64,000 nucleotides of DNA, taken from NCBI GenBank assembly GCA_040756655.1, contig JBFLYN010000006.1:19865-83864 (forward strand), written 5' to 3'. This document shows, piece by piece, positions 1 through 64,000 of this stretch. Position 1 is the first letter of the stretch. Each line of letters begins with the position of its first letter. A model generated the notes under the pieces. The model worked only from the letters and a program-made list of their open reading frames with translations, was not told the DNA's origin and did not search any database. This DNA is from Bacillota bacterium (GTDB lineage Bacteria > Bacillota > Sulfobacillia > UBA8153). The translations under genes and the position numbers were made by a program.

Positions 1-375
1 ATGTCCGGGCTGTTGGCCTCGGCCATCCTGAGCCTAACCCGCGGCAATCCAGGACTGTCCTTGGCCGTGCTCTTTGCCCTGACCTCTGGCCTTACCGCCG
101 TGCTGGTAAACTCCGCAGCCTTCATGCTGGTAGCCCCGGTATCCCTGGCACTGGCAGCCGGCCTGGGCGCCGACCCGCGCGCCTTCTTGATCATCACCGT
201 GGCCGGGTCGGCCTCGGCTTTCTTCAGCCCGGTGGGGCACCAGTCGAACGCTCTGGTGTACGGAGTGGGAGGCTACCGGTTTGCCGATTACGCCCGCGCA
301 GGCGTGGGACTGAGCCTTCTGGTGGGGGCCACTTGCCTTTACCTGGTCCCGCGGTTTTGGCCACTGTTCCCGTAA
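1..375 (+). CDS. SLC13/CitMHS-type permease, C-terminal part (probably cut by the window edge)
   Basis: Hydrophobic ORF with the SLC13 C-terminal signature ASAFFSPVGHQSNALVYGVGGYRFADY. Confidence 0.8.
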   Translation: MSGLLASAILSLTRGNPGLSLAVLFALTSGLTAVLVNSAAFMLVAPVSLALAAGLGADPRAFLIITVAGSASAFFSPVGHQSNALVYGVGGYRFADYARAGVGLSLLVGATCLYLVPRFWPLFP

Positions 376-489
376 TGCGTCATGTTCTCGGCCCCGTTCG
401 TCGGGTCCCATATCCCATCGCCGGGCAAAACCCGCCGGGCGGGCAAGGTGCGGCAGGCAGATTCGCCAGGACTTTGTCCCAAGTGATCT

Positions 490-1000
490 CAAGTTGCTCC
501 GGTTTGGAGTACACCGTTAGGCTTGGGTCTCACACCTTTTCGTGTAGTTGCTTAGCGTACCACTTCCTTGCATACCCGGCGCTGCATGAGGCTATACACC
601 AAGAGCGCCATGCCAGGGCCTGCACCCGTTCTAGCTTCTTGACATAGACCGGGCCCACGGCCTTGGGGTCCTTGACAAAGGCAAAGTGCTGCTCTACCAC
701 GGTCTGTTGCTTATACTCCGTCAACACTTGCGGGTCCAGCCATACTTGCGCATGTGACCCGGACAGGCCAGTTCTATTACTGGAACTTGCACCCATCTTC
801 CGCTGTCAACGCGGCAAGGCCATCGAGCATGGAGTCTCCGGCATTTGACGACGTACCACAGGACCGTTCAGTCATAGTACCAGTGAAAAGTGCTACTCGC
901 CCTGATCGGTTCCACAAACTGGGATGGTCGGCTGCCGTCTTCTCCGGTGGATGACGAATGCAGCGATCCGGGTATCTAAGTCGCCATTGCCGGATCCTGG
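490..1000 (-). mobile_element. IS1634-family transposase remnant
   Basis: ORF 530..796 contains LTEYKQQTVVEQHFAFVKDPKAVGPVYVKKLERVQALA, matching the IS1634 C-terminal YKxQxxVExxFxFxK..P motif; flanks broken, lower GC; boundaries approximate. Confidence 0.65.
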
Positions 1001-1363
1001 TGAACACGCAATCGCACCCAGGGAGTTTGCCCTTCGGTAGGCAGTAGGTGACATTCCGATCGGCCCGAAGGAGACCGGCCGCCACCCCCAGCACCCGCAC
1101 GGACTCGGAAACATGTCCCGGCCATCCGGCGGCCGGGCTGATGCTGGGGTTTCTGAACCTTACTTATCGCGCAGGCGCCACACCACAGAGCATGGTCGTG
1201 TGGAGGTGATAGGCTTCTGTTCTGGTAGGCCGCTACTGAGAGGGCGGGTCCGGTGGGGTTTTGGTGGGACTACGTATCGTTCCCCAGCACCCGATAGGAG
1301 CCTGGGCTAAAATGCCTCATTTGCTCCCGGCCCGCCCGCAGCTTTACCCCCTTTGCACCCGGC

Positions 1364-2129
1364 TACCGGCCGGGGAAGTGGTAATCCATACCACAGTATT
1401 GTCCTGTGGCCGCGTCCATGTAGACCACGCTCAGCCCGGCCACTTCCGTGACGGGAAAAGCATAGACCAGCATTACGCCCAGCACTTCCAATCCGGGTAT
1501 GCCGGTGGCAACCAGGTTGGGGCCGAGCAAAGCGATGGCCTGCTCTCCGGTGAGCCGGGGGGGGCATGGTCCACCGGGCTCTGGTAAAGGTGAAAGTACC
1601 TGCCCAGGCTGACAGCATGCCTGGGGGTGCCTCCCGGGCAGGATGCCGGACCTCGGAGGATACCGACAGACTCACCGTCCGCTCGCGGTAGACGATATCT
1701 CGGCCAATGGGCAGAGAGCACCCGCCGTTCGGTCTGCTAGCCCTGGAGCTGGGTCAGGGTAGCTCCTTCGAACTGGGCCCACCTGGCCACAAGGGCTTCG
1801 GCCTTTTCCAACAACTTGGCGAGAGAGCCATCCGTCCGCCCGCGCAGGTCCACTTGCATGATGTGGCCCCCCGCCGCAGTAACCGCAACGGCGTATTCCC
1901 AGCCGGTAGCGGGGTCTTTCAGGACGAACTCCCGGTAGTCGCCCAAGCGTGAGCCGTAGCCCCACCGCCCATAGAAAAGGCAACACCGTCGGCACCGGAG
2001 GCAGCCGGCTGCTCACCGGAATTGCCCCAGGTCCCGCACGTAGGCGGTGACGTCCTTCACCCGCTTTCCCACCCAGAACCACACCATGATGGCCACCTGG
2101 ATCACCATGACCAGGTGTCGTTTTCTCAT
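1364..2129 (-). pseudogene. Degenerate PepSY/YpeB-like gene
   Basis: GGAGG RBS then ATG at 2129, hydrophobic N-terminus, in-frame TGA at 2013-2015; fragments AVAVTAAGGHIMQV..LEKAEALV and LTGEQAIALLGPNL..VVYMDAATG resemble PepSY repeats; several frame breaks. Confidence 0.35.
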
Positions 2130-2589
2130 GTGGCCCTCCGTTGGGCATAGTCTTACCCACGCCCTCCACCTCTTTTGGAGGCCCGGCCCCAGGTCGGACC
2201 CGGAGTTCGGCAGCCCCCATCAGACGGTCTGTCACGTCGGGAGCACACAGTACATGGCTGCCATTGCCCTTGACGTCCGTCGCCCGGTCGGGTCTTTCCT
2301 TTTCGGTTGCCGGCGTCGGCACAGACGGTGTTGACACCACGCGGGCCGTTGAGGCTAACGGGTCACGTATTGTGCAGCCACGGCCGGTCATGACGGAATC
2401 CGGAGCGGCCCGGGGTGCTTTCTTCGATGGGCCAGGCTCCTTACCGAGTCAGATCGGCCGTTGGCCAAGGAGGAAAGGTTCCCGAAGAGAACAGCGTTCT
2501 GTTTGTGCATTTTCCCGGTTTACTCTGCGCCCCTCTCTTCCGATGATTCGTATAGGACGGCACTTTACCCATTAGCGGGAGGGGATCCT

Positions 2590-3267
2590 GTGGCCAATTG
2601 CGTGGGATGTAGCAAATCCAACCTGGGCGTGGGCGCGACCAAGTTGCTGTGGCTAGATGGTAGCTGGTATTGCCAGCAGTGCCTGCGGACTCAAAAAGGC
2701 AGCTTGGCATGCCAGGGCTGCAAGCGCCTGGCTTTCAGCAACGACGATCACTTCAAGACCATCGACGGGAGGCTTCTTTGCCAGTCGTGCATTCTCAAGG
2801 CAGGCTTGACCTTCTCCATCCTGGCTCCAGTCAGCAAACCCGGACCGTCTTCTGGTGCGGCTTCCACCGGCGACGGTGTGGTCGAACCCCTGGCCAGCGC
2901 TCTGGACGAGGTACTCAAACAGCACCTGCAGCCTGGTGAACAGGTACACCTGGCCATCAACGGCAATCCAGGTGAGGCCTTGGCCCTCACCAACCGGCGG
3001 GTGCTGGTGCTGAAGTCGGGCATGGCAGCCGGCTCTTTGCTGGCCAAGAAGGCCTGCGCCTTTGCGTACCCGCAGATCACCAACGTCAAAAATGAGGCCG
3101 GGCCGCTCGTGGGAGTTTTTGCCCTGCATATAGCGGGTGCCCCCGCGGCCGACCTGGCCGACGTCAACCAGGCCAAGAAGGCGGACAACGCCATCACCTA
3201 CCTTGCCAAGTCGCGGGACAAATTCGACCGGGCGCTGCAGTTGATCCGTCAGCGCAGGACCGGGTGA
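2590..3267 (+). CDS. Cys-rich double zinc-finger (LIM-like) protein with C-terminal bacterial PH-like domain
   Basis: GTG start after GGAGGGGG; CxxC..CxxC..CxxC..H..CxxC; C-terminal [37 protein letters not shown] is typical of bPH domains. Confidence 0.6.
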
Positions 3268-3286
3268 GCTTGAGGAGGAACCGAAG

Positions 3287-4687
3287 ATGCCCAGAGTCCG
3301 GACGACTCCGCTCCTGTGGGCCACCCTGGCCTGTATCCTCGCCACCACTATCGCGGCTGTTTTTGGGTTGCCAAAAGTCGTGGGTCTGATCCCGGGACTA
3401 GGGGCCGTCCTGGCCCTATTCGCCGTTGTGCACGGCTGGGCCCGGCCGGTAGGACAGGCCACGGAGTTCCTGGCCGGACTGGCTGGCGGAGTCGCTCCAC
3501 TCGGACGCAGGCTGGAGGCTACGGTCGACACTCCAGAAGGCCTGATCGCTGCCATCAACGCGTTTGCCGAGCGAGTGGCAACCGGGATGGCCGGTTTTTC
3601 GGCCACCGCCACGGAGGTCAACCAAGCCAGTCTCTCCCTGGCCACGGCAGTGGATCAGGCCGGGCAGACGGTCGGGCAAGTGGCAGCTTCTGCCACAGAA
3701 ATCGCCCAGGGAGTGGAGAACCAAAACGACCGGATGCAGCAGTGTGCTTCGGTCCTTGAGCAGTTGAACGCGGCCATCCTGTCGGTGGCAGACGGTGCCA
3801 ATGAGCAGATGCAGAGGGTTGGCGAAGCTGGAGACGCGGTCGAAGAGATAGCCATAGTGATAAGGCAGATCACCAGTCTCATAGAACAGGCCGAAGCCAA
3901 CGCGGAAGCCAACCGCACCATCGCCGGTACGGGCGGAGGAGCGGTCGACCGGGTCATAGCCAGCATGGGACGGATCGAACTGGCCGTGGCAGCCGTCGCA
4001 GAGGACATCAGCACCCTGGAGCAGTCATCCCGCCAGATCGGTGACATCGTGCAGATCATCGAAGGCATCGCGGCCCAGACCAACCTGCTGGCCCTGAACG
4101 CGGCCATAGAGGCTGCCCGGGCCGGGGAAGCCGGTCGCGGTTTCGCGGTGGTCGCGGACGAAGTGCGCAGGCTGGCCGGAAGGGCCCGCACCGCCACGGG
4201 TGAGATCGGCACGCTGATCGCCGGCATCCAGAAGGGGACCGGACGGGCGGTCGCCGCCATGCAGGCCAGCAGTTCCGAAGTGAAGCACGGCAGTGCTCTG
4301 GCGGTTGAGGCCGGGGAGTCCCTGCAGCAGATCGTCGCCAGTGCGGTGGCCTCTTCGGAGGTACTTGAGCAGTTTCGGGCTTCCTCTTCCGGGCTGGTGC
4401 GGGCGGGAGACCACATCAAAGAACGGATCGAGGCCATCGCGGCCATCGCCACCAACAACCAGGAGGCATCGGTTGAGATGAGCACCATCGCCTCGGAGGT
4501 AGTCGCAACCGTACACGAACTGGCCCATATCAGCGGGGTCAACGCCGCCGGCGCCGAACAGGTGGCAGCAGCCAGCCAGGAACAAGCCGCCGCCATCCAG
4601 GAAATGGCCCATACCGCCCACAGCCTGCGTACGGCGGCAGAGGTACTGCAGCGGCTAGCACACGACCTTGGGGCGCAGGCGAGGTAG
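3287..4687 (+). CDS. Methyl-accepting chemotaxis protein
   Basis: Two N-terminal TM helices, HAMP-like region, conserved [37 protein letters not shown]; GAGGAGG RBS. Confidence 0.95.
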
Positions 4688-5670
4688 CCCCAGGCGTAGG
4701 ACAGCTGAAACCGGCCAGAGCATGGAGCGCCCTCTGGGGTCTTCCGATGCCGGTGGTTCCATGGAACCCATGGCACCGTATGCCGTCTTGGTCCCGTGAA
4801 TCCCATCGTTCGGCAGCTCAACTTCCCGGCTCCTTGCGCCGGCCGGGTTCGGCGCGACCGGCCTTCCCGGGCCGAAGCCACCGATGACCCTGCCCAGTTA
4901 GCCGGGGTGGGACTGGCCGGAGTCGCGGGGAAGGACGCGATCCAGCTCCTGCGAGAGGCGGTGGCGCTCCACGCCGTCCCTGACGGCCTTTACCGGGAGA
5001 TGGTGCCGGCGGCAGAACAGCGCAGCTGGTCGGAGGCGCGAATTTATGATCCGTCTCTGTACACAAGCTTGATCAACGCTTCCCCGCAAGAACACCTCAT
5101 CATCACGGTGGCAGGAGGAAGGGGTTCGACTTCCTGATCCACGTACCGGTATGTTCCCCTCGCTCCCCGTGACCTGTGCATCCGCCGGGTCATCGGACAT
5201 CCAATCGTTCTCCCGGGGTCCAGGTGCATGCAGGGCGCAACACGACCTCAGCCCACCGCACCAAAGCCAGCTTGGGTGGACGACCGCTGCTTCTCCGTGG
5301 TGTGAGCCATCAACGTTGGCTGGGGAGCCAGCACTGAAAACCGTAGGGGTGGCGCGAAAAAGCATGCAGGATAACACCACTGACAACCAGGGCTCATGCC
5401 TCGCCCAGAAGCAGTTCTCCCTATCTTAGCAGGCCAGGATGCAGATCTCTAGAGCCAAGCGTATCAACGGCTGCCTAAGCCACAGCTAGGACGAACGTTC
5501 TAGCCGAGGACACTATCTGTAGAACACACGGGAGGCCAATCTACACCACCTAACGGGACACGACCCGACCAGCAACCGCCCGTGGGACCCGCCCCGCGAC
5601 GCTGTATGACTTAAGTCGCCGCTGGCCATTGTGCCCTTTGGCCAACAGGAAACTACACCGGCACGCAGGA

Positions 5671-6861
5671 TCACTGCTTGGCAAGCCTCGCAGTCTCCCG
5701 GGCAATCAGTCCCTCCTCGTCGGTGGGGACCACCCACACTCGCACCTGCGAGGTCGCAGCACTGATCTCCCTCTCCCCGGTTTCCAATTCGTTCCTGTCG
5801 GCATCCAGTATTACCCCGGCATAGTGCAGCCCACCGGCGACGGCCCGTCGCAACCGGGAGGAGTTTTCGCCGATGCCCGCGGTAAAAACCAGGCAATCCA
5901 GGCCTCCTAAGACGGCGGTGTATGCACCGATATACTTGACCAGACGATAAGTGGTGACGGCCCAGGCCCGCCGGCACCCCGGGTGGCCGCGGTCTATGCC
6001 TTGCTCGATGTCGCGCATGTCCGGAGAGAGCGCGCTAAGACCTAGGAGGCCGGACTCGCGGTTGAGCGCCCGGTCTAGGTCGGCCGGGGAAAGCCCAAGA
6101 CCGGTCTGAGCATAGAGTACCAAGGACGGGTCCACGTCCCCGCTCCGGGTGCCCATGACCAGTCCCTCCAAGGGGGTAAAGCCCATGCTGGTGTCCACGC
6201 ACTTGCCGTCAAGGACCGCGGAGATGCTGGCGCCGTTTCCCAGGTGGCACACGATGGTGCGGCGGGTGGCCGCATGACCCAGGAGTTTGCGGATGCGGCC
6301 GGAAACATACTGGTGGGAGATACCGTGAAAGCCGTAGCGCCTGATCTGGTGCTCCTGGTACCAGGCGTACGGCAGGGCGTACAGGTAGGCTTGCTCAGGC
6401 AGGGAAGTGTGAAAGGCCGTGTCAAACACGGCCACCTGGGGCCGGCCCGGCAGCAGTTCTCGGGCAGCCAGGATGCCGGCCAAGTTGGCAGGATTATGTA
6501 ACGGCGCCAAGGCCGCGTACCTCTGGATGGCGGAGATCACCTCACCGGTGACCAGGGTGGGCTGGCTGAACTCCTCACCGCCGTGGACCACCCGGTGGCC
6601 CACCGCCCGCACTTGGTCCAGGTGCTCCAGTGCCGGTTTCTCTCCTCGCACGCAGAGTTCCAGCCCCAGTCCGACGGCGTCCCGGTGCCCGGACACTTCC
6701 GGCGCTTCGCGGTCCACCTCCCACCCGCCTGCTCCATGGCGCACCCGGGGCCTGGAGGTGTTCAGTTTCTCCACCATCCCCCGGGCCAAAAGCCCGCCGT
6801 CTTCCTGGTACAGCCGGTATTTCACCGACGAACTGCCGCAGTTGAGCACCAGTATGGCCAC
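5671..6861 (-). CDS. ackA: Acetate kinase
   Basis: ILVLNCGSSSVKY, GHRVVHGG, APLHNP, RRYGFHGISH, HLGNGAS, DTSMGFTPLEGLVMGTRSGD, FTAGIGEN, PTDEE. Confidence 0.97.
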   Translation of the reverse strand: MAILVLNCGSSSVKYRLYQEDGGLLARGMVEKLNTSRPRVRHGAGGWEVDREAPEVSGHRDAVGLGLELCVRGEKPALEHLDQVRAVGHRVVHGGEEFSQPTLVTGEVISAIQRYAALAPLHNPANLAGILAARELLPGRPQVAVFDTAFHTSLPEQAYLYALPYAWYQEHQIRRYGFHGISHQYVSGRIRKLLGHAATRRTIVCHLGNGASISAVLDGKCVDTSMGFTPLEGLVMGTRSGDVDPSLVLYAQTGLGLSPADLDRALNRESGLLGLSALSPDMRDIEQGIDRGHPGCRRAWAVTTYRLVKYIGAYTAVLGGLDCLVFTAGIGENSSRLRRAVAGGLHYAGVILDADRNELETGEREISAATSQVRVWVVPTDEEGLIARETARLAKQ

Positions 6862-6878
6862 ACGCTTCCCTCCGGTCT

Positions 6879-7166
6879 CTAGCCGCCCTCCATGGGCGGG
6901 ACGAAGGTCACGGTGTCGCCGGGGCTCAACCGGGCATCCTCGCCGCCCATAGTCAAGGCATTCTTCCCGTTGATCAACAAGACGCGCGAGACGTATTCCC
7001 GGCGCGCCAGGTCCTCTAGCACCTTATCTCGAAACTCCGGTCCCAGCGCCTCCCCTATCTCCTGCAGGAGCCGGCGCACGGTGGCGGGTTCGCCCAGGCG
7101 AAGTTCCAGTTCCTCGCGCCGGGCCCACTCCCGGAACACTCCCACAAACCGCACGGTTACCCGGAT
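6879..7166 (-). CDS. MoaD/ThiS-family sulfur carrier
   Basis: Ubiquitin-like size ending PPMEGG; start is GTG 7154 or possibly ATC 7166. Confidence 0.85.
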   Translation of the reverse strand: MRVTVRFVGVFREWARREELELRLGEPATVRRLLQEIGEALGPEFRDKVLEDLARREYVSRVLLINGKNALTMGGEDARLSPGDTVTFVPPMEGG

Positions 7167-7178
7167 GCCCGCTCCCCC

Positions 7179-7973
7179 CTAGAACACCGGAGCCGGGGCC
7201 TCTTCATAGCCCAGGTTCCGGGAAATGTCAGCTCCCGCGCGCCTGACCATCTGGATATACTGGTTCAGTTCGCCCGATTGCATCCTCACGGTGGGGCCCG
7301 ATATGGACACCGCCGCCACCACTCGCCCGTCGCGGTTCCTGACCGGTGCGGCCACGCAGCGCACACCCGTCTCGAACTCCTCGTCGTCTACGGCATACCC
7401 GTGGGCCCGCACCCACTGCTGGTCCTGCCTGATTTCGTCCGGGCTCGTCACAGTGCGGGGCGTTAAGGCGGCCAGGCGGCCTTGCCTGAGGAACGCCTCG
7501 ATCTCATCGGGAGCGCAGGCCGCCAGCAGCACCTTGCCGGAAGCCGTGGCATGGAGGGGCATGACCCTTCCCACTTCGGCCTGCACCCTGAGGAAGTGCT
7601 GGCCGGGCCAGTACTCTATGATCGAAGCCTTCCACCCGCTGCGTATGACCATGTTGGTGGTCTCCTGGGAGCGCTCGGCCAGCGTCTCCAGGACTGGGCG
7701 GCTGGCGTGGCGGAGTTCGTTGACAAAGTCCACGGCATTGCCCACTTCAAAGGCCCTGAGCCCCAGGCTGTAACGGCGGGTCCCCTCTTCTTGCCGGACA
7801 AATCCCCGGGCCTGCAGGGTCTGGAGCAGGCGGTGGGCGGTGCTGGCGTCCAGGTCCACCCTCTCGCTGAGTTCGACCAGCCCGGCCGCGTTGCCCACTT
7901 CGGCCAGGGCTTCCAGGAGGGCCAGTGCCCGGTCTACCGACTGCACCCGGTTTCCGCTAGGTTCCCTGTGCAT
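7179..7973 (-). CDS. IclR-family transcriptional regulator
   Basis: VQSVDRALALLEAL HTH, STAHRLLQTL, PLHATASGKVLLA, GYAVDDEEFETGVRCVAAPV, AAVSISGP; ATG 7973 after GGAGG. Confidence 0.95.
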   Translation of the reverse strand: MHREPSGNRVQSVDRALALLEALAEVGNAAGLVELSERVDLDASTAHRLLQTLQARGFVRQEEGTRRYSLGLRAFEVGNAVDFVNELRHASRPVLETLAERSQETTNMVIRSGWKASIIEYWPGQHFLRVQAEVGRVMPLHATASGKVLLAACAPDEIEAFLRQGRLAALTPRTVTSPDEIRQDQQWVRAHGYAVDDEEFETGVRCVAAPVRNRDGRVVAAVSISGPTVRMQSGELNQYIQMVRRAGADISRNLGYEEAPAPVF

Positions 7974-7977
7974 CGAC

Positions 7978-9363
7978 TTAACCTCCGCTTCCCCGGGCCG
8001 GTGGCAGGGGGATGCCCAGCCCGCCCAGCTCAGTTTCCAGCTGCTCGTAGAGGGATACATGCTCATCACGAGGGACCAGTGCCTGCACATCGTAGAGTTC
8101 CTCGAAAGGCAATCCTGCAGGTGCTATCCCCACTGCCATGCGGTCGGAAAACCGCGACAACAGCTCCCGGGCCAGCCCATCAGCCTGTCCGGGCGGAAGT
8201 TCCCGGGCACCCCTGGCCACCCGGGCAAACAACCGGGCCATGAGCGGGCTAACCGCGTTACGGTGGGGTGATTCGGCCGGGCGCGGGCCCGCCACGTGCA
8301 CTCCGGCAGTGGCGCTGGCCAGGAGCGAGGCTGTGAACTCGTATGCATACTGGGGGGTCCCGGGACCGGCCCCAGTGGTATGGCTGGTGACCAAAAGCAG
8401 GCGCGAGTGGTTCCGCACGGCCCGGGCTACCAGGCTGGCACACCATATGGACTGGGGATTGGCCTGTTGCCGCAGGCGGGCGTGCTGGGGGCCAAAGTGG
8501 GCCACCCGGCACCCCAGGCAGGCCGACGCAATGGCAGAGGCCACAGCGATGATGGCCGCCGCGGCAGGATCGCTGCTGGGGCCCGGCCCGGCTATCAGCG
8601 GGGTGAAGGCCAAAAACACGGGCGTGCCAAAGTGGCGGTAGTGGCTGATGCGGGCCAGCTGGTGGTCTTCCAACACCAGGTCCTGGGTGAAGGCAACCGC
8701 CCGCCCGTCACTGGCCCGGAGTCCCCAGCCGCCGTGGCTGGCGGCGACCTCGCCCAGCGCCATGAACACGTGCCCCACTATGGGCATGCCCGGCCGGCCC
8801 GCCCTTGCCACGGCCTCCCGGGCCTGGCGACCGTAGAAGGCGGCCGCCTCCACCGCCAGTGCTGATTCGGGACGGAACGGCTGGCCGTGGAATTCGGCCA
8901 GTGACCCCGGGATGTGCAAGACGTCGATGGCTCTCTCCCGGGCGAAACACTCGTTGAGGGGTAGAAACCAGCGGTCGTCGGTGATGGCGTTGAAGGGCCC
9001 GCTGAAGACCAACGGTATGCCGTCAGGACTCATGCTGACGGCATCGGGTGGTTCACCCAGCACCAATTCGGAACCGGCAGCATCCAGCGCATCTTCAATA
9101 TCCTCCGCCGTGAAGGCGATGACCCTGCGGCTTGAGGAAACAAATACCCCGGTGCGCTCCAGGAGTTCCCGGCCGGCCGACCACGCCCGGTGGGCCAGCT
9201 GGGCGTCACACTCCATGAGCACGGCCGGGTCGTAACGCAGCTGGTACTTTCGCTGCAATTCGGCCACGTTCCGGCCCAGGGCGGACACGGTAAAGTCACC
9301 ATTGGTCATGAGCCGGCCGGTTTCAGCGCGCCGGGCAATGTCAACCGACTTAAGAACAGGCAA
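7978..9363 (-). CDS. Monomethylamine:corrinoid methyltransferase (MtmB) homologue without pyrrolysine
   Basis: Collinear with methanogen MtmB as recalled (RAETG, ELQRKY, AGRELL..GVF, AGRPGMPIVG, GPQH, AGPGT, APAGLPFEELYDV); no in-frame TAG. Confidence 0.85.
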   Translation of the reverse strand: MPVLKSVDIARRAETGRLMTNGDFTVSALGRNVAELQRKYQLRYDPAVLMECDAQLAHRAWSAGRELLERTGVFVSSSRRVIAFTAEDIEDALDAAGSELVLGEPPDAVSMSPDGIPLVFSGPFNAITDDRWFLPLNECFARERAIDVLHIPGSLAEFHGQPFRPESALAVEAAAFYGRQAREAVARAGRPGMPIVGHVFMALGEVAASHGGWGLRASDGRAVAFTQDLVLEDHQLARISHYRHFGTPVFLAFTPLIAGPGPSSDPAAAAIIAVASAIASACLGCRVAHFGPQHARLRQQANPQSIWCASLVARAVRNHSRLLLVTSHTTGAGPGTPQYAYEFTASLLASATAGVHVAGPRPAESPHRNAVSPLMARLFARVARGARELPPGQADGLARELLSRFSDRMAVGIAPAGLPFEELYDVQALVPRDEHVSLYEQLETELGGLGIPLPPARGSGG

Positions 9364-9639
9364 GGCTGCTACTCCTTCCAGTCACAGAGGCAGTTTCCAG
9401 CAATTATTGTAACCTATCCTCGGCGTCTGCACCAATAGGTTGGCGGATTTTTTCGTAACTGAGGCAGGAATTCCACCCGCTGATGTCCAATGTCTAAAAC
9501 TAGTTTCCGATAGACGGAAAAGCACCTGGGAGGTCTGGCGGGTAGGTACTTCTAGAGCGAGGTGGTATTGTCCTGCTAGTTCAAGGACTCCGCCGGTGGA
9601 GGTCCGTGCCAGGAGAAGTCCGGAAGAAAGCGGCACCTG

Positions 9640-9668
9640 TTGAAAACTACTTGCATGATGTGCAAAAT
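9640..9668 (+). promoter_or_regulatory. Putative sigma-A promoter overlapped by a 15-bp palindrome (candidate IclR operator)
   Basis: TTGAAA-N17-CAAAAT, with TTGCATGATGTGCAA (9651-9665) lying between and over the boxes. Confidence 0.45.
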
Positions 9669-9760
9669 ACTTGGGCCGCCAGTTACAGCACACCTGGGTG
9701 GAAGGGAGTGAGGATGGTCCCGTTGTTATGTTTCCCTCAAGGATGAAAGGAGGATGTACC

Positions 9761-10753
9761 GTGCCCAACTTGAAAGGCGCAGACTTGCTGTCCCTGCGTG
9801 ACCTTACCCTGGAAGAGCTTTACCTGCTTTTGGAGACAGCCGGAGACCTCAAGCGCAAGTGGAAACGCGGCGAAAGGCAGCGTATCCTCGAAGACAAGAC
9901 CCTGGCCATGGTCTTCCAGATCCCCTCCACCCGCACCAGCATCTCCTTTGAAACTGCCATGACCCAGCTGGGTGGTCATGCCATTTACCTGGGCGGGGAC
10001 CGCATCTGGTCTGGGAAAGCCAAGGAAGAAAGCTGGGGAGACACCGTGGGGACCATCGACCGCTACGCCGATGCCCTGGTGGCCCGGGTCATGGCCCAGG
10101 CCGACCTGAAACTCGCCGCCGACATCGCCCGCATCCCGGTGATCAACGGGTCCACCGACGAGGAGCACCCCTGCCAGGCCCTGGCCGACACCATGACCGC
10201 CCTGGAGAAAGTCCGCGACCTCAGGGGAAAGAAGTACGTGCTCACCTGGGCCTGGCGGCACTCGAACCCGCCCATCGGCCTGGTCAACTCCAGCCTGTAC
10301 GCCATGGCCAAGCTGGGGGTCCAGTTCGTGGTGGCCTGCCCGGAAGGGTATGAGCCCGAAGCCGACGTGCTGGGCAAGGCCCGGGCCGACGCCCGGCCCT
10401 ACGGCACCGAGATCGAAATCGTCCACGACATGAAGAAGGCCGTCAAGGACGCCGACTTTGTGAATATCTACTGTTGGGTCTCCCCGGCCGTGTTCCGCGA
10501 AGGTCTCCATACTAATTTCGCCGCCCCGGCCCCTCACAACGCCGAACCCGACAAGTACCGGCCGTACTGGTATGTCACCGACGACATCATCGACTTGGCC
10601 AAGCCCAACGCTTACGTCATGCACTGCATGCCCGCGGCCCGCGGCGAGGAAGTGGCCGACTCGGTCCTGGATGGCCCCAGGTCCATCATCCTGGACGAGG
10701 CGGAAAACCGCCTGCACATCCAGAAAGCCATCCTGGCCTTGTTGATGGCCTAG
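9761..10753 (+). CDS. Carbamoyltransferase, AOTCase/YgeW-like (not a canonical OTCase)
   Basis: STRT, HPCQ, HCMP and EAENR motifs; KYVLTWAWRHSNPP resembles AOTCase; no DxxxSMG motif; GTG 9761 after GGAGG. Confidence 0.88.
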   Translation: MPNLKGADLLSLRDLTLEELYLLLETAGDLKRKWKRGERQRILEDKTLAMVFQIPSTRTSISFETAMTQLGGHAIYLGGDRIWSGKAKEESWGDTVGTIDRYADALVARVMAQADLKLAADIARIPVINGSTDEEHPCQALADTMTALEKVRDLRGKKYVLTWAWRHSNPPIGLVNSSLYAMAKLGVQFVVACPEGYEPEADVLGKARADARPYGTEIEIVHDMKKAVKDADFVNIYCWVSPAVFREGLHTNFAAPAPHNAEPDKYRPYWYVTDDIIDLAKPNAYVMHCMPAARGEEVADSVLDGPRSIILDEAENRLHIQKAILALLMA

Positions 10754-10818
10754 TTCCCAAAAAACGGGGGGGCCTTGCCGGGTCCCCCCCATTCCCACAG
10801 CTGAGGGGAGGATGTGCC

Positions 10819-12159
10819 GTGCTCGATCTCCTGATCAAGGGCGGCCTGGTCGCCACCTTCGATAGCCAGTGGCGGACCATCCCGGACGGCGCCGTGGCCA
10901 TCCGGGGTTCCAGCATCGTGGACATCGGCCCCGCCGGGGACTTGGCATCCCGGTACCAGGCCAAACGAGTACTGGACGCCACCGGCAAGTTCATCATGCC
11001 GGGCCTGGTTTGTGCCCACGCGCACATGCCCACGGTGCTGGGCCACAACATGCCCGTGGATTTTAGTCAGTTCCACGACTTCATGGACCTTTTGACCAAG
11101 TGGTGGTGGCCGCAGATCGAGGACCAGACCACCAACGAGGACATCTACTGGGCTACCCTGTATTCCAGCATCAAGATGCTGAAGGCTGGCACCACCACGG
11201 TGGCCGACATGGTGGAGGCTCCCTATGCTCTCCCGGGCTGCTTGGACTGGAGCGCCCGGGCCGTAGATGAATCGGGCATCCGGGCCCTCATCGCCTACGA
11301 GGTCACCGACAGGATCGACGAGGAAAACGGCCACCTGGGCGTCCAGGAAAACCTGAGGTTTGTCAAGGAGTGGAACCAAAAGCCCGGCCGGGTCCGGGGC
11401 GCCTTTGCCCTGCACACGGTGGATACCTGCTCAGAGGCGCGGCTGCGGGAGGTAAGGAAGCTGGCTTCCGACCACGGCGCCCACATCTTTATCCATGTGG
11501 CCGAGATTCCGCCCCCCATCACCGAGGCCAGGTGGGGGAAACGCGCTCCTTACGTCATGAGGGACGTGGGACTCCTGGCCCCCGATGTGCTGGCCGTCCA
11601 CTGCATCCACCTGACCCCGGAAGAGATCGACCTCATGGCCGCGGCAAATGTCAAGGTCGCCCACACGCCCATGAGCAACATGCTGGGCGGCAACGGTGTG
11701 GCCCCCATACCCGACATGCTGGACAAGGGGATGTCGGTAGGTCTCGGTCACGACTGCTTTTTCACCCTGGACACCTTCGATTACCTGAGGACCATGTACC
11801 TTGTGCACAAGGTCCACCGGCAAAACCCCGGCGTCCTGCCGCCGCCCCAGGCCCTGGCCATGGTCAGTACCATGGGCGCCCGCGCCCTGGGCATGGACCG
11901 GGACATCGGTTCCCTGGAAACAGGCAAGAAAGCCGACGTGATCATCGTCGACCCGCGGGGCCCGGCGCCCCTCACCCCCCAGACCTTCATGGGCTACGCC
12001 ATCATGGACGTAAACGGCGCCGATGTCCAGACGGTGGTAGTAGACGGCCGGGTGGTGGTGGAGGGCCGCCGCGTGCTCACGGTGGACGAAGGAGAGGTGC
12101 TCCGGCAATGCGTGTCCCGGGCTGAGGCCCTGTGGCGGCGCGCCGGGGCCATCAGCTGA
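10819..12159 (+). CDS. Metal-dependent amidohydrolase (AtzA/SsnA/MTA-SAH deaminase group)
   Basis: PGLVCAHAH, GTTT, HVAE, HTPMSN, GLGHD, IGSLETGKKAD. Confidence 0.92.
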   Translation: MLDLLIKGGLVATFDSQWRTIPDGAVAIRGSSIVDIGPAGDLASRYQAKRVLDATGKFIMPGLVCAHAHMPTVLGHNMPVDFSQFHDFMDLLTKWWWPQIEDQTTNEDIYWATLYSSIKMLKAGTTTVADMVEAPYALPGCLDWSARAVDESGIRALIAYEVTDRIDEENGHLGVQENLRFVKEWNQKPGRVRGAFALHTVDTCSEARLREVRKLASDHGAHIFIHVAEIPPPITEARWGKRAPYVMRDVGLLAPDVLAVHCIHLTPEEIDLMAAANVKVAHTPMSNMLGGNGVAPIPDMLDKGMSVGLGHDCFFTLDTFDYLRTMYLVHKVHRQNPGVLPPPQALAMVSTMGARALGMDRDIGSLETGKKADVIIVDPRGPAPLTPQTFMGYAIMDVNGADVQTVVVDGRVVVEGRRVLTVDEGEVLRQCVSRAEALWRRAGAIS

Positions 12160-12168
12160 CAGGGAGGT

Positions 12169-14253
12169 TTGACTGTGAGCCATTACCGGGTAGGCATCGA
12201 CATCGGCGGCACTTTCACCGATGCCGTGGTCATCGACGATGCGGGTCGCATCAGGATCTTCAAGGATCTGTCGACCCCGGCCGATCCGTCCTTGGGGCTC
12301 CTCAACTGCCTGCGCAAGGCGGCCGCCGCCCACGGGCTGGAGTTTGAGGATTTCCTCAGGGCAGTGGAACTCCTGGTCCACGGGACCACCGTGGCTACCA
12401 ACACCATGATCCAGTACAAGGGTGCCAAGACTGCCCTTATCACCACCCGGGGCTTCCGGGACTCCCTGGAGATGTTCCGGGCCCACAAGCACAACCTGTG
12501 GGACCTCTCCGAACAGCGCCCGCCCATGATCGTCCCCAGGTATCTACGCTACGGCGTAACCGAGCGCATCGACGCCACCGGGACAGTGGTCACCCCTCTC
12601 GATGCCGGGGAGGTCCGCGAGGCCGTGGCGGACATGCGCGGCCACGGGGTGGAGTCAGTGGCCGTGTGCACCCTGTTTTCGTACCTCAACGATGTACATG
12701 AACTGGAGATCAAGAAGATCATCAACGAAGAGTGGCCCGGGGTGCACGTCTCCATTTCCTCGGAGATCCTAAGACAGATCCGGGAGTTCGAGCGCACCTC
12801 CACTACGGTAGTAAACGCCTACGTCTCGCCGCGGCTCAGCACCTACTTGCGCAACCTGCAAAAGGCTCTCAAAGAGCGGGGTCTCCGGCGCGACTTCCTG
12901 GTCACCCAGTCCAACGGCGGTGTGATGTCGGCGGAGTTTGCCGCGGAGCACGGGGTAACCACGCTGCTGTCCGGGCCGTCGGCCGGGGCCGTGGGCGGCA
13001 TGTTCTTTTCGGAGATCCTCGGGGAGCCCAACCTGATCATCACCGACATGGGCGGGACCAGCTTCGACGTTACCCTTATCAAGGACGGCCAGTACACCCT
13101 CACCACCGACGGCTGGGTGAGCGGGTACCGGGTAGCGGTCCCCAGCATTGACATTCACACGGTGGGCGCAGGCGGCGGCAGCATCGCCTACATCGATGAA
13201 GGCGGGATGCTGAAAGTCGGCCCACTGTCCGCTGGCGCCGACCCGGGCCCGGCCTCTTACGGGCGGGGCGGCAAGGAACCCACCGTCACCGACGCCAACG
13301 TAGCGCTGGGTTACCTTAACCCCGGCTATTTCCTGGGTGGGGAGATGAGCCTGGATGCACAGGCCGCGACCAGGGTCATCCAGGAGAAAGTGGCCGCACC
13401 GCTGGGCCTCTCGGTGACCGAGGCAGCCTACGGCATTTTCAAGCTGGTCAACGCCAACATGGCCGATGCCATCCGCGTGGTGTCCATCGAGCGCGGCCAC
13501 GACCCGCGCGAGTGTGCACTCATTGCCGCCGGCGGCGCCGGTCCCATCCACGCCGTGAAGCTGGCCGAAGACGTGGGCGTGCCCCTGGTCATCGTGCCGG
13601 GAGCCGCTTCAGTCTTTTGCGCCCTGGGCATGCTAGAGTCCGACCTCAAGCACGACTACGTCCGGACCTTCTATAGCTCCCTCGGCGCCCTGGATTTTGA
13701 CGCCATCAACGGCGTGTTCTCGACCATGGAAGAAGAAGGCCGCCGCACTCTGGCCGCTGAGGGCACTTTGGCGGAAAACATGATCGTCACCCGCAGCCTG
13801 GACATGAGATACGTGGGCCAGCATCACGAAGTCCACGTGGACATCGGCGACACGGAAGTGAGCCCGGTGACCCTGCCCGAACTGGCCGAAGCCTTCCACG
13901 CCGCCCACGAGCGGCTGTACACCTACAGCGAGCCCGAGAGTGACATCGAGATCATCAACATCCGGGTCACCGCCGTGGGGAAAGTGGCCAAGACACCGCT
14001 ATCCCAAGCCGAAGAAGTGGGTCCCGACAGCTCGGGTGCCAAGAAGGGCCAGAGGACCGTCTACTTCGAAGAGCTGGGGGGCATGGCCCCAGTGGATACC
14101 TACGACGGGCACCGGCTGTTGGCCGGCAACGTGGTGGAAGGACCGGCCGTCATCGAGCTGGTCACCACGTCAGTGGTGCTGTTCCCGGGTAACCGGGCCA
14201 AGGTCGACACCCTCGGCAACCTGCTGGTGGAGGTGAAATCAGGTGTCCGCTAA
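12169..14253 (+). CDS. ATP-dependent hydantoinase/oxoprolinase subunit A
   Basis: GIDIGGTFTD, HGTTVATN, EFERTSTT, SGPSAG, DMGGTSFD, GAGGGS, GPLSAGADPGP, TVTDAN. Confidence 0.95.
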   Translation: MTVSHYRVGIDIGGTFTDAVVIDDAGRIRIFKDLSTPADPSLGLLNCLRKAAAAHGLEFEDFLRAVELLVHGTTVATNTMIQYKGAKTALITTRGFRDSLEMFRAHKHNLWDLSEQRPPMIVPRYLRYGVTERIDATGTVVTPLDAGEVREAVADMRGHGVESVAVCTLFSYLNDVHELEIKKIINEEWPGVHVSISSEILRQIREFERTSTTVVNAYVSPRLSTYLRNLQKALKERGLRRDFLVTQSNGGVMSAEFAAEHGVTTLLSGPSAGAVGGMFFSEILGEPNLIITDMGGTSFDVTLIKDGQYTLTTDGWVSGYRVAVPSIDIHTVGAGGGSIAYIDEGGMLKVGPLSAGADPGPASYGRGGKEPTVTDANVALGYLNPGYFLGGEMSLDAQAATRVIQEKVAAPLGLSVTEAAYGIFKLVNANMADAIRVVSIERGHDPRECALIAAGGAGPIHAVKLAEDVGVPLVIVPGAASVFCALGMLESDLKHDYVRTFYSSLGALDFDAINGVFSTMEEEGRRTLAAEGTLAENMIVTRSLDMRYVGQHHEVHVDIGDTEVSPVTLPELAEAFHAAHERLYTYSEPESDIEIINIRVTAVGKVAKTPLSQAEEVGPDSSGAKKGQRTVYFEELGGMAPVDTYDGHRLLAGNVVEGPAVIELVTTSVVLFPGNRAKVDTLGNLLVEVKSGVR

Positions 14254-16021
14254 GGAATCCATTGTCAACCGCCCGTTTTCCGGAAACACCGACCCGGTCA
14301 CGCTCTCGGTGGTGTTCAACCGGCTGCAGGCCATCAACCAGGAAATGGGCATCACCATGACCCGCACTTCCCGGTCGCCTATCTTCGCAGAAGTTCACGA
14401 CTTTTCCTGCGCCATCTGCGACTGGGTCCCGCGCATCGTGGCCCAGGTGGACGGCGTGCCCTCGCACACGGCCTCCTCCATGATGGCCGCCAAGGCAGTG
14501 CGACAGGCCTTTGCCGGCGACATCCACCCGGGCGATGTGTTCCTCATCAACGACCCCTACAACGGGGGCACGCACCTGGCCGATATCACCGTGGTCAAGC
14601 CCATCTTCATCGACGGGGAGCTTATGTTCATGGGCATCAACCGGGCCCATCACCTGGACGTGGGCGGCCTTTCGCCCGGCAGCTACTCCCCCTTGGCCCG
14701 GGAGCTCTTTCACGAAGGAATCCGCATTCCCCCGGTGCGCATCTACCGCAACGACGAGCCCATCCGGGACGTGGTGGACCTGGTGGCCATCAACACCCGC
14801 ATGCCCGACCTGTTCTGGAGCGACATACGCGCCCAGGTAGCCTCGTGTAACGTGGCCGAGCGACGACTGGTGGAAATGGCCAGGAAGTACGGGAAGGAAC
14901 TCTTGAAGACCATCCTCGACGACATCCAGGCCTACGCCGAACACCGCATGCGGCAGGAGATCGCCAAGCTCCCGGACGGCACCTACGAAGGCGAAGCCAT
15001 CCTTGATGATGACGGTTTCGACCGGACCAACGTCACCATCCGGGTGCGGGTGACCGTCAGCGGGGACACCATGGACGTGGACTTCGAGGGCACCGACCCG
15101 CAGACCACGGGTTTCATCAACAGCCCCTTTGCCAACTCCTGCACCTCGGTATACGTGGCGGTGCTGACCACCGTCAGCCAGGACGTGCCCCACAACGAAG
15201 GCGCCTACCAGCCCATCACCATCAAGGCCCCGCCGGGCTGCGTGGTCAACCCGGACCCGCCGGCCCCGGTGGCCAGCGCCACCCTGGATACGGCCTGTGC
15301 CGTGCTGGAGGCCATGTACATGGCCCTCTCCAAGGCCATACCCGACCGGGTGCCGGCGGCCTGGAACCGTTGGTGCGGGCCGGCCATCTCCGGCATCGAC
15401 CCGCGCAGCGGCCAGTTCTACGTGCAGTATACCTTCTGCGGCATGGGTGGAGGCGGGGCCATGCCCTATGCGGATGGCCTAAGCTACGTGGGTGACGGCA
15501 TCGATCTGGGCGGGCTGACTGCCCCCAACATCGAGTCCAACGAGGTGGAATACCCGCACATCACCGAGTACCACGAATTCGACACCGACTCGGGCGGCGC
15601 CGGCAAGTTCCGGGGCGGCCTGGGCGTGCGTTACAAGATCCGCCTTTTGGACGAAAACCCGGTGCTGGTGGTGTTCGGCGACGGTCAGATCAACGCGCCT
15701 TTTGGCCTGTACGGAGGGTTGAGCGGGGCCCCCAACCGTCTCAAGCTCAACGACGGCACCCCGGAAGAACGTAACCTGCCCTCCAAGGGCGAGCTCATGC
15801 CAGCTGGCAACATCACTTACGCCATCCGGTCGGCCGGGGGCGGCGGCTGGGGATACCCGTGGGAGCGCCCAGCGGAGCGAGTCCGCATGGACGTACTCAA
15901 CGGCTTCGTGTCCCGGGAGAAGGCCGCCGAACTCTACGGGGTCATCCTCACCGCTGACCTGGCCATCGATGCTGAAGCCACCCGGGCCCGGCGCCAGGAG
16001 CTGAAGGGGGCAAGACAGTGA
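14243..16021 (+). CDS. ATP-dependent hydantoinase/oxoprolinase subunit B
   Basis: SPIFAEVHDFSCA, PGDVFLINDPYNGGTHLAD, HHLDVGG, EGIRIPP, DSGGAGKFRGGLG, GGGGWGYP. Confidence 0.95.
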   Translation: MSAKESIVNRPFSGNTDPVTLSVVFNRLQAINQEMGITMTRTSRSPIFAEVHDFSCAICDWVPRIVAQVDGVPSHTASSMMAAKAVRQAFAGDIHPGDVFLINDPYNGGTHLADITVVKPIFIDGELMFMGINRAHHLDVGGLSPGSYSPLARELFHEGIRIPPVRIYRNDEPIRDVVDLVAINTRMPDLFWSDIRAQVASCNVAERRLVEMARKYGKELLKTILDDIQAYAEHRMRQEIAKLPDGTYEGEAILDDDGFDRTNVTIRVRVTVSGDTMDVDFEGTDPQTTGFINSPFANSCTSVYVAVLTTVSQDVPHNEGAYQPITIKAPPGCVVNPDPPAPVASATLDTACAVLEAMYMALSKAIPDRVPAAWNRWCGPAISGIDPRSGQFYVQYTFCGMGGGGAMPYADGLSYVGDGIDLGGLTAPNIESNEVEYPHITEYHEFDTDSGGAGKFRGGLGVRYKIRLLDENPVLVVFGDGQINAPFGLYGGLSGAPNRLKLNDGTPEERNLPSKGELMPAGNITYAIRSAGGGGWGYPWERPAERVRMDVLNGFVSREKAAELYGVILTADLAIDAEATRARRQELKGARQ

Positions 16022-17148
16022 GAATCAGCGTACTCGGCGCTGGAAACGGTGGTTACGCTGCGGCGGCGGACTTCACCCGTCGTGGTCACCAGGTGACCCT
16101 GTTCGAACTTCCCCAGTTTGCGTCCAAGATCGCCTCTCTCCAGGCCGACTCACGGCTGGAGATGGTGGACATAGACGGAAACCACGTGGCCGAAATCCGG
16201 GTGCACCGGGTCACATCTAATATCCAAGATGCCGTCTCAGGCGCCGACGTGATCCTGAACCCGGTGCCCATTTTCGGCGTACCGGCGTTCGCCGCGACAG
16301 CCGCCCCGTACCTGGAGCCCGGCCAGTATGTGTTCACCTTCGGCAAGGGTGGGGCTTCTCTCATTTACGCCAAGTCCCTGCGCCAGCTGGGCAAAGAAGG
16401 CGTGTTCCTGGGAGAGACCAACACCCTGCCCTATGGCGCCACCCGCCAGTCGGACCACCGGGTGCGCATTGAGGCCCCGGTCAGCGAGCTGATCACCGGG
16501 TCTTTCCCGGCCAGGAACACGCCGGCCGTGGTGGCCAAGCTCTCCGAGTTGTACCCGGCCTACCACATTCGCACCGCCGCCAATGTCCTGGAGTGCCTGC
16601 TGGTGGACTACAACGCTATCACCCATACCCCACCCATGATCTGCAACGCTGCCCGCATCGCGTCGGGATTCCATGCCGAGGAGTTCCATCTCTTCGGCAA
16701 GTTCGAAAACCCGCCGCCGGTGGTGGAGCTCATCAAGGCCATCGACCGGGAGCGCATGGCCATTTCCGAGGCCCTGGGCATCAAGGCCTACACCCTGGAA
16801 GAAGAAATCGCCCACGTGGGCTGGGGTCCCAAGGGCAAAGAGCGGGAGGTACTGGACCTTTACGAGGCCATCCACACGGAGAAGCTCGAAGTCTGCGAAG
16901 GTCCCTGGTCGCTGACGGCCCGTCACCTCACCGAGGATGTACCGTGGGGCCTGGTGGCCTACTCCTCGCTGGGGAAGCTCACGGGCGTCCCCACCCCGGT
17001 TTCCGACGCCATCACCACCTTGGCCTCGGTGCTCAACGGCGAAGACTACTGGTCATCCGGCCGCACCCTGGAGAGCATGGGGCTGGACCCGGCGTGGAGT
17101 ATCGCCCAGCTTAGGAGTTATCTCGAAGAAGGGGCCGCTCTGCCATGA
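16018..17148 (+). CDS. NAD(P)-dependent opine (octopine/nopaline) dehydrogenase family protein
   Basis: VLGAGNGG Rossmann motif, ETNTLPY, NAITHTPPM, DRERMAI, RHLTEDVPWGL, VPTP, GRTLESMG. Confidence 0.9.
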   Translation: MRISVLGAGNGGYAAAADFTRRGHQVTLFELPQFASKIASLQADSRLEMVDIDGNHVAEIRVHRVTSNIQDAVSGADVILNPVPIFGVPAFAATAAPYLEPGQYVFTFGKGGASLIYAKSLRQLGKEGVFLGETNTLPYGATRQSDHRVRIEAPVSELITGSFPARNTPAVVAKLSELYPAYHIRTAANVLECLLVDYNAITHTPPMICNAARIASGFHAEEFHLFGKFENPPPVVELIKAIDRERMAISEALGIKAYTLEEEIAHVGWGPKGKEREVLDLYEAIHTEKLEVCEGPWSLTARHLTEDVPWGLVAYSSLGKLTGVPTPVSDAITTLASVLNGEDYWSSGRTLESMGLDPAWSIAQLRSYLEEGAALP

Positions 17149-17636
17149 AGTTCCTGGCCATCGACTCTGACAAGTGCAACGGTTGTCGCCTGTGCGAACT
17201 GGCCTGCTCCTTGCGGGCAGCGGGCACCATGCAGCCGGCCCGCTCGCGCATCTCAGTGCTCAAGTGGGAGGAGCGCTTGCTCAACCTGCCCTTTACGTGC
17301 TTCCAGTGCGAACGGGCATTGTGCGCCGAAGTGTGCCCGGTCAACGCCATTGCCCGGGATGGGGCCACCGGAGCGCTGGTAGTGTCCAAGGAGCGTTGCC
17401 TCGGCTGCGGCATGTGCACCCAGGCCTGCCCGTTCGGTACTATTGCCCTGGACCGTCCGCTGGGCCAAGCATCCAAGTGCGATCTGTGTGGCGGTGAGCC
17501 GCGCTGCGTGACCATCTGCCCCACTGGTGCCATTACCTACGCGCCTGGCGGCCGCACCGGCCTGGACCGCCGCCGGGCCGGTGCAGGCAAACTCGCGTCA
17601 TTGCTGCAGCTGGTGGAAGGTGGTGGTCCACAGTGA
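17145..17636 (+). CDS. 4Fe-4S dicluster protein (AOR small subunit)
   Basis: Four Cys clusters CNGCRLCELAC, CFQC..C..VCP, CLGCGMCTQACP, KCDLC..C..ICP; overlaps the AOR start. Confidence 0.92.
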   Translation: MKFLAIDSDKCNGCRLCELACSLRAAGTMQPARSRISVLKWEERLLNLPFTCFQCERALCAEVCPVNAIARDGATGALVVSKERCLGCGMCTQACPFGTIALDRPLGQASKCDLCGGEPRCVTICPTGAITYAPGGRTGLDRRRAGAGKLASLLQLVEGGGPQ

Positions 17637-19525
17637 CCCTGCACGGTTACGCCGGCCGGTATCTGAGGGTGGACCTGACCACCGGTCATATCAAGACAGT
17701 GGAGCTGGACCCGGTCCTGGCTCGCACCTACCTGGGAGGCAACGGGTTCGGCACCCGGCTTTTGTGGGACGAAGTGGGGCCTGAAGTGGACCCCCTGTCC
17801 CCGGGGAACCTGCTGGTGCTGGCCACCGGCCCCCTCTCGGGTACCACCTGGCCGGGGTCGGGACGACTGGAGGTCATCGCCAAGTCGCCACTAAGTGGCG
17901 CATACGGGGACTCCAACAGCGGTGGGTTCTTTGGGCCTGAGCTCAAATACGCGGGATTTGACATGGTGGTGTTCCAAGGGCGGTCCCCCCGCCCGGTCTA
18001 CCTCTACATCGAGGACGGGCACGCCGAGCTCAGGGACGCCTCGACACTGTGGGGCAAGGGCACCTACGAGACGGAAGCCCTCATCCGGCAAGAGCTGGGC
18101 GACCCGGACATCAAGACCTGCACCATCGGCCCGGCCGGAGAAAACCTGGTGCGGTTTGCCTGCATCAACGTAAGCTACATGCGGAGCGCCGGCCGCGCCG
18201 GCATGGGCGCAGTAATGGGCTCCAAGCTCCTCAAGGCCGTGGCCGTGCGCGGTTTCGGCGGTGTGACGCTGGCTGACCCGGGGAGGTTCTGGGAGCTTAC
18301 CATGGCAGCCCACCAGCGCATTCGCCAAAACTTCCTTTATCCCATGGTACGCCAGTACGGGTCTGCCGGGCTTACCGCGCTGGTGAACATGACCGGGCGC
18401 TTCCCCACCAAGAACTTCCAGCTGGGCGCTTTCGACGAGCACCCCAAGATCGGCGGCGAAGCCCTGGAAAAGTACGTGGTCAAGCACCTGGCGTGTTTTG
18501 CTTGCCCGGTGGCCTGTGACAAGGCCGTGCGCCTGGACGAAGGCGAGTTCAGGGGCACCCTCACCAGCAGCCTGGAGTATGAGGCGGTGGGGTCCCTGGG
18601 GGGCGGTATCGGCAATTCCCACCTGGAATCCATCGTGCGGGGGAACCGTTTGTGCGACGACTTGGGCATGGACATCATCTCCGCCGGACGGACCATATCT
18701 TTCCTCATGGAGCTTGGCCAGCGCGGGATCATCCCGCCGGATTTTGCCGATGGCCTCGACCTCAGCTGGGGGAACTACCACACCATGCTGGCACTGTTGG
18801 AGAAGACCGCCCTCCGCCAGGGGGTGGGTAACCTGCTGGCCGAAGGCGTCAGGCGGATGGCCTTGGAAATCGGCCCGGAAAGTGAACCCTATGCCATGCA
18901 CGTCAAGGGGCAGGAAATCGCCTGCCAGGACGGGCGCGGACAGCAGTCCATGGGCCTGGCCCACGTTACGTCTACCCGGGGCGCCGACCACCTCAAGGCC
19001 TACCCCACCATCGACGAGACCGGTTTTCCCTCACCGGCCGTGGCCCGGTACGGAGAGCAGTACATGCCGGAGCTCATCGACCCCCATGCCGTGAGGCACA
19101 AGCCCATGATCGTGAAAGACGGCGAGGATTTCTCTGCTGTGGTGGACGCCTCTGGACACTGCAAAATCGGCGGCACTTTCGTCATCGCTGAGATCGACTG
19201 GGAAGATGAGGCCGGGGCCCTGCAGGCCGCCACCGGGTGGAACATCACCGCCGATGAACTCAAGGCAGCCGGCGAGCGCATCTACAATTTACAGCGCTGC
19301 TACAACGTGCTGCACGGCCTGGGCCGGGCCCAGGACACCCTGCCCCGGCGCATGCTCACCGAGCCCAACCCCTCGGGCACCGGCCGGGGCCGGGTGGTGG
19401 AGCTAGAGACCATGCTGGATGAATACTACGTTCTCCGCGGCTGGGACTTGAAGACCGGCGTGCCCACCCGGGCCCGCCTGCTCCAGCTGGGACTAGAGGA
19501 CGCGGCAGAGAGGCTGAAGCTGTAG
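17633..19525 (+). CDS. Tungsten aldehyde:ferredoxin oxidoreductase family protein (paralogue 1)
   Basis: GYAGRYLRVDLT, KSPL, IGPAGENLVRFA, AGRAGMGAVMGSKLLKA, CFACPVAC, EYE, CDDLGMD, RGADH. Confidence 0.95.
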   Translation: MTLHGYAGRYLRVDLTTGHIKTVELDPVLARTYLGGNGFGTRLLWDEVGPEVDPLSPGNLLVLATGPLSGTTWPGSGRLEVIAKSPLSGAYGDSNSGGFFGPELKYAGFDMVVFQGRSPRPVYLYIEDGHAELRDASTLWGKGTYETEALIRQELGDPDIKTCTIGPAGENLVRFACINVSYMRSAGRAGMGAVMGSKLLKAVAVRGFGGVTLADPGRFWELTMAAHQRIRQNFLYPMVRQYGSAGLTALVNMTGRFPTKNFQLGAFDEHPKIGGEALEKYVVKHLACFACPVACDKAVRLDEGEFRGTLTSSLEYEAVGSLGGGIGNSHLESIVRGNRLCDDLGMDIISAGRTISFLMELGQRGIIPPDFADGLDLSWGNYHTMLALLEKTALRQGVGNLLAEGVRRMALEIGPESEPYAMHVKGQEIACQDGRGQQSMGLAHVTSTRGADHLKAYPTIDETGFPSPAVARYGEQYMPELIDPHAVRHKPMIVKDGEDFSAVVDASGHCKIGGTFVIAEIDWEDEAGALQAATGWNITADELKAAGERIYNLQRCYNVLHGLGRAQDTLPRRMLTEPNPSGTGRGRVVELETMLDEYYVLRGWDLKTGVPTRARLLQLGLEDAAERLKL

Positions 19526-19822
19526 ATGGATACCGGGCTCATCACTGTGAGCGTAAGGTACTATAATGTCTTTCTAAAGGCCACCGGGAAAAGTCAGGAG
19601 ACGGTGGAGCTGGCCGCAGGATCCCGGGTACGGGACTTGACCCGGACGCTGGCTGGTCGCTACGGCGGCGCCGTGGCCCAGCACCTGGCTGAGGCCGACG
19701 GTAAGCTCCCTCACTACCTGCGGGTGTTCAGAAACGGGCAACCGCTGGCCTTCGACCCGGCCGACGTGGTCCTGCACGACGGTGATGAGCTGGTCATTCT
19801 CATGGCCGCCAGTGGAGGCTAA
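19526..19822 (+). CDS. MoaD/ThiS-family sulfur carrier
   Basis: 98 aa ending LHDGDELVILMAASGG, directly after AOR. Confidence 0.88.
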   Translation: MDTGLITVSVRYYNVFLKATGKSQETVELAAGSRVRDLTRTLAGRYGGAVAQHLAEADGKLPHYLRVFRNGQPLAFDPADVVLHDGDELVILMAASGG

Positions 19823-19823
19823 G

Positions 19824-21065
19824 ATGCGATACGTTATCGCCGGCAACAGTGCCGCCGCCATCCATGCCATTGAGGCCATCCGGGCCCACGACCCGGTGGG
19901 CGAAATCGTGCTGGTGGCTCCCGACCTCCAGTCGTACTCCCGGGTGTTCTTGCCGGAGCTGGTGTCGGGGGAAAAGACCCTGGAGGACGTGGCCATGCGC
20001 CCGCCCGGCTTCTATGCCGGTCACCGGGTGCACTGCCTGGAGGAGAAGGCTGTAGGCTTGGACCCGGCGCGACGGAGGCTAAGCCTGGCGGGCGGTGCAC
20101 GGCTGGAATACGACCGGCTCCTGGTGGCCACCGGTGCCGTCCCCGCCCTCCCCTCGCTCCCGGGCGTAGAGCTGGACGGGGTATTGGTGGCGCGCGACTT
20201 TTCCGACGTGGCGCTCCTCAAGGAGCGGGCCTCACCCGGGCTCCCGGTGGTGGTCATCGGGGCCAGTTTTGCCGGGCTCAAGCTGGCAGCTGCCCTGCAG
20301 CACCGGGGGTGCCGGGTAGCCATCGCCGGGCGGGTGCTCAGACGAGCCCTGGATGATACCGGCGGCCGGCTCGTGGAAGCGGCCATCACCCAAAGCGGGG
20401 CCGACCTCTGGCCGGGTGTGCGGGCCCGGGCCCTCCTGGGCACGTCCCGGGTAGAGGCGGTAGAACTGGTGGACGGCACCCGCCTAGAGGCTGGGCTGGT
20501 GCTTTTGGCTTCGGGCGTAACGCCCAACACCCGGTGGCTGGAATCCAGCGGCATAGCGCTGGCCGCCGACGGCAGCGTGGTGACCGGGTCTTACATGCAG
20601 ACCAGCATCCCGGGAGTCTACGCCGCGGGCGACGTGGCCCAGGGCCTGGACATCGTCACCGGCGTGAAAAGACCCCTGTTACTGTGGCCGGTGGCCGTGG
20701 AACAAGGCCGGGTGGCAGGTGCCAGCATGGCCGGAGGATATGCCCGGTACGAGGGGAGCGTCCCTAGAAATACCGGCACCTTCTTTGGCGTGACCGTGGC
20801 CACGGCTGGCGCCACCGGAGGCCTGCCCGGGGCCGTGACCCGGGTGCGGGGTCCCGGTCCCGGCGGCTACGTCAAGCGCTGGTACCAGGGGCCGCGCCTG
20901 GTGGGTTTCTTGGCCGTGGGTTGTAGTGGGCCCACGGGCCACTGGATTACCGCCATGACCCGGGCACAACACCCGTGGTTGCAGTCCGGCAGCGGCAGCA
21001 TTGGGAGCGTCCTGTCTCACCGCTTGGGCATTTCCAACTCTGAAGGAGGGATAGCCAATGGCTGA
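19824..21065 (+). CDS. FAD/NAD(P)-dependent oxidoreductase (NirB/rubredoxin-reductase-like)
   Basis: YVIAGNSAAA, YDRLLVATG, VIGASFAG, TSIPGVYAAGDVA; ATG 19824 after GGAGG. Confidence 0.88.
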   Translation: MRYVIAGNSAAAIHAIEAIRAHDPVGEIVLVAPDLQSYSRVFLPELVSGEKTLEDVAMRPPGFYAGHRVHCLEEKAVGLDPARRRLSLAGGARLEYDRLLVATGAVPALPSLPGVELDGVLVARDFSDVALLKERASPGLPVVVIGASFAGLKLAAALQHRGCRVAIAGRVLRRALDDTGGRLVEAAITQSGADLWPGVRARALLGTSRVEAVELVDGTRLEAGLVLLASGVTPNTRWLESSGIALAADGSVVTGSYMQTSIPGVYAAGDVAQGLDIVTGVKRPLLLWPVAVEQGRVAGASMAGGYARYEGSVPRNTGTFFGVTVATAGATGGLPGAVTRVRGPGPGGYVKRWYQGPRLVGFLAVGCSGPTGHWITAMTRAQHPWLQSGSGSIGSVLSHRLGISNSEGGIANG

Positions 21066-22233
21066 CACCAGCGTCACCATCGGCGGCCTGAGGTTTTCCA
21101 ACCCGGTGTTCGTAGCCGCCGGGTGTCACACCCGTGACGGCGCAACCATGGCCAGCGTGGCCCGCAAGGGTAGACCGGGGGCATTGATCACCAAGACCAT
21201 CGTAAGCCAGCCATCTCCTGATGTGCTTCCCTGCTTTGTGCCTGTGAAATCCGGCTTTATCAACTGCGTGGTAGGCAGTTCACTCCCGGCCCGGCAGTGG
21301 TTCGACCAAGAGATCGCCGCGGCCAAGGCAGGCGGGGCCACGGTCATAGCCAACCTGGCCGGCTTTTACCCGGCCCAGGCGGCAGAACTGGCCGCCCAGG
21401 CTGTGGCGGCCGGGGCCGACGCCGTCGAGCTCCCCACCGTCTGTTCTCACCTCAGGGAAATCCTGGAGGCCCTCTACCCGGGCTTGGTCGTCGAACTGCC
21501 CGGCATCTACGATACCGGGCCTTTCGTCGAAACGCTCAGGGCAGTGAAAGCCGCCGTGGATGTCCCGGTGATCGCCAAGCTCAGCGCGGTGTTTTTGAAC
21601 AACACTGTCCAGTGGGCCCAGGCGGCAGCCGAGGCTGGCGCCGATGCCGTTGCCTGTGCCGACGCCCTTGGTCCGGCACTGGCCATCGACATCGAGACGG
21701 GCGAACCCCTCCTGGGCGGCCCGCGGGGAGTGGGCGGCCTCACTGGTGATGCCCTCAAGCCCATTGCCATGCGCATGGTGCTGGAGGTAGCACAGACCGT
21801 GGCATTGCCCGTCATCGGGGTGGGCGGCGTCAACTCCGCCGAGGACGCCATCGAGTATTTCATGGCCGGGGCCTGCGCCGTGGGCGTGTGCACGGCCGGG
21901 CACCTACGGGGCATTGAAGCCTACGACAAAATCATCACCGGCATTGAGCGGTGGCTGGACCAGCGCGGGTACGGTTCCATCAACGATGTGCGGGGGCTGA
22001 CCATCAGGCGCATCAATGCCCGCAAAGAGCAGGGTCGCCAGTGCATCACTACCCCTCGCTTTCCGGAACTGGACGCTTCGCTCTGCAACGCCTGTGGCAT
22101 CTGCGTGCGCTCCTGCGTGTTTCAAGCCCTAGTCGTAGAAGACGTGGCCGTGGTGGACCGGGCCCGGTGCTATGGCTGCGGCCTGTGCGCCCGGGTCTGC
22201 CCGCGAAAGGCCTTCTCACTGGCCTACTACTAG
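21058..22233 (+). CDS. Dihydroorotate/dihydropyrimidine dehydrogenase (PreA-like) with C-terminal 2x[4Fe-4S]
   Basis: ITKT, PVIAKLS, GGLTGDALKPIAMR, IGVGGV..AEDAIEYFMAGA, CNACGIC..C and CYGCGLC..CP. Confidence 0.88.
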   Translation: MADTSVTIGGLRFSNPVFVAAGCHTRDGATMASVARKGRPGALITKTIVSQPSPDVLPCFVPVKSGFINCVVGSSLPARQWFDQEIAAAKAGGATVIANLAGFYPAQAAELAAQAVAAGADAVELPTVCSHLREILEALYPGLVVELPGIYDTGPFVETLRAVKAAVDVPVIAKLSAVFLNNTVQWAQAAAEAGADAVACADALGPALAIDIETGEPLLGGPRGVGGLTGDALKPIAMRMVLEVAQTVALPVIGVGGVNSAEDAIEYFMAGACAVGVCTAGHLRGIEAYDKIITGIERWLDQRGYGSINDVRGLTIRRINARKEQGRQCITTPRFPELDASLCNACGICVRSCVFQALVVEDVAVVDRARCYGCGLCARVCPRKAFSLAYY

Positions 22234-22251
22234 ACAAAGGAGGCTTCTTTC

Positions 22252-23250
22252 GTGCCCAAGGCTGACCGGAGGCTCATCGTTATCGCTCTGGGCGGCAATG
22301 CCATTCTCAGACCAGGACAGCGCGGCACCGTGGCGGAACAGGCCCAGAACGTGGCCACCACCGCCGCGCAGGTCGTAGAGATCCTGAAGGCCGGCTACGA
22401 CGTGGTCATCACCCACGGCAACGGGCCGCAGGTGGGCAACATTCTCATCCAGCAAGAGGCCGGCTCCGAGCTGGTGCCGCCCATGACCCTGGACATCTGC
22501 GGCGCCCAGAGCCAGGGCCAGATCGGCTACATGATCCAGCAGTCCCTGGGCGGTCTCTTGGCCCAGGCCGGCATGTCCCGGCCGGTAGTCACCGTGCTCA
22601 CCCAGGTACAGGTGAACCCGGACGACCCGGCTTTCTCCCGCCCCACCAAGCCCGTGGGGCCCTTCTACACCGAAGAACGCGCACGCCGGCGCATGGCCCA
22701 GACCGGGGAGACCTGGGTGGAAGACGCCGGGCGCGGGTGGCGCAAGGTAGTGGCGTCCCCGGACCCGGTAGCCATCGTGGAAGCCGCGACCATCCGGGAG
22801 CTTTCCCAGGGGGGCACTGTAGTCATCGCCTCGGGCGGCGGGGGGATCCCGGTGGTAGAAACAGCTCCCGGGATCTTTCGAGGGGTAGAGGCCGTCATCG
22901 ATAAGGATCTGGCCGGGCAGCGCCTGGCCACCGGCCTGGGAGCCTCGGCCTTCGTCATCCTCACCGACGTGTCCCGGGTGTGCCTGGAGTATAAGACCGC
23001 GCGGCAGCGGGAACTGGCGTCCATGAGCCTGGAAGAGGCCGGCGCCTACATGGCGCAGGGTCACTTCAAACCCGGGAGCATGGGGCCCAAGGTCAAGGCC
23101 GCCATGAGGTTCGTGGAAGCCGGGGGTCAGGCAGCCATCATCACGTCGTTGGACGCGGCGGTGGACGCCATCACCGGCGACGCCGGCACCTGGATTTCCC
23201 GCAATGGAAGGAGGGAATGCAACTTACGTGAGTCTCAAAGCGGTCTTTGA
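22252..23250 (+). CDS. arcC: Carbamate kinase
   Basis: IALGGNA, THGNGPQVG, PTKPVGPFY, GWRKVVASP, GGGGIPV, GVEAVIDKD, GSMGPKV. Confidence 0.96.
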   Translation: MPKADRRLIVIALGGNAILRPGQRGTVAEQAQNVATTAAQVVEILKAGYDVVITHGNGPQVGNILIQQEAGSELVPPMTLDICGAQSQGQIGYMIQQSLGGLLAQAGMSRPVVTVLTQVQVNPDDPAFSRPTKPVGPFYTEERARRRMAQTGETWVEDAGRGWRKVVASPDPVAIVEAATIRELSQGGTVVIASGGGGIPVVETAPGIFRGVEAVIDKDLAGQRLATGLGASAFVILTDVSRVCLEYKTARQRELASMSLEEAGAYMAQGHFKPGSMGPKVKAAMRFVEAGGQAAIITSLDAAVDAITGDAGTWISRNGRRECNLRESQSGL

Positions 23251-24583
23251 AGCCCGTAGCGTGGCAGTGGTAGGGGCATCCGCTACGCCCGGGAAAATCG
23301 GGTACACCATAGTAGAAAACCTCCTCGGCGCCGGATTCCAGGGGCGCATTCACCCGGTCAACCCTCGCGGCGGGGAGATCCTGGGCCTGACGGCCGTCCG
23401 CGATCCCTCGGAGATCCCCGGAAAACTGGACCTGGCGGTGATGTGTATACCGGCGCCGCTGGTACCGGCGGCCCTGGAGCAGGTGGCCCGGGCCGGGGCC
23501 CAGGGCGCCGTGGTCATCTCGGGAGGCTTCGGCGAGGTGGGCAACGCTGAGCTGGAGGAAGTGACGGTCAGCACCGCGCGCCGCCTGGGTATCAGGTTGA
23601 TCGGCCCTAACTGCCAGGGCGTCAACTACACCCCCCGGGGGCTGTGCGCCACCTGGCCGTTGCTCAAGGTGCCCGGGCCCATCGCCATCATCTCCCAGAG
23701 CGGCACCGTGGGGGCGGCGCTGGGCGACTGGGCAGAGCAGGAGGGATTGGGCATTTCGGCCTTTGTGGGGTTGGGAAACAAGGCCGATGTTAGCGAACTT
23801 GAACTCATGGAGTATTTTGCCGGCGACCCGCACACCCGTTGTATTGCCCTGTACCTGGAGCGGGTCAGGGACGGTCATGAGTTCAGGCGGGTGGCCAAGG
23901 AAGTGCGGGCCGAAAAGCCCGTGGCCATCCTGCGGGGCGGGCGCACGGCCCGGGGCCGGGTGGCCGCCGAGTCCCACACCCGTTCCGTGGCGGGAAGCTA
24001 CGCAGTCTTCAAGGCGGTAGCGGGCGAGTTGGGCTTGTACTTGGCCACCACAGTGACCGGGCTTTATGACTTGGCCAAATTCGCTGCCCTCTCCCGGCCG
24101 CCCGCGGGCAGACGCATTTTCTGTATCACCAGTTCGGGCGGCAGCGGCATCCTGGCGGTGGACGCCGCCGAGGAACTCGGGCTGGTCCAGGCAGAGCTGT
24201 TGCCTGACCTGGCAGAAGAGCTGCGGGCGACCCTGCCCGAACGGTGCGTCATCTCTAACCCCCTCGACCTCACGGGAGATGCCGACGCTGCCCGCTACCT
24301 CACCGCCGGCCGACTGGTCGCCGCTCACCAGGCCGCCGACGTATACTTGATGATTTTTGGTGATCCAGTGCCTGGGGCCAGCCAGGCCGCCCGGGCCCTG
24401 CAGGAGCTGGTAGCTCCGGCAGGCGGGACGGTAGTGGCGTGTTGCCTGGGCGGCGGAGAGGTGGAACGAGACGAGGTGGTCCGGCTGCACCAGGCCGGCA
24501 TCCCCGCGTTTCCGGCGCCGGAGCGGGCGGTGGCCGCCGTCGCCGCGACTTTGGACCGGGCACCCCAAGACGGAGGTGAATGA
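23228..24583 (+). CDS. ADP-forming acyl-CoA synthetase alpha subunit (CoA-binding)
   Basis: SVAVVGAS, PVNP, ISGGFGE, IGPNCQG, SQSG, GLGNKADV, SHT phospho-His, NPLDLTGD; GTG 23228 after GGAGG. Confidence 0.92.
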   Translation: MSLKAVFEARSVAVVGASATPGKIGYTIVENLLGAGFQGRIHPVNPRGGEILGLTAVRDPSEIPGKLDLAVMCIPAPLVPAALEQVARAGAQGAVVISGGFGEVGNAELEEVTVSTARRLGIRLIGPNCQGVNYTPRGLCATWPLLKVPGPIAIISQSGTVGAALGDWAEQEGLGISAFVGLGNKADVSELELMEYFAGDPHTRCIALYLERVRDGHEFRRVAKEVRAEKPVAILRGGRTARGRVAAESHTRSVAGSYAVFKAVAGELGLYLATTVTGLYDLAKFAALSRPPAGRRIFCITSSGGSGILAVDAAEELGLVQAELLPDLAEELRATLPERCVISNPLDLTGDADAARYLTAGRLVAAHQAADVYLMIFGDPVPGASQAARALQELVAPAGGTVVACCLGGGEVERDEVVRLHQAGIPAFPAPERAVAAVAATLDRAPQDGGE

Positions 24584-26535
24584 CCATGCACCAGATTATT
24601 GCAGCCAAGCCGGGCCAGCGCCTGCTCCTCATGGGAAACGAGGCCATTGCCCGGGGCGCCCTGGAGGGCGGTGTGGACCTGGTAGCCGCCTACCCGGGTA
24701 CCCCCTCTTCCGAGATTACCGAGACCTTGCTGGACGTGGCCGAGGACACCGGCATCTATGCGGAATGGAGCACCAACGAAAAAGTCGCCTTCGAAGTGGC
24801 AGCCGGGGCCGCCATTGCGGGAGTGCGGTCGTTGGTGGCCATGAAGAACGCCGGTCTCAACGTGGCCATGGATACGTTCATGACCATCCCTTACGGGGGG
24901 ATCATGGGGGCCATGGTGGTGGTAGTGGCCGACGACCCCGGCGCCCACTACTCCTCAACCGAGCAGGACACCCGGGTGCTGGCCCGCTACGCCGAGATCC
25001 CGTGCTTTGAGCCCCGGGACCAGGACGAGGCCCGGGCCATGACCGCCGCCGCGCTGGAGCTTTCGGCCCAGTTGGAACTACCGGTGTTCGTGCGGTCGGT
25101 GACGCGCATCTCCCACGCCTCGGGCGACGTTACCCTGGGCCACGTACCGGCCCGGTCCCCGGACCCCGGTTTTAACCGCCACTACGGCATGCCTTTCCGC
25201 TGGGGCGTGTACGGTCCCCCGGGAGCCACCTCCAAGCACGCCTGGCTCCACCGGACCTTCCCCCAGCAACTGGCAGCCAGCGAGCAGTCTCCATTCAACG
25301 TGCTGACCCTAAAGGACGGGGCCCGGGTGGGCATCATCGCCGCGGGCCTGGGATCCGCCTACGCCCAGGACGCCTTGACGGACCTGGCCATCGGGGAAAA
25401 CTGCCACTTCTTAAAGCTGGGTCTGGTCAACCCCCTGCCGGAACAGCAGCTGAAAGCCATCATCCGGGCCAGCCAGATGCTCTTGGTGGTAGAAGAGGGC
25501 GACCCGGTGGTAGAACAGGAAGTGTGGGCGCTGGCCAAGGAGCACAACCCGGACGCCGTCATCTGGGGCAAGTGGAAGCAGCAAGCCTTTCTCCCCTACG
25601 GCGAGCTCAACGGGGACCTGGTCAGAAACGCCGTGGCCCGGGTCTTTGCCCAGGACCTCCCGGCTTGTGCCGCCCGGTCGGAGATGAAAGAAAAGCTCCG
25701 GAAACTAGTAGTCCCCCGCTCGTCTACGCTGTGCGCCGGTTGCCCGCACCTGGGCTCCTTCTGGGCCCTGAAAATGGCCCTGCGCCGCTTTCCGGGCACC
25801 CATATCGTCAACGGCGACATCGGCTGCTATGAGCAGGGCGGGTACGGCATCTTCGGCCAGGCCGTCAAGGACGGGCCGGAACGCAAGCAGAAACAACCCA
25901 TCCGGTCGCCCTACGAGATCCTGGATACCTGCCACGTGATGGGGAGCGGCATCGGCCTGGCCCAGGGGCAGGCCCAGGCCGGCTACAGGGAAGGCAAGGT
26001 GCTAGCGGTGGCGGGCGACTCCACGTTCTTCCATGCCTGCCTACCCGCCCTGGCCAGTGCGGCCTGGAACAACGCCGATATCACGTTCTTGATCATGGAC
26101 AACTCGTGGACGGCCATGACCGGTCACCAGCCCAGCCCCACCACCGGCAACGGCCAGCCCGTGTTTGACATCCCCGGCCTTGCCGAGAAGCTAGGGGCCA
26201 AGATATGGCAGGCCCGCGCCTTCGACCTGGAGCAGGCCACGGAGACCATTGCCCAGGCGGTGGCCCACGCTGGGCCCAGCGTGGTGGTGCTCACCGGCGA
26301 ATGCGCCCTGCAGTATATCCGACGGGAACGACCCGGGCCTGGACTTACTCAAGTGGACCCGGCAGCCTGCACCGGCTGCAAGATCTGCCTGGCCGTGGGC
26401 TGCCCGGCCGTGACCTTTGACAACACCACCAAGAAGGCGGGCATCGATGCCGTCCAATGCATAGACTGCGGGCTCTGCGTGGCGGCCTGTCCCCAAGGGG
26501 CCATGAGTGCCGGAGGTGAAGACCATGGCAGTTAA
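24580..26535 (+). CDS. iorA: Indolepyruvate:ferredoxin oxidoreductase alpha subunit
   Basis: LLMGNEAIARG, YPGTPSSE, EWSTNEKVA, DDPG..SS.EQD, LCAGCPH, GDIGCY, GDSTF, AMTGHQ, C-terminal ferredoxin. Confidence 0.95.
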   Translation: MTMHQIIAAKPGQRLLLMGNEAIARGALEGGVDLVAAYPGTPSSEITETLLDVAEDTGIYAEWSTNEKVAFEVAAGAAIAGVRSLVAMKNAGLNVAMDTFMTIPYGGIMGAMVVVVADDPGAHYSSTEQDTRVLARYAEIPCFEPRDQDEARAMTAAALELSAQLELPVFVRSVTRISHASGDVTLGHVPARSPDPGFNRHYGMPFRWGVYGPPGATSKHAWLHRTFPQQLAASEQSPFNVLTLKDGARVGIIAAGLGSAYAQDALTDLAIGENCHFLKLGLVNPLPEQQLKAIIRASQMLLVVEEGDPVVEQEVWALAKEHNPDAVIWGKWKQQAFLPYGELNGDLVRNAVARVFAQDLPACAARSEMKEKLRKLVVPRSSTLCAGCPHLGSFWALKMALRRFPGTHIVNGDIGCYEQGGYGIFGQAVKDGPERKQKQPIRSPYEILDTCHVMGSGIGLAQGQAQAGYREGKVLAVAGDSTFFHACLPALASAAWNNADITFLIMDNSWTAMTGHQPSPTTGNGQPVFDIPGLAEKLGAKIWQARAFDLEQATETIAQAVAHAGPSVVVLTGECALQYIRRERPGPGLTQVDPAACTGCKICLAVGCPAVTFDNTTKKAGIDAVQCIDCGLCVAACPQGAMSAGGEDHGS

Positions 26536-27136
26536 CATCATCATCACCGGTGTAGGCGGGCAAGGCAGCGTCCTGGCCTCGCGTATTGTGGCCGGTGCTT
26601 TGCTGCAGCACGCGGGCTCCGATCCTCAATACCGGGTACGGGTGGGAGAGACCTTCGGGGCCGCCCAGCGCGGGGGTTCAGTAGCCTCCCACGTGCGTGC
26701 AGGATCCGTCCTGGGACCCCTGGTGGGAGAGGACCAGGCCGATCTCATCGTCGCCCTGGAGCCCCTGGAAGGCCTCAGGATCGCCGTTCGGTACCTCAAG
26801 CCCGGCGGCACGGTGGTGCTGAATACCCGGGCGGTCCCTCCCACCGATGTCAAGGCCGGCTATGCCCAGTACCCGGCGCTGGAGGCCATCCTGGAAGCCC
26901 TTGACCGCCTCGGCGGGAAGGTCATCGCCCTGGACGCCACCGCCCTGGCCGAAGAGGCAGGCAGTATCAAGGCCATGAACGTGGTGCTGGTGGGAGCAGC
27001 AGCCCGCACCGGCCTGACGGGCGTACACCGCGAGACCTTCCTGCAAGCGGTGGAAGACCGGGTGCCCGCGCGCTTCAAGGCCCTGAACCTGAAGGCCTTC
27101 GACCTAGGATGGCAATGCGCCGGGGAGGCGACGTAA
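26525..27136 (+). CDS. iorB: Indolepyruvate:ferredoxin oxidoreductase beta subunit
   Basis: GVGGQG, GAAQRGGSVASHVR, ALEPLEG, NVVLVG, NLKAFDLG. Confidence 0.93.
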   Translation: MAVNIIITGVGGQGSVLASRIVAGALLQHAGSDPQYRVRVGETFGAAQRGGSVASHVRAGSVLGPLVGEDQADLIVALEPLEGLRIAVRYLKPGGTVVLNTRAVPPTDVKAGYAQYPALEAILEALDRLGGKVIALDATALAEEAGSIKAMNVVLVGAAARTGLTGVHRETFLQAVEDRVPARFKALNLKAFDLGWQCAGEAT

Positions 27137-27137
27137 C

Positions 27138-27821
27138 ATGGGCCAGCCAGGTGCTGACCTGATCCAGATGGCCCGGGCGGAAGGACGCCACCTGCTGGAG
27201 CCCGAGGCGGCCCTCCTGTGCCAGGCCTTTGGCCTGCCGTTGCCGGCCTGGCGGTGGGTGCATGATCAAGCCCAAGCTCTGGAGGCAGCTGCGGACCTAA
27301 AGAGCCCGCTGGTGCTCAAGCTGGTGAGCCGGGACATCCTCCACAAGAGCGATGTGGGCGGTGTGAAACTGGGGGTCACCAAAGGTGAGATGACGGCTGC
27401 GGCTTTCGCTGAGCTGGCCAGTATCGCTCAGGCCCGGAAGGCCCGCTTCGACGGGGTGCTGGTGTGCCAACAAGCACCGGCCGGGCTGGAGCTGGTGGCG
27501 GGAATGGTGCAGGACCCCGAGTTCGGCCCGGCCCTTATGTTCGGCCTGGGCGGCACGGCTGTGGAGCTCTTCGGGGATGTCGCCTTCGGTTCGGTGCCGG
27601 TGACTCCCGCCCGTGCCCGGCACATGATCGCCAGCACCCGGGCGGGGAAGCTGCTTTCCGGATACCGCGGCGCCTGCTTAGACCTGGAGGCAATCACCGC
27701 CGTGCTCACCGGCCTTTCCAGGCTGGTGGAAGCCCACCCGGAGATCCAGGAAATCGACCTCAACCCGGTGCGGGCCTACCAGAGCGGGGCCCTCATTCTC
27801 GACATCAGGATCCTCCTCTAG
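27138..27821 (+). CDS. ADP-forming acyl-CoA synthetase beta subunit (ATP-grasp)
   Basis: PLVLKLVSRDILHKSDVGGV, DPEFGPALMFGLGG, EIDLNPV. Confidence 0.92.
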   Translation: MGQPGADLIQMARAEGRHLLEPEAALLCQAFGLPLPAWRWVHDQAQALEAAADLKSPLVLKLVSRDILHKSDVGGVKLGVTKGEMTAAAFAELASIAQARKARFDGVLVCQQAPAGLELVAGMVQDPEFGPALMFGLGGTAVELFGDVAFGSVPVTPARARHMIASTRAGKLLSGYRGACLDLEAITAVLTGLSRLVEAHPEIQEIDLNPVRAYQSGALILDIRILL

Positions 27822-27829
27822 ATCCCAGA

Positions 27830-27870
27830 ACCGGGGCGCGCAGTTGTAGGGCGCCCCGGTGTTCTTCTCT
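27830..27870 (+). terminator. Putative intrinsic terminator of the catabolic operon
   Basis: ACCGGGGCGC-N11-GCGCCCCGGT followed by GTTCTTCTCT. Confidence 0.6.
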
Positions 27871-28088
27871 GCCCTCCCCCCTGCTTTGGCCGGCCGGCCT
27901 CTGACTGAGTTAAAAGGTGTGCCCCGCACTGGTGGCACTGGTTGCGGTCCGGGAGGTTGGTCGCCCGGTACGACGGGCAGGTCCTGGTCACCTCCCGGCG
28001 CCGGACCCCGATCTCCTCTTGGCTTTCCTACCTTAACTTTCGACAGACAGCGCAGTACGGGCAGAACTGCGCATCATCCCGAACAGGC

Positions 28089-28197
28089 AGCTCAGCGCTG
28101 CCCACCTCGCCGAAGCCTCCCGAGATGACCACGGCGCCGTGGGCCCCGGCCCGGGCCACCTGCTCCAGGGCCGCCGGTACCAGCGGTGCCGGTATAC
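28089..28197 (-). repeat. Inverted ~109 bp copy of 23445-23553 (inside the acyl-CoA synthetase alpha gene)
   Basis: Reverse-complement match with about 3 mismatches by manual comparison. Confidence 0.9.
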
Positions 28198-28199
28198 CC

Positions 28200-28418
28200 A
28201 GTCACCGTCAGGTCTTGGGGCACCTGCGCCATGATCAGAAGAGGTTTATGGTAGTTGAGGTCTCCGGCGAACTCATGGAATCCGCAGGTATACTAGTAGA
28301 GGAATTCAGCCTGCGTGGCTCTGATGCTCTTCACCTTGCTTCGGCGCTTTCTTGCAGCACCGGACCGGGCACGAAGTGCTGGCCGCCTGCTGGGACGTTA
28401 GGCTATGGGATGCGCTGA
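28200..28418 (+). pseudogene. PIN-domain (VapC-like) toxin fragment
   Basis: VVEVSGELMESAGILVEEFSLRGSDALHLASAL matches the PIN LRxxDAxHLAxA motif; N-terminus absent. Confidence 0.7.
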
Positions 28419-28536
28419 AGCAGGCAAGCCTAAGGCACCTACCCCAACGCCGGCCTGCACCATAAAGAGGCCAATGACCCGAGGCCTCCCTTGCCCATCC
28501 AACCTCGCAACACCTTTTTTGTGCTTTGTCTCATGC

Positions 28537-29448
28537 TTAAATGCCGTCCAAGAACCGGTTGACGCTGTCCCAAAAGACGGGGTCCAGGTGCATATCGTTG
28601 TGACCGCGATCCTTGATGATCTGGATACGGCTGTCGCTGCCCCATAGCTGCACCAGGGCCCGCGAATGGCGGTTGGGCACCACCTGGTCCTCATCTGCCA
28701 GCAGGGCCAGCAAGGGAGCCCGGGCATGCGGAGCGCTGGCTGCGGCGTTCATGGGATTCCTGATGAGCCTTCGTGCCGGGAGGGTAGGCAGCCTTTCTGT
28801 AATGATGTCGGTGACTGAGGTAAAGGGAGCGGCCAGGACCACGGCACCGACCGGTCGGTGGGCCGCCACCCGGGTGGCCACGGCAGTGCCCAGGCTGAAA
28901 CCCACCAGGAAGATGCGCTCTCCGTCTACATCATCCCGCCCGGCAAAATGGTCAAATACGAGAAGGGCATCGCTGTACAGCAAGTCTTCCCGCGGCTTTC
29001 CTTTGTTAACCCCATAGCCCCGGTAGTCCATCACCAGCAGTGACCTCCCGGCGAAGTTGTGGGCGAAGGGCAGCAGGTCCACGGCCAGGCTCCCGTTGCC
29101 GCCGTAGTAGATCACCAGGGGTTGCCGCCCGGGTCCTTCCGCCGGCAGGTACCAGCCGTGCAGTTCGATGCCGTCGGGCGCCTCCACAACCACCCGCTGT
29201 ACTCCGGGGTAACGCGCCAGCAGCGCTGCCAGTTCTCCGGGCGTCAGCGACCTGGCCGGAAACAGAACCCGGTCCTGTAGAACGTACAGTGCGCCCAGTA
29301 GCAGGGCACCAGATAGGAACACCACACCAATCACTTTGAGAAAAGCCTTGGCCAACGCTCCGCCGCCTCCATCCGTACTGGCTCCCTCTGCAACCTCCTG
29401 GTCTGACCCGGCTGCTGGGTGGCTGGCAAGCATCCAGCCACCTACCAT
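28537..29448 (-). CDS. Membrane-anchored alpha/beta hydrolase
   Basis: TM anchor, LHGW, GGNG, DYRGYG, GFSLG nucleophile elbow, DQVVP, GHND. Confidence 0.9.
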   Translation of the reverse strand: MVGGWMLASHPAAGSDQEVAEGASTDGGGGALAKAFLKVIGVVFLSGALLLGALYVLQDRVLFPARSLTPGELAALLARYPGVQRVVVEAPDGIELHGWYLPAEGPGRQPLVIYYGGNGSLAVDLLPFAHNFAGRSLLVMDYRGYGVNKGKPREDLLYSDALLVFDHFAGRDDVDGERIFLVGFSLGTAVATRVAAHRPVGAVVLAAPFTSVTDIITERLPTLPARRLIRNPMNAAASAPHARAPLLALLADEDQVVPNRHSRALVQLWGSDSRIQIIKDRGHNDMHLDPVFWDSVNRFLDGI

Positions 29449-29579
29449 CTATTTCGCAACGCCCGGCCCGGATCCTATCCGGGAACCACCAACCTGGAAC
29501 TAGCATGGCTGCTGAGGCCGGCATTCACCAATAAGGATGATAAGGATCAGAGGCCGGGCGAGCGTAGCGGGTGACACCC

Positions 29580-30145
29580 CATGCTGGCACCGGGAACCGG
29601 TGCGCTAAGGCCGGCCGGGCGGGCACGGAGGCGAGCTACGGTGAGCAAGGGCCCGCTGGTGCTGAGGCTGGTGAGCCGGAACTCCTGCACAAGAGCGATG
29701 CGGGCAGCGTCGATCTGGCGAGCACCGGCGAAATGGCACCGTCGCCTTTCGCCGCACCGAGATGGCCAGAGAGCACAACGCCCGGTGCGACGAGGTGCTG
29801 GTGTGCCAACAAGCGCTGGCCGGGCTGGAGCCGGTGGTGGGCATGGTCAGGGACCTGGAGTTCGGCCCGGCCCTAGGTTCGGCCTGGGCGGCAGGGCCGT
29901 GGAGCTCTTCGGGGATGTCGCCTTCGGCGCGGCGCCGGTGACTCCCGCACCTGCCCCGCCACGTGATCGCCGGCACCCGCGCGGGCAGGCTCCTCTCCGG
30001 CTACCGCGGCGCCCACCTGAATTCGGTCGCAGTGGTGGACGTGCTCACCGGTGTTTCCCGCCTGTTGGAGGCCTACCCGGAGATCCAGGAAATCGCCTCA
30101 ACCCGCTGCGGGCCTACGAGAACGGGGCCCTCATCCTGGACACAA
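29580..30145 (+). pseudogene. Degenerate paralogue of the acyl-CoA synthetase beta gene
   Basis: Collinear DNA similarity to ~27240-27815 (shared TTCGGCCTGGGCGGCA and GTGGAGCTCTTCGGGGATGTCGCCTTCGG) with multiple frameshifts. Confidence 0.85.
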
Positions 30146-30272
30146 GGACCGGGGGACGCCACCATGGCGTCCCCCGGGGTTGTCCGTACCTTTGCCTGGC
30201 AGCCGGCCGGCCTTGGGCATACTCTGGACTCCCCGTACCCTTAGAGACTCCCCTAGCTACGCCCGATCCCCA

Positions 30273-32128
30273 GTCGAGTAGGAGGGGGCGGTTAACCCCC
30301 GTCCTCTCACACCACCCGGCATGCGGGTCCGCACCGGGCGGTTCACCAGGCACTTCGAAGTTCACGATAACCAGTGGCAAGGCTGATGAGTCCCTGGGCG
30401 CGCCCGTAGGCGATGCCTAGGACTCCGTTCAAGGGTCCCCCAGCCATCCGCCAGCAGCCCTTGCGGGACATGGCCTTCTGCCAGGCCTGCCGTTCCGGCA
30501 GACCCAGGGCGCGGAGTTCGCGTAGCCGGGGTACGAGGGAGTTTCCACTGCTTCCACAGGCATGCTCGCAGGCGGCGGCGGACCCAACCTTCGAGCTCCT
30601 CCAGCCACTTCTCGGCGTCAGCCCGGGCGAAGTAGGCCAGCCAGCCCTGGAGGTAGGTGTTGATGCGCCGGATGCGTTCCCCCAGGCTCAGGGGCTGGGT
30701 GCACCGGGTCAGTTCCCATAGGCGGGCTTTGACCCGGGCGCCGTTTCCGGTGCCAGGCGCAGCCGCACCCCTTGCCGTGAGCGGTAGAAGCTAAACCTCA
30801 GGAACTTACGTTGTTGGGGCCGGGCCACTGCACTCTTTCCCTCGTGGACCTTGAGTCGCAGCCGCTTGTGCAGGAAGGCTTTCACCGAGCTCATCACCCG
30901 CTGCGCCGCGCGTTCGCTGCGTACGTAGATGTTACAGTCGTCCGCGTAGCGAACGAAGTGGTGCCCGCGCTCTTCCAGGTTCCGGTCCAGTTCGTTGAGC
31001 AGGATGTTGGCCAGCAGCGGGCTTAGTGGGCCACCCTGGGGCGTGCCCTCCTCCGTCCTGACCTTCACCCCCTCACCATCACTCCCGCCTGAAGGTAGCG
31101 GCGGATCAGCCGTAGCACCCGCTTGTCCGCCACTTGGCGCGCCACCCGGGCCATCAGCACGTCGTGGTTGACCCGGTCGAAGAACTTCTCGATGTCCAGG
31201 TCCACCACCCAGGTGTAGCCTGCCTCGACCGCCTGATGGGCCGAGCGTCCCGGCCGGAACCCGTAACTGTGCTCCGAGAAATCCGGATCGAATACGGGCG
31301 TCAGTACCTGCAACAGCGCCTGCTGGATCAGCCGGTCCTTAACGGTGGGTATGCCCAAGAGGCGCACTCCGCCTTGCGGCTTCGGGATCTCCACCCGCCG
31401 CACGGGTTGCGGTCGGTAGTTTCCCGCCAGCAGTTGCTGGCGTACGCTGTGCCACTGCTCCCGCAGGAGCGCGTCCAGTTGCTGCACCGTCACTCCGTCG
31501 ATGCCCGGGACGCCTTTGTTCTGCTTGACCCGCTGTAGCGCGGTCAGCATGTTCGCCCGGGACACCACTTGCTCCATTAACCGCTCGTCTCGTTGCTCTT
31601 TGCAGGATGTGGGCTGGGGTTGTGCCGTCGGAAAACTCGGCCCTCTCACCGGCAGTAGTGGCAGTTGTTCTGTCACCCTGGGCGGGCAGGTCCCGGACGG
31701 GCTTTTCTGCTGTCGGGGCTTGCCGTGCGAACGCACCGCGTCCCATCCCTGCCTAGTGTTCGGCCCTTCCCAGCGGCACCGCCGCTGGTACGTATGGCCT
31801 CTGCTGACTCCTGCCGGCTCAACCGCGCCTCTCAGCGCGGGTTACCTTCCGGCGTGCCGGCAGGCCTCCCCGGGTAAGAACGAGTACTTTCACCGCACGC
31901 CCGCCCGGTCTACAGCACCGCCCTTGACCCATCTTGGGCTTTGCCTTGCAGGCTCACCCAGGCGATACTGCCTCGTCCAGGGTTCGTGCTCCTCGGGCCG
32001 CGGCTTTGCCTCCGGCTTCCTTCAGATTCCGCATCGCCGCGGACACCCTTGCCTTCGGCTAGGGGTTGTACGGGGCCACCCTCCCCACGGGACTTCCACC
32101 CGCTAGCACTCGCCCATGCCGGGCGCAC
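30273..32128 (-). mobile_element. Group II intron, class IIC
   Basis: 5' end GTGCGCCCGGCATGGG at 32128; domain V/VI GAACCGCCCGGTGCGGACCCGCATGCCGGGTGGTGTGAGAGG...CCTACTCGAC ending 30273; stem-loop just upstream of the 5' end. Confidence 0.93.
30350..31736 (-). pseudogene. ltrA: Group II intron RT/maturase, frameshifted, no endonuclease domain
   Basis: NKGVPGIDG, RLLGIPTVKDR, SYGFRPGRS, DIEKFFD in 31065..31736; GTPQGGPLSPLLANI and RYADD in 30709..31068; further breaks in the X domain. Confidence 0.9.
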
Positions 32129-32276
32129 AAGCTGGATGGTTGCGCTTCCGCTCAACCAACAGTACTGCCCCTAGTCCGGCCAGGACTAGCATGACGGCGC
32201 CACTTAGGAGGATTTGAGCCTAACCCGGTTTGGTGGACACCCCAGATTGGCTGTGCCAGCTCCTACCACGACCAAC

Positions 32277-32490
32277 TCAGCCGTCCTCTGCATCTAGACA
32301 TCTGCCCTCCGCAACCACGGTCTTAAGTGTCACCGGACGCAATGGCGGCCGGACAGAAGCCGGTGCAACCTCGCTCGCCTGGCACGCGAGTTCTTCGCAT
32401 AGAATGGCGGCGATGCTTCTTTGACACGTCCGCCCCTGGCATAAACCCATACCCGCCCTGGTTACATCCCTTCTTACCTCACACAACATA
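32277..32490 (-). pseudogene. BFD-like [2Fe-2S] subunit fragment (sarcosine/opine/proline oxidase type)
   Basis: TRAGMGLCQGRTC and RPPLRPV motifs; N-terminal CxC part missing. Confidence 0.65.
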
Positions 32491-32947
32491 TGTAGGATAA
32501 GCGGACGTATTAATACTGTCTCCTCCCTCTGCAGGCCCCACCCCGCCTTTCTACCGGGATCCAGCCCCTGCAGTGGTGCCGCGGGAATCAAACACGGCTT
32601 CCGGCGTTGTCATCTGGCTAGCTCGCTCGCAGGGGAGCGCGCATGACCGTCAAACAGCCGGCGATGTCGCCGGCGTATTGTTCACTGCCACCACTCCTAT
32701 GAAGAAGGGATTTTGGAGCCGATGCAGAAGTATAGCATCGGACGTATGACAGCAGAATACCCTTGTGCTAAGCCTGACGGCGGGCATCACCGGCAACGTT
32801 TACAGGAGTATTGGGTAACGTTGCCGAATTGAACCCGCAGATGTCCTACATGAGACTACGTACGTCCACTTAAGGCTCTTGGATGAAGCAGGAAAAATTA
32901 TAGCTTTTAGATAATGACCAATCTAAACCGAACACCAGGAGGGGTAT

Positions 32948-33661
32948 GTGAACGTGTTGATGGAACCCATCAAACGAGCTGCACTGATCGACGAAATTGT
33001 GGGCCAGCTCGAGCGGTTGGTTGCCGATGGCCGTCTGAAAGAGGGCGACCGCTTGCCCTCAGAGACCGACTTGGCTCGCCAGCTCGGTGTGGGCCGTGGC
33101 ACCGTGCGGGAAGCGCTGATCGTACTGGAAACCCGTAAGCTGGTGACCCGGTCCCGTCGTGGTACCGTGGTAACCAACAGCAGCCACCGTGAGGCCCTGA
33201 TGGAGGTCACCCGCCAGCGGCTGATCAAGCTCCCACAGATGCAGAACCTCTTGGAGGCACGCAAGGTACTGGAGATCGAACTATCTGCGCTGTGTGCTTC
33301 CCGCTGCACAGACGATGACGTCAGCGAGATGGCCGAATGTGTGGCTCGTATGGCCGGTGCGCAGGAACGCGGTGATATTGAGGCGTTTGCCAGCGCCGAC
33401 ACGGAGTTTCACATGCTGCTGGCCCAAGGTGCCCGGAACGAGGTTCTCGCTGCCATGCTTGAAATTGCCCGTGACTTGTTGGTTGAGGCGACTCGAGAGC
33501 TGGTGCAGCACGATGAGGCTCTCCGGCGCCGGGCCGTCAGCCACCACCAGGCCATCCTCGAGTGTGTGCGCAAAGAAGACCCGGCGGGGGCCCGGGCGGC
33601 CGCCGCGGCCCACTTGGCAGACGTTACCGATGCCATGGCACGTTTCCGGAGCAGGAACTAG
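32948..33661 (+). CDS. GntR/FadR-family transcriptional regulator
   Basis: LKEGDRLPSETDLARQLGVGRGTVREAL, FCD-domain DTEFH and HQAI. Confidence 0.93.
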   Translation: MNVLMEPIKRAALIDEIVGQLERLVADGRLKEGDRLPSETDLARQLGVGRGTVREALIVLETRKLVTRSRRGTVVTNSSHREALMEVTRQRLIKLPQMQNLLEARKVLEIELSALCASRCTDDDVSEMAECVARMAGAQERGDIEAFASADTEFHMLLAQGARNEVLAAMLEIARDLLVEATRELVQHDEALRRRAVSHHQAILECVRKEDPAGARAAAAAHLADVTDAMARFRSRN

Positions 33662-33749
33662 GGACCGGCTTGCCTCCGGTAGGACGGGGAGGTGATGTAA
33701 GCTCTACTGCAGTCTGGTGGTGTAACGTCTTTGACCGATCGCCACACGT

Positions 33750-34301
33750 GTGACCTTACAGTTTCCGTTACGGGTTCGGACCGGTGATCCCGGCCTTTTG
33801 TGGAAGAGAGAGGCAATAAGAATCGATCTTGACTTGTGCGCGGGCTGTTCTGCCTGCATCCCCTACTGCCCCATGAGAGCCATTTCGGAAGGGCCCGGGG
33901 GAATCACCATCGACCCAGACGAGTGCGTCGAATGCAATATCTGCCGTCACGCCGGCGTGTGCCCTACTGATGCGTTTTTTACGCCTGATCTGACCTGGCC
34001 ACGATCGTTGAGGCGGGTATTCAGCGATCCCCTGGCCACCCACGAGAGAGCACCGGTGTGCCCGGCCGCGGGACCACGTCTTCCCGCCCGGGAAGTACAG
34101 GAGATCTCGACCATGTGTGGCCACGGCATGGCAGTTCTTAGCCTCATTGAGCATTTAACCGACAAAGTGAAGCAGGGAACTGCGACCATGGACGCTGCAT
34201 GCAGGGCGCGGGCCCGCCAGTGCCACTGCGGCATTTTCAACCCGGCCCGCGCTGCCGAGCTCCTTCGAACCTACATCACTGGCCAAGACTGCAATACCTG
34301 A
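33750..34301 (+). pseudogene. Chimeric remnant: 4Fe-4S protein N-terminus joined to the C-terminus of a TMCGHG/CxCG(I)FNP protein
   Basis: CAGCSACIPYCP and CVECNIC..VCP then WPRSLRRVFSDP, followed abruptly by STMCGHGM..CHCGIFNPARA; no clear start/RBS. Confidence 0.55.
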
Positions 34302-34324
34302 AGCGACACGAGGAGGAACATGCC

Positions 34325-34801
34325 ATGAACCGCATCAAGACGGCTGAGGGCAGGGGTGGTCGCCTCATCGCAGCCCGACTGCTGCCAGGCAGCAATTTCG
34401 TGAAGGGCCTGGTTGAAGTCTGTGAAAGGCACGGCGTGAGGAACGGAGCGCTGCTTTCATGCATTGACAGCTTCAAAAAGACGGTCTTTCTCGACCCCAT
34501 TCCTCGTCCGGAACTTAAGGCCGGTTACGGACACGGCGATCCTTTGAGCGTAGATGGCCCAATAGAGCTATTGTCCCCATCGGGCTTTATCTGCCACGCC
34601 GATGACGGTCAAGTGCTTTTGCATGTCCATGCCAACATGTGCCTGGCCGACGGCAAGGCCTTCGGCGGTCACCTTACTGACGATGGTACCGAGGTTCTAC
34701 TGACCGCGGACGTGCTTATCCAGGAAGTGGATGGCATTGACATGGTACGCCGTTATGACGATGAGATGCAGATCCTGACGTTTTCTCCCACCCAGCTCTG
34801 A
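34325..34801 (+). CDS. PPC/DUF296 domain protein
   Basis: ARLLPG, PIELLSPSG, HVHA, GGHL; GAGGAGG RBS. Confidence 0.85.
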   Translation: MNRIKTAEGRGGRLIAARLLPGSNFVKGLVEVCERHGVRNGALLSCIDSFKKTVFLDPIPRPELKAGYGHGDPLSVDGPIELLSPSGFICHADDGQVLLHVHANMCLADGKAFGGHLTDDGTEVLLTADVLIQEVDGIDMVRRYDDEMQILTFSPTQL

Positions 34802-34803
34802 CC

Positions 34804-35074
34804 ATGGTTAGGGCAGGATCTTCGGGTATCTCTCCACCATGGTCGGCACCGACAGCTGCGAAGCAGCCGCGGGCACCGTCCGGGACGTGCTGTTGGACCT
34901 ATTCGGCGCATGCCGCCCGAACTCCGGCACCACGTGCAGGATCCGGTCACCGGCCAGCTGCGGGGCTTCTACCTGGTGTTGAACGAGAAGAACCTTAGCC
35001 TGCCGCATGCACTTGACCTGCAGCTGGCGCCCGGCGACATCCTTTCCGTGATCTCGCCCGTAGCTGGAGGCTGA
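34804..35074 (+). pseudogene. MoaD/ThiS-family sulfur carrier, frameshifted
   Basis: Joining frames gives ..RIFGYLSTMVG..GTVRDVL..LAPGDILSVISPVAGG*; two frame breaks near 34815 and 34905. Confidence 0.75.
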
Positions 35075-35091
35075 AGGAGGACTGTCGACAC

Positions 35092-36954
35092 ATGAAAGGT
35101 TACGCTGGACGTATTCTCAGGGTGGATCTGACCGCCGGCACCGTTGAGGCCCAGCCCCTGTCCCCGGACCTGGCTTGTGACTACGTGGGCGGCCGGGGCC
35201 TTGCCGCCCGTATACTGTATGACGAAGTAACTCCGGGGACCGACCCCTTGGGTCCTGATAACCTGTTCATCCTCGCCACCGGTCCGCTGGCCGGCAGCGG
35301 AATTGCCGGGAGCACCCGCTACATCACTGCCTGCAAATCACCGCTCACCGGCGGGTGGGGCGAAGCCAACGCCGCTGGCCGCTTTGGCCCCATGATGAAG
35401 GCAGCAGGTTTTGACGCCATCGTGGTCAAGGGCCAGTCCCCCACCCCGGTCTATCTTTACATAAACGGGGGCAAGGCCCAGATCAGGGACGCCCAGGAGC
35501 TATGGGGCCAGTTCATCGCCGATGCCCGCCAGGCGATCCTGGCCAAGACCGATCCTCACGCCGAAGTGGCCGTGATCGGGCCCGCAGGCGAACAGCAGTG
35601 CAAGTTCGCCTGCGTCATCAGCGAAAACAACCGCGCCGCCGGCCGGTCCGGCACAGGTGCGGTGATGGGTTCCAAGCGTCTCAAGGCAGTGGCCGTGTTC
35701 GGCGAGGACCGGCTGGAGGTCTACGACCAGGAGCGGCTCTCCCAATTGCGTAAAGAGATTGTCCGACTCTGTAACGAACACCCGGCCTGCCAAGGTTTTC
35801 GGGAAAACGGCACCGCCGGCGGGGTGGGACCCCACGACGCCCTGGGCATGTTCCCGGCGTACAACTTCCGCGAGGGAGTGTCGGACAACATCGACCTGGT
35901 GACCGGACCCACCATGACCAAGACCATCCTCTCGCGCCGCGATACGTGCGCCGGATGCCCGGTGGCATGCCGGCGGGTGGTCAGTATCGAAGACGGTCCG
36001 TTTGCCGTAGACTCCCGTTATGGAGGGCCGGAGTTTGAGACCATCGGATCACTGGGTACCTGCGTGGGGCTTTACGACCTCAAGGCCATCTCCAAGGCCA
36101 ACGAACTGTGCAATAAGTACGGTGTAGATACCATCAACGTTGGTCTTGCCATCGCCTGGGCCATGGAATGTTTTGAGCGGGGGGTATTTACCCTCGACGA
36201 CACCGGCGGGCTAGAGCTGAACTGGGGCAACGTCGACGCTATTTTCCAGTTGATCGCAGACATTAGCCTGCGGCACGGCCTGGGCGCATTGCTGGCTGAG
36301 GGGCTGAAGGTTGCTTCCCAGAGGGTGGGCAAGGGCAGCGAGGCTTATGCCATGCAGGTGAAGAACCAGGCTTTCCCGGTGCACATGCCCCGGGGCAAAG
36401 TCGGCCAAGGGCTTTCCTTTGCCACGTCCAACCGGGGCGCATGCCATACCCAGGGCATGCATGATACCACGTTGGAAGCCGGGAGGACCATGCCCGACAT
36501 CGGCTTCACCGACAAGTTCAAGGGACTTCCCCGCACGAGCAAGGCACTCAAGGGCGAGGCCATTGCACTGGCCCAGGACTTCCGCGCCATCCAGGATAGC
36601 CTCATCATCTGCAGGTTCACTTCCTGGGATTACGGGCCCACCCCACCCGCCATGCTGGCCGAAGCCATGCAGGCTATTACCGGCGAAAACTTCACTTCCG
36701 CCCGGTTCATGGAGATAGGGGCCAGGGTGTTCAATCTTTGCCGCCTCTTCAACGCGCGTGAAGGTTTTGACCGGAAGGATGATACCCTCCCCTCCCGGAT
36801 GGCCGAATCGCTACCGCGTGGAGCCACCAGCGGCTCGGTGATCACCCAGGATGATCTTGACCGTATGCTAGACGAATACTACGACTTCCGGGGCTGGACC
36901 CGCCAGGGGTTGCCGACTCCTGAGAAGCTCTCTGCTCTCGGCCTCAAAGTCTGA
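35092..36954 (+). CDS. Tungsten aldehyde:ferredoxin oxidoreductase family protein (paralogue 2)
   Basis: GYAGRILRVDLT, KSPLTG, AAGRSGTGAVMGSKRLKA, CAGCPVAC, GPEFET, NRGACH. Confidence 0.95.
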   Translation: MKGYAGRILRVDLTAGTVEAQPLSPDLACDYVGGRGLAARILYDEVTPGTDPLGPDNLFILATGPLAGSGIAGSTRYITACKSPLTGGWGEANAAGRFGPMMKAAGFDAIVVKGQSPTPVYLYINGGKAQIRDAQELWGQFIADARQAILAKTDPHAEVAVIGPAGEQQCKFACVISENNRAAGRSGTGAVMGSKRLKAVAVFGEDRLEVYDQERLSQLRKEIVRLCNEHPACQGFRENGTAGGVGPHDALGMFPAYNFREGVSDNIDLVTGPTMTKTILSRRDTCAGCPVACRRVVSIEDGPFAVDSRYGGPEFETIGSLGTCVGLYDLKAISKANELCNKYGVDTINVGLAIAWAMECFERGVFTLDDTGGLELNWGNVDAIFQLIADISLRHGLGALLAEGLKVASQRVGKGSEAYAMQVKNQAFPVHMPRGKVGQGLSFATSNRGACHTQGMHDTTLEAGRTMPDIGFTDKFKGLPRTSKALKGEAIALAQDFRAIQDSLIICRFTSWDYGPTPPAMLAEAMQAITGENFTSARFMEIGARVFNLCRLFNAREGFDRKDDTLPSRMAESLPRGATSGSVITQDDLDRMLDEYYDFRGWTRQGLPTPEKLSALGLKV

Positions 36955-36969
36955 GCGCAAAAGGCGACA

Positions 36970-36999
36970 TGGCCAGAGCGGGCTAGCCCGCTCTGGCCA
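36970..36999. terminator. Perfect 30-bp palindrome between convergent genes
   Basis: TGGCCAGAGCGGGCTAGCCCGCTCTGGCCA. Confidence 0.6.
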
Positions 37000-37070
37000 C
37001 TGTATTCGGTGGCCCGGTGACCTCAAGGCACAAGCGGCTCTAGTTCTACCATAGCCGCCGAAAAAGCCGC

Positions 37071-37739
37071 TTAGCCCAGCAACTCGGCTGCCAACCGGGC
37101 CACCAGGCTGCGGGCCAGGATAACCGGCAGGCCCGAGGTCGAGCGCACCAGGCGTTTCATAGCCTGGGTGTAGCCCATGCAGTCCATGACGATGATCTGG
37201 GCACCTGCCTGCTCTAACGCCATGGCGGCAGTCTTTAGTTCGCGTTCTGCCTCCTGGTAAGGGTTGGCTGCGGTCACGACCGGGTCTTGGAGTAGACCAG
37301 CCCACTTGTCCCTGGCCTGCTGGACCTGGACCGGGGAAGGGGTCATTATTCCTACGCGCCGGCCCCAGGCCAGGGCCGGGACGGCCTGGTGGAGCAACAG
37401 GTCGGGCTTGAGCAGCGGCGCACAGGTGGAAAACTCGGGGAAGGTCCCGGTGCAAAGAAGCAGGATACACCCGGTCCCCGGCTGGTCCAGCTCCTTTACA
37501 GCTTCTTCGACCCGGGGTAAGATATGCCGCTTCCCGATGGTTACTGGGCTCCCGTCCCTGAGCCTCGTCACCAGGGCATAATCGCCCGGCCCAGGCGCCA
37601 TGCCTTCGATGGCCAAGCGGCTGAGCCCGTCCAGGGCTCCGCGCTCCAGCACCTCGATCCCGGCTCCCCATACTTCAGAAAGCTCGGGAATCAAGTCCTC
37701 CCGTGGGGACTGGCCGATGGTCACTGTGCCCACTCTCAT
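37071..37739 (-). CDS. AroM-family protein
   Basis: TIGQSPREDL, GALDGL, LVTRLRDG, LLCTGTF, MDCMGY. Confidence 0.9.
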   Translation of the reverse strand: MRVGTVTIGQSPREDLIPELSEVWGAGIEVLERGALDGLSRLAIEGMAPGPGDYALVTRLRDGSPVTIGKRHILPRVEEAVKELDQPGTGCILLLCTGTFPEFSTCAPLLKPDLLLHQAVPALAWGRRVGIMTPSPVQVQQARDKWAGLLQDPVVTAANPYQEAERELKTAAMALEQAGAQIIVMDCMGYTQAMKRLVRSTSGLPVILARSLVARLAAELLG

Positions 37740-38572
37740 GCCTGCCCACCCTTTCTATAGACACAGCCCCGGTGCCCGCGGCACCCGGGCTGTCTGCCTT
37801 CACATTCTGCCAGCCAGTCCTGGGCTCCCGAGTGGCCCGCACCCTTTACCGCCAGTACTTCCTGCCAGACCTGGCCAGCTTGTTGGGCAGAGCCGGCGGC
37901 TATCACCAGGGTGGTGGCACCCTCTGCGCCGTCCAGTCCACCGCGCCCCACCACGGTTACCGCGCTCGCGCCCAGGATCCCCAGGGCCTCAACTTCGGTA
38001 ATGAGCCTTCCCGCCAGGGGCATCAAGCCCACGGCCATGCCCAGGCTCCGGCCGGGGCGCGTGCGACCCGCTGCTTGCACTGCAACACTCACCGGCACCG
38101 GTCCGAGCTTCTCGAGCCCGGCAGCGATGATCACCGTGGCGCCCTGGGCCATAAGCCCGGCCATGACCTGCCCGGGTGGTCCTCCCAGCTCGGCACCAGC
38201 CATCATGGCGGCGTTCCCCTGGGCATCGATGAGATTGGCACCGGTGATCACCACGTCCCTGGACCCAAGGGCGCACACCGCCTCGGCCAGCCGGTCGTCC
38301 ACGGGCGAAGGTACCCCGTTTTCCAGCAACAGGCTGTGCGGTGACGCACCGGGCGTGGCTGCCGCCCGGGTACCCCGGGGGCTCACGCGTCCCGAAATGT
38401 GCAGCTTCACCCCGGCCAGTTCCTCGGCCACGGCCGAGACGGTGGTGCCGCCCTTGAGCAGGATGCGCCCGCCCGCCCGGGCCGCCTCTACTTCGGGCAG
38501 GCGCGCTATGGCCCGGGCGATGAGTCGCTTGGCCTCGGGGACGGTTAGGGTGACCTGGAGTAGGTGCGTCAT
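37736..38572 (-). CDS. Conserved hypothetical protein (possible CoA-transferase/isomerase-like fold)
   Basis: LTVPEAKRLIA, GGTT, ITGANLID, GLEKL, C-terminal Cys cluster; translationally coupled in the operon. Confidence 0.7.
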   Translation of the reverse strand: MTHLLQVTLTVPEAKRLIARAIARLPEVEAARAGGRILLKGGTTVSAVAEELAGVKLHISGRVSPRGTRAAATPGASPHSLLLENGVPSPVDDRLAEAVCALGSRDVVITGANLIDAQGNAAMMAGAELGGPPGQVMAGLMAQGATVIIAAGLEKLGPVPVSVAVQAAGRTRPGRSLGMAVGLMPLAGRLITEVEALGILGASAVTVVGRGGLDGAEGATTLVIAAGSAQQAGQVWQEVLAVKGAGHSGAQDWLAECEGRQPGCRGHRGCVYRKGGQA

Positions 38573-39513
38573 TGTGGCCCACGGCCCGGGCCCTGGAGGT
38601 GGCTCATGCTACCATACAGGGCTACCAACCGGGCATACTCGTCCGCGTCATAGAACCGGGCCACACCCGTCCCGAATTCCTTGGCAACTTCCAGCACGAA
38701 CCGCACGGCCATCTCGATGTCGGCCGGAGGCGAGGCACCGGTGGCACAGCCGGGCACCACCACCTCGCTGGTCAGCGCCACGCCCACCACCGGGGCTGAA
38801 GTAACGCACGAGGGCTGCAGGATGCTGTTGATGTGGTAAAGGTCGTTGCCGTAAGGCGTGATGTCCTGGGTGGAAAGGGGCAGTACCACCGGGGGCCGGC
38901 CACTGGCTACTTCAGCCAGTTCCAGCAGGCGATGGCTGGCCTTAAGTATGTAGCCTTCTTTCACCGGCAGCGAGATGGCAAAACCGCGGGCGTTGACCAC
39001 CCGGTTACCACGAGTGGTGTCGATGGAGAGGATGGCGTCCATCTCCGGGCTCACTTCGTGGGAATTCATGGTGCGCATGTTCACCGGCGAGTCCATGAAC
39101 GGGACCGGGAAGTGCGGCCGGACCGGGGCATTGGGGCAGATATGGGTGGCGACGATGACGTCGCCCGCGAGCACATCGCCCCGGGCAGCCATTTGCCCGA
39201 GCTTGAGAGCAGCGGCGATGGCCACCACCGCCCCGTCCCCGTCCGAAACCAGCCCCACCCGTTCGGGCCGGGCACCTACACCGCCCAGGCGCCCGATAAT
39301 GCCCAGGGTGGGAGCTTCGCCTCCTCCCGACTTCCCACGAGTGCCCGGGAAGCGGAACCGCACAAAGTCGGTCTTGCCCCGGGGTGATGAAACCTCGATC
39401 ACCTCAAGCCCGCCGGCAAATTCCCGGCCTTCCAGGGTCTGGCGGAGCAATGTCCCGCCGGCTTGAGGGTGGTCAAGGAGTTCAAGTGCGTCGATTACCT
39501 GCCGTAGAGCCAT
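38569..39513 (-). CDS. DUF1177 family protein
   Basis: PTLGIIGRLGGVGARP..VSDGDGA, PVPFMDSP, SIDTTRGN, DITPYGNDLYHINSILQP, VPGCATGA. Confidence 0.88.
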   Translation of the reverse strand: MALRQVIDALELLDHPQAGGTLLRQTLEGREFAGGLEVIEVSSPRGKTDFVRFRFPGTRGKSGGGEAPTLGIIGRLGGVGARPERVGLVSDGDGAVVAIAAALKLGQMAARGDVLAGDVIVATHICPNAPVRPHFPVPFMDSPVNMRTMNSHEVSPEMDAILSIDTTRGNRVVNARGFAISLPVKEGYILKASHRLLELAEVASGRPPVVLPLSTQDITPYGNDLYHINSILQPSCVTSAPVVGVALTSEVVVPGCATGASPPADIEMAVRFVLEVAKEFGTGVARFYDADEYARLVALYGSMSHLQGPGRGPQ

Positions 39514-39532
39514 TGCGTGCACCTCCGCATAT

Positions 39533-40600
39533 CTAGAAGACGTGCTCGACGAGCTTTTTGCCCACCGCTGCCTCGGCCGGAGCAAAAAGAGCCGCATCGC
39601 GCATGCCTGCGCCCAGGATCAGGTTCTTGCGGTGAGCCCAGAGCACGGCCAGTAGCTGGCCCTGCCTGACCTCGGCAGTGGTGATGGGCAGCCCGGTGCG
39701 GGCATCCAGGGTCATGATCAGGTCAGGAAAAGTCCCCAGCCGCTGGTCACCAAGGTCCAGAGTCATGTACTCGTTCCAGAAGGTGAGCACGTGCCCGCTT
39801 TCCATCTCAACCTCGCCTGCGTCAAAGCCCCCACTGGTCTCCAGCCGGAGACGGGACACGGCTGAAGTGGCCATGATCTCCCCGTTGGTGGCCATGGCCG
39901 CCGCTTCCAGCATACGGGTGGGATGACCTTCGTGCTCAAGTATGGCCCGGCCCACCTTGATGGCCTGGCTCACCGCTCCCGGGGCACCGTGTTCCCGGGC
40001 ATATTCCAGCGTCACCGGGTTGCGTGCTACCGCCACCACTCCGCCCGCCTGGACCGAAGCCTGCCTGACCATGGCCGAGGCTGCCTGCAGCCCACCGGTG
40101 ACAGCTAGTTCGAGGTATTGACCGCGGTCCGGGTCCCCGCCCACAGCGGCCTGCCGTGACTGGTAACCCGCCACCCGGTGCAGGCCCAAAGAGCCCATGA
40201 CCCCGGTGGGGTGGGCCCGGCCGTTGCAAGGGGCATCTATGACCCGAAGCCCCAGCACCGCCGCTTGTACCCAGCCGTTAACCGTGGCCGAACCACCGTT
40301 TTCGTTGGTGATGAGGCCTCCCACGGCCACGCCCAGGCCGTCGCGGAGGATCTCCACCGCCCGTACAAAGTGCCGGGGGGTCACGTAGCGGCCGGTGGCG
40401 GCCGGTGCGCCCACGGCACTCACCGTCGCAACCATGGTGGCAGCGTCCAGTTCTGAGGGATGATAGAGGCACAGCCGGTCGATGGCGACGGCCAGGTTGC
40501 CCGTGTCCAGGCCCAGGTCCACCCAGCCACCGCCACCTCCTCCCAGCACTGCACCTCCGTAAACGGCCGCGCGCACAGCGTCGCGGTCTAGGACCATCAT
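39533..40600 (-). CDS. DUF917 family protein (S-methyl thiohydantoin desulfurase-like fold)
   Basis: GGAVLGGGGGG, VGAP, NENG, DAPCNGRAHP, GGFDAG, FWNEY, FPDLI. Confidence 0.88.
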   Translation of the reverse strand: MMVLDRDAVRAAVYGGAVLGGGGGGWVDLGLDTGNLAVAIDRLCLYHPSELDAATMVATVSAVGAPAATGRYVTPRHFVRAVEILRDGLGVAVGGLITNENGGSATVNGWVQAAVLGLRVIDAPCNGRAHPTGVMGSLGLHRVAGYQSRQAAVGGDPDRGQYLELAVTGGLQAASAMVRQASVQAGGVVAVARNPVTLEYAREHGAPGAVSQAIKVGRAILEHEGHPTRMLEAAAMATNGEIMATSAVSRLRLETSGGFDAGEVEMESGHVLTFWNEYMTLDLGDQRLGTFPDLIMTLDARTGLPITTAEVRQGQLLAVLWAHRKNLILGAGMRDAALFAPAEAAVGKKLVEHVF

Positions 40601-41274
40601 GGTAAAGCCTCCTTCCCGCCGCCGGCATCTGCCAGCGCCCACAGCACCATCGCCCCCGCCGCCAGCACCGGGTCCACCACCGGCACTCCCAGCCGCAGGC
40701 TGAGCCTGCGGGCGGTACCGGGCAGGCTCATGCCGGTGCACCCCAGCGCCAGTACCCTGGCACCCGCCGCCACCAGCCCGGCTCCGGCCCCGGCCAGCGC
40801 TGCGTCGAGCCAGGGACCAGCCAGGTCCAGCGTGGTCTCTACACCGGCGGGGCGGCAGGCGGCGACCAGGTGGGCTCCAAGCACAGCCTTCATGGCTGCG
40901 GGCGCGTGCTCGGTGATACCCAGCACGCCCACGGGAGTGCCCAGGGCCAGGGCCGCGGCGGCTGCGGCCGCACCGGCGCCGATGACCGGCACCTGTACCC
41001 GCTGGCGCAAGGCGGTAACACCCGGGTCTGCCGCACAGCTGACCATCACCGCCTCGACGCCCCGCCCGGCCAGGGCTTCACCGGCGGCGACTATCCCGGG
41101 TACAGCCCTCTGTTCGCTCTCTTCGTCGTAGATCCCGCAGGGTTGACCCGCAATGCACACCGAAACCACCTCAAGCCCAGGGAAACAGGCACCAAGCCAA
41201 CGCCCGTGAGCCTCCAGCACGTCCGGGTCGCCGGTGGTGAGCACCCTAACCAGGCCCACTGTGTATCTTCGCAT
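40597..41274 (-). CDS. Asp/Glu/hydantoin racemase family protein
   Basis: SCAADPG, VPVIGAG, LGCTGM, VPVVDPV (two catalytic Cys). Confidence 0.9.
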   Translation of the reverse strand: MRRYTVGLVRVLTTGDPDVLEAHGRWLGACFPGLEVVSVCIAGQPCGIYDEESEQRAVPGIVAAGEALAGRGVEAVMVSCAADPGVTALRQRVQVPVIGAGAAAAAAALALGTPVGVLGITEHAPAAMKAVLGAHLVAACRPAGVETTLDLAGPWLDAALAGAGAGLVAAGARVLALGCTGMSLPGTARRLSLRLGVPVVDPVLAAGAMVLWALADAGGGKEALP

Positions 41275-41348
41275 GCTGCCCCCTTACCCGGGCGGGGGCC
41301 GCCCCTGTGGAGTGGCAGCCCCTTTTGCCCTGCTTCCTAGCCGGTAGT

Positions 41349-42899
41349 CTAAAAGAACGTCCGCATGATGGAGTTGACAAACCCGTACAGTCCGTCGCCG
41401 GCGATGAGGCCAGCTTCGCGCACTTTCATGGGTTCTTCGCCGATGATCTTCCGGATGATAACGGCAATGACCAGGCCCCAGCCGTAGTTGGGGTTGTTGA
41501 TGAGCAGGCCGGTGGCAAACAGCACACCCATGGCCCGCCTGGGACCACCCACCAGCTGGATCAGCGCTCCGGGAACACTCCAGATCAGGAGTTCACGTAA
41601 GATCTCGGGGCGGGCGCCGGCCTTGATGGTGGCGGCGAACACCCGGCTTACCGGGGGCAGAAGGTCCAGCTGGAAGTGCATATTGGCGAAGATGGCCACC
41701 ATGGCCAGGCCCATGAGCCCGCCCATTACCTCGGCGTAGAACTGCTGGCGGCGGCCTTCTTTCTCGTACTCCATGTTGGCCCCGCGCCCGCGGATGAGCC
41801 AGCCGGTCTTCAGGTCATAGCCAAAGTCGGCAAACAAGGGGCCGGTGGAGGCAGTATAGCCCGTAAGCAGTGCCAGCGGTATGGCCGGGATGCCCAGAAA
41901 CATGCCCACGGTAAGAAAGATGAGGGTAACGGCAAAGGCAGGAAACCAGCCCGAGTGCATGGCGCACAGCCCCACGATGATGGTAGAAGCAGCAGCGGCA
42001 AACCCGGCAAAAAGCAGGAAGATTACCACCTGGCTCGCGGTCATCTCCGTGAGCACCCCGCCCACCAGCGCCAGGACCAGCGCGCCGGCGACGAACAGGC
42101 CGAAGTGGATGAGGATCTTCCGGGGGATGCCGGAGTCCTCCTCCGTCTTGTCGACCTGTGCTTCATTGCGCTTGGAGGCAATGATCAGGAAAGCCTGCAC
42201 CAGCTGGATAAGGCCAGCGCCGATCATCATGCCATGGGGAATGTAGGTCTGGGCCAGGTTTACACCGAAGAGCCGGACCGAGTAACCACGAATGAGAAGG
42301 CCAATGCCCAGAGAAGTGATGGCAAAGATGTTGGCGATGAAGGCAATGCCGATGCCGGCCATGGGCAGTTTGAAATGAGTGCCGATGATGCCGGCGACGA
42401 TGCCCTCCACCAAGCGGCGAGCCCGGCGACCGCCTTCGTCGGCGGCCCACAGCGCTTCGGCTGTGGCTACACCGGGCGGCCAGGCGCCCTCGGCCGGATA
42501 GACCTTGGTGTTGTAAAGCTCCTTGACAAATACGATGTCCAGGATGACGCCGATGGCCGCACCCACCAGCATGGGGAGTACGAGGTCCTGCCTGCCCAGG
42601 AGGAACACGATAGCCACGGTGAGCAGGCCGGCGTTGGCGGCGGCAAACCCGCCCGCCGACGTGTAGGTCTGGATCAGGTTCTGGCTGTCAAGCGGCTTCC
42701 AGGCGGCAAACGCTCTTGACAGGACGATGGCGACTATGGCTCCGATGATAGAGGTGTTGGGGGTAACGCCGATGCGCCCGATGATCTGCATGCAGATGGC
42801 ACCGGACAGGGCGGCCATGAGTAACCCCACCACCAGGTTGCCGGCGCTCAGGGCCTTGGGGTGGACCTGCGCCGCTGGCTGACCGGACCGTGTGCTCAT
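41349..42899 (-). CDS. OPT/YSL-family oligopeptide transporter
   Basis: GVTPNTSIIGA, QNLIQT, WPPGVATAE, DFGYDLKTGW, AGLIAGD; ATG 42899 after GGAGG. Confidence 0.85.
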   Translation of the reverse strand: MSTRSGQPAAQVHPKALSAGNLVVGLLMAALSGAICMQIIGRIGVTPNTSIIGAIVAIVLSRAFAAWKPLDSQNLIQTYTSAGGFAAANAGLLTVAIVFLLGRQDLVLPMLVGAAIGVILDIVFVKELYNTKVYPAEGAWPPGVATAEALWAADEGGRRARRLVEGIVAGIIGTHFKLPMAGIGIAFIANIFAITSLGIGLLIRGYSVRLFGVNLAQTYIPHGMMIGAGLIQLVQAFLIIASKRNEAQVDKTEEDSGIPRKILIHFGLFVAGALVLALVGGVLTEMTASQVVIFLLFAGFAAAASTIIVGLCAMHSGWFPAFAVTLIFLTVGMFLGIPAIPLALLTGYTASTGPLFADFGYDLKTGWLIRGRGANMEYEKEGRRQQFYAEVMGGLMGLAMVAIFANMHFQLDLLPPVSRVFAATIKAGARPEILRELLIWSVPGALIQLVGGPRRAMGVLFATGLLINNPNYGWGLVIAVIIRKIIGEEPMKVREAGLIAGDGLYGFVNSIMRTFF

Positions 42900-43047
42900 G
42901 AACCTTGATTCGCCTCCTTCGGCAAAATGGTAGTACCCGGGGTTCTTCCCAGGTCTATTTCCCAGTCTATTTGGCCCGGCAGCATAGGACAACGGCCCTG
43001 ATGGCTCAAAACTGGGGACGCGGTTTGTGCATGCTGCATAGATATGC

Positions 43048-44718
43048 TCAGTGCAAACGCAGGAGCACCGTGTGAATGGCCAGCGCCAGGTGCAGGCGGG
43101 CCAGACTCTCGCCGGACATCGCCCCGGGGCCTAGCTGTTCTTCGATGAGGCGCAGGCGGTACTTGAGGGAGTTCCGGTGTAAGTGCAGCCGGGCAGCGGC
43201 CTCCTTCTGGCTGCAGTCGGCAGCCAAGTAGGCCTGGAGCGTACCCACCAGGCAGGCCCGGTGCTGCTGGTCGTAGTCGAGCAGGGGACCCAGCACTTGG
43301 TCGCGCATTTCGCGGAGGGTCCCCCGGTCGGGGAAGTCACAGATGAGCCGGTAGATACCCAGCTCCTGGTAGCAGTGAACGGCGTTCTTCCCGCCCACCA
43401 GCCGCCCGATGTCCAGGGCTCTCCGGGCCTCTTCAAAGCTCTGCCCCACCTGGGCCAGGCCGGCACAAGCGCTGCCAACACCCATGGTAACGGTGGGCCG
43501 GGGTAGGTCACGCCGCAGGAGTTCATGGATGACCCGGGCCAGCCGCCCGGCCTCCTGGCCTGACGGCCCTGCCGTCCCGGTCAGGCCGGGCAACAAGACC
43601 ACTGCCCCATCGCTATAGGCGGTGGTGATGGCGCCGGGGTGGACTTGCCGGGCCGCCCGGGCCGTGAAGGCGATGACCTTGCGTTTTAGTTCTTGCATCT
43701 GGTCTTCGTCGCCGAGCTCTTGGAAGTAAGTGGCAAAATCGTCGATGTCGACGATGATGGCGGCCACGGGCCCCGAAATGGTCCATCTGAAGAAGGTGGC
43801 CCGCTCCCGGATCAGATCCTCGTCAGCGGGCTCGCCGGCCAGAAGGTCCATGATAAAGTCGTGGGCCATGCGCTCCTCGCTCTCCTTCACTGCCCGCTTT
43901 TGCAGCAAGTCGAGGGCTACGGCGGTGGCCGCATTCTCCAAAGCCGGCCAGTCCGTGTCCGGCACCTCCTCGCGGGCTTCGAAGACCGCCAGGTAGGCGC
44001 AGCGGCTCCCGTTCACCGGGACTGGAGCCACCACCGCGGAGGCCGCCTCACGGCCCCCCAGGCCAATGCGGGACGGCAAGAAGCTGGGCGTGGTCCATCG
44101 CTGGCCGGTCACGGCCCGTCTTAAGGCCGCCACCATGCTCCCCAGGTCCAGGTTGGCCCCGGACCCGGCGTCCTCCTGTGCCAGCACATCGAGGCCACAG
44201 GAGAGCACCACTACCGGGTTGCGCAGGAGCACCGCCATGGCCCGGGCGATCCCGTTTAGCCCGCCCCCGTTGAGGATCACATCCGAGAGCATGCGGTGCA
44301 CCCGCTCGGAGCGGCGCAGGCGGTAGGCTTGCTCGTTAATGATCAGGGTCATGATGGGCGTGGTGATGTCGATGTAGGGCAGGTGTACGGGCACCTCGAT
44401 GATGGGCAGCCCGCACTGGTCGGCACAGGCCAGCGCTTCGGCCGGGAAGTTAGCCAGAAAGCGTCCGATCTTTACGCCCAGCGCGGCAGCGCCGGTGCGC
44501 GCCAGGTGAGCTACCAGGCCAGGGAGCTCGTCAGTTCGTTCCCTGAAGGCAAAGGCCGTGGTAAGGAGGAAGGAGCCGGAACGGATCCACGACTCGACAT
44601 CGGGAACCTCGATGATGTCCACGTGCTCGATGACCCTGCCCAGGCCTGAGCTGCCTGCCAGCAGCCTGGCGCCGGCCAGCGGTTCCAGTTGTAACACCTG
44701 TCTGACGGTTACCGGCAA
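43048..44718 (-). CDS. PucR/CdaR-family transcriptional regulator
   Basis: ARLLAGSSGL..IIEVPD..FLLTT PucR domain; C-terminal LHLHRNSLKYRL HTH; TTG 44718 after GGAGGAGG. Confidence 0.92.
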   Translation of the reverse strand: MPVTVRQVLQLEPLAGARLLAGSSGLGRVIEHVDIIEVPDVESWIRSGSFLLTTAFAFRERTDELPGLVAHLARTGAAALGVKIGRFLANFPAEALACADQCGLPIIEVPVHLPYIDITTPIMTLIINEQAYRLRRSERVHRMLSDVILNGGGLNGIARAMAVLLRNPVVVLSCGLDVLAQEDAGSGANLDLGSMVAALRRAVTGQRWTTPSFLPSRIGLGGREAASAVVAPVPVNGSRCAYLAVFEAREEVPDTDWPALENAATAVALDLLQKRAVKESEERMAHDFIMDLLAGEPADEDLIRERATFFRWTISGPVAAIIVDIDDFATYFQELGDEDQMQELKRKVIAFTARAARQVHPGAITTAYSDGAVVLLPGLTGTAGPSGQEAGRLARVIHELLRRDLPRPTVTMGVGSACAGLAQVGQSFEEARRALDIGRLVGGKNAVHCYQELGIYRLICDFPDRGTLREMRDQVLGPLLDYDQQHRACLVGTLQAYLAADCSQKEAAARLHLHRNSLKYRLRLIEEQLGPGAMSGESLARLHLALAIHTVLLRLH

Positions 44719-44945
44719 GTGGCTGCCTCCTCCATACCGAGTTGAGGAAGAGTTTCGACAGAGCCCGGGCAGATCCCTTGAGTCCCGGCGGTGGTGTTGG
44801 CGGCCGGGCAACGGCACTGGCGCCTTGACCTGGAGCTTTTCCAGCCCGGAGGGTGAAAGCCCCGCAGCGAGCCAGCGGGAACCCTGGCGCACCTCCGGGC
44901 GTCGGGAATTCCAGGTCACGGGGATAAGGAGGCGAAGGGCAGGTC

Positions 44946-46109
44946 ATGACCAAGAGGATACTGGCCATTGGGCTCATTTTCGCGGCCACCAGCGTAGGCT
45001 GGCTCGGTTTGGCGGCACTCATTGAATACCGCACCCTAGAGAGTCGCCGCCAGCTGACAAGGCAGGTAGCCAGCCTGTGGGGCGAAGAGCACCGGGCATC
45101 GGCCCCGGAAATCACCTATGAGAGCAAGGGGGCTCAGCAATCCGCGGCGCCAGAAAGCAGCAACATCCGGGTGGCGCTTACTTTGGACCAGAGGAAGAAG
45201 GGGCTACTCTGGCACAACACCTACAACGTGAGTTTTTGGGGCGACTATACCTTCAAGAACGACACCGGCCAGCAACGAGAATTCCTGATCACTTTCTCAT
45301 TTCCCACTACCCGGGCCAATTACGACAACTTCGTCTTCCGGGTGGCCGGTCAGGACGCCCGGCTGGACGGTTCCGGCCAAGACCAGGTATCCATCAAGAT
45401 CCAGCTTGAGGCGGGGCAAGAGATCCCGGTCACCATCGGGTACGACTCCCGGGGTCTGGATCGCTGGGTATACAGTCACGGACGGGGGATCAGCCAGGTT
45501 CGCAACTTCCGGCTGGTGATGACCACGGACTTTGCTGCCGTGGATTTCCCGCCGGGTACCGTCTCCCCCGCTTCCATGACTCCCATCCCGGGTGGATGGG
45601 AGCTGGTGTGGCGGTACGATAGGCTCATCTCCGGCTTCCAGCTGGGCATGGAGATGCCGTCGCGAATCCAGCCCGGGCCGCTGGCGGGCCAGATCACCAT
45701 GTTTGCACCAGTAAGCCTTTTATTCTTCTTCTTCGTCATCTTCGTGCTCAGCGTGCTCAAGGACGTGAAGCTTCACCCCATGAACTACTTCTTCCTGGCC
45801 GCAGCGTTCTTTGCCTTCCACTTGCTCTTTGCCTACCTGGTGGACCACGTGGACGTGGCCTGGGCCTTTGGGGCTGCCTCGGTCACATCGGTGGCACTGG
45901 TGGTCTCCTACCTGAGGCTGGTGGTGGGACCCAGGTTCGCCCTGGTGGAAGCGGGCCTGACCCAGTTTATCTACCTGGTACTCTTTTCCCTCGCCCATTT
46001 TTTCCAGGGCTTCACCGGCCTTACCGTCACCCTGGGAGCCATCGTCACCCTGGCGGTGATGATGCAGCTTACCGCGAGAATCGACTGGGAAGAACGTTTC
46101 GGCCGGTGA
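44946..46109 (+). CDS. CreD-like inner membrane protein
   Basis: N-terminal TM, RKKGLLW, LHPMNYFFLAAAF, C-terminal TM bundle ending TARIDW. Confidence 0.75.
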   Translation: MTKRILAIGLIFAATSVGWLGLAALIEYRTLESRRQLTRQVASLWGEEHRASAPEITYESKGAQQSAAPESSNIRVALTLDQRKKGLLWHNTYNVSFWGDYTFKNDTGQQREFLITFSFPTTRANYDNFVFRVAGQDARLDGSGQDQVSIKIQLEAGQEIPVTIGYDSRGLDRWVYSHGRGISQVRNFRLVMTTDFAAVDFPPGTVSPASMTPIPGGWELVWRYDRLISGFQLGMEMPSRIQPGPLAGQITMFAPVSLLFFFFVIFVLSVLKDVKLHPMNYFFLAAAFFAFHLLFAYLVDHVDVAWAFGAASVTSVALVVSYLRLVVGPRFALVEAGLTQFIYLVLFSLAHFFQGFTGLTVTLGAIVTLAVMMQLTARIDWEERFGR

Positions 46110-46600
46110 CCAGTTCAGGCACTACCCGGCTTTGGCGCAGCACATCCGCTATAAGCCGGCAGCCCTCCCGGGTCGGGTGTACGCCGTCCCGCAAAAGGCC
46201 CGGGCGGATGGACTGGGTGTGGGGGTCAAGGCATGGCGAGTAGAAGTCCACCACGGCATGACCCAGGGCCATGATGCCCGCCCGGTAAGACTGCAGGAGG
46301 AGCTCTTCCGGGCCGTCCACGGGTGGGGGGAGACCGAGAATGGGCTGGACGCCGTGCCGGACGGCCTCGCTACACACGGCGGCAAGGTGGGTGGCAACTC
46401 GCTCACGCCTGCCCACGCATGGTTAGTGCCCCCTGGCACCAGCACCTAGCGCGGATGATAGGGAAGCACGCAGCAGGCGAATCGTTGCCTCAAATCGGCA
46501 GTGGTATCGCCCGGTTCACCGCTGTTAACCAACGGGACACGTGGTTCACCCCGGCCCCGGCTTGTTTTCTCCCATCGTCTGGACACCTGCACAACCAGGT
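46069..46600 (-). pseudogene. SGNH/GDSL hydrolase remnant
   Basis: VNSGEPGDTT (block II), GGTN (block III), DGVHP (block V) split by a stop and frameshift; block I missing. Confidence 0.7.
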
Positions 46601-46700
46601 CGCAAGGAACGGTCGTGCCCTCTTCCTCGCTTCCATGATACCTGGCGAACAAAGGCCGGTGATCTGTGGGTTTTTGGCCGTCCTCCTGTTCACAAGACCC

Positions 46701-47025
46701 GGACTGGGTGCAAGAGAGGGTTTGGCGACCCGGTGTGCCTGGGAAGGCTGGCCGGGGGTAAGGAGTCGACCCGCGCGGGTGTCGATGCCAGGCGGTAACT
46801 GGACAGCAGCACCGCGTTGCCGCACCGCCATGCCTTCACCGGTGACGCGGTTTAACGGCGAGTGCCTGCACCTCTTTTGGCGAGCACAGCTGGCCATATC
46901 GAACCGGCCCCCGCGGGAGTGCCGTAGCGGCACTCGCACGTTACTGGGCTTTGCCGGGCTTCAATCGGGCGAGACAGGGTTCCCCGGGGTTTCCCTGACG
47001 CCAAACCCAGGGATGAGCCTGATCC
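46701..47025 (+). ncRNA. Candidate large structured ncRNA (raiA-motif-like blocks)
   Basis: 10-bp closing helix 46718-46727/46999-47008 enclosing at least six hairpins; no credible ORF; hairpin terminator downstream; strand inferred. Confidence 0.55.
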
Positions 47026-47033
47026 ATGTCAAA

Positions 47034-47058
47034 GAGGTGGCAGCTTAGCTGCCACCTC
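47034..47058. terminator. Hairpin (putative bidirectional terminator)
   Basis: GAGGTGGCAGC-TTA-GCTGCCACCTC. Confidence 0.65.
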
Positions 47059-47075
47059 CGGCTGGTGATGGGATC

Positions 47076-48887
47076 CTAACCCAGGCCCAGTTCGGCCAGT
47101 TTGGCGGGAGTGGGGCGGCCGTCTGGTCCCCACCCGCGCTCTCGGTAATAGTCGGCCAGCATAAACTGGAGTTCCTCCCGGGTCAGCTGCTTGTCGCCAT
47201 CCCTGCCGTCTTCCAGGGGCTCAAAGCAACGGGCGGGCAGGCGGTCCTCCCCGGGCTCGATGCCTGCGGCCAGGTTAAACATGCGCTCCATGTTCCAGAG
47301 TCGCTCGCCCATGCGCATGAGACCCGTTTCGTCAAACTGCAGCCCGGAAGCCGTTTCTATCAGCTCCAAGAAGCTCTCTACCGGCAGCACGAACTCGGCA
47401 AACCTGCAGGCCACCAAGGTGGAAAGGGCGTTGACCTTGTCCTGGATCTCCTTGACCACCCGGGCCTTGCCCTGGGTGGCTTCCATGGGCAAAAACCCCA
47501 TGAGCTCGGCGCCGATGGGCGCTCGCTTGTGACAGGCACCCCGGTTCGAGGTGGCAAAGGTAAGGGCAATGCCCCGCATACGCTGGGGCATCCAGGCGGC
47601 GAATTCCATTCCCTTGACGTTCATGGCAAAGCCAGCTGCGTCGTTCCCCAGCTGGTCGGCCGCCCGTCGCGTGCCCTCGGCCAGCAGATCCCCTGCCCCC
47701 TGCCGGCGGGCAATGTGCTCCAGCGCGCTGAGCATGCCCTCGGCGGATCCAAACTCCAGGGGGGCCCCAAACGCATCCCGGGGCAACAAGCCGCGCTCGG
47801 CGGCTTCCATGGCAAAAGCCACGGTGCAACCTGCCGACAGGGTGTCCATGCCGTAGGACTCGCAAAGCTGGTGGGCCCGCACCACGGCCTCGAGGTCCGA
47901 CACTTCGCAGTCGGAACCCAGGGAGTACATGGTCTCGTATTCCGGGCCCCGGGCCCAGGGCGCGCAGGGTCCTTCGTCGATGCGGTGCAACTGCCCGCAG
48001 TGCACCGGGCAGCCCAGGCACGCCACCGGGCGGGTGGGATACCGGCGGAAGGCAGCCATCCCGTCGATGAGGTGAGATTTGTCAAACTGGGACCGGCGGT
48101 GGTTCCGGGTGGCCAGGGTGCGCTTTTCATTGATCAGCGCCATGCCTGAGCCCGTACCATACCGGGAAAACATGCCCAGGAGGCTCCACGGGTTTTCGAT
48201 TTCCTTCTCAAAGGTCTCCCGGGCCCGCCGGGCCGCTTTCCGAAAGCCAGCCACGTCGGCCACACGCACTCCCAGGTGACCACCTACGGCGATGGCTTTG
48301 AGCTTTTTGGAGCCAAACACCGCCCCGGGACCTCCCCGGCCGAAGGCTCGCGTGGCCATGATCACCGCGGAAAAACGTACCCGGTTCTCCCCGGCCAGCC
48401 CGATGGACATCACGTCCAGCCCGCCGCCTTCCTTCCTCTTAATGGCTTCCTCGGCCTCGGGCGCGCTCTGGCCGGCCAACTCGGGACACGGGACCAGTTC
48501 CACCCGGTCGGGTGTGACCACCAGGTATGACAGTTCACGTGCCCGGCCGGCGATGACCAGGGCATCGTAGCCCGCGTTCTTGATGGAACCGGCCAGGGTG
48601 CCGCCACAGTACGAGTTGATGATCCCCCCGGTGAGCGGGGACTTGGTTACCAGGTTGGTCTGGGCAAACAGGGGAGCGTAGGTGCCGCTGAGGGGCCCGG
48701 TGCTGATGACCAGCAGGTTGCCCGGATCCAGCGCATCGACGGTGGAGGCCACCTCATCGGTGACCAGTTTGACTCCAAAGCCCATTCCGCCCACAAACCC
48801 TCCGTCCACCAGCTGGCGAGTGGGCCACTCTTCGCGACTACCACTGGTCAAGTCGTACCGCAGGATCTTGCCGCTGTACGAGGTCAC
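47076..48887 (-). CDS. Tungsten aldehyde:ferredoxin oxidoreductase family protein (paralogue 3)
   Basis: YSGKILRYDLT, KSPLTG, GRGGPGAVFGSKKLKA, CLGCPVHC, GPEYET, NRGACH. Confidence 0.95.
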   Translation of the reverse strand: MTSYSGKILRYDLTSGSREEWPTRQLVDGGFVGGMGFGVKLVTDEVASTVDALDPGNLLVISTGPLSGTYAPLFAQTNLVTKSPLTGGIINSYCGGTLAGSIKNAGYDALVIAGRARELSYLVVTPDRVELVPCPELAGQSAPEAEEAIKRKEGGGLDVMSIGLAGENRVRFSAVIMATRAFGRGGPGAVFGSKKLKAIAVGGHLGVRVADVAGFRKAARRARETFEKEIENPWSLLGMFSRYGTGSGMALINEKRTLATRNHRRSQFDKSHLIDGMAAFRRYPTRPVACLGCPVHCGQLHRIDEGPCAPWARGPEYETMYSLGSDCEVSDLEAVVRAHQLCESYGMDTLSAGCTVAFAMEAAERGLLPRDAFGAPLEFGSAEGMLSALEHIARRQGAGDLLAEGTRRAADQLGNDAAGFAMNVKGMEFAAWMPQRMRGIALTFATSNRGACHKRAPIGAELMGFLPMEATQGKARVVKEIQDKVNALSTLVACRFAEFVLPVESFLELIETASGLQFDETGLMRMGERLWNMERMFNLAAGIEPGEDRLPARCFEPLEDGRDGDKQLTREELQFMLADYYRERGWGPDGRPTPAKLAELGLG

Positions 48888-49303
48888 TGTCCATCACCTC
48901 CCCGTACCAGGGTCAAAGCGCGTGTTGGGCACACCCTCACGCATTCCGGGTCATCGCAGGCTTCGCACTTGACCGCTGCGTGGTGGCCAGCGACCAGGAA
49001 GACCGCACCATGGGGACATTGTTCCACACAAATCCCGCAGCCGGTGCACGCTTCGGCGTCCAAAACCACCCGGTGTCCCACCACCTGCATCGCCTCGCTG
49101 GGACAACAAGCTGCACAGGTGGGATCATCACAATGGGCGCATACCACCAGCCGGGCCTCGTCCGGCCAAGCCCTGACCACCCGCAGGCGGGCACGCTGGC
49201 GGTTAAAGACCCGGTCCCTCTCGAAAGAGCAGGCCAGCTCGCAGGTAAAACACTCGGTACACTTGGCGGGCTCAAACTTCAAAACAGCCGGCAATGCTTC
49301 CAC
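48884..49303 (-). CDS. 4Fe-4S dicluster protein (AOR small subunit)
   Basis: CTECFTCELAC, CAHC..C..CCP, CTGCGIC..CP, KCEAC..C..VCP. Confidence 0.9.
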   Translation of the reverse strand: MEALPAVLKFEPAKCTECFTCELACSFERDRVFNRQRARLRVVRAWPDEARLVVCAHCDDPTCAACCPSEAMQVVGHRVVLDAEACTGCGICVEQCPHGAVFLVAGHHAAVKCEACDDPECVRVCPTRALTLVRGGDGQ

Positions 49304-49355
49304 CCCCCTTTTCCAGGGAGGGGAAGCCAGGGCTTCCCCTCCCCACGTTCCTTGT

Positions 49356-50723
49356 CTACATGCCCGCAGGCTTCTTGCTCTTTTCCGCAGGTTTGAGTGC
49401 GTAACGCAGCACGAAGTATGCCATGCCGATGAGGTACCACCAACCCGAGAGCACGAAGGCGTCCCGGCCCAGCCGGGTCAGGGTGAAAGCCAGCACCGCC
49501 AGGGTCAGGACCTGGAGGACGATGCCCCCGGGGGCGGTGAATACAGCTTTGACGTCGGTGCGGTAAATCCTTGATCCGATGACCGAAAGTACGATGATGA
49601 TCACGAGCACCCCGAAGGTAAATGACCCGGTGCTGATGATCTTCATGGTCAGGTATGGAAAACAGGCGATAACGGCTGCCATCGCAGAAACAAAGGTGAG
49701 CGCAAAGACCGGGGTCTGGGTCTTGGGGTGGACCTTGGCAAACGCCCGGGGCAGAAGACCTGTCCTCCCCATGGCCATGAGGGTGCGCCCGGAGTCCATG
49801 ATCATCACCAGCATGGTGGTGGTGATGGCAAACAGGGCCGCCACCGATACCAGGTTCATGAGCCAGCCGGCACCGGGGGCAAAGTGCACGATGGCAAAGT
49901 GCAGCGGGGCGTAAAACCCGAAGGACCCTTCGGTCACTGCCTGCCAGTTGATGATCCCGTACGTGGACACCAGCACCAGGGCGTACAGGGCAATGGTGGT
50001 TATCAACGACCACCCCATGGCCCGGGGGATGGTGCGCCGGGGATCCCGGACTTCCTCAGCCACGCTGGCAACGGCAATGACCGAGCCGTAGGCAAGCATG
50101 GCAATGGGGATGGCGGAGACAAACCCCTGCATACCCAGGAATCCGGCAAAGAACGGGGTGAAGGCGTCGGGTCTCATGTTGGGCAAGGCCTGCAAACTGA
50201 AAACCAGGCAAATGGCCATAAGGCACGCGGTGAGGATCAGGTTTGCCCGCCCCATAAGGGTGATCCCCAGTACGTTCAAAAGCCACACTAGGCCCACGGA
50301 CAAAAGTCCCAGCGGGACCACATACTGGTCAGCCCCGGGCAGAAAGGCCGACACGTAGTTGGCGATGAAGATGGCTCCGAAGGCTGCACCCAGCACAGTA
50401 ACGTTCACCCAGGACCAGGCCGCCAGCCAACCTCCCAGTTGCCGCACGGTTTCGTTGTTGCCCAGTGATTCCGACGGGTAGACATAGAGGCCCCCGGCGC
50501 GCGGGAACTTCGTGGCCATTTCGGCGACGTTAAGGGCATACAGACAGACGATGAGTCCACCTACCACCCACGCCAATAGTGACGCAGGACCGGCCAGAGA
50601 AAAGGTGACACCAGACAGAGTGAATATCGCCATCCCTACCATGCCGCCGACGGCGATCATGAAGCAATCCCAAAAACCCAACGCTCCCTGTTTCAGTTGC
50701 ACCTCCGCGGGCTGCTTCTCCAC
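49356..50723 (-). CDS. APC-family amino acid permease
   Basis: GGMVGMAIF, AEMATKFPRAGGLY, AEEVRDPRRTIPRA, ~12 TM segments. Confidence 0.93.
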   Translation of the reverse strand: MEKQPAEVQLKQGALGFWDCFMIAVGGMVGMAIFTLSGVTFSLAGPASLLAWVVGGLIVCLYALNVAEMATKFPRAGGLYVYPSESLGNNETVRQLGGWLAAWSWVNVTVLGAAFGAIFIANYVSAFLPGADQYVVPLGLLSVGLVWLLNVLGITLMGRANLILTACLMAICLVFSLQALPNMRPDAFTPFFAGFLGMQGFVSAIPIAMLAYGSVIAVASVAEEVRDPRRTIPRAMGWSLITTIALYALVLVSTYGIINWQAVTEGSFGFYAPLHFAIVHFAPGAGWLMNLVSVAALFAITTTMLVMIMDSGRTLMAMGRTGLLPRAFAKVHPKTQTPVFALTFVSAMAAVIACFPYLTMKIISTGSFTFGVLVIIIVLSVIGSRIYRTDVKAVFTAPGGIVLQVLTLAVLAFTLTRLGRDAFVLSGWWYLIGMAYFVLRYALKPAEKSKKPAGM

Positions 50724-51224
50724 TGGCTATCCCTCCCAAGATATGGTCTATTGCTCCCGAAAGACTAAAAGGGGCTGCTGGCTCACCTCCCTCAAAATGG
50801 ATTTCCGTTATGCTATAAGGGTCTACCGTGATCTCCGGAACCACTACTGCCGAATGACTGGTCCACGCACGTATAGTGCACATAGTCACAAACTTCAGCG
50901 CGCATGAATGTTTCCGCACAGCAAAATCGATTTGTGTTTCTACATGACTGCGCCAGATTCCTGCTGCTTCTTCACACTTATCCGGCTTCCATGGATCATG
51001 TGGTCTGTGGGCTGGTAACGTGCCCGAGCATACCAAGCACAGCCGGCCCGCTACTCCGGGCCGTTGGCGGACCAATGGGGTTGCCTGGCTATGACCCAGG
51101 AAACAGGCTCTGGCAGGAGTAGCGGGTGTGGTGGCATGACCCCCGAAGACACGGTGCAACCGTCAGCCACTGGACCACCTCAGCTCTAGGACGGGCGCGG
51201 CCGTTCCATCACTGTCCCGGTGGC

Positions 51225-51255
51225 GCCGGCTTCTGCTTCAAAAACAGAAGCCGGC
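51225..51255 (-). terminator. Hairpin downstream of arsM
   Basis: GCCGGCTTCTG-N9-CAGAAGCCGGC. Confidence 0.5.
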
Positions 51256-51298
51256 CCGTCTTGCCCGGACCGGCTGTCTACTGTGACGGGTCGGCTGT

Positions 51299-52513
51299 CT
51301 AGAACTCCAGTACCATGCACTGGGCACTTTCTGGGCAGATGACGGCGAACTCCGGGGAGTTCCGGATGGCGGTGGGTGCCTCGTGACGCTGGGCAGACGT
51401 AAACCCGAACCTGGTAAAGAAGCTGGCGGCCCCCATAGTCAGGAGGTACACGGCCCGCGTGCCGGTAGCCTGCAGCTTCTTCAGCATGGTCCCAACCAGC
51501 CGGGTACCCAGCCCCCACTGCTTGAGCCCGGGGGATACTGCCACTGATCGCAAGAGGGCAAAATCGCCGTGGTGTTCGACTCCCGCCACTCCCAGGATGG
51601 CGCCCCCGTCTGCCACCAGGAAATTCGCAATGTGGCTGGACACTCCGTCAGTAGGCAGGCCCAACAGGGCCAGGAGCTCCTCAATGTCCCGAAGATCCCC
51701 AGGACAGGCCGGGCGGATCACATAGGGCGGGGGCGGACCCGGTTTGCGAGCACGCACAAAGGCGCTAAGGATGACCCCGGGTTCATGGATCTGGGCACCG
51801 CAGTCGTAAAGTTCCTCCACGCTGACGGCTTCCATGCCCGCGTCCTCCAGGTACTGACGGTACTCGTCCACCCGGAGTGCTCCGGCCACGCACTGGGACC
51901 AAAGCTGGGGATCATCGCGCATGGCCGAAGACAGCGGCTTGGTGAGCACCACGTCCGTCACGGCGAACCTGCCGCCGGGCTTGAGCACCCGCCCTACTTC
52001 CCTGAAGACCTGCCGTTTGTCGGGACTCAGGTTGATGACACAGTTAGAAATGACCACATCGAAGGTATCCTGGGCAAAGGGCAGGCTCTCGATCTCGCCC
52101 TTGAGAAACGTCACGTTGGTGATCCCCGCTTCTTTCTGTTGGGCTCGAGCCGTCTCCAGCATGGCGTCGGTCATGTCCAGGCCGTAGACGTGCCCGGTCG
52201 GGCCCACGCGTCTGGCTGCCAAGAAGACGTCGATGCCGGCGCCACTCCCCAAGTCCAGCACCACTTCCCCAGGTCTTAGCGCGGCCAGTGCCGTGGGGTT
52301 CCCACAGCCGAAAGAAGCCTGGACCGCCCCGGCAGGCAGGCCCCTGGTTTCCTGGGTGCTGTATAGCTGGCCGGTAGGCGCCGACGAACAACAACCCCCC
52401 TGCACCATCTCTAGAGCCTTGGTGTACTGCTGGCGCACCTGGGCCTTGATAGCGTCGTCGCCCGTGGCCGGGCAGCACACTTGAGTCGAACCTCCCCCAC
52501 AGCAGTTCTTCAT
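51299..52513 (-). CDS. arsM: Arsenite S-adenosylmethionine methyltransferase fused to an ArsN2-like GNAT acetyltransferase
   Basis: [34 protein letters not shown]; C-terminal LLRSVAV..GLG..VYLLT..FF.RFGF..EF..ICPESA. Confidence 0.9.
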
Positions 52514-52833
52514 CTGATCTCCTCCCTCTGGCCGTACCTGCTTACCAGTTCCCGGGCCAGCTCGTGGAAGACCCCCGGACTGAGGGCGTAATACTTCCAC
52601 CAGCCGCGGGTGGTCTCGGTGACCAGGCCGGCCTCCTTCAGCTCTTTTAGGTGGTAGGAGATGCGGGACTGGGAAAGCCCAAGCCCTGCCACGATATCGC
52701 ACACGCAGACTCCCCCGTCCCGGTCCGGACTCACGCAGCGTGCCTGGCGGCCCCGGGCGAGGATGTCCAGGATGTGGGTGCGGGTCGGGTCAGCCAGGCA
52801 CCGCGCCAGCCGGTTCAGGTCCATCTTTGCCAC
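52510..52833 (-). CDS. arsR: ArsR/SmtB-family repressor
   Basis: LADPTR, VCVCDI, LSQSRISYHLKELKEAGLV. Confidence 0.92.
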   Translation of the reverse strand: MAKMDLNRLARCLADPTRTHILDILARGRQARCVSPDRDGGVCVCDIVAGLGLSQSRISYHLKELKEAGLVTETTRGWWKYYALSPGVFHELARELVSRYGQREEIR

Positions 52834-52845
52834 CTCCCGGCCGCA

Positions 52846-52871
52846 ATCATATCAAAATCCTTTGATATGAT
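52846..52871. promoter_or_regulatory. ArsR operator (11-4-11 inverted repeat)
   Basis: ATCATATCAAA-ATCC-TTTGATATGAT just upstream of arsR. Confidence 0.75.
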
Positions 52872-52958
52872 CAAGTGCAACCTGCTCCGGTCCCGGCAGA
52901 AAGCAAGGTGGTCACAGGGGAAGCCAGGGAGCAGGTGCGATGGCGGTGGGCTTGCGGG

Positions 52959-54143
52959 TCAGTCCGCTCTCTGGGCCTGGACGGACCAAGCGGGCGCCGC
53001 CCGGCGCCCGGTCAACCACGCGAATCCCAACATGCCCAAAAAGCTCAATAGGCCCGCAGCTGCAAACGACGTGCCGATGCCCCATACTTCCATCACCAAG
53101 CCGCCCAGGAACGACCCGGAGGCCATGCCCAGGCTCATGGCCGTACCCGTCACGCCCATGATGCTTCCCATGCCCACTTCCCGCCCCTTGTCGACCGAAA
53201 GGGCGGTAATGGCCGGCACCGATACCCCGCCGCTCAGGGCCAGTATGATGCAGACGGCAGCCAGCTGCCAGGGCGTCACGGCCCGGGGGGTCAGGAAAAA
53301 GGCCAAGGGTGCAAAAGCATAGCCAAACAGGGCCAGCCGGCGGCGGTCAAAACGGTCCGACGCTGCCCCGAACACCGGCTGCATCAGCGATTCCACCACC
53401 GAGCGGGCGGAGATGAGCGTGCCGGCAGTGAAAGGAGAAAGACCCACCATACCCACCCACAGCGGAAAAAGGCCGGTGAAGATCCCTCGTCGCTGGGCCA
53501 GGAAGGACCGCCCCCAGATGAGTCCCTGTATGGTGCGATCGCCCCACAGCACTCTCAGGGGGACCAGGGAATGCCCTTTACTGGTGTACGCCCCTTTTCT
53601 TTCGGGGACATAGGCCAAAACCATGACCAGGGCCAGCGTCGACAGGACGGTCATGCCGTAGAAGGGCGCGGCCGGGCTTACCCACTGGGCCAGAAGCCCT
53701 CCCATAGGTGGGCCTATGGCAAAACCAGCAAAGAACGATAGGTTATAGAAGGACATGACTGTGCCCTCTTTGCCAGGGGGCGTGAGGGAGCCAGCATAGG
53801 CCCGGGCCACCGGCTCAACCATGGAACCAAAAAACCCCTGTAGAAGCCTCCAGACGAAGAGCTGCCATGGGGCCTGGGCGCTCAAAAACCCCAGTGCCAC
53901 CAGGGCATAGGCGGCTAAGCCCGTGACCAGGAATCTCTTCGTCCCGTGAGCATCCGCCAGCCGTCCAAAGATTATCTCGAAGATGCCGCGCATCAAGGGG
54001 TTGGCCCCCAAGATCAGACCTACCCAGATGCCGGTGGCACCGAGAGCCTGGGAGTACGCCGGAAGCAGGGGAATTATGAAGCTCACGCCGGTGGAAATAG
54101 AGAGCATGGAGGTGACCAGTGCGGCGAAAGTGCGTCTGTCCAA
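52959..54143 (-). CDS. MFS transporter (DHA1-like)
   Basis: GRLADAHG and GAASDRFDRR loop motifs, RLLQG, GFAIGPPMGG; 12 TM. Confidence 0.92.
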   Translation of the reverse strand: MDRRTFAALVTSMLSISTGVSFIIPLLPAYSQALGATGIWVGLILGANPLMRGIFEIIFGRLADAHGTKRFLVTGLAAYALVALGFLSAQAPWQLFVWRLLQGFFGSMVEPVARAYAGSLTPPGKEGTVMSFYNLSFFAGFAIGPPMGGLLAQWVSPAAPFYGMTVLSTLALVMVLAYVPERKGAYTSKGHSLVPLRVLWGDRTIQGLIWGRSFLAQRRGIFTGLFPLWVGMVGLSPFTAGTLISARSVVESLMQPVFGAASDRFDRRRLALFGYAFAPLAFFLTPRAVTPWQLAAVCIILALSGGVSVPAITALSVDKGREVGMGSIMGVTGTAMSLGMASGSFLGGLVMEVWGIGTSFAAAGLLSFLGMLGFAWLTGRRAAPAWSVQAQRAD

Positions 54144-54232
54144 GAGAACACCCTCCCACTCGAGGGACGGTTCTCTTCTGGGCGGCCGGATTCCTCTTTT
54201 TTCGCCTCTTGAGTATTCCTGGAACCTTAATT

Positions 54233-55633
54233 TTAGGGAACATGCCTGGGGGGAAAAACCGCCCGGAATACCGTGGAGCCAGGGTGGCTCTGGACACCCA
54301 CCTGGCCGCCGTGGGCCGCAGCGATCTCCCGCACAATCGCCAAGCCCAGCCCCACGCCGCCCGTGTTGCGAGCACGGGCTTTGTCCACCCGGTAAAAGCG
54401 CTCAAAGACATGGGGCAGGTGCTCGGGAGGGATGCCCTCACCGTTGTCTTCGACTTCCACCACCAGCCGCCCGCCCTCCACCCGGGCCCGCACCTGCACC
54501 TGCCCGCCCGGAGAGGGGGCGTGTTTCACGGCATTGTGCAGCAGGTTGTACACCAGGGTCGCAAACCAGCTGGGCTCCAATTCCCAGGCAAGTCCCGGGG
54601 GAACATCCACTTCCAGCGCCAGTCCCCGGGCCTGGGCCATGGTATGCACGCGGTCCAGTGCGGTATGCACAGCTTCCCGTACCAGCACCGGGTGGGTCTT
54701 CAGGCGGTCACGTTGCTGGTACCGGATGAGATCCAAAAGCGCATCGCTCAGAGCCGATAGGCGGTCTACTTCCCGGTCAATATCGCGCAGGAATTCCCGG
54801 TGTAACGAAATATCGGCGCCGGGATCCTCCAGCACCGCCTGGGCCAGCACCTTCATGGAAGCCAGGGGAGAACGCAGTTCGTGGGCAGCATTGCCAATGA
54901 ACAGGCTGCGCAGGCGGTCTTCGTGCTCCAACCGCCGGGCCATGTGGTTGAAGGCCTGCGCCACTTCCACAAGTTCGCTGGTACCCTGCTCCTGGGCCCG
55001 GGTACCCAGGTTACCATCGGCCAATAGCCGAGCTGACCTGGCCAGGCCGCTGAGGGGCCGGGTGAAGTGCACGGCCAGGGCATACCCGCCCATCGCCGCC
55101 AGGAGCCCGCCAGCGAAGGATGCCAGCACCAGCCGGCGGGCCATGGTACGCAGGGAGGTTTCCAAGGGGACCAGGTCGAACGCCAGAAGGACCGCCCCGG
55201 TGAGCTCAAGTCCAGAGAATACGGGCACGGCCGCGTACAGCACACCGCCGTCATCAAGCTGCCGCACGGAGGTCCCCGAACGCCCGGCCAGGGCCTCCTG
55301 GACATCTGGATGACCGGGTACTTGCCCGTCCAGCTGGCCGTATTGGTCGGCTACCACTTCCCCCCGCCAGTTGAACACCAGCACCCGGGCACCTAGCTGC
55401 TCACCCTGGCGCCGGGCAAGGGCCTGCAGCTCCTCTCCAGAGGCCCGGCCCAGAAGGGGTCGCACGGCGTTGGCCGCAATGTTGGCTGACATCAGCAAGG
55501 ATGTGCTCTTTTCCTCGAGAAAGGCGCGGCGGAGCCCCACCAGGGTCAAACCCCCGGTGACCAGTGCGCTGGTAAGTATGGCCGCAAAGAAAGCCGCCAG
55601 CAACCGCCAGCGTAGAGTCCTGAGGATCTTCAT
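54233..55633 (-). CDS. HAMP-domain sensor histidine kinase
   Basis: AAHELRSPL H-box, NLLHNAVKH, EDNGEGIP, FERFYRVD, GGVGLGL. Confidence 0.95.
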   Translation of the reverse strand: MKILRTLRWRLLAAFFAAILTSALVTGGLTLVGLRRAFLEEKSTSLLMSANIAANAVRPLLGRASGEELQALARRQGEQLGARVLVFNWRGEVVADQYGQLDGQVPGHPDVQEALAGRSGTSVRQLDDGGVLYAAVPVFSGLELTGAVLLAFDLVPLETSLRTMARRLVLASFAGGLLAAMGGYALAVHFTRPLSGLARSARLLADGNLGTRAQEQGTSELVEVAQAFNHMARRLEHEDRLRSLFIGNAAHELRSPLASMKVLAQAVLEDPGADISLHREFLRDIDREVDRLSALSDALLDLIRYQQRDRLKTHPVLVREAVHTALDRVHTMAQARGLALEVDVPPGLAWELEPSWFATLVYNLLHNAVKHAPSPGGQVQVRARVEGGRLVVEVEDNGEGIPPEHLPHVFERFYRVDKARARNTGGVGLGLAIVREIAAAHGGQVGVQSHPGSTVFRAVFPPRHVP

Positions 55634-55787
55634 GCGCCCAGCTCCGTCCTTGACCTGCTTACGCTGTCTATTTTAACATAAACCGTGTCCATGCTACTGG
55701 TGTTACACATTTGAAAAAACCCAGCACCAGTTCTGCAACAACTGGCCGGTAGACTGGTACCAGAAGAACCGGAGGAGGATGCCCACC

Positions 55788-56621
55788 ATGAAGCAGCGCG
55801 CGCTGGCCACCGGTATGCTTGTGATCCTGGTCCTGGTCCTGCTGGCCGGGTGCACCGACCCGCAGCAGGCGCCCGGGCGCAACGACGCCGACATCAACCC
55901 GCGGCCAGCCGGGCAGGAAATCACCCTGACCCTGTACTTTCCCATCGTAGGTGGAGCATGGATGGAGATGGAACAGCGGGCGGTGGTGCAAAAGGGCGAG
56001 CCGCTGGAAAGCCTCATTCTTAAAGAGCTCTTACGTGGGCCCAAGTTGTCCGGGCACCAGAGCTACCTGCCTGCCAGCATCATGGCGGGCGTGGAAGTGC
56101 GGGAGCACACAGCTTATGTGTCCCTCTCCCGGGACGCCGAGAACATGCCCTACGAGCAGACGCGCATCCAGCTGCAGGCCATGGTCAACAGCCTCACCGA
56201 GGTGGAGGGCATTGACAACGTGCAATTCCTGGTAGACGGCAAGCAGCAGATGTCGCTGAACATCATCTACATCGGCGAACCCTGGGACCGCACCCTCAAC
56301 CGGGTAGCGCGCCCCGGCTTCCGTCCCATAGCCGACTGCGACCCGCGCCGGGGCGAGATGTTCATCGAAGGAGAAGTGAAGGCAGTCAAAGTGGAGGAAA
56401 ACGCCATTGTCATCGACCAGCACCTCCAGGACGCCCGCTCGGTGAAGGTCAACCCCACGGTGCAACTGCGGTCGGACGTCATCATCCACCTGCAGGGTCC
56501 CGGCCACGAAGCAACGGAGATCACCCTGCCCGAGGTGAAGAAGGGCGATGTAGTTGGTATCATCCTCACCAGCGAAGGGACGGCGCGCGCCGTCATCGTA
56601 GCCAGGCGGGAGCGGTTCTAA
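55788..56621 (+). CDS. GerMN-domain lipoprotein
   Basis: Lipobox LLAGC; TLYFP, ELLRGP, VNSLTEVEGIDNVQFLVDG. Confidence 0.85.
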   Translation: MKQRALATGMLVILVLVLLAGCTDPQQAPGRNDADINPRPAGQEITLTLYFPIVGGAWMEMEQRAVVQKGEPLESLILKELLRGPKLSGHQSYLPASIMAGVEVREHTAYVSLSRDAENMPYEQTRIQLQAMVNSLTEVEGIDNVQFLVDGKQQMSLNIIYIGEPWDRTLNRVARPGFRPIADCDPRRGEMFIEGEVKAVKVEENAIVIDQHLQDARSVKVNPTVQLRSDVIIHLQGPGHEATEITLPEVKKGDVVGIILTSEGTARAVIVARRERF

Positions 56622-56669
56622 GAGTCTTGACCGGGCCGCCGTCACCAAAGTGCGGGGCGTTTTTCGTAG

Positions 56670-57749
56670 TCATCTCTGCAAGAGCCTGACGGTGGAGTAT
56701 CCCATGCCCAGGCCGGCCGGGTAAAAGGGCGGCACAAACGCCACTACCAGGGCGGCGGTGCAGAGGTTGCGGATAAGAGGCCACTGGAGACCGAAGTACG
56801 GGATAATGCCCGCAAGGTAAAGGGCCGCCCCGGCCAGGCCGTACAGGAGCAGCGTCACGGCTACGGAGATGGTGGCCACCAGCGCGGATTCGCCAAAGAA
56901 CAGGACAAAAATGCCGGGTGACCTGACCCCGAAGGTCTTGAGCACGGCCATCTCCGACCTGCGTTCCTGGACGGACAGGGCCATAACGTTCATCATGCCC
57001 AGTGAACAGACCACTAAGAGCATGGTGCTTAGGGTGTAACTCCAGGCCATAGCGTCGCCGTACACGTCCTGCCAGCGCTGGACGCTCCTGCCCCTGGCCA
57101 CCAGCGCCGGGGTCTCGGCGGTAGCCGTCTCCTGCCGGGCCAGCGCCGCCGCCAGGCGGTCCACGTTGGCACCTTCCCGGACCTCGATGAAGACCCGCCG
57201 CTGCGCGAAGCCTTCGGTGCGCTCGTAACCCTCGGTGAGCATAACCGGGACATCATAGGTGAGAAAGGGGCTCTCGAACACCCCGGATATGACAAACTGG
57301 CTCACCACGGAAAAGCCGCCAAACCGAATAGTAACGTTGGTGGTCTCGCCCACGCCAACGTCCGAGCGCAGAACCCACGACCGGGGCACCGCCAGCTCCC
57401 AGGAATCCCGTGGCCAGTAGCCCTCCACCATGACGTAGCCCGTGGTAAAGCGAGAATGGCGCGGGTACGCCAGGATCTCGTGGATGCCCGCGGCCGTATG
57501 AGCCGTGAGGACGAACACCTCCTCGAAATGGCTTACATCCGGGTGATGAGCATACTCCGCGGTGACCGGGTTGAGGATAATGTCCGCCGGCAGGGGGAGG
57601 AAGCCCTCGCCCTCGTCCAGCCCGGTCATGTAGGTGAAGTAATAGGTGGTGACCAGGTTGGTCAGCAGGCCAAGCACTACCCCGGACACCACCAGGGCCA
57701 CCCGGGCCCGGTTTCTGCGCAAGTTGGCCACGATAATATCTACCATCAA
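56670..57749 (-). CDS. ABC transporter permease (FtsX/MacB-like)
   Basis: NLRRNRAR, GMMNVMALSVQERRSEMAVLKTFG. Confidence 0.9.
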   Translation of the reverse strand: MMVDIIVANLRRNRARVALVVSGVVLGLLTNLVTTYYFTYMTGLDEGEGFLPLPADIILNPVTAEYAHHPDVSHFEEVFVLTAHTAAGIHEILAYPRHSRFTTGYVMVEGYWPRDSWELAVPRSWVLRSDVGVGETTNVTIRFGGFSVVSQFVISGVFESPFLTYDVPVMLTEGYERTEGFAQRRVFIEVREGANVDRLAAALARQETATAETPALVARGRSVQRWQDVYGDAMAWSYTLSTMLLVVCSLGMMNVMALSVQERRSEMAVLKTFGVRSPGIFVLFFGESALVATISVAVTLLLYGLAGAALYLAGIIPYFGLQWPLIRNLCTAALVVAFVPPFYPAGLGMGYSTVRLLQR

Positions 57750-58471
57750 CCCGTCTCACCCCGGCCGTGCACGAACTCGCCAGCCTGCATGGTCAGCACC
57801 CGGTCGGTGAACTCGCTGTGCTCCCGGATATGGGTGACCATGAGCACGGCAGTCCGGTGACGCGTGGAGAGCTCGCGCAAAAGGCGCACCACCCGCAGGC
57901 CGTTTTCGTAGTCCAAGCTGCCCGTGGGCTCGTCTGCCAAGAGCACCCGGGGACGGTTGGCCATGGCCCGGGCCACGGCTACGCGTTGCTGCTCACCGCC
58001 GGACAGCTGGTGCGGGAAATGGTCGTGGCGGTGGATGAGGTCCACTTCATCCAGGAGTTCCCGGGCCCTTTGCCGGGCTTCCTTCCGGGATGAACCCGTG
58101 AGCCGTAGCGGTACCATTACGTTTTCCAGCGCAGTCAGGCTGCTTAGCAGGTGGTAGCTTTGGAAAACAAAGCCGACACTGGCCATGCGAGCCTCGGCCA
58201 AGTGGTCCTCGCCGAACCGGGACCGCTGGGCAGCGTCGTAAAAGAGCCTGCCGTCGATCATGATCACCCCGGTGTTGGGGAGATCCAGACCACTCAGGCA
58301 GTATAGTAGGGTAGTCTTGCCGCTCCCAGACGGCCCCACCAGGCACACGAATTCGCCCGCCCGCAAGCTCAGGGAGACCCGGTTCACGGCCGCGACCGGG
58401 CCCTCGGAAGTGCGGAAAAACCTCGAGATGCCCAGGGCCTGCAGGGCAGGGACATCTGCCTTGTTATGCAC
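57746..58471 (-). CDS. ABC transporter ATP-binding protein (LolD/MacB-like)
   Basis: [31 protein letters not shown]. Confidence 0.95.
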
Positions 58472-59681
58472 CTCTGATCACCTCCGCCGGCCCGGTGCGC
58501 GCGGCCTGAAATATGGGGTAGATTACACTCAAGACAGATACGACCCCGGATGCCAGTGTGACGGTGAACCCGTATTGCGGCCCCAGACCCGGCAGGTCCA
58601 GGATGGACCCCCCGTACCTGGCTACAACTCGTTGTATGACCACGCAGGCCAGGAAGTACCCGGCAAAGCCGCCCAGGCAGCCCAGGACAAAGCACTCAAG
58701 GGACAGAAGGCAAACCAGCTGCCGGGGCTTCCAGCCCAAAGAACGCAGGATGCCCAGCTCCAGCCGGCGTTGCCTGAGCACCACCAGGTTGGTATTGGCC
58801 ATAGCCAGGCAGCTTACAAGGATAATAGCCCAGGCATAGGTGCCCGACACGGCCATAAACCCGCCACCAGACTCTCTAAACCGCGCCCCGGCAAACACCG
58901 ACACGGTCATGTCCTGGGCCCCCATGACCCGGTAACCCGGCAGCAGTTCCCGGGCCCGGGCCGTAGCCTCCGGGTCTTGACCCGGGACCATGATCCCCAT
59001 GAAAAGGCCCGTTGCCAGGCCGGTTGCCTGCTGGAAGGTGGACAGGGGCATGATGAACATGGGTCCTGGCAGCTGCATGGGGGACTGGTATTGCCCGACC
59101 ACCGTAAAGACCAAGGGGTCGGCCCGCCCGTGGTCGAAAACCATCCGGCCGTCGGGAGCGACCCGAAGGGTGGGCAGGTGAAGCCGGACTTCCGACCCCA
59201 CCGGGTACCGGTTCTGCCCGGCGTTGACCAGGACCACAGGCTGCCCCTCATCCTGTGGGCCAAAGGGCCTCCCCCGGCGCACGCTGAGGCCATGGGGGCC
59301 CGAAAACGCCGGGTCACGGGCCAGCAAGGGCACCCGGTGTCCCTCGTCAGTGTAGACAAGGTCCAGGTAGAAGAAGCCCGAAGCCGGGGTGTCCAGGTGT
59401 GGCTGCACTCGGTCCATGGTGACGGTGTAACCATAGCCCGAATCGTCCAGCCGCAGGCCGATGTAGCCCGACGGCAGCCGGCCAAAGCTGGTAGACTGGG
59501 GGAGAACCAGCAGGTTTCCCCCGTATAGACGGGACAGAGGCCGGGCCAGAAGACGGCTCATATCACCGCCCAGGGCAGATACTGTAGTCAGCAGCATGGC
59601 TCCCAGGGCGATCCCGGCTACTACCAGGAGACTGCGGGTGCGGTTTTGGGTGAGACTGCGGAAACAGTAATCCCGGATCAT
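58464..59681 (-). CDS. ABC transporter permease (FtsX/MacB-like)
   Basis: RSLLVVAGIALG, QRRLELGILRSLGW, PAEVIR. Confidence 0.9.
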   Translation of the reverse strand: MIRDYCFRSLTQNRTRSLLVVAGIALGAMLLTTVSALGGDMSRLLARPLSRLYGGNLLVLPQSTSFGRLPSGYIGLRLDDSGYGYTVTMDRVQPHLDTPASGFFYLDLVYTDEGHRVPLLARDPAFSGPHGLSVRRGRPFGPQDEGQPVVLVNAGQNRYPVGSEVRLHLPTLRVAPDGRMVFDHGRADPLVFTVVGQYQSPMQLPGPMFIMPLSTFQQATGLATGLFMGIMVPGQDPEATARARELLPGYRVMGAQDMTVSVFAGARFRESGGGFMAVSGTYAWAIILVSCLAMANTNLVVLRQRRLELGILRSLGWKPRQLVCLLSLECFVLGCLGGFAGYFLACVVIQRVVARYGGSILDLPGLGPQYGFTVTLASGVVSVLSVIYPIFQAARTGPAEVIRGA

Positions 59682-59813
59682 GGTGCCTCCGGCCAGGGAA
59701 TATTTCCATTATGGTACGAATTCGTTGTGGTACGATGTATTCCTGCCTGGCTGGCAGACGGGATCAGACCGGTATATAATCAACGAAAAGCATGTTCGAA
59801 TGGAGGCTTTGCA

Positions 59814-60552
59814 GTGCTCTTAGAGGAGCTCTCTCTTACATACAGGTGGCAGGATTGCTCGGCCACGAGCCAGTGGCAATCCTGCCCGTGGGGTCGACAG
59901 AGCAGCATGGGCCCCACCTCCCCCTGGGGACCGATACGTTTGTCACCATGGCGGTGATGCAGGCCGCCCTCGCGCGCCTGCCCAAGGCCACATGCCTGGT
60001 GCTACCGGCGCTGGCCGTGGGCAAGTCCAACGAGCACTTGTCCTTTTTGGGCACTCTCACTTTGTCCGGCACCACGCTGGCGACAGTTGTGGGGGAGCTG
60101 GCCCGCTCCCTGTCCCGTCACGGCTTGGCCAGGCTGGTGCTGGTCTCGGGTCACGGAGGAAACCTCCCGGTCCTGGAAGCCCTATCCCGCGATCTCCGCA
60201 TCGACCAGCGTCTTTTGGTCTTTGTGACCAGTGCCATGGCGGGCGTGAGCCTGAGTGCACACGGCATAGCCCGGGGCGACTTCCACGGAGGCGACTCCGA
60301 GACCTCCATGATCATGGCACTCCGCCCCGAGCTGGTACGGCTTCATGAGCTTCCCTCCCACAATCCCCCGGTCCTCTCCTGGACTGGCTGGGAAAGGGCC
60401 GGTTCGGCTGGGCTATGACCGACCTTTCCCAGCACGGTTTCGTGGGCGACCCGGCCCAAACTACGGCCGAAAAACGTGCCCTACTGGAGGCCGCCGCTGA
60501 GCACCTGGCTACTTTTCTCAAGACCGTAAAAGCAACCCCGGTCGGGCCGTAA
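59814..60552 (+). pseudogene. Creatininase/ArfB/MftE-family amidohydrolase with two frameshifts
   Basis: PVGSTEQHGPHLPLGTD, SNEH, GHGGN, DFHGGDSETS; start GTG 59814 and C-terminal GFVGDPAQTTAEK lie in other frames. Confidence 0.8.
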
Positions 60553-60860
60553 GATCCGGCACCGGCCGGAAGGACAGGCGGGTGGACCACAGCGAGGTTG
60601 CCGGACCGGGTTCCAGGGCGAGGCTTCCGTCCACTTGCCCTCTCCAGCACCCGGTGGGCCCCGTCCACCACCCGCCAGGGGACCCCCGCCTGGTCGGGCG
60701 GGCCCGGTTCTCGCTTGTGACCGGCTTCATCAAGGTCGTCATCATCCTCACCAACGCGCTGCTGCGGGTGGTCCGCCAAAGCGGGCTCTGTCTATCGCGC
60801 GGGAGGAAATACATGTGTCCGCCAGGGGAAAGCGGGGATCTCTATCACCGTCCCCCGGAC

Positions 60861-61565
60861 CTAAGTGGTCGCCCGGCCTTGGCCGGGCACCGGCCAGCGT
60901 GACTTCTTCATGAGCTTGGCCTCTATGGCCGGCGGGACGCGCAAATGGTAGAGGGCAGGCACGTACCGCCGGGCCCAGTACAGCGTGAGGAACCACCCTT
61001 CCAGGAACCATCCCAGGGTGAGGGCGGCCAACAAGGTGCCGACACCCACCGGGCCGCCCAGCACGTAGCCTACGGCCAGCGCCGAGAACTCCATGAGGGC
61101 ACGGATCACAGCCACCCGTCCTGGGAAGCGCCTGCTCAGCGCCAGCATCAAGCCATCACGGGGACCAGCGCCCAGGCCCGCGCACATGTACAGGCACATG
61201 CCCAGGGCCAGCACGGCCAGACCGCCCAGGAGGAGCGCAGCGCGAGCAGGCAGGTGAGTGGGGACGGGGACCAGCCCAGAAGACAGCAGCAGGTCAAGGC
61301 ATGCTCCCACCAGCACCATGTTGAGCCACGTGCCCAGCCTGGGCTTGATACCCATCAGGGCCGAGCAGGCCATGATGAACAGTCCTACTCCTTGGGTGGC
61401 CTGGCCCACGGTTATGGGGAGATGCTGGGAAAGTCCAAGATGCAGGACATTCCAGGCCGAGACCCCCAGCCGGGCACGAATGGTCATGGCCATGCCCAGG
61501 CCCATGGTGAGGAACCCGGCCGGGAGAAGAAAGAATCGCAATGCCAAGTATTCTCCATCGTCCAT
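60861..61565 (-). CDS. YczE/YyaS/YitT-family membrane protein
   Basis: LGVSAWNVLHLGL, GTWLN, LGAGPRDGLM, LGGPVGVGT. Confidence 0.88.
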   Translation of the reverse strand: MDDGEYLALRFFLLPAGFLTMGLGMAMTIRARLGVSAWNVLHLGLSQHLPITVGQATQGVGLFIMACSALMGIKPRLGTWLNMVLVGACLDLLLSSGLVPVPTHLPARAALLLGGLAVLALGMCLYMCAGLGAGPRDGLMLALSRRFPGRVAVIRALMEFSALAVGYVLGGPVGVGTLLAALTLGWFLEGWFLTLYWARRYVPALYHLRVPPAIEAKLMKKSRWPVPGQGRATT

Positions 61566-61592
61566 GGGTGTAAAGAGTCCTCCGGTTCCGCT

Positions 61593-61919
61593 CTAGCCAA
61601 GAGAGCTTATGATCTCAACAGCCTCGGCGGCATAGGCGCTGGCGGCCCCCCAGTCCAGGTTGAAGAACAGGCCCTGGCTGGAACCAGTGGTGATCACCCG
61701 CACCGATGTGGACCCGGCGAAATCGTCGGCGATGACCATCAGGGCAATCCGGTTTTTGACCCGGGTGAAATATTGCTCATAGACGGCAATCCCGGCCTCA
61801 GCGTCCCCAGCCGACAGGTACTCCTCATGGACCTTCTCGGTCCGTCCCAGCCGGGCCTCAATGGCCGCCAGGACCTCCCTGGGAGTAGCCGGCGTGGATA
61901 GCTCCCGTACCACGCTCAA
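61593..61919 (-). CDS. DUF6054-like protein
   Basis: VYEQYFTRVKNRIAL, TGSSQGLFFNLDWGA. Confidence 0.7.
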   Translation of the reverse strand: MSVVRELSTPATPREVLAAIEARLGRTEKVHEEYLSAGDAEAGIAVYEQYFTRVKNRIALMVIADDFAGSTSVRVITTGSSQGLFFNLDWGAASAYAAEAVEIISSLG

Positions 61920-62049
61920 GGTACCACCCGCCTTCGTATGGGCGTGGAAAACACCGCCCGGCTCTTCAACATCTTGGTCTTTCGACCTTAATCTTACCTA
62001 ATCCTCTCCGTTCCCAGTTAGACTCTCATGCCATGGGTGGCACTCTGGT

Positions 62050-62676
62050 CTAACGCTTGAGACGAAACTCCCTGAGGCAATACACGGCGCTCCCGCCGGG
62101 AGCCGTGCTGAATTCCACCAGGGTGAGCTTCCGGACCCGAAACTCCACCTTTAGCCCGTCCCGTTCCACCCGGGCCTTGAGCAGGCGCGCTTCGGGTTCG
62201 GGCAGTCCCAGGGTCAGGCTGAGGTGAGGGACGAAGGGGTGCCGGGATACCGCCGGTGTTATATCTACCTTCATGCCCTCCAGGGCCGCCGCCACGCTGG
62301 CCTGCAAACTCGTCATCTCCCAGTTGACACTCGGATTCGCGCCCGCAAGGTATACCAGGTACAGGCCGGGCTTGGTGAGGTGGCGCTCGCACCCAACGGT
62401 ATCCAGCGTTAGGCCAAATTCACGGCGCGCCTGGACCGACCGCTCCAAGGCCGACACCAGCCGTACTACCGGGACCGCCAGGCCAAACGAGGGGATCAAG
62501 GTGATATGGCCGCCCCACTGGGGCCAGTCGCAGCCCGCCGACCCGGCGCACCACTGGCGCATCCGCTGGTCGATGGCCGGGGGCAGGAGCACATGGACGG
62601 AATACGAAGACACGGGTTTACCCACGAACCTTTCCTGCGGATTCTCGCATTCATCATCCCTGATCCATCTCGGCAC
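62050..62676 (-). CDS. 2H phosphoesterase (2'-5' RNA ligase family)
   Basis: Two HxT/S motifs, GHITL and PHLSL; alternative start GTG 62625. Confidence 0.82.
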   Translation of the reverse strand: MPRWIRDDECENPQERFVGKPVSSYSVHVLLPPAIDQRMRQWCAGSAGCDWPQWGGHITLIPSFGLAVPVVRLVSALERSVQARREFGLTLDTVGCERHLTKPGLYLVYLAGANPSVNWEMTSLQASVAAALEGMKVDITPAVSRHPFVPHLSLTLGLPEPEARLLKARVERDGLKVEFRVRKLTLVEFSTAPGGSAVYCLREFRLKR

Positions 62677-63025
62677 GCCAAGCTGTAGGTTTTCCGTCCA
62701 CCACGCTGATTTAAACTGGGGGCTCCGGACCAGTTAAACGACTGGAGCATAGGCCAAAGCTAGCCCGGGGTGAAAGGGCAGGAAGCGTTGTCATCTGATG
62801 CCGGTTCGCGGGTGGGACCGGCTTGCGTGGACTCTCGTAAGTGATGTGGGCCTGGTGCTTGCCCTCGGTTGGGCCCGGCAATGGTTCCCGGTCTTCGCTC
62901 TCGTTACGATATCCTGGGCCAGGAACTGGACGACCGCGGGCTGCTCCGGACTTGCACCGGCATGGCGACTCATCAGTCGGCCTGCCCGGTGCCAGACTAT
63001 CACCGGAAACTCACGCACAGGGGGT

Positions 63026-63217
63026 ATGACCGTGGATAGGCAAACCGGTATCAGGATTCGGCAGCTCAAGGCAACGCTGGACAGCGCCCTGCAGAAGGCA
63101 GAGACCATGTGGGATAGTTCCGCGGTGCAGCGCGACTTCTTCTTACAGTGCCGGCAGGTAGGGGCAGAGCTCATGACCCTGGCGGACCAGCACCTGGCAC
63201 CGCACCCCGGGCCATAG
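63026..63217 (+). CDS. Small hypothetical helical protein (63 aa)
   Basis: AGGGGG RBS then ATG; amphipathic helical sequence with host-like codon usage. Confidence 0.5.
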   Translation: MTVDRQTGIRIRQLKATLDSALQKAETMWDSSAVQRDFFLQCRQVGAELMTLADQHLAPHPGP

Positions 63218-63264
63218 GGGTGCGCGGCGGCCGGGCCCGGGCCCGGCCGCCCTCTCCACATGAC

Positions 63265-64000
63265 CTAGTAATGGCCCAGGAGACCCCGGTCGCGGGCCTT
63301 CCGCTCGTGGTAGGCCATGATCACCAGTCCCAACCAAAGATAAGCAACGCCTACCACCAGCGAGATCATCACGTCCCAGGGCGGGAGTTCCCAAAGTCGG
63401 ACCCCGTGGACCATCACCGAAGTCAACAGCCGGCTCCCCAGGTTCAGGGGCAGCAGCCGGCTCCAGGGGCTGGCCGGGGCAGCGATGAAGGCTACCAGGA
63501 CAAACTGTACAATCTGGAAGGCCGACTGGATGCGCTTGTGAATGAGGGCTAGTCCACCCATGGCAAACCCCAGGCCGTACGCGGCGGAGACGGTCACCAA
63601 AAGCAGCGGCACAACACTGACGATGTCAACCCTCAGGCTCACCCCGGTGGTAAGCATGATCAGTGCTAGCAGCACTCCGACAATGGCGAAGTTCACCAGG
63701 AGCCCGGAGATCTGGGAAAACCCGTTCACCCACCTAAAGCCGATGGGGGTGAGGTAGAGCTTCTCCAAAGTGCCCATCTGGGCCTCGTTGGTAATCCCCC
63801 AGGCCAGGTCCTGGTAGCCGACCATGGCAAAGGTCCACACCAGGTAGCCCACGACTAGGCCCTCGAGGGTGGTAGCGCCGATGGCGAACGCCCCGCCGGT
63901 CATCGCCTGGACCCCCAAAAATAGCAGCATGAACACGATGTAGATGGTGATGATGCCGGACAGGGTGTTGGCCATGTACCGCCGCATCATGATCAGGTTG
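63265..64000 (-). CDS. ABC-2 type permease (5' end beyond window)
   Basis: EAQMGTLEKLYLTP, six TM segments, KARDRGLLGHY. Confidence 0.88.
   Translation of the reverse strand, partial: NLIMMRRYMANTLSGIITIYIVFMLLFLGVQAMTGGAFAIGATTLEGLVVGYLVWTFAMVGYQDLAWGITNEAQMGTLEKLYLTPIGFRWVNGFSQISGLLVNFAIVGVLLALIMLTTGVSLRVDIVSVVPLLLVTVSAAYGLGFAMGGLALIHKRIQSAFQIVQFVLVAFIAAPASPWSRLLPLNLGSRLLTSVMVHGVRLWELPPWDVMISLVVGVAYLWLGLVIMAYHERKARDRGLLGHY

What the first reader, a model, noticed from the sequence alone, without database searches (positions are those of the whole stretch)
5671..27821. Candidate undescribed anaerobic pathway for an N-substituted ureide/heterocycle, with several ATP-yielding steps
Seen: 15 mostly overlapping or abutting genes (9761-27821) plus a divergent mtmB-like/iclR/moaD/ackA unit. 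Established: hydantoinase A/B opens cyclic amides; a catabolic carbamoyltransferase plus carbamate kinase converts an N-carbamoyl group to ATP; opine dehydrogenases split N-(carboxyalkyl)amines to a 2-oxoacid and an amine; IorAB plus ADP-forming acyl-CoA synthetase oxidise 2-oxoacids with ATP gain; AOR removes aldehydes. The YgeW-like/SsnA-like/carbamate kinase set echoes the enterobacterial ygeW-ssnA purine cluster, but DpaL, YgeY and Xdh are absent and an opine dehydrogenase, IOR and an MtmB homologue are present. Inference: ring deamination/reduction, ring opening, decarbamoylation, C-N cleavage, then oxoacid oxidation. Candidate substrates: creatinine via N-methylhydantoin, N-carbamoylsarcosine and sarcosine, or an N-methylated purine/pyrimidine. 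I know of no described pathway with this combination.
Basis: partly seen in the sequence, partly recalled or inferred. Interest (0 to 1): 0.85.

Follow-up and report, generated by a model that had tools for sequence, protein, structure and literature searches.

The report
Conserved anaerobic cyclic-ureide breakdown gene cluster
A tight 15-gene operon in a groundwater bacterium looks like an uncharacterised, ATP-yielding route for breaking down a ring-shaped nitrogen compound of the purine or hydantoin type; its core genes recur in many anaerobic phyla, so it is a concrete candidate for a new pathway.

Summary
Window 9761-27821 carries 15 abutting or overlapping genes, with a divergent MtmB-like/IclR/MoaD/AckA unit.

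The combination is conserved. Around 78 opine-dehydrogenase homologues from 12 named phylum-level groups, 43 of 51 loci with enough flank carry hyuA-hyuB-opine DH-carbamoyltransferase. The accessory genes recur: SsnA-like and PreA-like genes, AOR or IOR+ACS, xanthine-dehydrogenase-like genes, Grd, and a corrinoid protein with MtmB-like.

- The carbamoyltransferase belongs to the OTC clade, not YgeW, and its ornithine loop is replaced.
- The 427-aa flavoprotein is an AorC-like subunit of an AorABC-type tungsten enzyme.
- Xdh is missing only from the window.

The closest known system is the reductive uric-acid (2,8-dioxopurine) pathway described in 2025. This cluster is a parallel system, not that pathway. 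Its amidohydrolase is a sister clade of SsnA. True SsnA scores over the family cut-off elsewhere in 3 of 5 genomes that carry the core; two of those sites also carry YgeW, YgfK and YgeY homologues. YgeX is absent from all 78 loci.

The substrate is unresolved. A purine-like or hydantoin ureide is favoured and creatinine is weakly supported. Four literature searches found no description of the combination.

The parts
9761..10753 (+). Catabolic carbamoyltransferase of the OTC clade with a new specificity signature (STRTS, HPCQ, HCMP; ornithine SMG loop replaced). The start lies between about 9728 and 9761; the longest ORF starts at 9671.
   Evidence: Pfam OTCace_N and OTCace. OTC models 284 bits vs cut-off 306 and 273 vs 281; YgeW 80 vs 500. 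Motifs. Orthologues of 47-49% identity have 337-342 aa open frames and align from residue 1 of the 9761 start.
10819..12159 (+). SsnA-sister amidohydrolase (ATZ/TRZ/SsnA group). Inferred to hydrolyse or deaminate the reduced ring.
   Evidence: Amidohydro_1. TIGR03314 298 bits vs cut-off 455.5. 27.5% identical to E. coli SsnA. Separate clade with 97/95 support.
12169..14253 (+). HyuA subunit of an ATP-dependent hydantoinase/lactamase.
   Evidence: Hydant_A_N, Hydantoinase_A and Hydant_A_C. Caprolactamase CapA model 751 bits vs cut-off 1000. PDB 6yra 534 bits; N-methylhydantoinase 7hk5 491 bits.
14243..16021 (+). HyuB subunit of the same enzyme.
   Evidence: Hydantoinase_B 561 bits. CapB model 412 bits vs cut-off 1000.
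16018..17148 (+). Opine-dehydrogenase family NAD(P) enzyme, the most constant partner of HyuB and the carbamoyltransferase.
   Evidence: PF02317 99 bits vs cut-off 30. CENDH 1bg6 E=1e-36, with H203/R302/D307 aligned to H202/R292/D297; these three are invariant in 29 homologues. Adjacency.
17145..21065 (+). AorABC-type tungsten aldehyde oxidoreductase module: Fe-S subunit 17145-17636, AOR 17633-19525, MoaD-like 19526-19822, FAD/NAD subunit 19782-21065.
   Evidence: Fer4 families, AFOR_N + AFOR_C, ThiS, Pyr_redox_2. PadI-like and PadH-like hits. The AorABC architecture is taken from the abstracts listed.
21058..22233 (+). PreA/DHOD-like flavoenzyme with a C-terminal 2x[4Fe-4S] domain and no FAD/NAD domain. 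This is the architecture described for C. difficile UacX and clostridial PydA.
   Evidence: DHO_dh + Fer4. PreA model 164 bits vs cut-off 335; DHOD 191 vs 269. Paper text.
22252..23250 (+). Carbamate kinase.
   Evidence: TIGR00746 407 bits, over the cut-off of 358.
23204..27821 (+). ADP-forming acyl-CoA synthetase alpha (23204-24583) and beta (27138-27821) subunits, bracketing an IOR-type 2-oxoacid:ferredoxin oxidoreductase (IorA-like 24580-26535, IorB-like 26507-27136).
   Evidence: IOR_alpha 559 bits vs cut-off 651; IOR_beta 196 vs 206; AcCoA-syn-alpha 413 vs 567. The order acsA-iorA-iorB-acsB recurs in other loci.
7978..9363 (-). Non-pyrrolysine MtmB homologue, divergent from the operon.
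   Evidence: PF05369 178 bits. No in-frame stop; Val at the Pyl position of MtmB 1l2q. Single copy in the genome. Homologues in 13 of 78 loci.
7179..8090 (-). IclR-family regulator, the likely local regulator. Not conserved with the cluster.
   Evidence: HTH_IclR + IclR_C. Best NCBIfam hit BhcR, 219 bits vs cut-off 350. Found in 0 of 78 loci.
5671..7154 (-). Acetate/propionate kinase (5671-6861) and a second MoaD-like protein (6879-7154). The link to the cluster is only local.
   Evidence: TIGR00016 453 bits, over the cut-off of 293. ThiS family. ackA found in 0 of 78 loci.

Best explanation
The operon encodes a self-contained anaerobic route for a cyclic ureide. It runs in parallel to the reductive uric-acid (2,8-dioxopurine) pathway but is distinct from it. 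The substrate is most likely a purine-like or hydantoin-type N-heterocycle and is not yet identified.

Inferred steps:
1. The Fe-S flavoenzyme (PreA/UacX-like) and the SsnA-sister amidohydrolase reduce and hydrolyse an aromatic oxo-pyrimidine-type ring. An Xdh-type hydroxylase, encoded elsewhere in this genome and next to the cluster in others, sets the oxidation pattern.
2. The ATP-dependent HyuAB opens the remaining hydantoin or lactam ring to an N-carbamoyl amino acid.
3. The new OTC-clade carbamoyltransferase phosphorolyses the ureido group or groups. Carbamate kinase turns the carbamoyl phosphate into ATP.
4. The opine-DH enzyme oxidises the freed (N-substituted) amino acid at its C-alpha-N bond to a 2-oxo acid or glyoxylate. 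This also pulls the unfavourable phosphorolysis forward.
5. The oxo acid is converted to the acid plus ATP by the IOR-type enzyme with the ADP-forming ACS, or by way of an aldehyde by AorABC.

A divergent selenoprotein Grd system just upstream, together with AckA, may take a glycine-type product to acetate plus ATP.

What is shown: gene families, their order and their conservation. What is inferred: every catalytic assignment and the substrate.
For: - **Families and tight operon:**
- **Conservation of the core:** 43 of 51 adequately flanked loci have hyuA+hyuB+opDH+TCase. hyuB-to-opDH spacing is under 200 bp in 62 of 64; opDH-to-TCase spacing is under 300 bp in 53 of 62. The 78 loci come from 12 named phylum-level groups.
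- **SsnA-like partner at genome level:** a hit was found in 10 of 10 genomes whose locus lacked it. Eight are 45-50% identical. Five of those lie on contigs whose coordinates fit a position just outside the locus, assuming the numbered contig is the locus contig; the other five lie on other contigs. The TCase orthologue was found in 5 of 5.
- **Neighbours in other loci:** Xdh-like large subunit in 30 of 78, FAD subunit in 28, an NCS2 permease, PnrA-like binding proteins.
- **Template:** UacX/YgfK + SsnA + hydantoinase + YgeW + carbamate kinase act on 2,8-dioxopurine (paper text).
- **Distinctness from that pathway:** SsnA-sister clade with 97/95 support. True SsnA over the cut-off elsewhere in 3 of 5 core-bearing genomes; two of those sites carry YgeW (61-65% identity), YgfK and YgeY homologues, and the third shows only Xdh-like genes beside it. 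YgeX in 0 of 78 loci, YgeY in 2 of 78 (weak), cyclic HyuA in 3 of 78.
- **TCase signature:** conserved across 49 cluster-linked sequences.
- **Opine-DH catalytic triad:** conserved.
- **AOR versus IOR:** in 40 loci with at least 9 kb on both sides, AOR occurs in 18, IOR in 15, both in only 2, and either in 31. This fits two alternative solutions for one step.
- **Glycine link:** Grd genes in 10-14 loci and upstream in this genome; GcvT in Hadarchaeal loci.
Against: - No enzyme was assayed and no RNA data exist, so every step is inference.
- The SsnA-like and PreA-like proteins fall below all curated family cut-offs. Their chemistry may differ from SsnA/UacX.
- No described intermediate of purine breakdown is an obvious opine (a secondary amine), so the role of the most conserved gene is the weakest assignment.
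- ATP-dependent ring opening cancels one carbamate-kinase ATP.
- This window has no Xdh and no transporter.
- The corrinoid/MtmB-like/MttB genes in 12-13 loci are not explained.
- Transporters next to the cluster differ between lineages (NCS2, PnrA-like, Opp-like, ECF, amino-acid permease) and give no single substrate.
- 0 of 40 relatives carry the opine DH, so the cluster is sporadic in this lineage.
Confidence: 0.55

Rival explanations
1. Same substrate as the known pathway. The cluster is the uric-acid/2,8-dioxopurine pathway with non-orthologous replacements: HyuAB for HyuA, the OTC-clade enzyme for YgeW/YgeY, and the opine DH with IOR/AOR for YgeX. It would run from ureidomethylhydantoin through 2,3-diureidopropionate and albizziin or diaminopropionate to a C2/C3 acid.
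For: - There is a one-to-one functional parallel with the published steps.
- This genome lacks true YgeW, SsnA, YgfK and YgeX homologues, so the cluster could be its only purine route.
- The OCD-like neighbour in some loci best matches the SbnB (2,3-diaminopropionate) family, 245 bits vs cut-off 327.
- Albizziin is a short homologue of citrulline, which suits an OTC-derived enzyme (inference).
Against: - Of 5 core-bearing genomes tested, 3 also hold a true SsnA over the family cut-off elsewhere. Two of these sites carry YgeW, YgfK and YgeY homologues, which argues against redundancy.
- The cluster's amidohydrolase is a separate clade.
- Only 1 of 5 such genomes has a YgeX homologue.
Confidence: 0.15
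2. Creatinine or N-methylhydantoin route. The amidohydrolase deaminates creatinine. HyuAB opens N-methylhydantoin. The carbamoyltransferase and carbamate kinase convert N-carbamoylsarcosine to sarcosine plus ATP. Sarcosine is then cleaved oxidatively by the opine DH (glyoxylate + methylamine) or reductively by Grd. The MtmB-like protein handles the methyl group.
For: - HyuA matches a solved N-methylhydantoinase at 491 bits.
- The opine DH and a Grd system both act on N-substituted amino acids by family.
- MtmB-like and corrinoid proteins occur in 12-13 loci.
- Glyoxylate is both an aldehyde and a 2-oxo acid, which would explain why AOR and IOR rarely co-occur.
- The IclR regulator's best hit is the BhcR model. 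That BhcR responds to glyoxylate is recalled from memory, not from a call.
Against: - It does not explain the constant Xdh-like, PreA-like and NCS2/PnrA-like partners.
- The amidohydrolase does not resemble cytosine/creatinine deaminase models.
- The cluster-linked Grd is far below the sarcosine-reductase cut-offs: 382 bits vs 800 and 269 vs 780.
- This genome shows no corrinoid protein of the type seen next to MtmB-like genes elsewhere.
- The DNA occurs in groundwater, biofilm and sediment metagenomes, and homologues occur in hot-spring and subsurface lineages, where creatinine is unlikely.
- Known anaerobic degraders are reported with an ATP-independent hydantoinase and a hydrolytic N-carbamoylsarcosine amidase.
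Confidence: 0.1
3. ATP-conserving reductive pyrimidine pathway. The PreA-like enzyme reduces uracil or thymine (the amidohydrolase first deaminates cytosine). HyuAB opens the dihydropyrimidine. The carbamoyltransferase and carbamate kinase release beta-alanine plus ATP. An aminotransferase and AOR oxidise the resulting semialdehyde.
For: - The PreA-like architecture equals that described for clostridial PydA.
- A class-III aminotransferase sits in 11 loci of the AOR type.
- An NCS2 permease occurs in 2 loci.
Against: - Xdh, Grd, GcvT and IOR+ACS have no role in this scheme.
- The opine DH has no obvious substrate.
- Dihydropyrimidines are normally opened without ATP, and this genome has a bona fide dihydropyrimidinase in a separate cluster on C39.
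Confidence: 0.12
4. No single pathway. Two or three unrelated modules (a ureide module, an aldehyde-detoxifying AOR, and an aromatic 2-oxoacid IOR/ACS module) merely lie side by side.
For: - IOR+ACS and AorABC are generic modules of amino-acid fermentation (abstracts listed; otherwise general knowledge).
- ackA and iclR are not conserved with the cluster.
- Accessory content varies between lineages.
Against: - The 15 genes overlap or abut.
- AOR or IOR lies within 10 kb of the core in 31 of 40 fully flanked loci from many phyla.
- A second AOR pair flanks the paralogous SsnA-like/PreA-like cluster on C39.
Confidence: 0.06

Closest known systems
Reductive uric-acid / 2,8-dioxopurine pathway (E. 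coli xdhD-ygfK-ssnA-hyuA-ygeW-ygeY-ygeX-yqeA; C. difficile variant with UacX and UacY)
   Same: - An Xdh-type enzyme.
- A flavin/Fe-S ring reductase next to an amidohydrolase of the SsnA group.
- Opening of a hydantoin ring.
- A phosphorolytic carbamoyltransferase with a carbamate kinase that gives ATP (paper text).
   Different: - The amidohydrolase is a sister clade of SsnA.
- The ring-opener is the ATP-dependent HyuAB, not a cyclic amidohydrolase.
- The carbamoyltransferase is of the OTC clade, not YgeW.
- YgeX and YgeY are missing and an opine DH, AOR and/or IOR+ACS stand in their place.
- True SsnA, with YgeW, YgfK and YgeY homologues at two of the three sites examined, co-exists in some of the same genomes.
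ATP-dependent hydantoinase/oxoprolinase family (N-methylhydantoinase, caprolactamase CapAB, 5-oxoprolinase)
   Same: A two-subunit HyuA/HyuB with all family domains. Strong matches to solved caprolactamase-type and N-methylhydantoinase structures.
   Different: Below the caprolactamase equivalog cut-offs: 751 and 412 bits vs 1000. The substrate is unknown. Pairing with a phosphorolytic carbamoyltransferase and an opine DH did not turn up in my searches.
Catabolic ornithine/putrescine carbamoyltransferase with carbamate kinase (arginine and agmatine deiminase pathways)
   Same: Same fold and clade; the nearest solved structure is Pyrococcus OTC at 254 bits. The same logic applies: ureido compound plus phosphate gives carbamoyl phosphate, which gives ATP.
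   Different: - STRTS replaces STRTR.
- The ornithine-binding SMG loop is replaced.
- HCMP replaces HCLP in many members.
- The genome keeps a canonical OTC paralogue next to another carbamate kinase on C50.
Bacterial opine dehydrogenase CENDH (PDB 1bg6)
   Same: Family membership, with the His/Arg/Asp triad aligned and invariant.
   Different: Only 130 bits of similarity. The context is catabolic and anaerobic, and the substrate is unknown.
AorABC tungsten aldehyde oxidoreductase of Aromatoleum aromaticum
   Same: Fe-S subunit, AOR subunit, FAD/NAD subunit and a MoaD-like gene in one block (abstracts listed).
   Different: Embedded in a ureide operon. The substrate aldehyde is unknown. Tungsten content was not tested.

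Membership tests
Ornithine carbamoyltransferase | Score over the curated NCBIfam cut-off | tested here: not met
   NF001986 284.3 bits vs cut-off 306; TIGR00658 272.7 vs 280.85.
Ornithine carbamoyltransferase | Motifs S[LT]RT(R), HPxQ and HCLP (Table 1 of PMC4016543), plus the ornithine-binding DxxxSMG loop (recalled from memory) | tested here: not met
   STRTS, HPCQ, HCMP and no SMG. The same changes occur in most of 49 cluster-linked sequences, while the C50 paralogue keeps STRTR, TDVWAS and HCLP.
Knotted carbamoyltransferase YgeW | Score over the curated cut-off; close identity to E. coli YgeW | tested here: not met
   TIGR03316 80 bits vs cut-off 500. 26.7% identity to E. coli YgeW. True YgeW homologues in other genomes are 61-65% identical.
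SsnA (TIGR03314 / IPR017700) | Score over the cut-off and placement inside the SsnA clade | tested here: not met
   298 bits vs cut-off 455.5. Twenty-three cluster-linked proteins are separated from 4 true SsnA with 97/95 support.
Hydantoinase/oxoprolinase HyuA-HyuB | All three HyuA domains plus an adjacent HyuB gene | tested here: met
   PF05378, PF01968, PF19278 and PF02538 are all far over their cut-offs, and the two genes overlap by 11 bases.
Hydantoinase/oxoprolinase HyuA-HyuB | ATP-dependent hydrolysis of a cyclic amide | not testable with these tools
   Needs an enzyme assay.
Opine dehydrogenase | PF02317 domain and the catalytic His/Arg/Asp. The residue roles are recalled from the CENDH structure paper, which I did not read here. 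| tested here: met
   99 bits vs cut-off 30. H203/R302/D307 align to CENDH H202/R292/D297 and are invariant in 29 sequences.
Carbamate kinase | Score over the curated equivalog cut-off | tested here: met
   TIGR00746 407.3 bits vs cut-off 358.25.
Indolepyruvate:ferredoxin oxidoreductase | Both subunits over the equivalog cut-offs | tested here: not met
   IOR_alpha 559.5 bits vs cut-off 650.9; IOR_beta 196.3 vs 205.8. The enzyme is IOR-type and its specificity is open.
Monomethylamine methyltransferase MtmB | Pyrrolysine (in-frame TAG) in the active site and a cognate corrinoid protein | tested here: not met
   Val at the Pyl position and no in-frame stop. No tblastn hit in the genome to the corrinoid protein found next to MtmB-like genes elsewhere. 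Ten B12-binding domains exist in the genome.
2,8-dioxopurine pathway gene cluster | Presence of XdhD, YgfK or UacX, SsnA, HyuA (cyclic amidohydrolase), YgeW or UacY, YgeY and YgeX | tested here: not met
   Only a UacX-like architecture and a carbamate kinase are present in the window. YgeX gave no genome hit. Counts in the 78 loci: YgeX 0, YgeY 2, cyclic HyuA 3.
AorABC-type tungsten AOR | AFOR_N/AFOR_C catalytic subunit with adjacent poly-ferredoxin and FAD subunits | tested here: met
   The metal content is not testable here.

The most novel reading that the evidence does not exclude
A phylogenetically widespread, so far undescribed energy-conserving pathway for an N-heterocycle other than urate. 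Candidate substrates are an N-methylated or differently oxidised purine, allantoin or hydantoin, or hydantoin-5-propionate. It would rest on three new enzyme activities:
- an OTC-derived phosphorylase for N-carbamoyl or ureido amino acids;
- an opine-DH-type oxidoreductase that cleaves the C-alpha-N bond of the product;
- a divergent Grd-type selenoprotein reductase.

In some lineages a non-pyrrolysine MtmB/corrinoid system would add a functional link between ureide breakdown and methyl transfer.
Probability: 0.3. Interest if true: 0.85.

Novelty: new variant of a known kind. Interest (0 to 1): 0.72.

Why it matters
- Anaerobic fates of purines and other cyclic ureides were worked out only in 2025, for gut bacteria. 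This cluster suggests a second, parallel solution used by many environmental anaerobes, with members from Spirochaetota, Chloroflexota, Bacillota, Bipolaricaulota, Cloacimonadota, Hadarchaeota and others.
- It offers defined targets for enzymology: a new carbamoyltransferase specificity, a catabolic opine dehydrogenase, and an ATP-dependent hydantoinase in a fermentative setting.
- It gives a handle on how subsurface microbes gain ATP and nitrogen from dead-cell heterocycles.
- It gives a genomic context to the large unexplored group of non-pyrrolysine MtmB homologues and to a divergent Grd system.

Tried and rejected
- **Promoters and terminators.** The consensus scan of 9000-28900 gave 2 promoter-like and 11 terminator-like sites, against 2.7 and 12.0 expected by chance. 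It carries no information.
- **Expression.** No RNA holder was listed for window 9761-19700. Read laying was not run, so expression is untested.
- **Typing the upstream Grd as a sarcosine reductase.** Rejected. The canonical Grd on C24 also has GrdG as its top alpha-subunit hit (562 bits), because no GrdE model answered. The only conclusion is that the cluster-linked Grd is divergent.
- **Reading the 427-aa Pyr_redox_2 gene plus the DHO_dh gene as a PreT/PreA pair.** Rejected. The flavoprotein best matches PadH and sits in an AorABC block.
- **ORF calls in high-GC loci.** Three 'unknown' conserved clusters from my greedy ORF calling (696, 411 and 378 aa) were antisense artefacts over hyuB/opDH and were dropped. 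For the same reason the ORF-cluster counts are lower than the tblastn counts.
- **Filters behind the counts.** The tblastn counts use hits covering at least 50% of the query at E<=1e-10. Short contigs lower the counts for flanking genes.
- **Tree.** The tree used only cluster members of 400-520 aa (23, including the window's). Long branches were flagged (GuaD, the C39 paralogue).
- **Contig identity.** Saying that the SsnA-like gene lies just outside the ±10 kb locus in 5 genomes assumes that the numbered contig is the locus contig. I did not check this.
- **Supplements.** Supplementary files of the papers were not opened. The SsnA network and neighbourhood data of PMC12507026 could already show HyuAB or opine-DH neighbours.

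Full report
**Observation.** The window has about 64% G+C. It carries fifteen plus-strand ORFs from 9671/9761 to 27821. Neighbours overlap by up to 47 bases or are separated by at most 65 bases.

Pfam and NCBIfam assign the genes in this order:
- an OTC-type carbamoyltransferase
- an amidohydrolase of the ATZ/TRZ/SsnA group
- HyuA and HyuB
- an opine dehydrogenase
- a poly-ferredoxin, an AOR, a MoaD-like protein and a Pyr_redox_2 flavoprotein
- a DHO_dh protein with a C-terminal 2x[4Fe-4S] domain
- a carbamate kinase (407 bits, over its cut-off of 358)
- ACS alpha, IorA-like, IorB-like and ACS beta

The divergent unit is MtmB-like, IclR, MoaD-like and AckA. The flanks hold a chemotaxis receptor (3287-4687), an alpha/beta hydrolase (28537-29448, minus strand) and a reverse-transcriptase fragment (31065-31736, minus strand).

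**Corrections to the gene names.**
- *The carbamoyltransferase is not YgeW-like.* It scores 80 bits on the YgeW model (cut-off 500) and just under the OTC cut-offs. Its nearest solved structure is Pyrococcus OTC.
- *It lacks the ornithine signature.* It reads STRTS, HPCQ and HCMP, with no SMG loop. Most of 49 cluster-linked homologues share these changes. A canonical OTC paralogue on contig C50, next to another carbamate kinase, keeps the classical motifs.
- *The ferredoxin, AOR, MoaD-like and flavoprotein genes form an AorABC-type block.* The flavoprotein's best hit is PadH and the ferredoxin's is PadI. The AorABC architecture is taken only from the abstracts listed.
- *The DHO_dh/Fe-S protein has the architecture described for C. 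difficile UacX and clostridial PydA.* It has an FMN domain and Fe-S clusters but no FAD domain (paper text).
- *The opine DH is a genuine family member.* His203, Arg302 and Asp307 align to His202, Arg292 and Asp297 of CENDH and are invariant in 29 homologues. The catalytic role of these residues is recalled, not read here.
- *The MtmB-like protein has Val where MtmB has pyrrolysine*.

**Conservation.** The opine DH has 486 database relatives with E<=0.001 among the 8000 candidates scored. Many are 50-60% identical and come from unrelated anaerobes.

A scan of one genome per species returned 78 loci. By their titles they are:

| Group | Loci |
|---|---|
| Spirochaetota | 28 |
| Bacillota | 18 |
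| Chloroflexota | 9 |
| Bipolaricaulota | 4 |
| Hadarchaeota | 4 |
| Cloacimonadota | 3 |
| Thermotogae | 3 |
| Bathyarchaeia | 2 |
| Atribacteria | 1 |
| Caldisericota | 1 |
| Coprothermobacterota | 1 |
| Omnitrophota | 1 |
| Unclassified | 3 |

tblastn with the 19 window proteins found these in the 78 loci:

| Window protein | Loci with a hit (of 78) |
|---|---|
| hyuB | 64 |
| carbamoyltransferase | 63 |
| hyuA | 54 |
| PreA-like | 34 |
| AOR | 30 |
| SsnA-like | 29 |
| ACS alpha | 19 |
| IorA-like | 16 |
| MtmB-like | 13 |
| carbamate kinase | 8 |
| ackA | 0 |
| iclR | 0 |

- Among 51 loci with at least 5 kb upstream and 2 kb downstream of the opine DH, 43 hold hyuA, hyuB and the carbamoyltransferase.
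- hyuB ends within 200 bp of the opine DH in 62 of 64 loci. The carbamoyltransferase starts within 300 bp after it in 53 of 62.
- Where the SsnA-like gene was missing from the ±10 kb locus, a whole-genome search found a hit in 10 of 10 genomes. Eight were 45-50% identical and two 38-39%.
- For the first five genomes, the coordinates fit a position a few kb beyond the locus end, if the numbered contig is the locus contig. In the other five the hits lie on other contigs.
- The carbamoyltransferase orthologue was found in 5 of 5 genomes.

**Further neighbours in other genomes**:

| Neighbour | Loci |
|---|---|
| Xdh-like large subunit | 30 |
| Xdh-like FAD subunit | 28 |
| Xdh-like 2Fe-2S subunit | 15 |
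| GntR regulator | 14 |
| Grd components | 10-14 |
| Corrinoid protein | 12 |
| MttB-family methyltransferase | 10 |
| Class-III aminotransferase | 11 |
| OCD-like protein (best hit SbnB family, 245 bits vs cut-off 327) | 6 |
| PnrA-like binding protein | 7 |
| NCS2 permease | 2 |

Opp-like and ECF transporters also occur. The Hadarchaeal loci carry a GcvT and a cyclic amidohydrolase in place of HyuAB.

In 40 loci with at least 9 kb on both sides, AOR occurs in 18, IOR in 15, both in only 2 and either in 31. This fits two alternative ways of doing one step.

**This genome beyond the window.**
- *Grd system.* A complete selenoprotein Grd system lies 3-10 kb upstream of the window on the same contig: GrdB-like with Sec351, GrdE-like, TrxR, Trx, GrdA with Sec, and a fused GrdCD. 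It is the orthologue of the cluster-linked Grd of Spirochaetes (54-57% identity). It is much more divergent than the canonical Grd on C24.
- *Xdh.* Xdh genes lie on C9, next to a PreA-like paralogue.
- *Paralogous cluster.* C39 holds ferredoxin, AOR, an SsnA-like protein, a PreA-like protein, one unassigned protein, a bona fide dihydropyrimidinase and a second AOR.
- *Canonical pathway genes.* YgeX gave no hit, and no close YgeW, SsnA or YgfK homologue exists.
- *Relatives and habitat.* None of 40 relatives (2 of the same family, 38 of the same class) has the opine DH at E<=1e-60. The DNA is held by groundwater, biofilm and sediment metagenomes, and no RNA run is listed.

**Comparison with what is known.** The nearest template is the reductive uric-acid pathway:
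1. XdhD makes 2,8-dioxopurine.
2. YgfK (or UacX) with SsnA dearomatises and opens the pyrimidine ring to ureidomethylhydantoin.
3. HyuA opens the hydantoin.
4. YgeW or UacY, and then YgeY, remove the ureido groups.
5. YgeX gives pyruvate.
6. YqeA makes ATP.

For 10.1101/2025.05.19.654654 I read the abstract, the first part of the Results and the Discussion, plus passages of the journal version PMC12507026. For 10.1101/2025.04.24.650524 I read the abstract and outline and ran a term search.

The present cluster parallels this scheme but is not that pathway:
- Its amidohydrolase is only 27.5% identical to E. coli SsnA and lies below the SsnA cut-off.
- In a tree, 23 cluster-linked proteins separate from four true SsnA with 97/95 support.
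- Of five core-bearing genomes, three hold a true SsnA over the family cut-off elsewhere.
- In two of these, YgeW (61-65% identity), YgfK and YgeY homologues lie beside it. At the third site only Xdh-like genes were seen.
- In the 78 loci YgeX was found 0 times, YgeY twice (weakly) and a cyclic HyuA 3 times.
- Neither paper mentions oxoprolinase-type hydantoinases or opine dehydrogenases: both terms gave 0 occurrences in both texts.

An older comparative paper had already linked a 'dehydrogenase X1' family to hyuA, ygeW, ygeY, ssnA and xdh (PMC4016543, sections 5-6). It does not describe this combination either.

Four full-text searches gave no paper with the combination.

**Mechanism, committed but inferred.**
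- *Upper steps.* By analogy with UacX/YgfK and SsnA, the PreA-like enzyme and the SsnA-sister enzyme reduce and hydrolyse an aromatic oxo-pyrimidine-type ring. An Xdh-type enzyme sets the oxidation pattern.
- *Ring opening.* HyuAB then opens a hydantoin or lactam with ATP. Activity of this family on 5-substituted hydantoins is recalled, not shown here.
- *ATP recovery.* The new carbamoyltransferase and ArcC recover ATP from the ureido group or groups.
- *C-N cleavage.* The opine DH always sits between HyuB and the carbamoyltransferase. It most likely oxidises the freed (N-substituted) amino acid at C-alpha-N. That yields a 2-oxo acid or glyoxylate and pulls a phosphorolysis that the literature describes as thermodynamically unfavourable.
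- *Oxo-acid disposal.* The oxo acid goes to IOR-type/ACS with ATP gain, or through an aldehyde to AOR.
- *A concrete but speculative version.* Diureidopropionate goes to albizziin, then 3-ureidopyruvate, then N-carbamoylglycine, then glycine. Grd or GcvT would take the glycine.

Because a true-SsnA cluster co-exists in some genomes, I think a substrate other than 2,8-dioxopurine is more likely than simple redundancy. I cannot name it.

**Rivals.** The creatinine route explains HyuAB, the N-substituted-amino-acid enzymes and MtmB. It does not explain Xdh, the PreA-like gene, the nucleobase-type transporters or the habitats. Known anaerobic degraders are reported with hydrolytic enzymes (whole texts). 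A pyrimidine route explains the PreA-like gene, the aminotransferase and AOR, but not Xdh, Grd or IOR. A chance mosaic is contradicted by the synteny.

**MtmB-like gene.** It stays unexplained. The only characterised non-pyrrolysine MtmB is the tetramethylammonium/choline methyltransferase MtqB (passages of PMC13044021). This genome shows no corrinoid partner next to the gene.

**Verdict.** This is a real, strongly conserved and experimentally untouched gene cluster. It is a new variant of the anaerobic ureide/purine catabolic theme, with at least one new carbamoyltransferase subfamily and an opine dehydrogenase of unknown catabolic role.

Noticed in passing
L080 (G000:C6) 9968-17143, 3-10 kb upstream of the window start: A complete selenoprotein Grd system. 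GrdB-like has an in-frame TGA at codon 351 in a U-x-x-C-x-x-C context. It is followed by GrdE-like, TrxR, Trx, GrdA with an in-frame TGA, and a fused GrdC/D. Its B component is far more divergent than the canonical Grd on contig C24, and it is orthologous to the Grd next to the core in Spirochaete loci.
   Followed up: partly
L081 (G000:C39) 5462-14398: A paralogous cluster: ferredoxin, AOR (58% identical to the window AOR), an SsnA-like protein, a PreA-like protein, a 186-aa protein with no assignment, a dihydropyrimidinase over its cut-off, and a second AOR. AOR therefore accompanies both SsnA-like/PreA-like pairs of this genome.
   Followed up: partly
L085 (G001:C40) 5240-16998 and L086 (G051:C23) 6260-16734: Homologues of canonical uric-acid pathway genes (YgeW 61-65% identical, YgeY, a true SsnA, YgfK, Xdh) in genomes that also carry the HyuAB/opine-DH core elsewhere.
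   Followed up: yes
window 31065-31736 (minus strand): A 223-aa ORF with a partial reverse-transcriptase domain (RVT_1, profile positions 1-106 of 205). It could be a group II intron or retron remnant just downstream of the cluster. None of 40 relatives has the opine DH, so the cluster may have been acquired horizontally.
   Followed up: no
L080 18470-19900, running into window 3-647: An ORF with a weak DASS-family anion symporter match (82 bits vs cut-off 199) lies between the Grd genes and the chemotaxis receptor at window 3287-4687. Neither was linked to the cluster.
   Followed up: no
L030, L032, L050, L052 (Hadarchaeota): Archaeal versions lack HyuAB. They carry a cyclic amidohydrolase, the carbamoyltransferase, a corrinoid protein with an MtmB-like gene, a GcvT and an FrhB-like protein around the opine DH.
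   Followed up: partly
L031, L039, L046 and other Bipolaricaulota, Atribacteria and Thermotogae loci: A conserved insert of corrinoid protein, MtmB-like, MttB-family and SbnB/OCD-like genes between the carbamoyltransferase and the AOR genes. Its functional link to the ureide genes is unexplained.
   Followed up: partly
window 27942-28418 and 29581-30420: A 158-aa ORF with no Pfam match directly after the operon, and a 279-aa ORF with only a sub-threshold ATP-grasp hit. Neither was examined further. Window 34000-64000 was not annotated.
   Followed up: no
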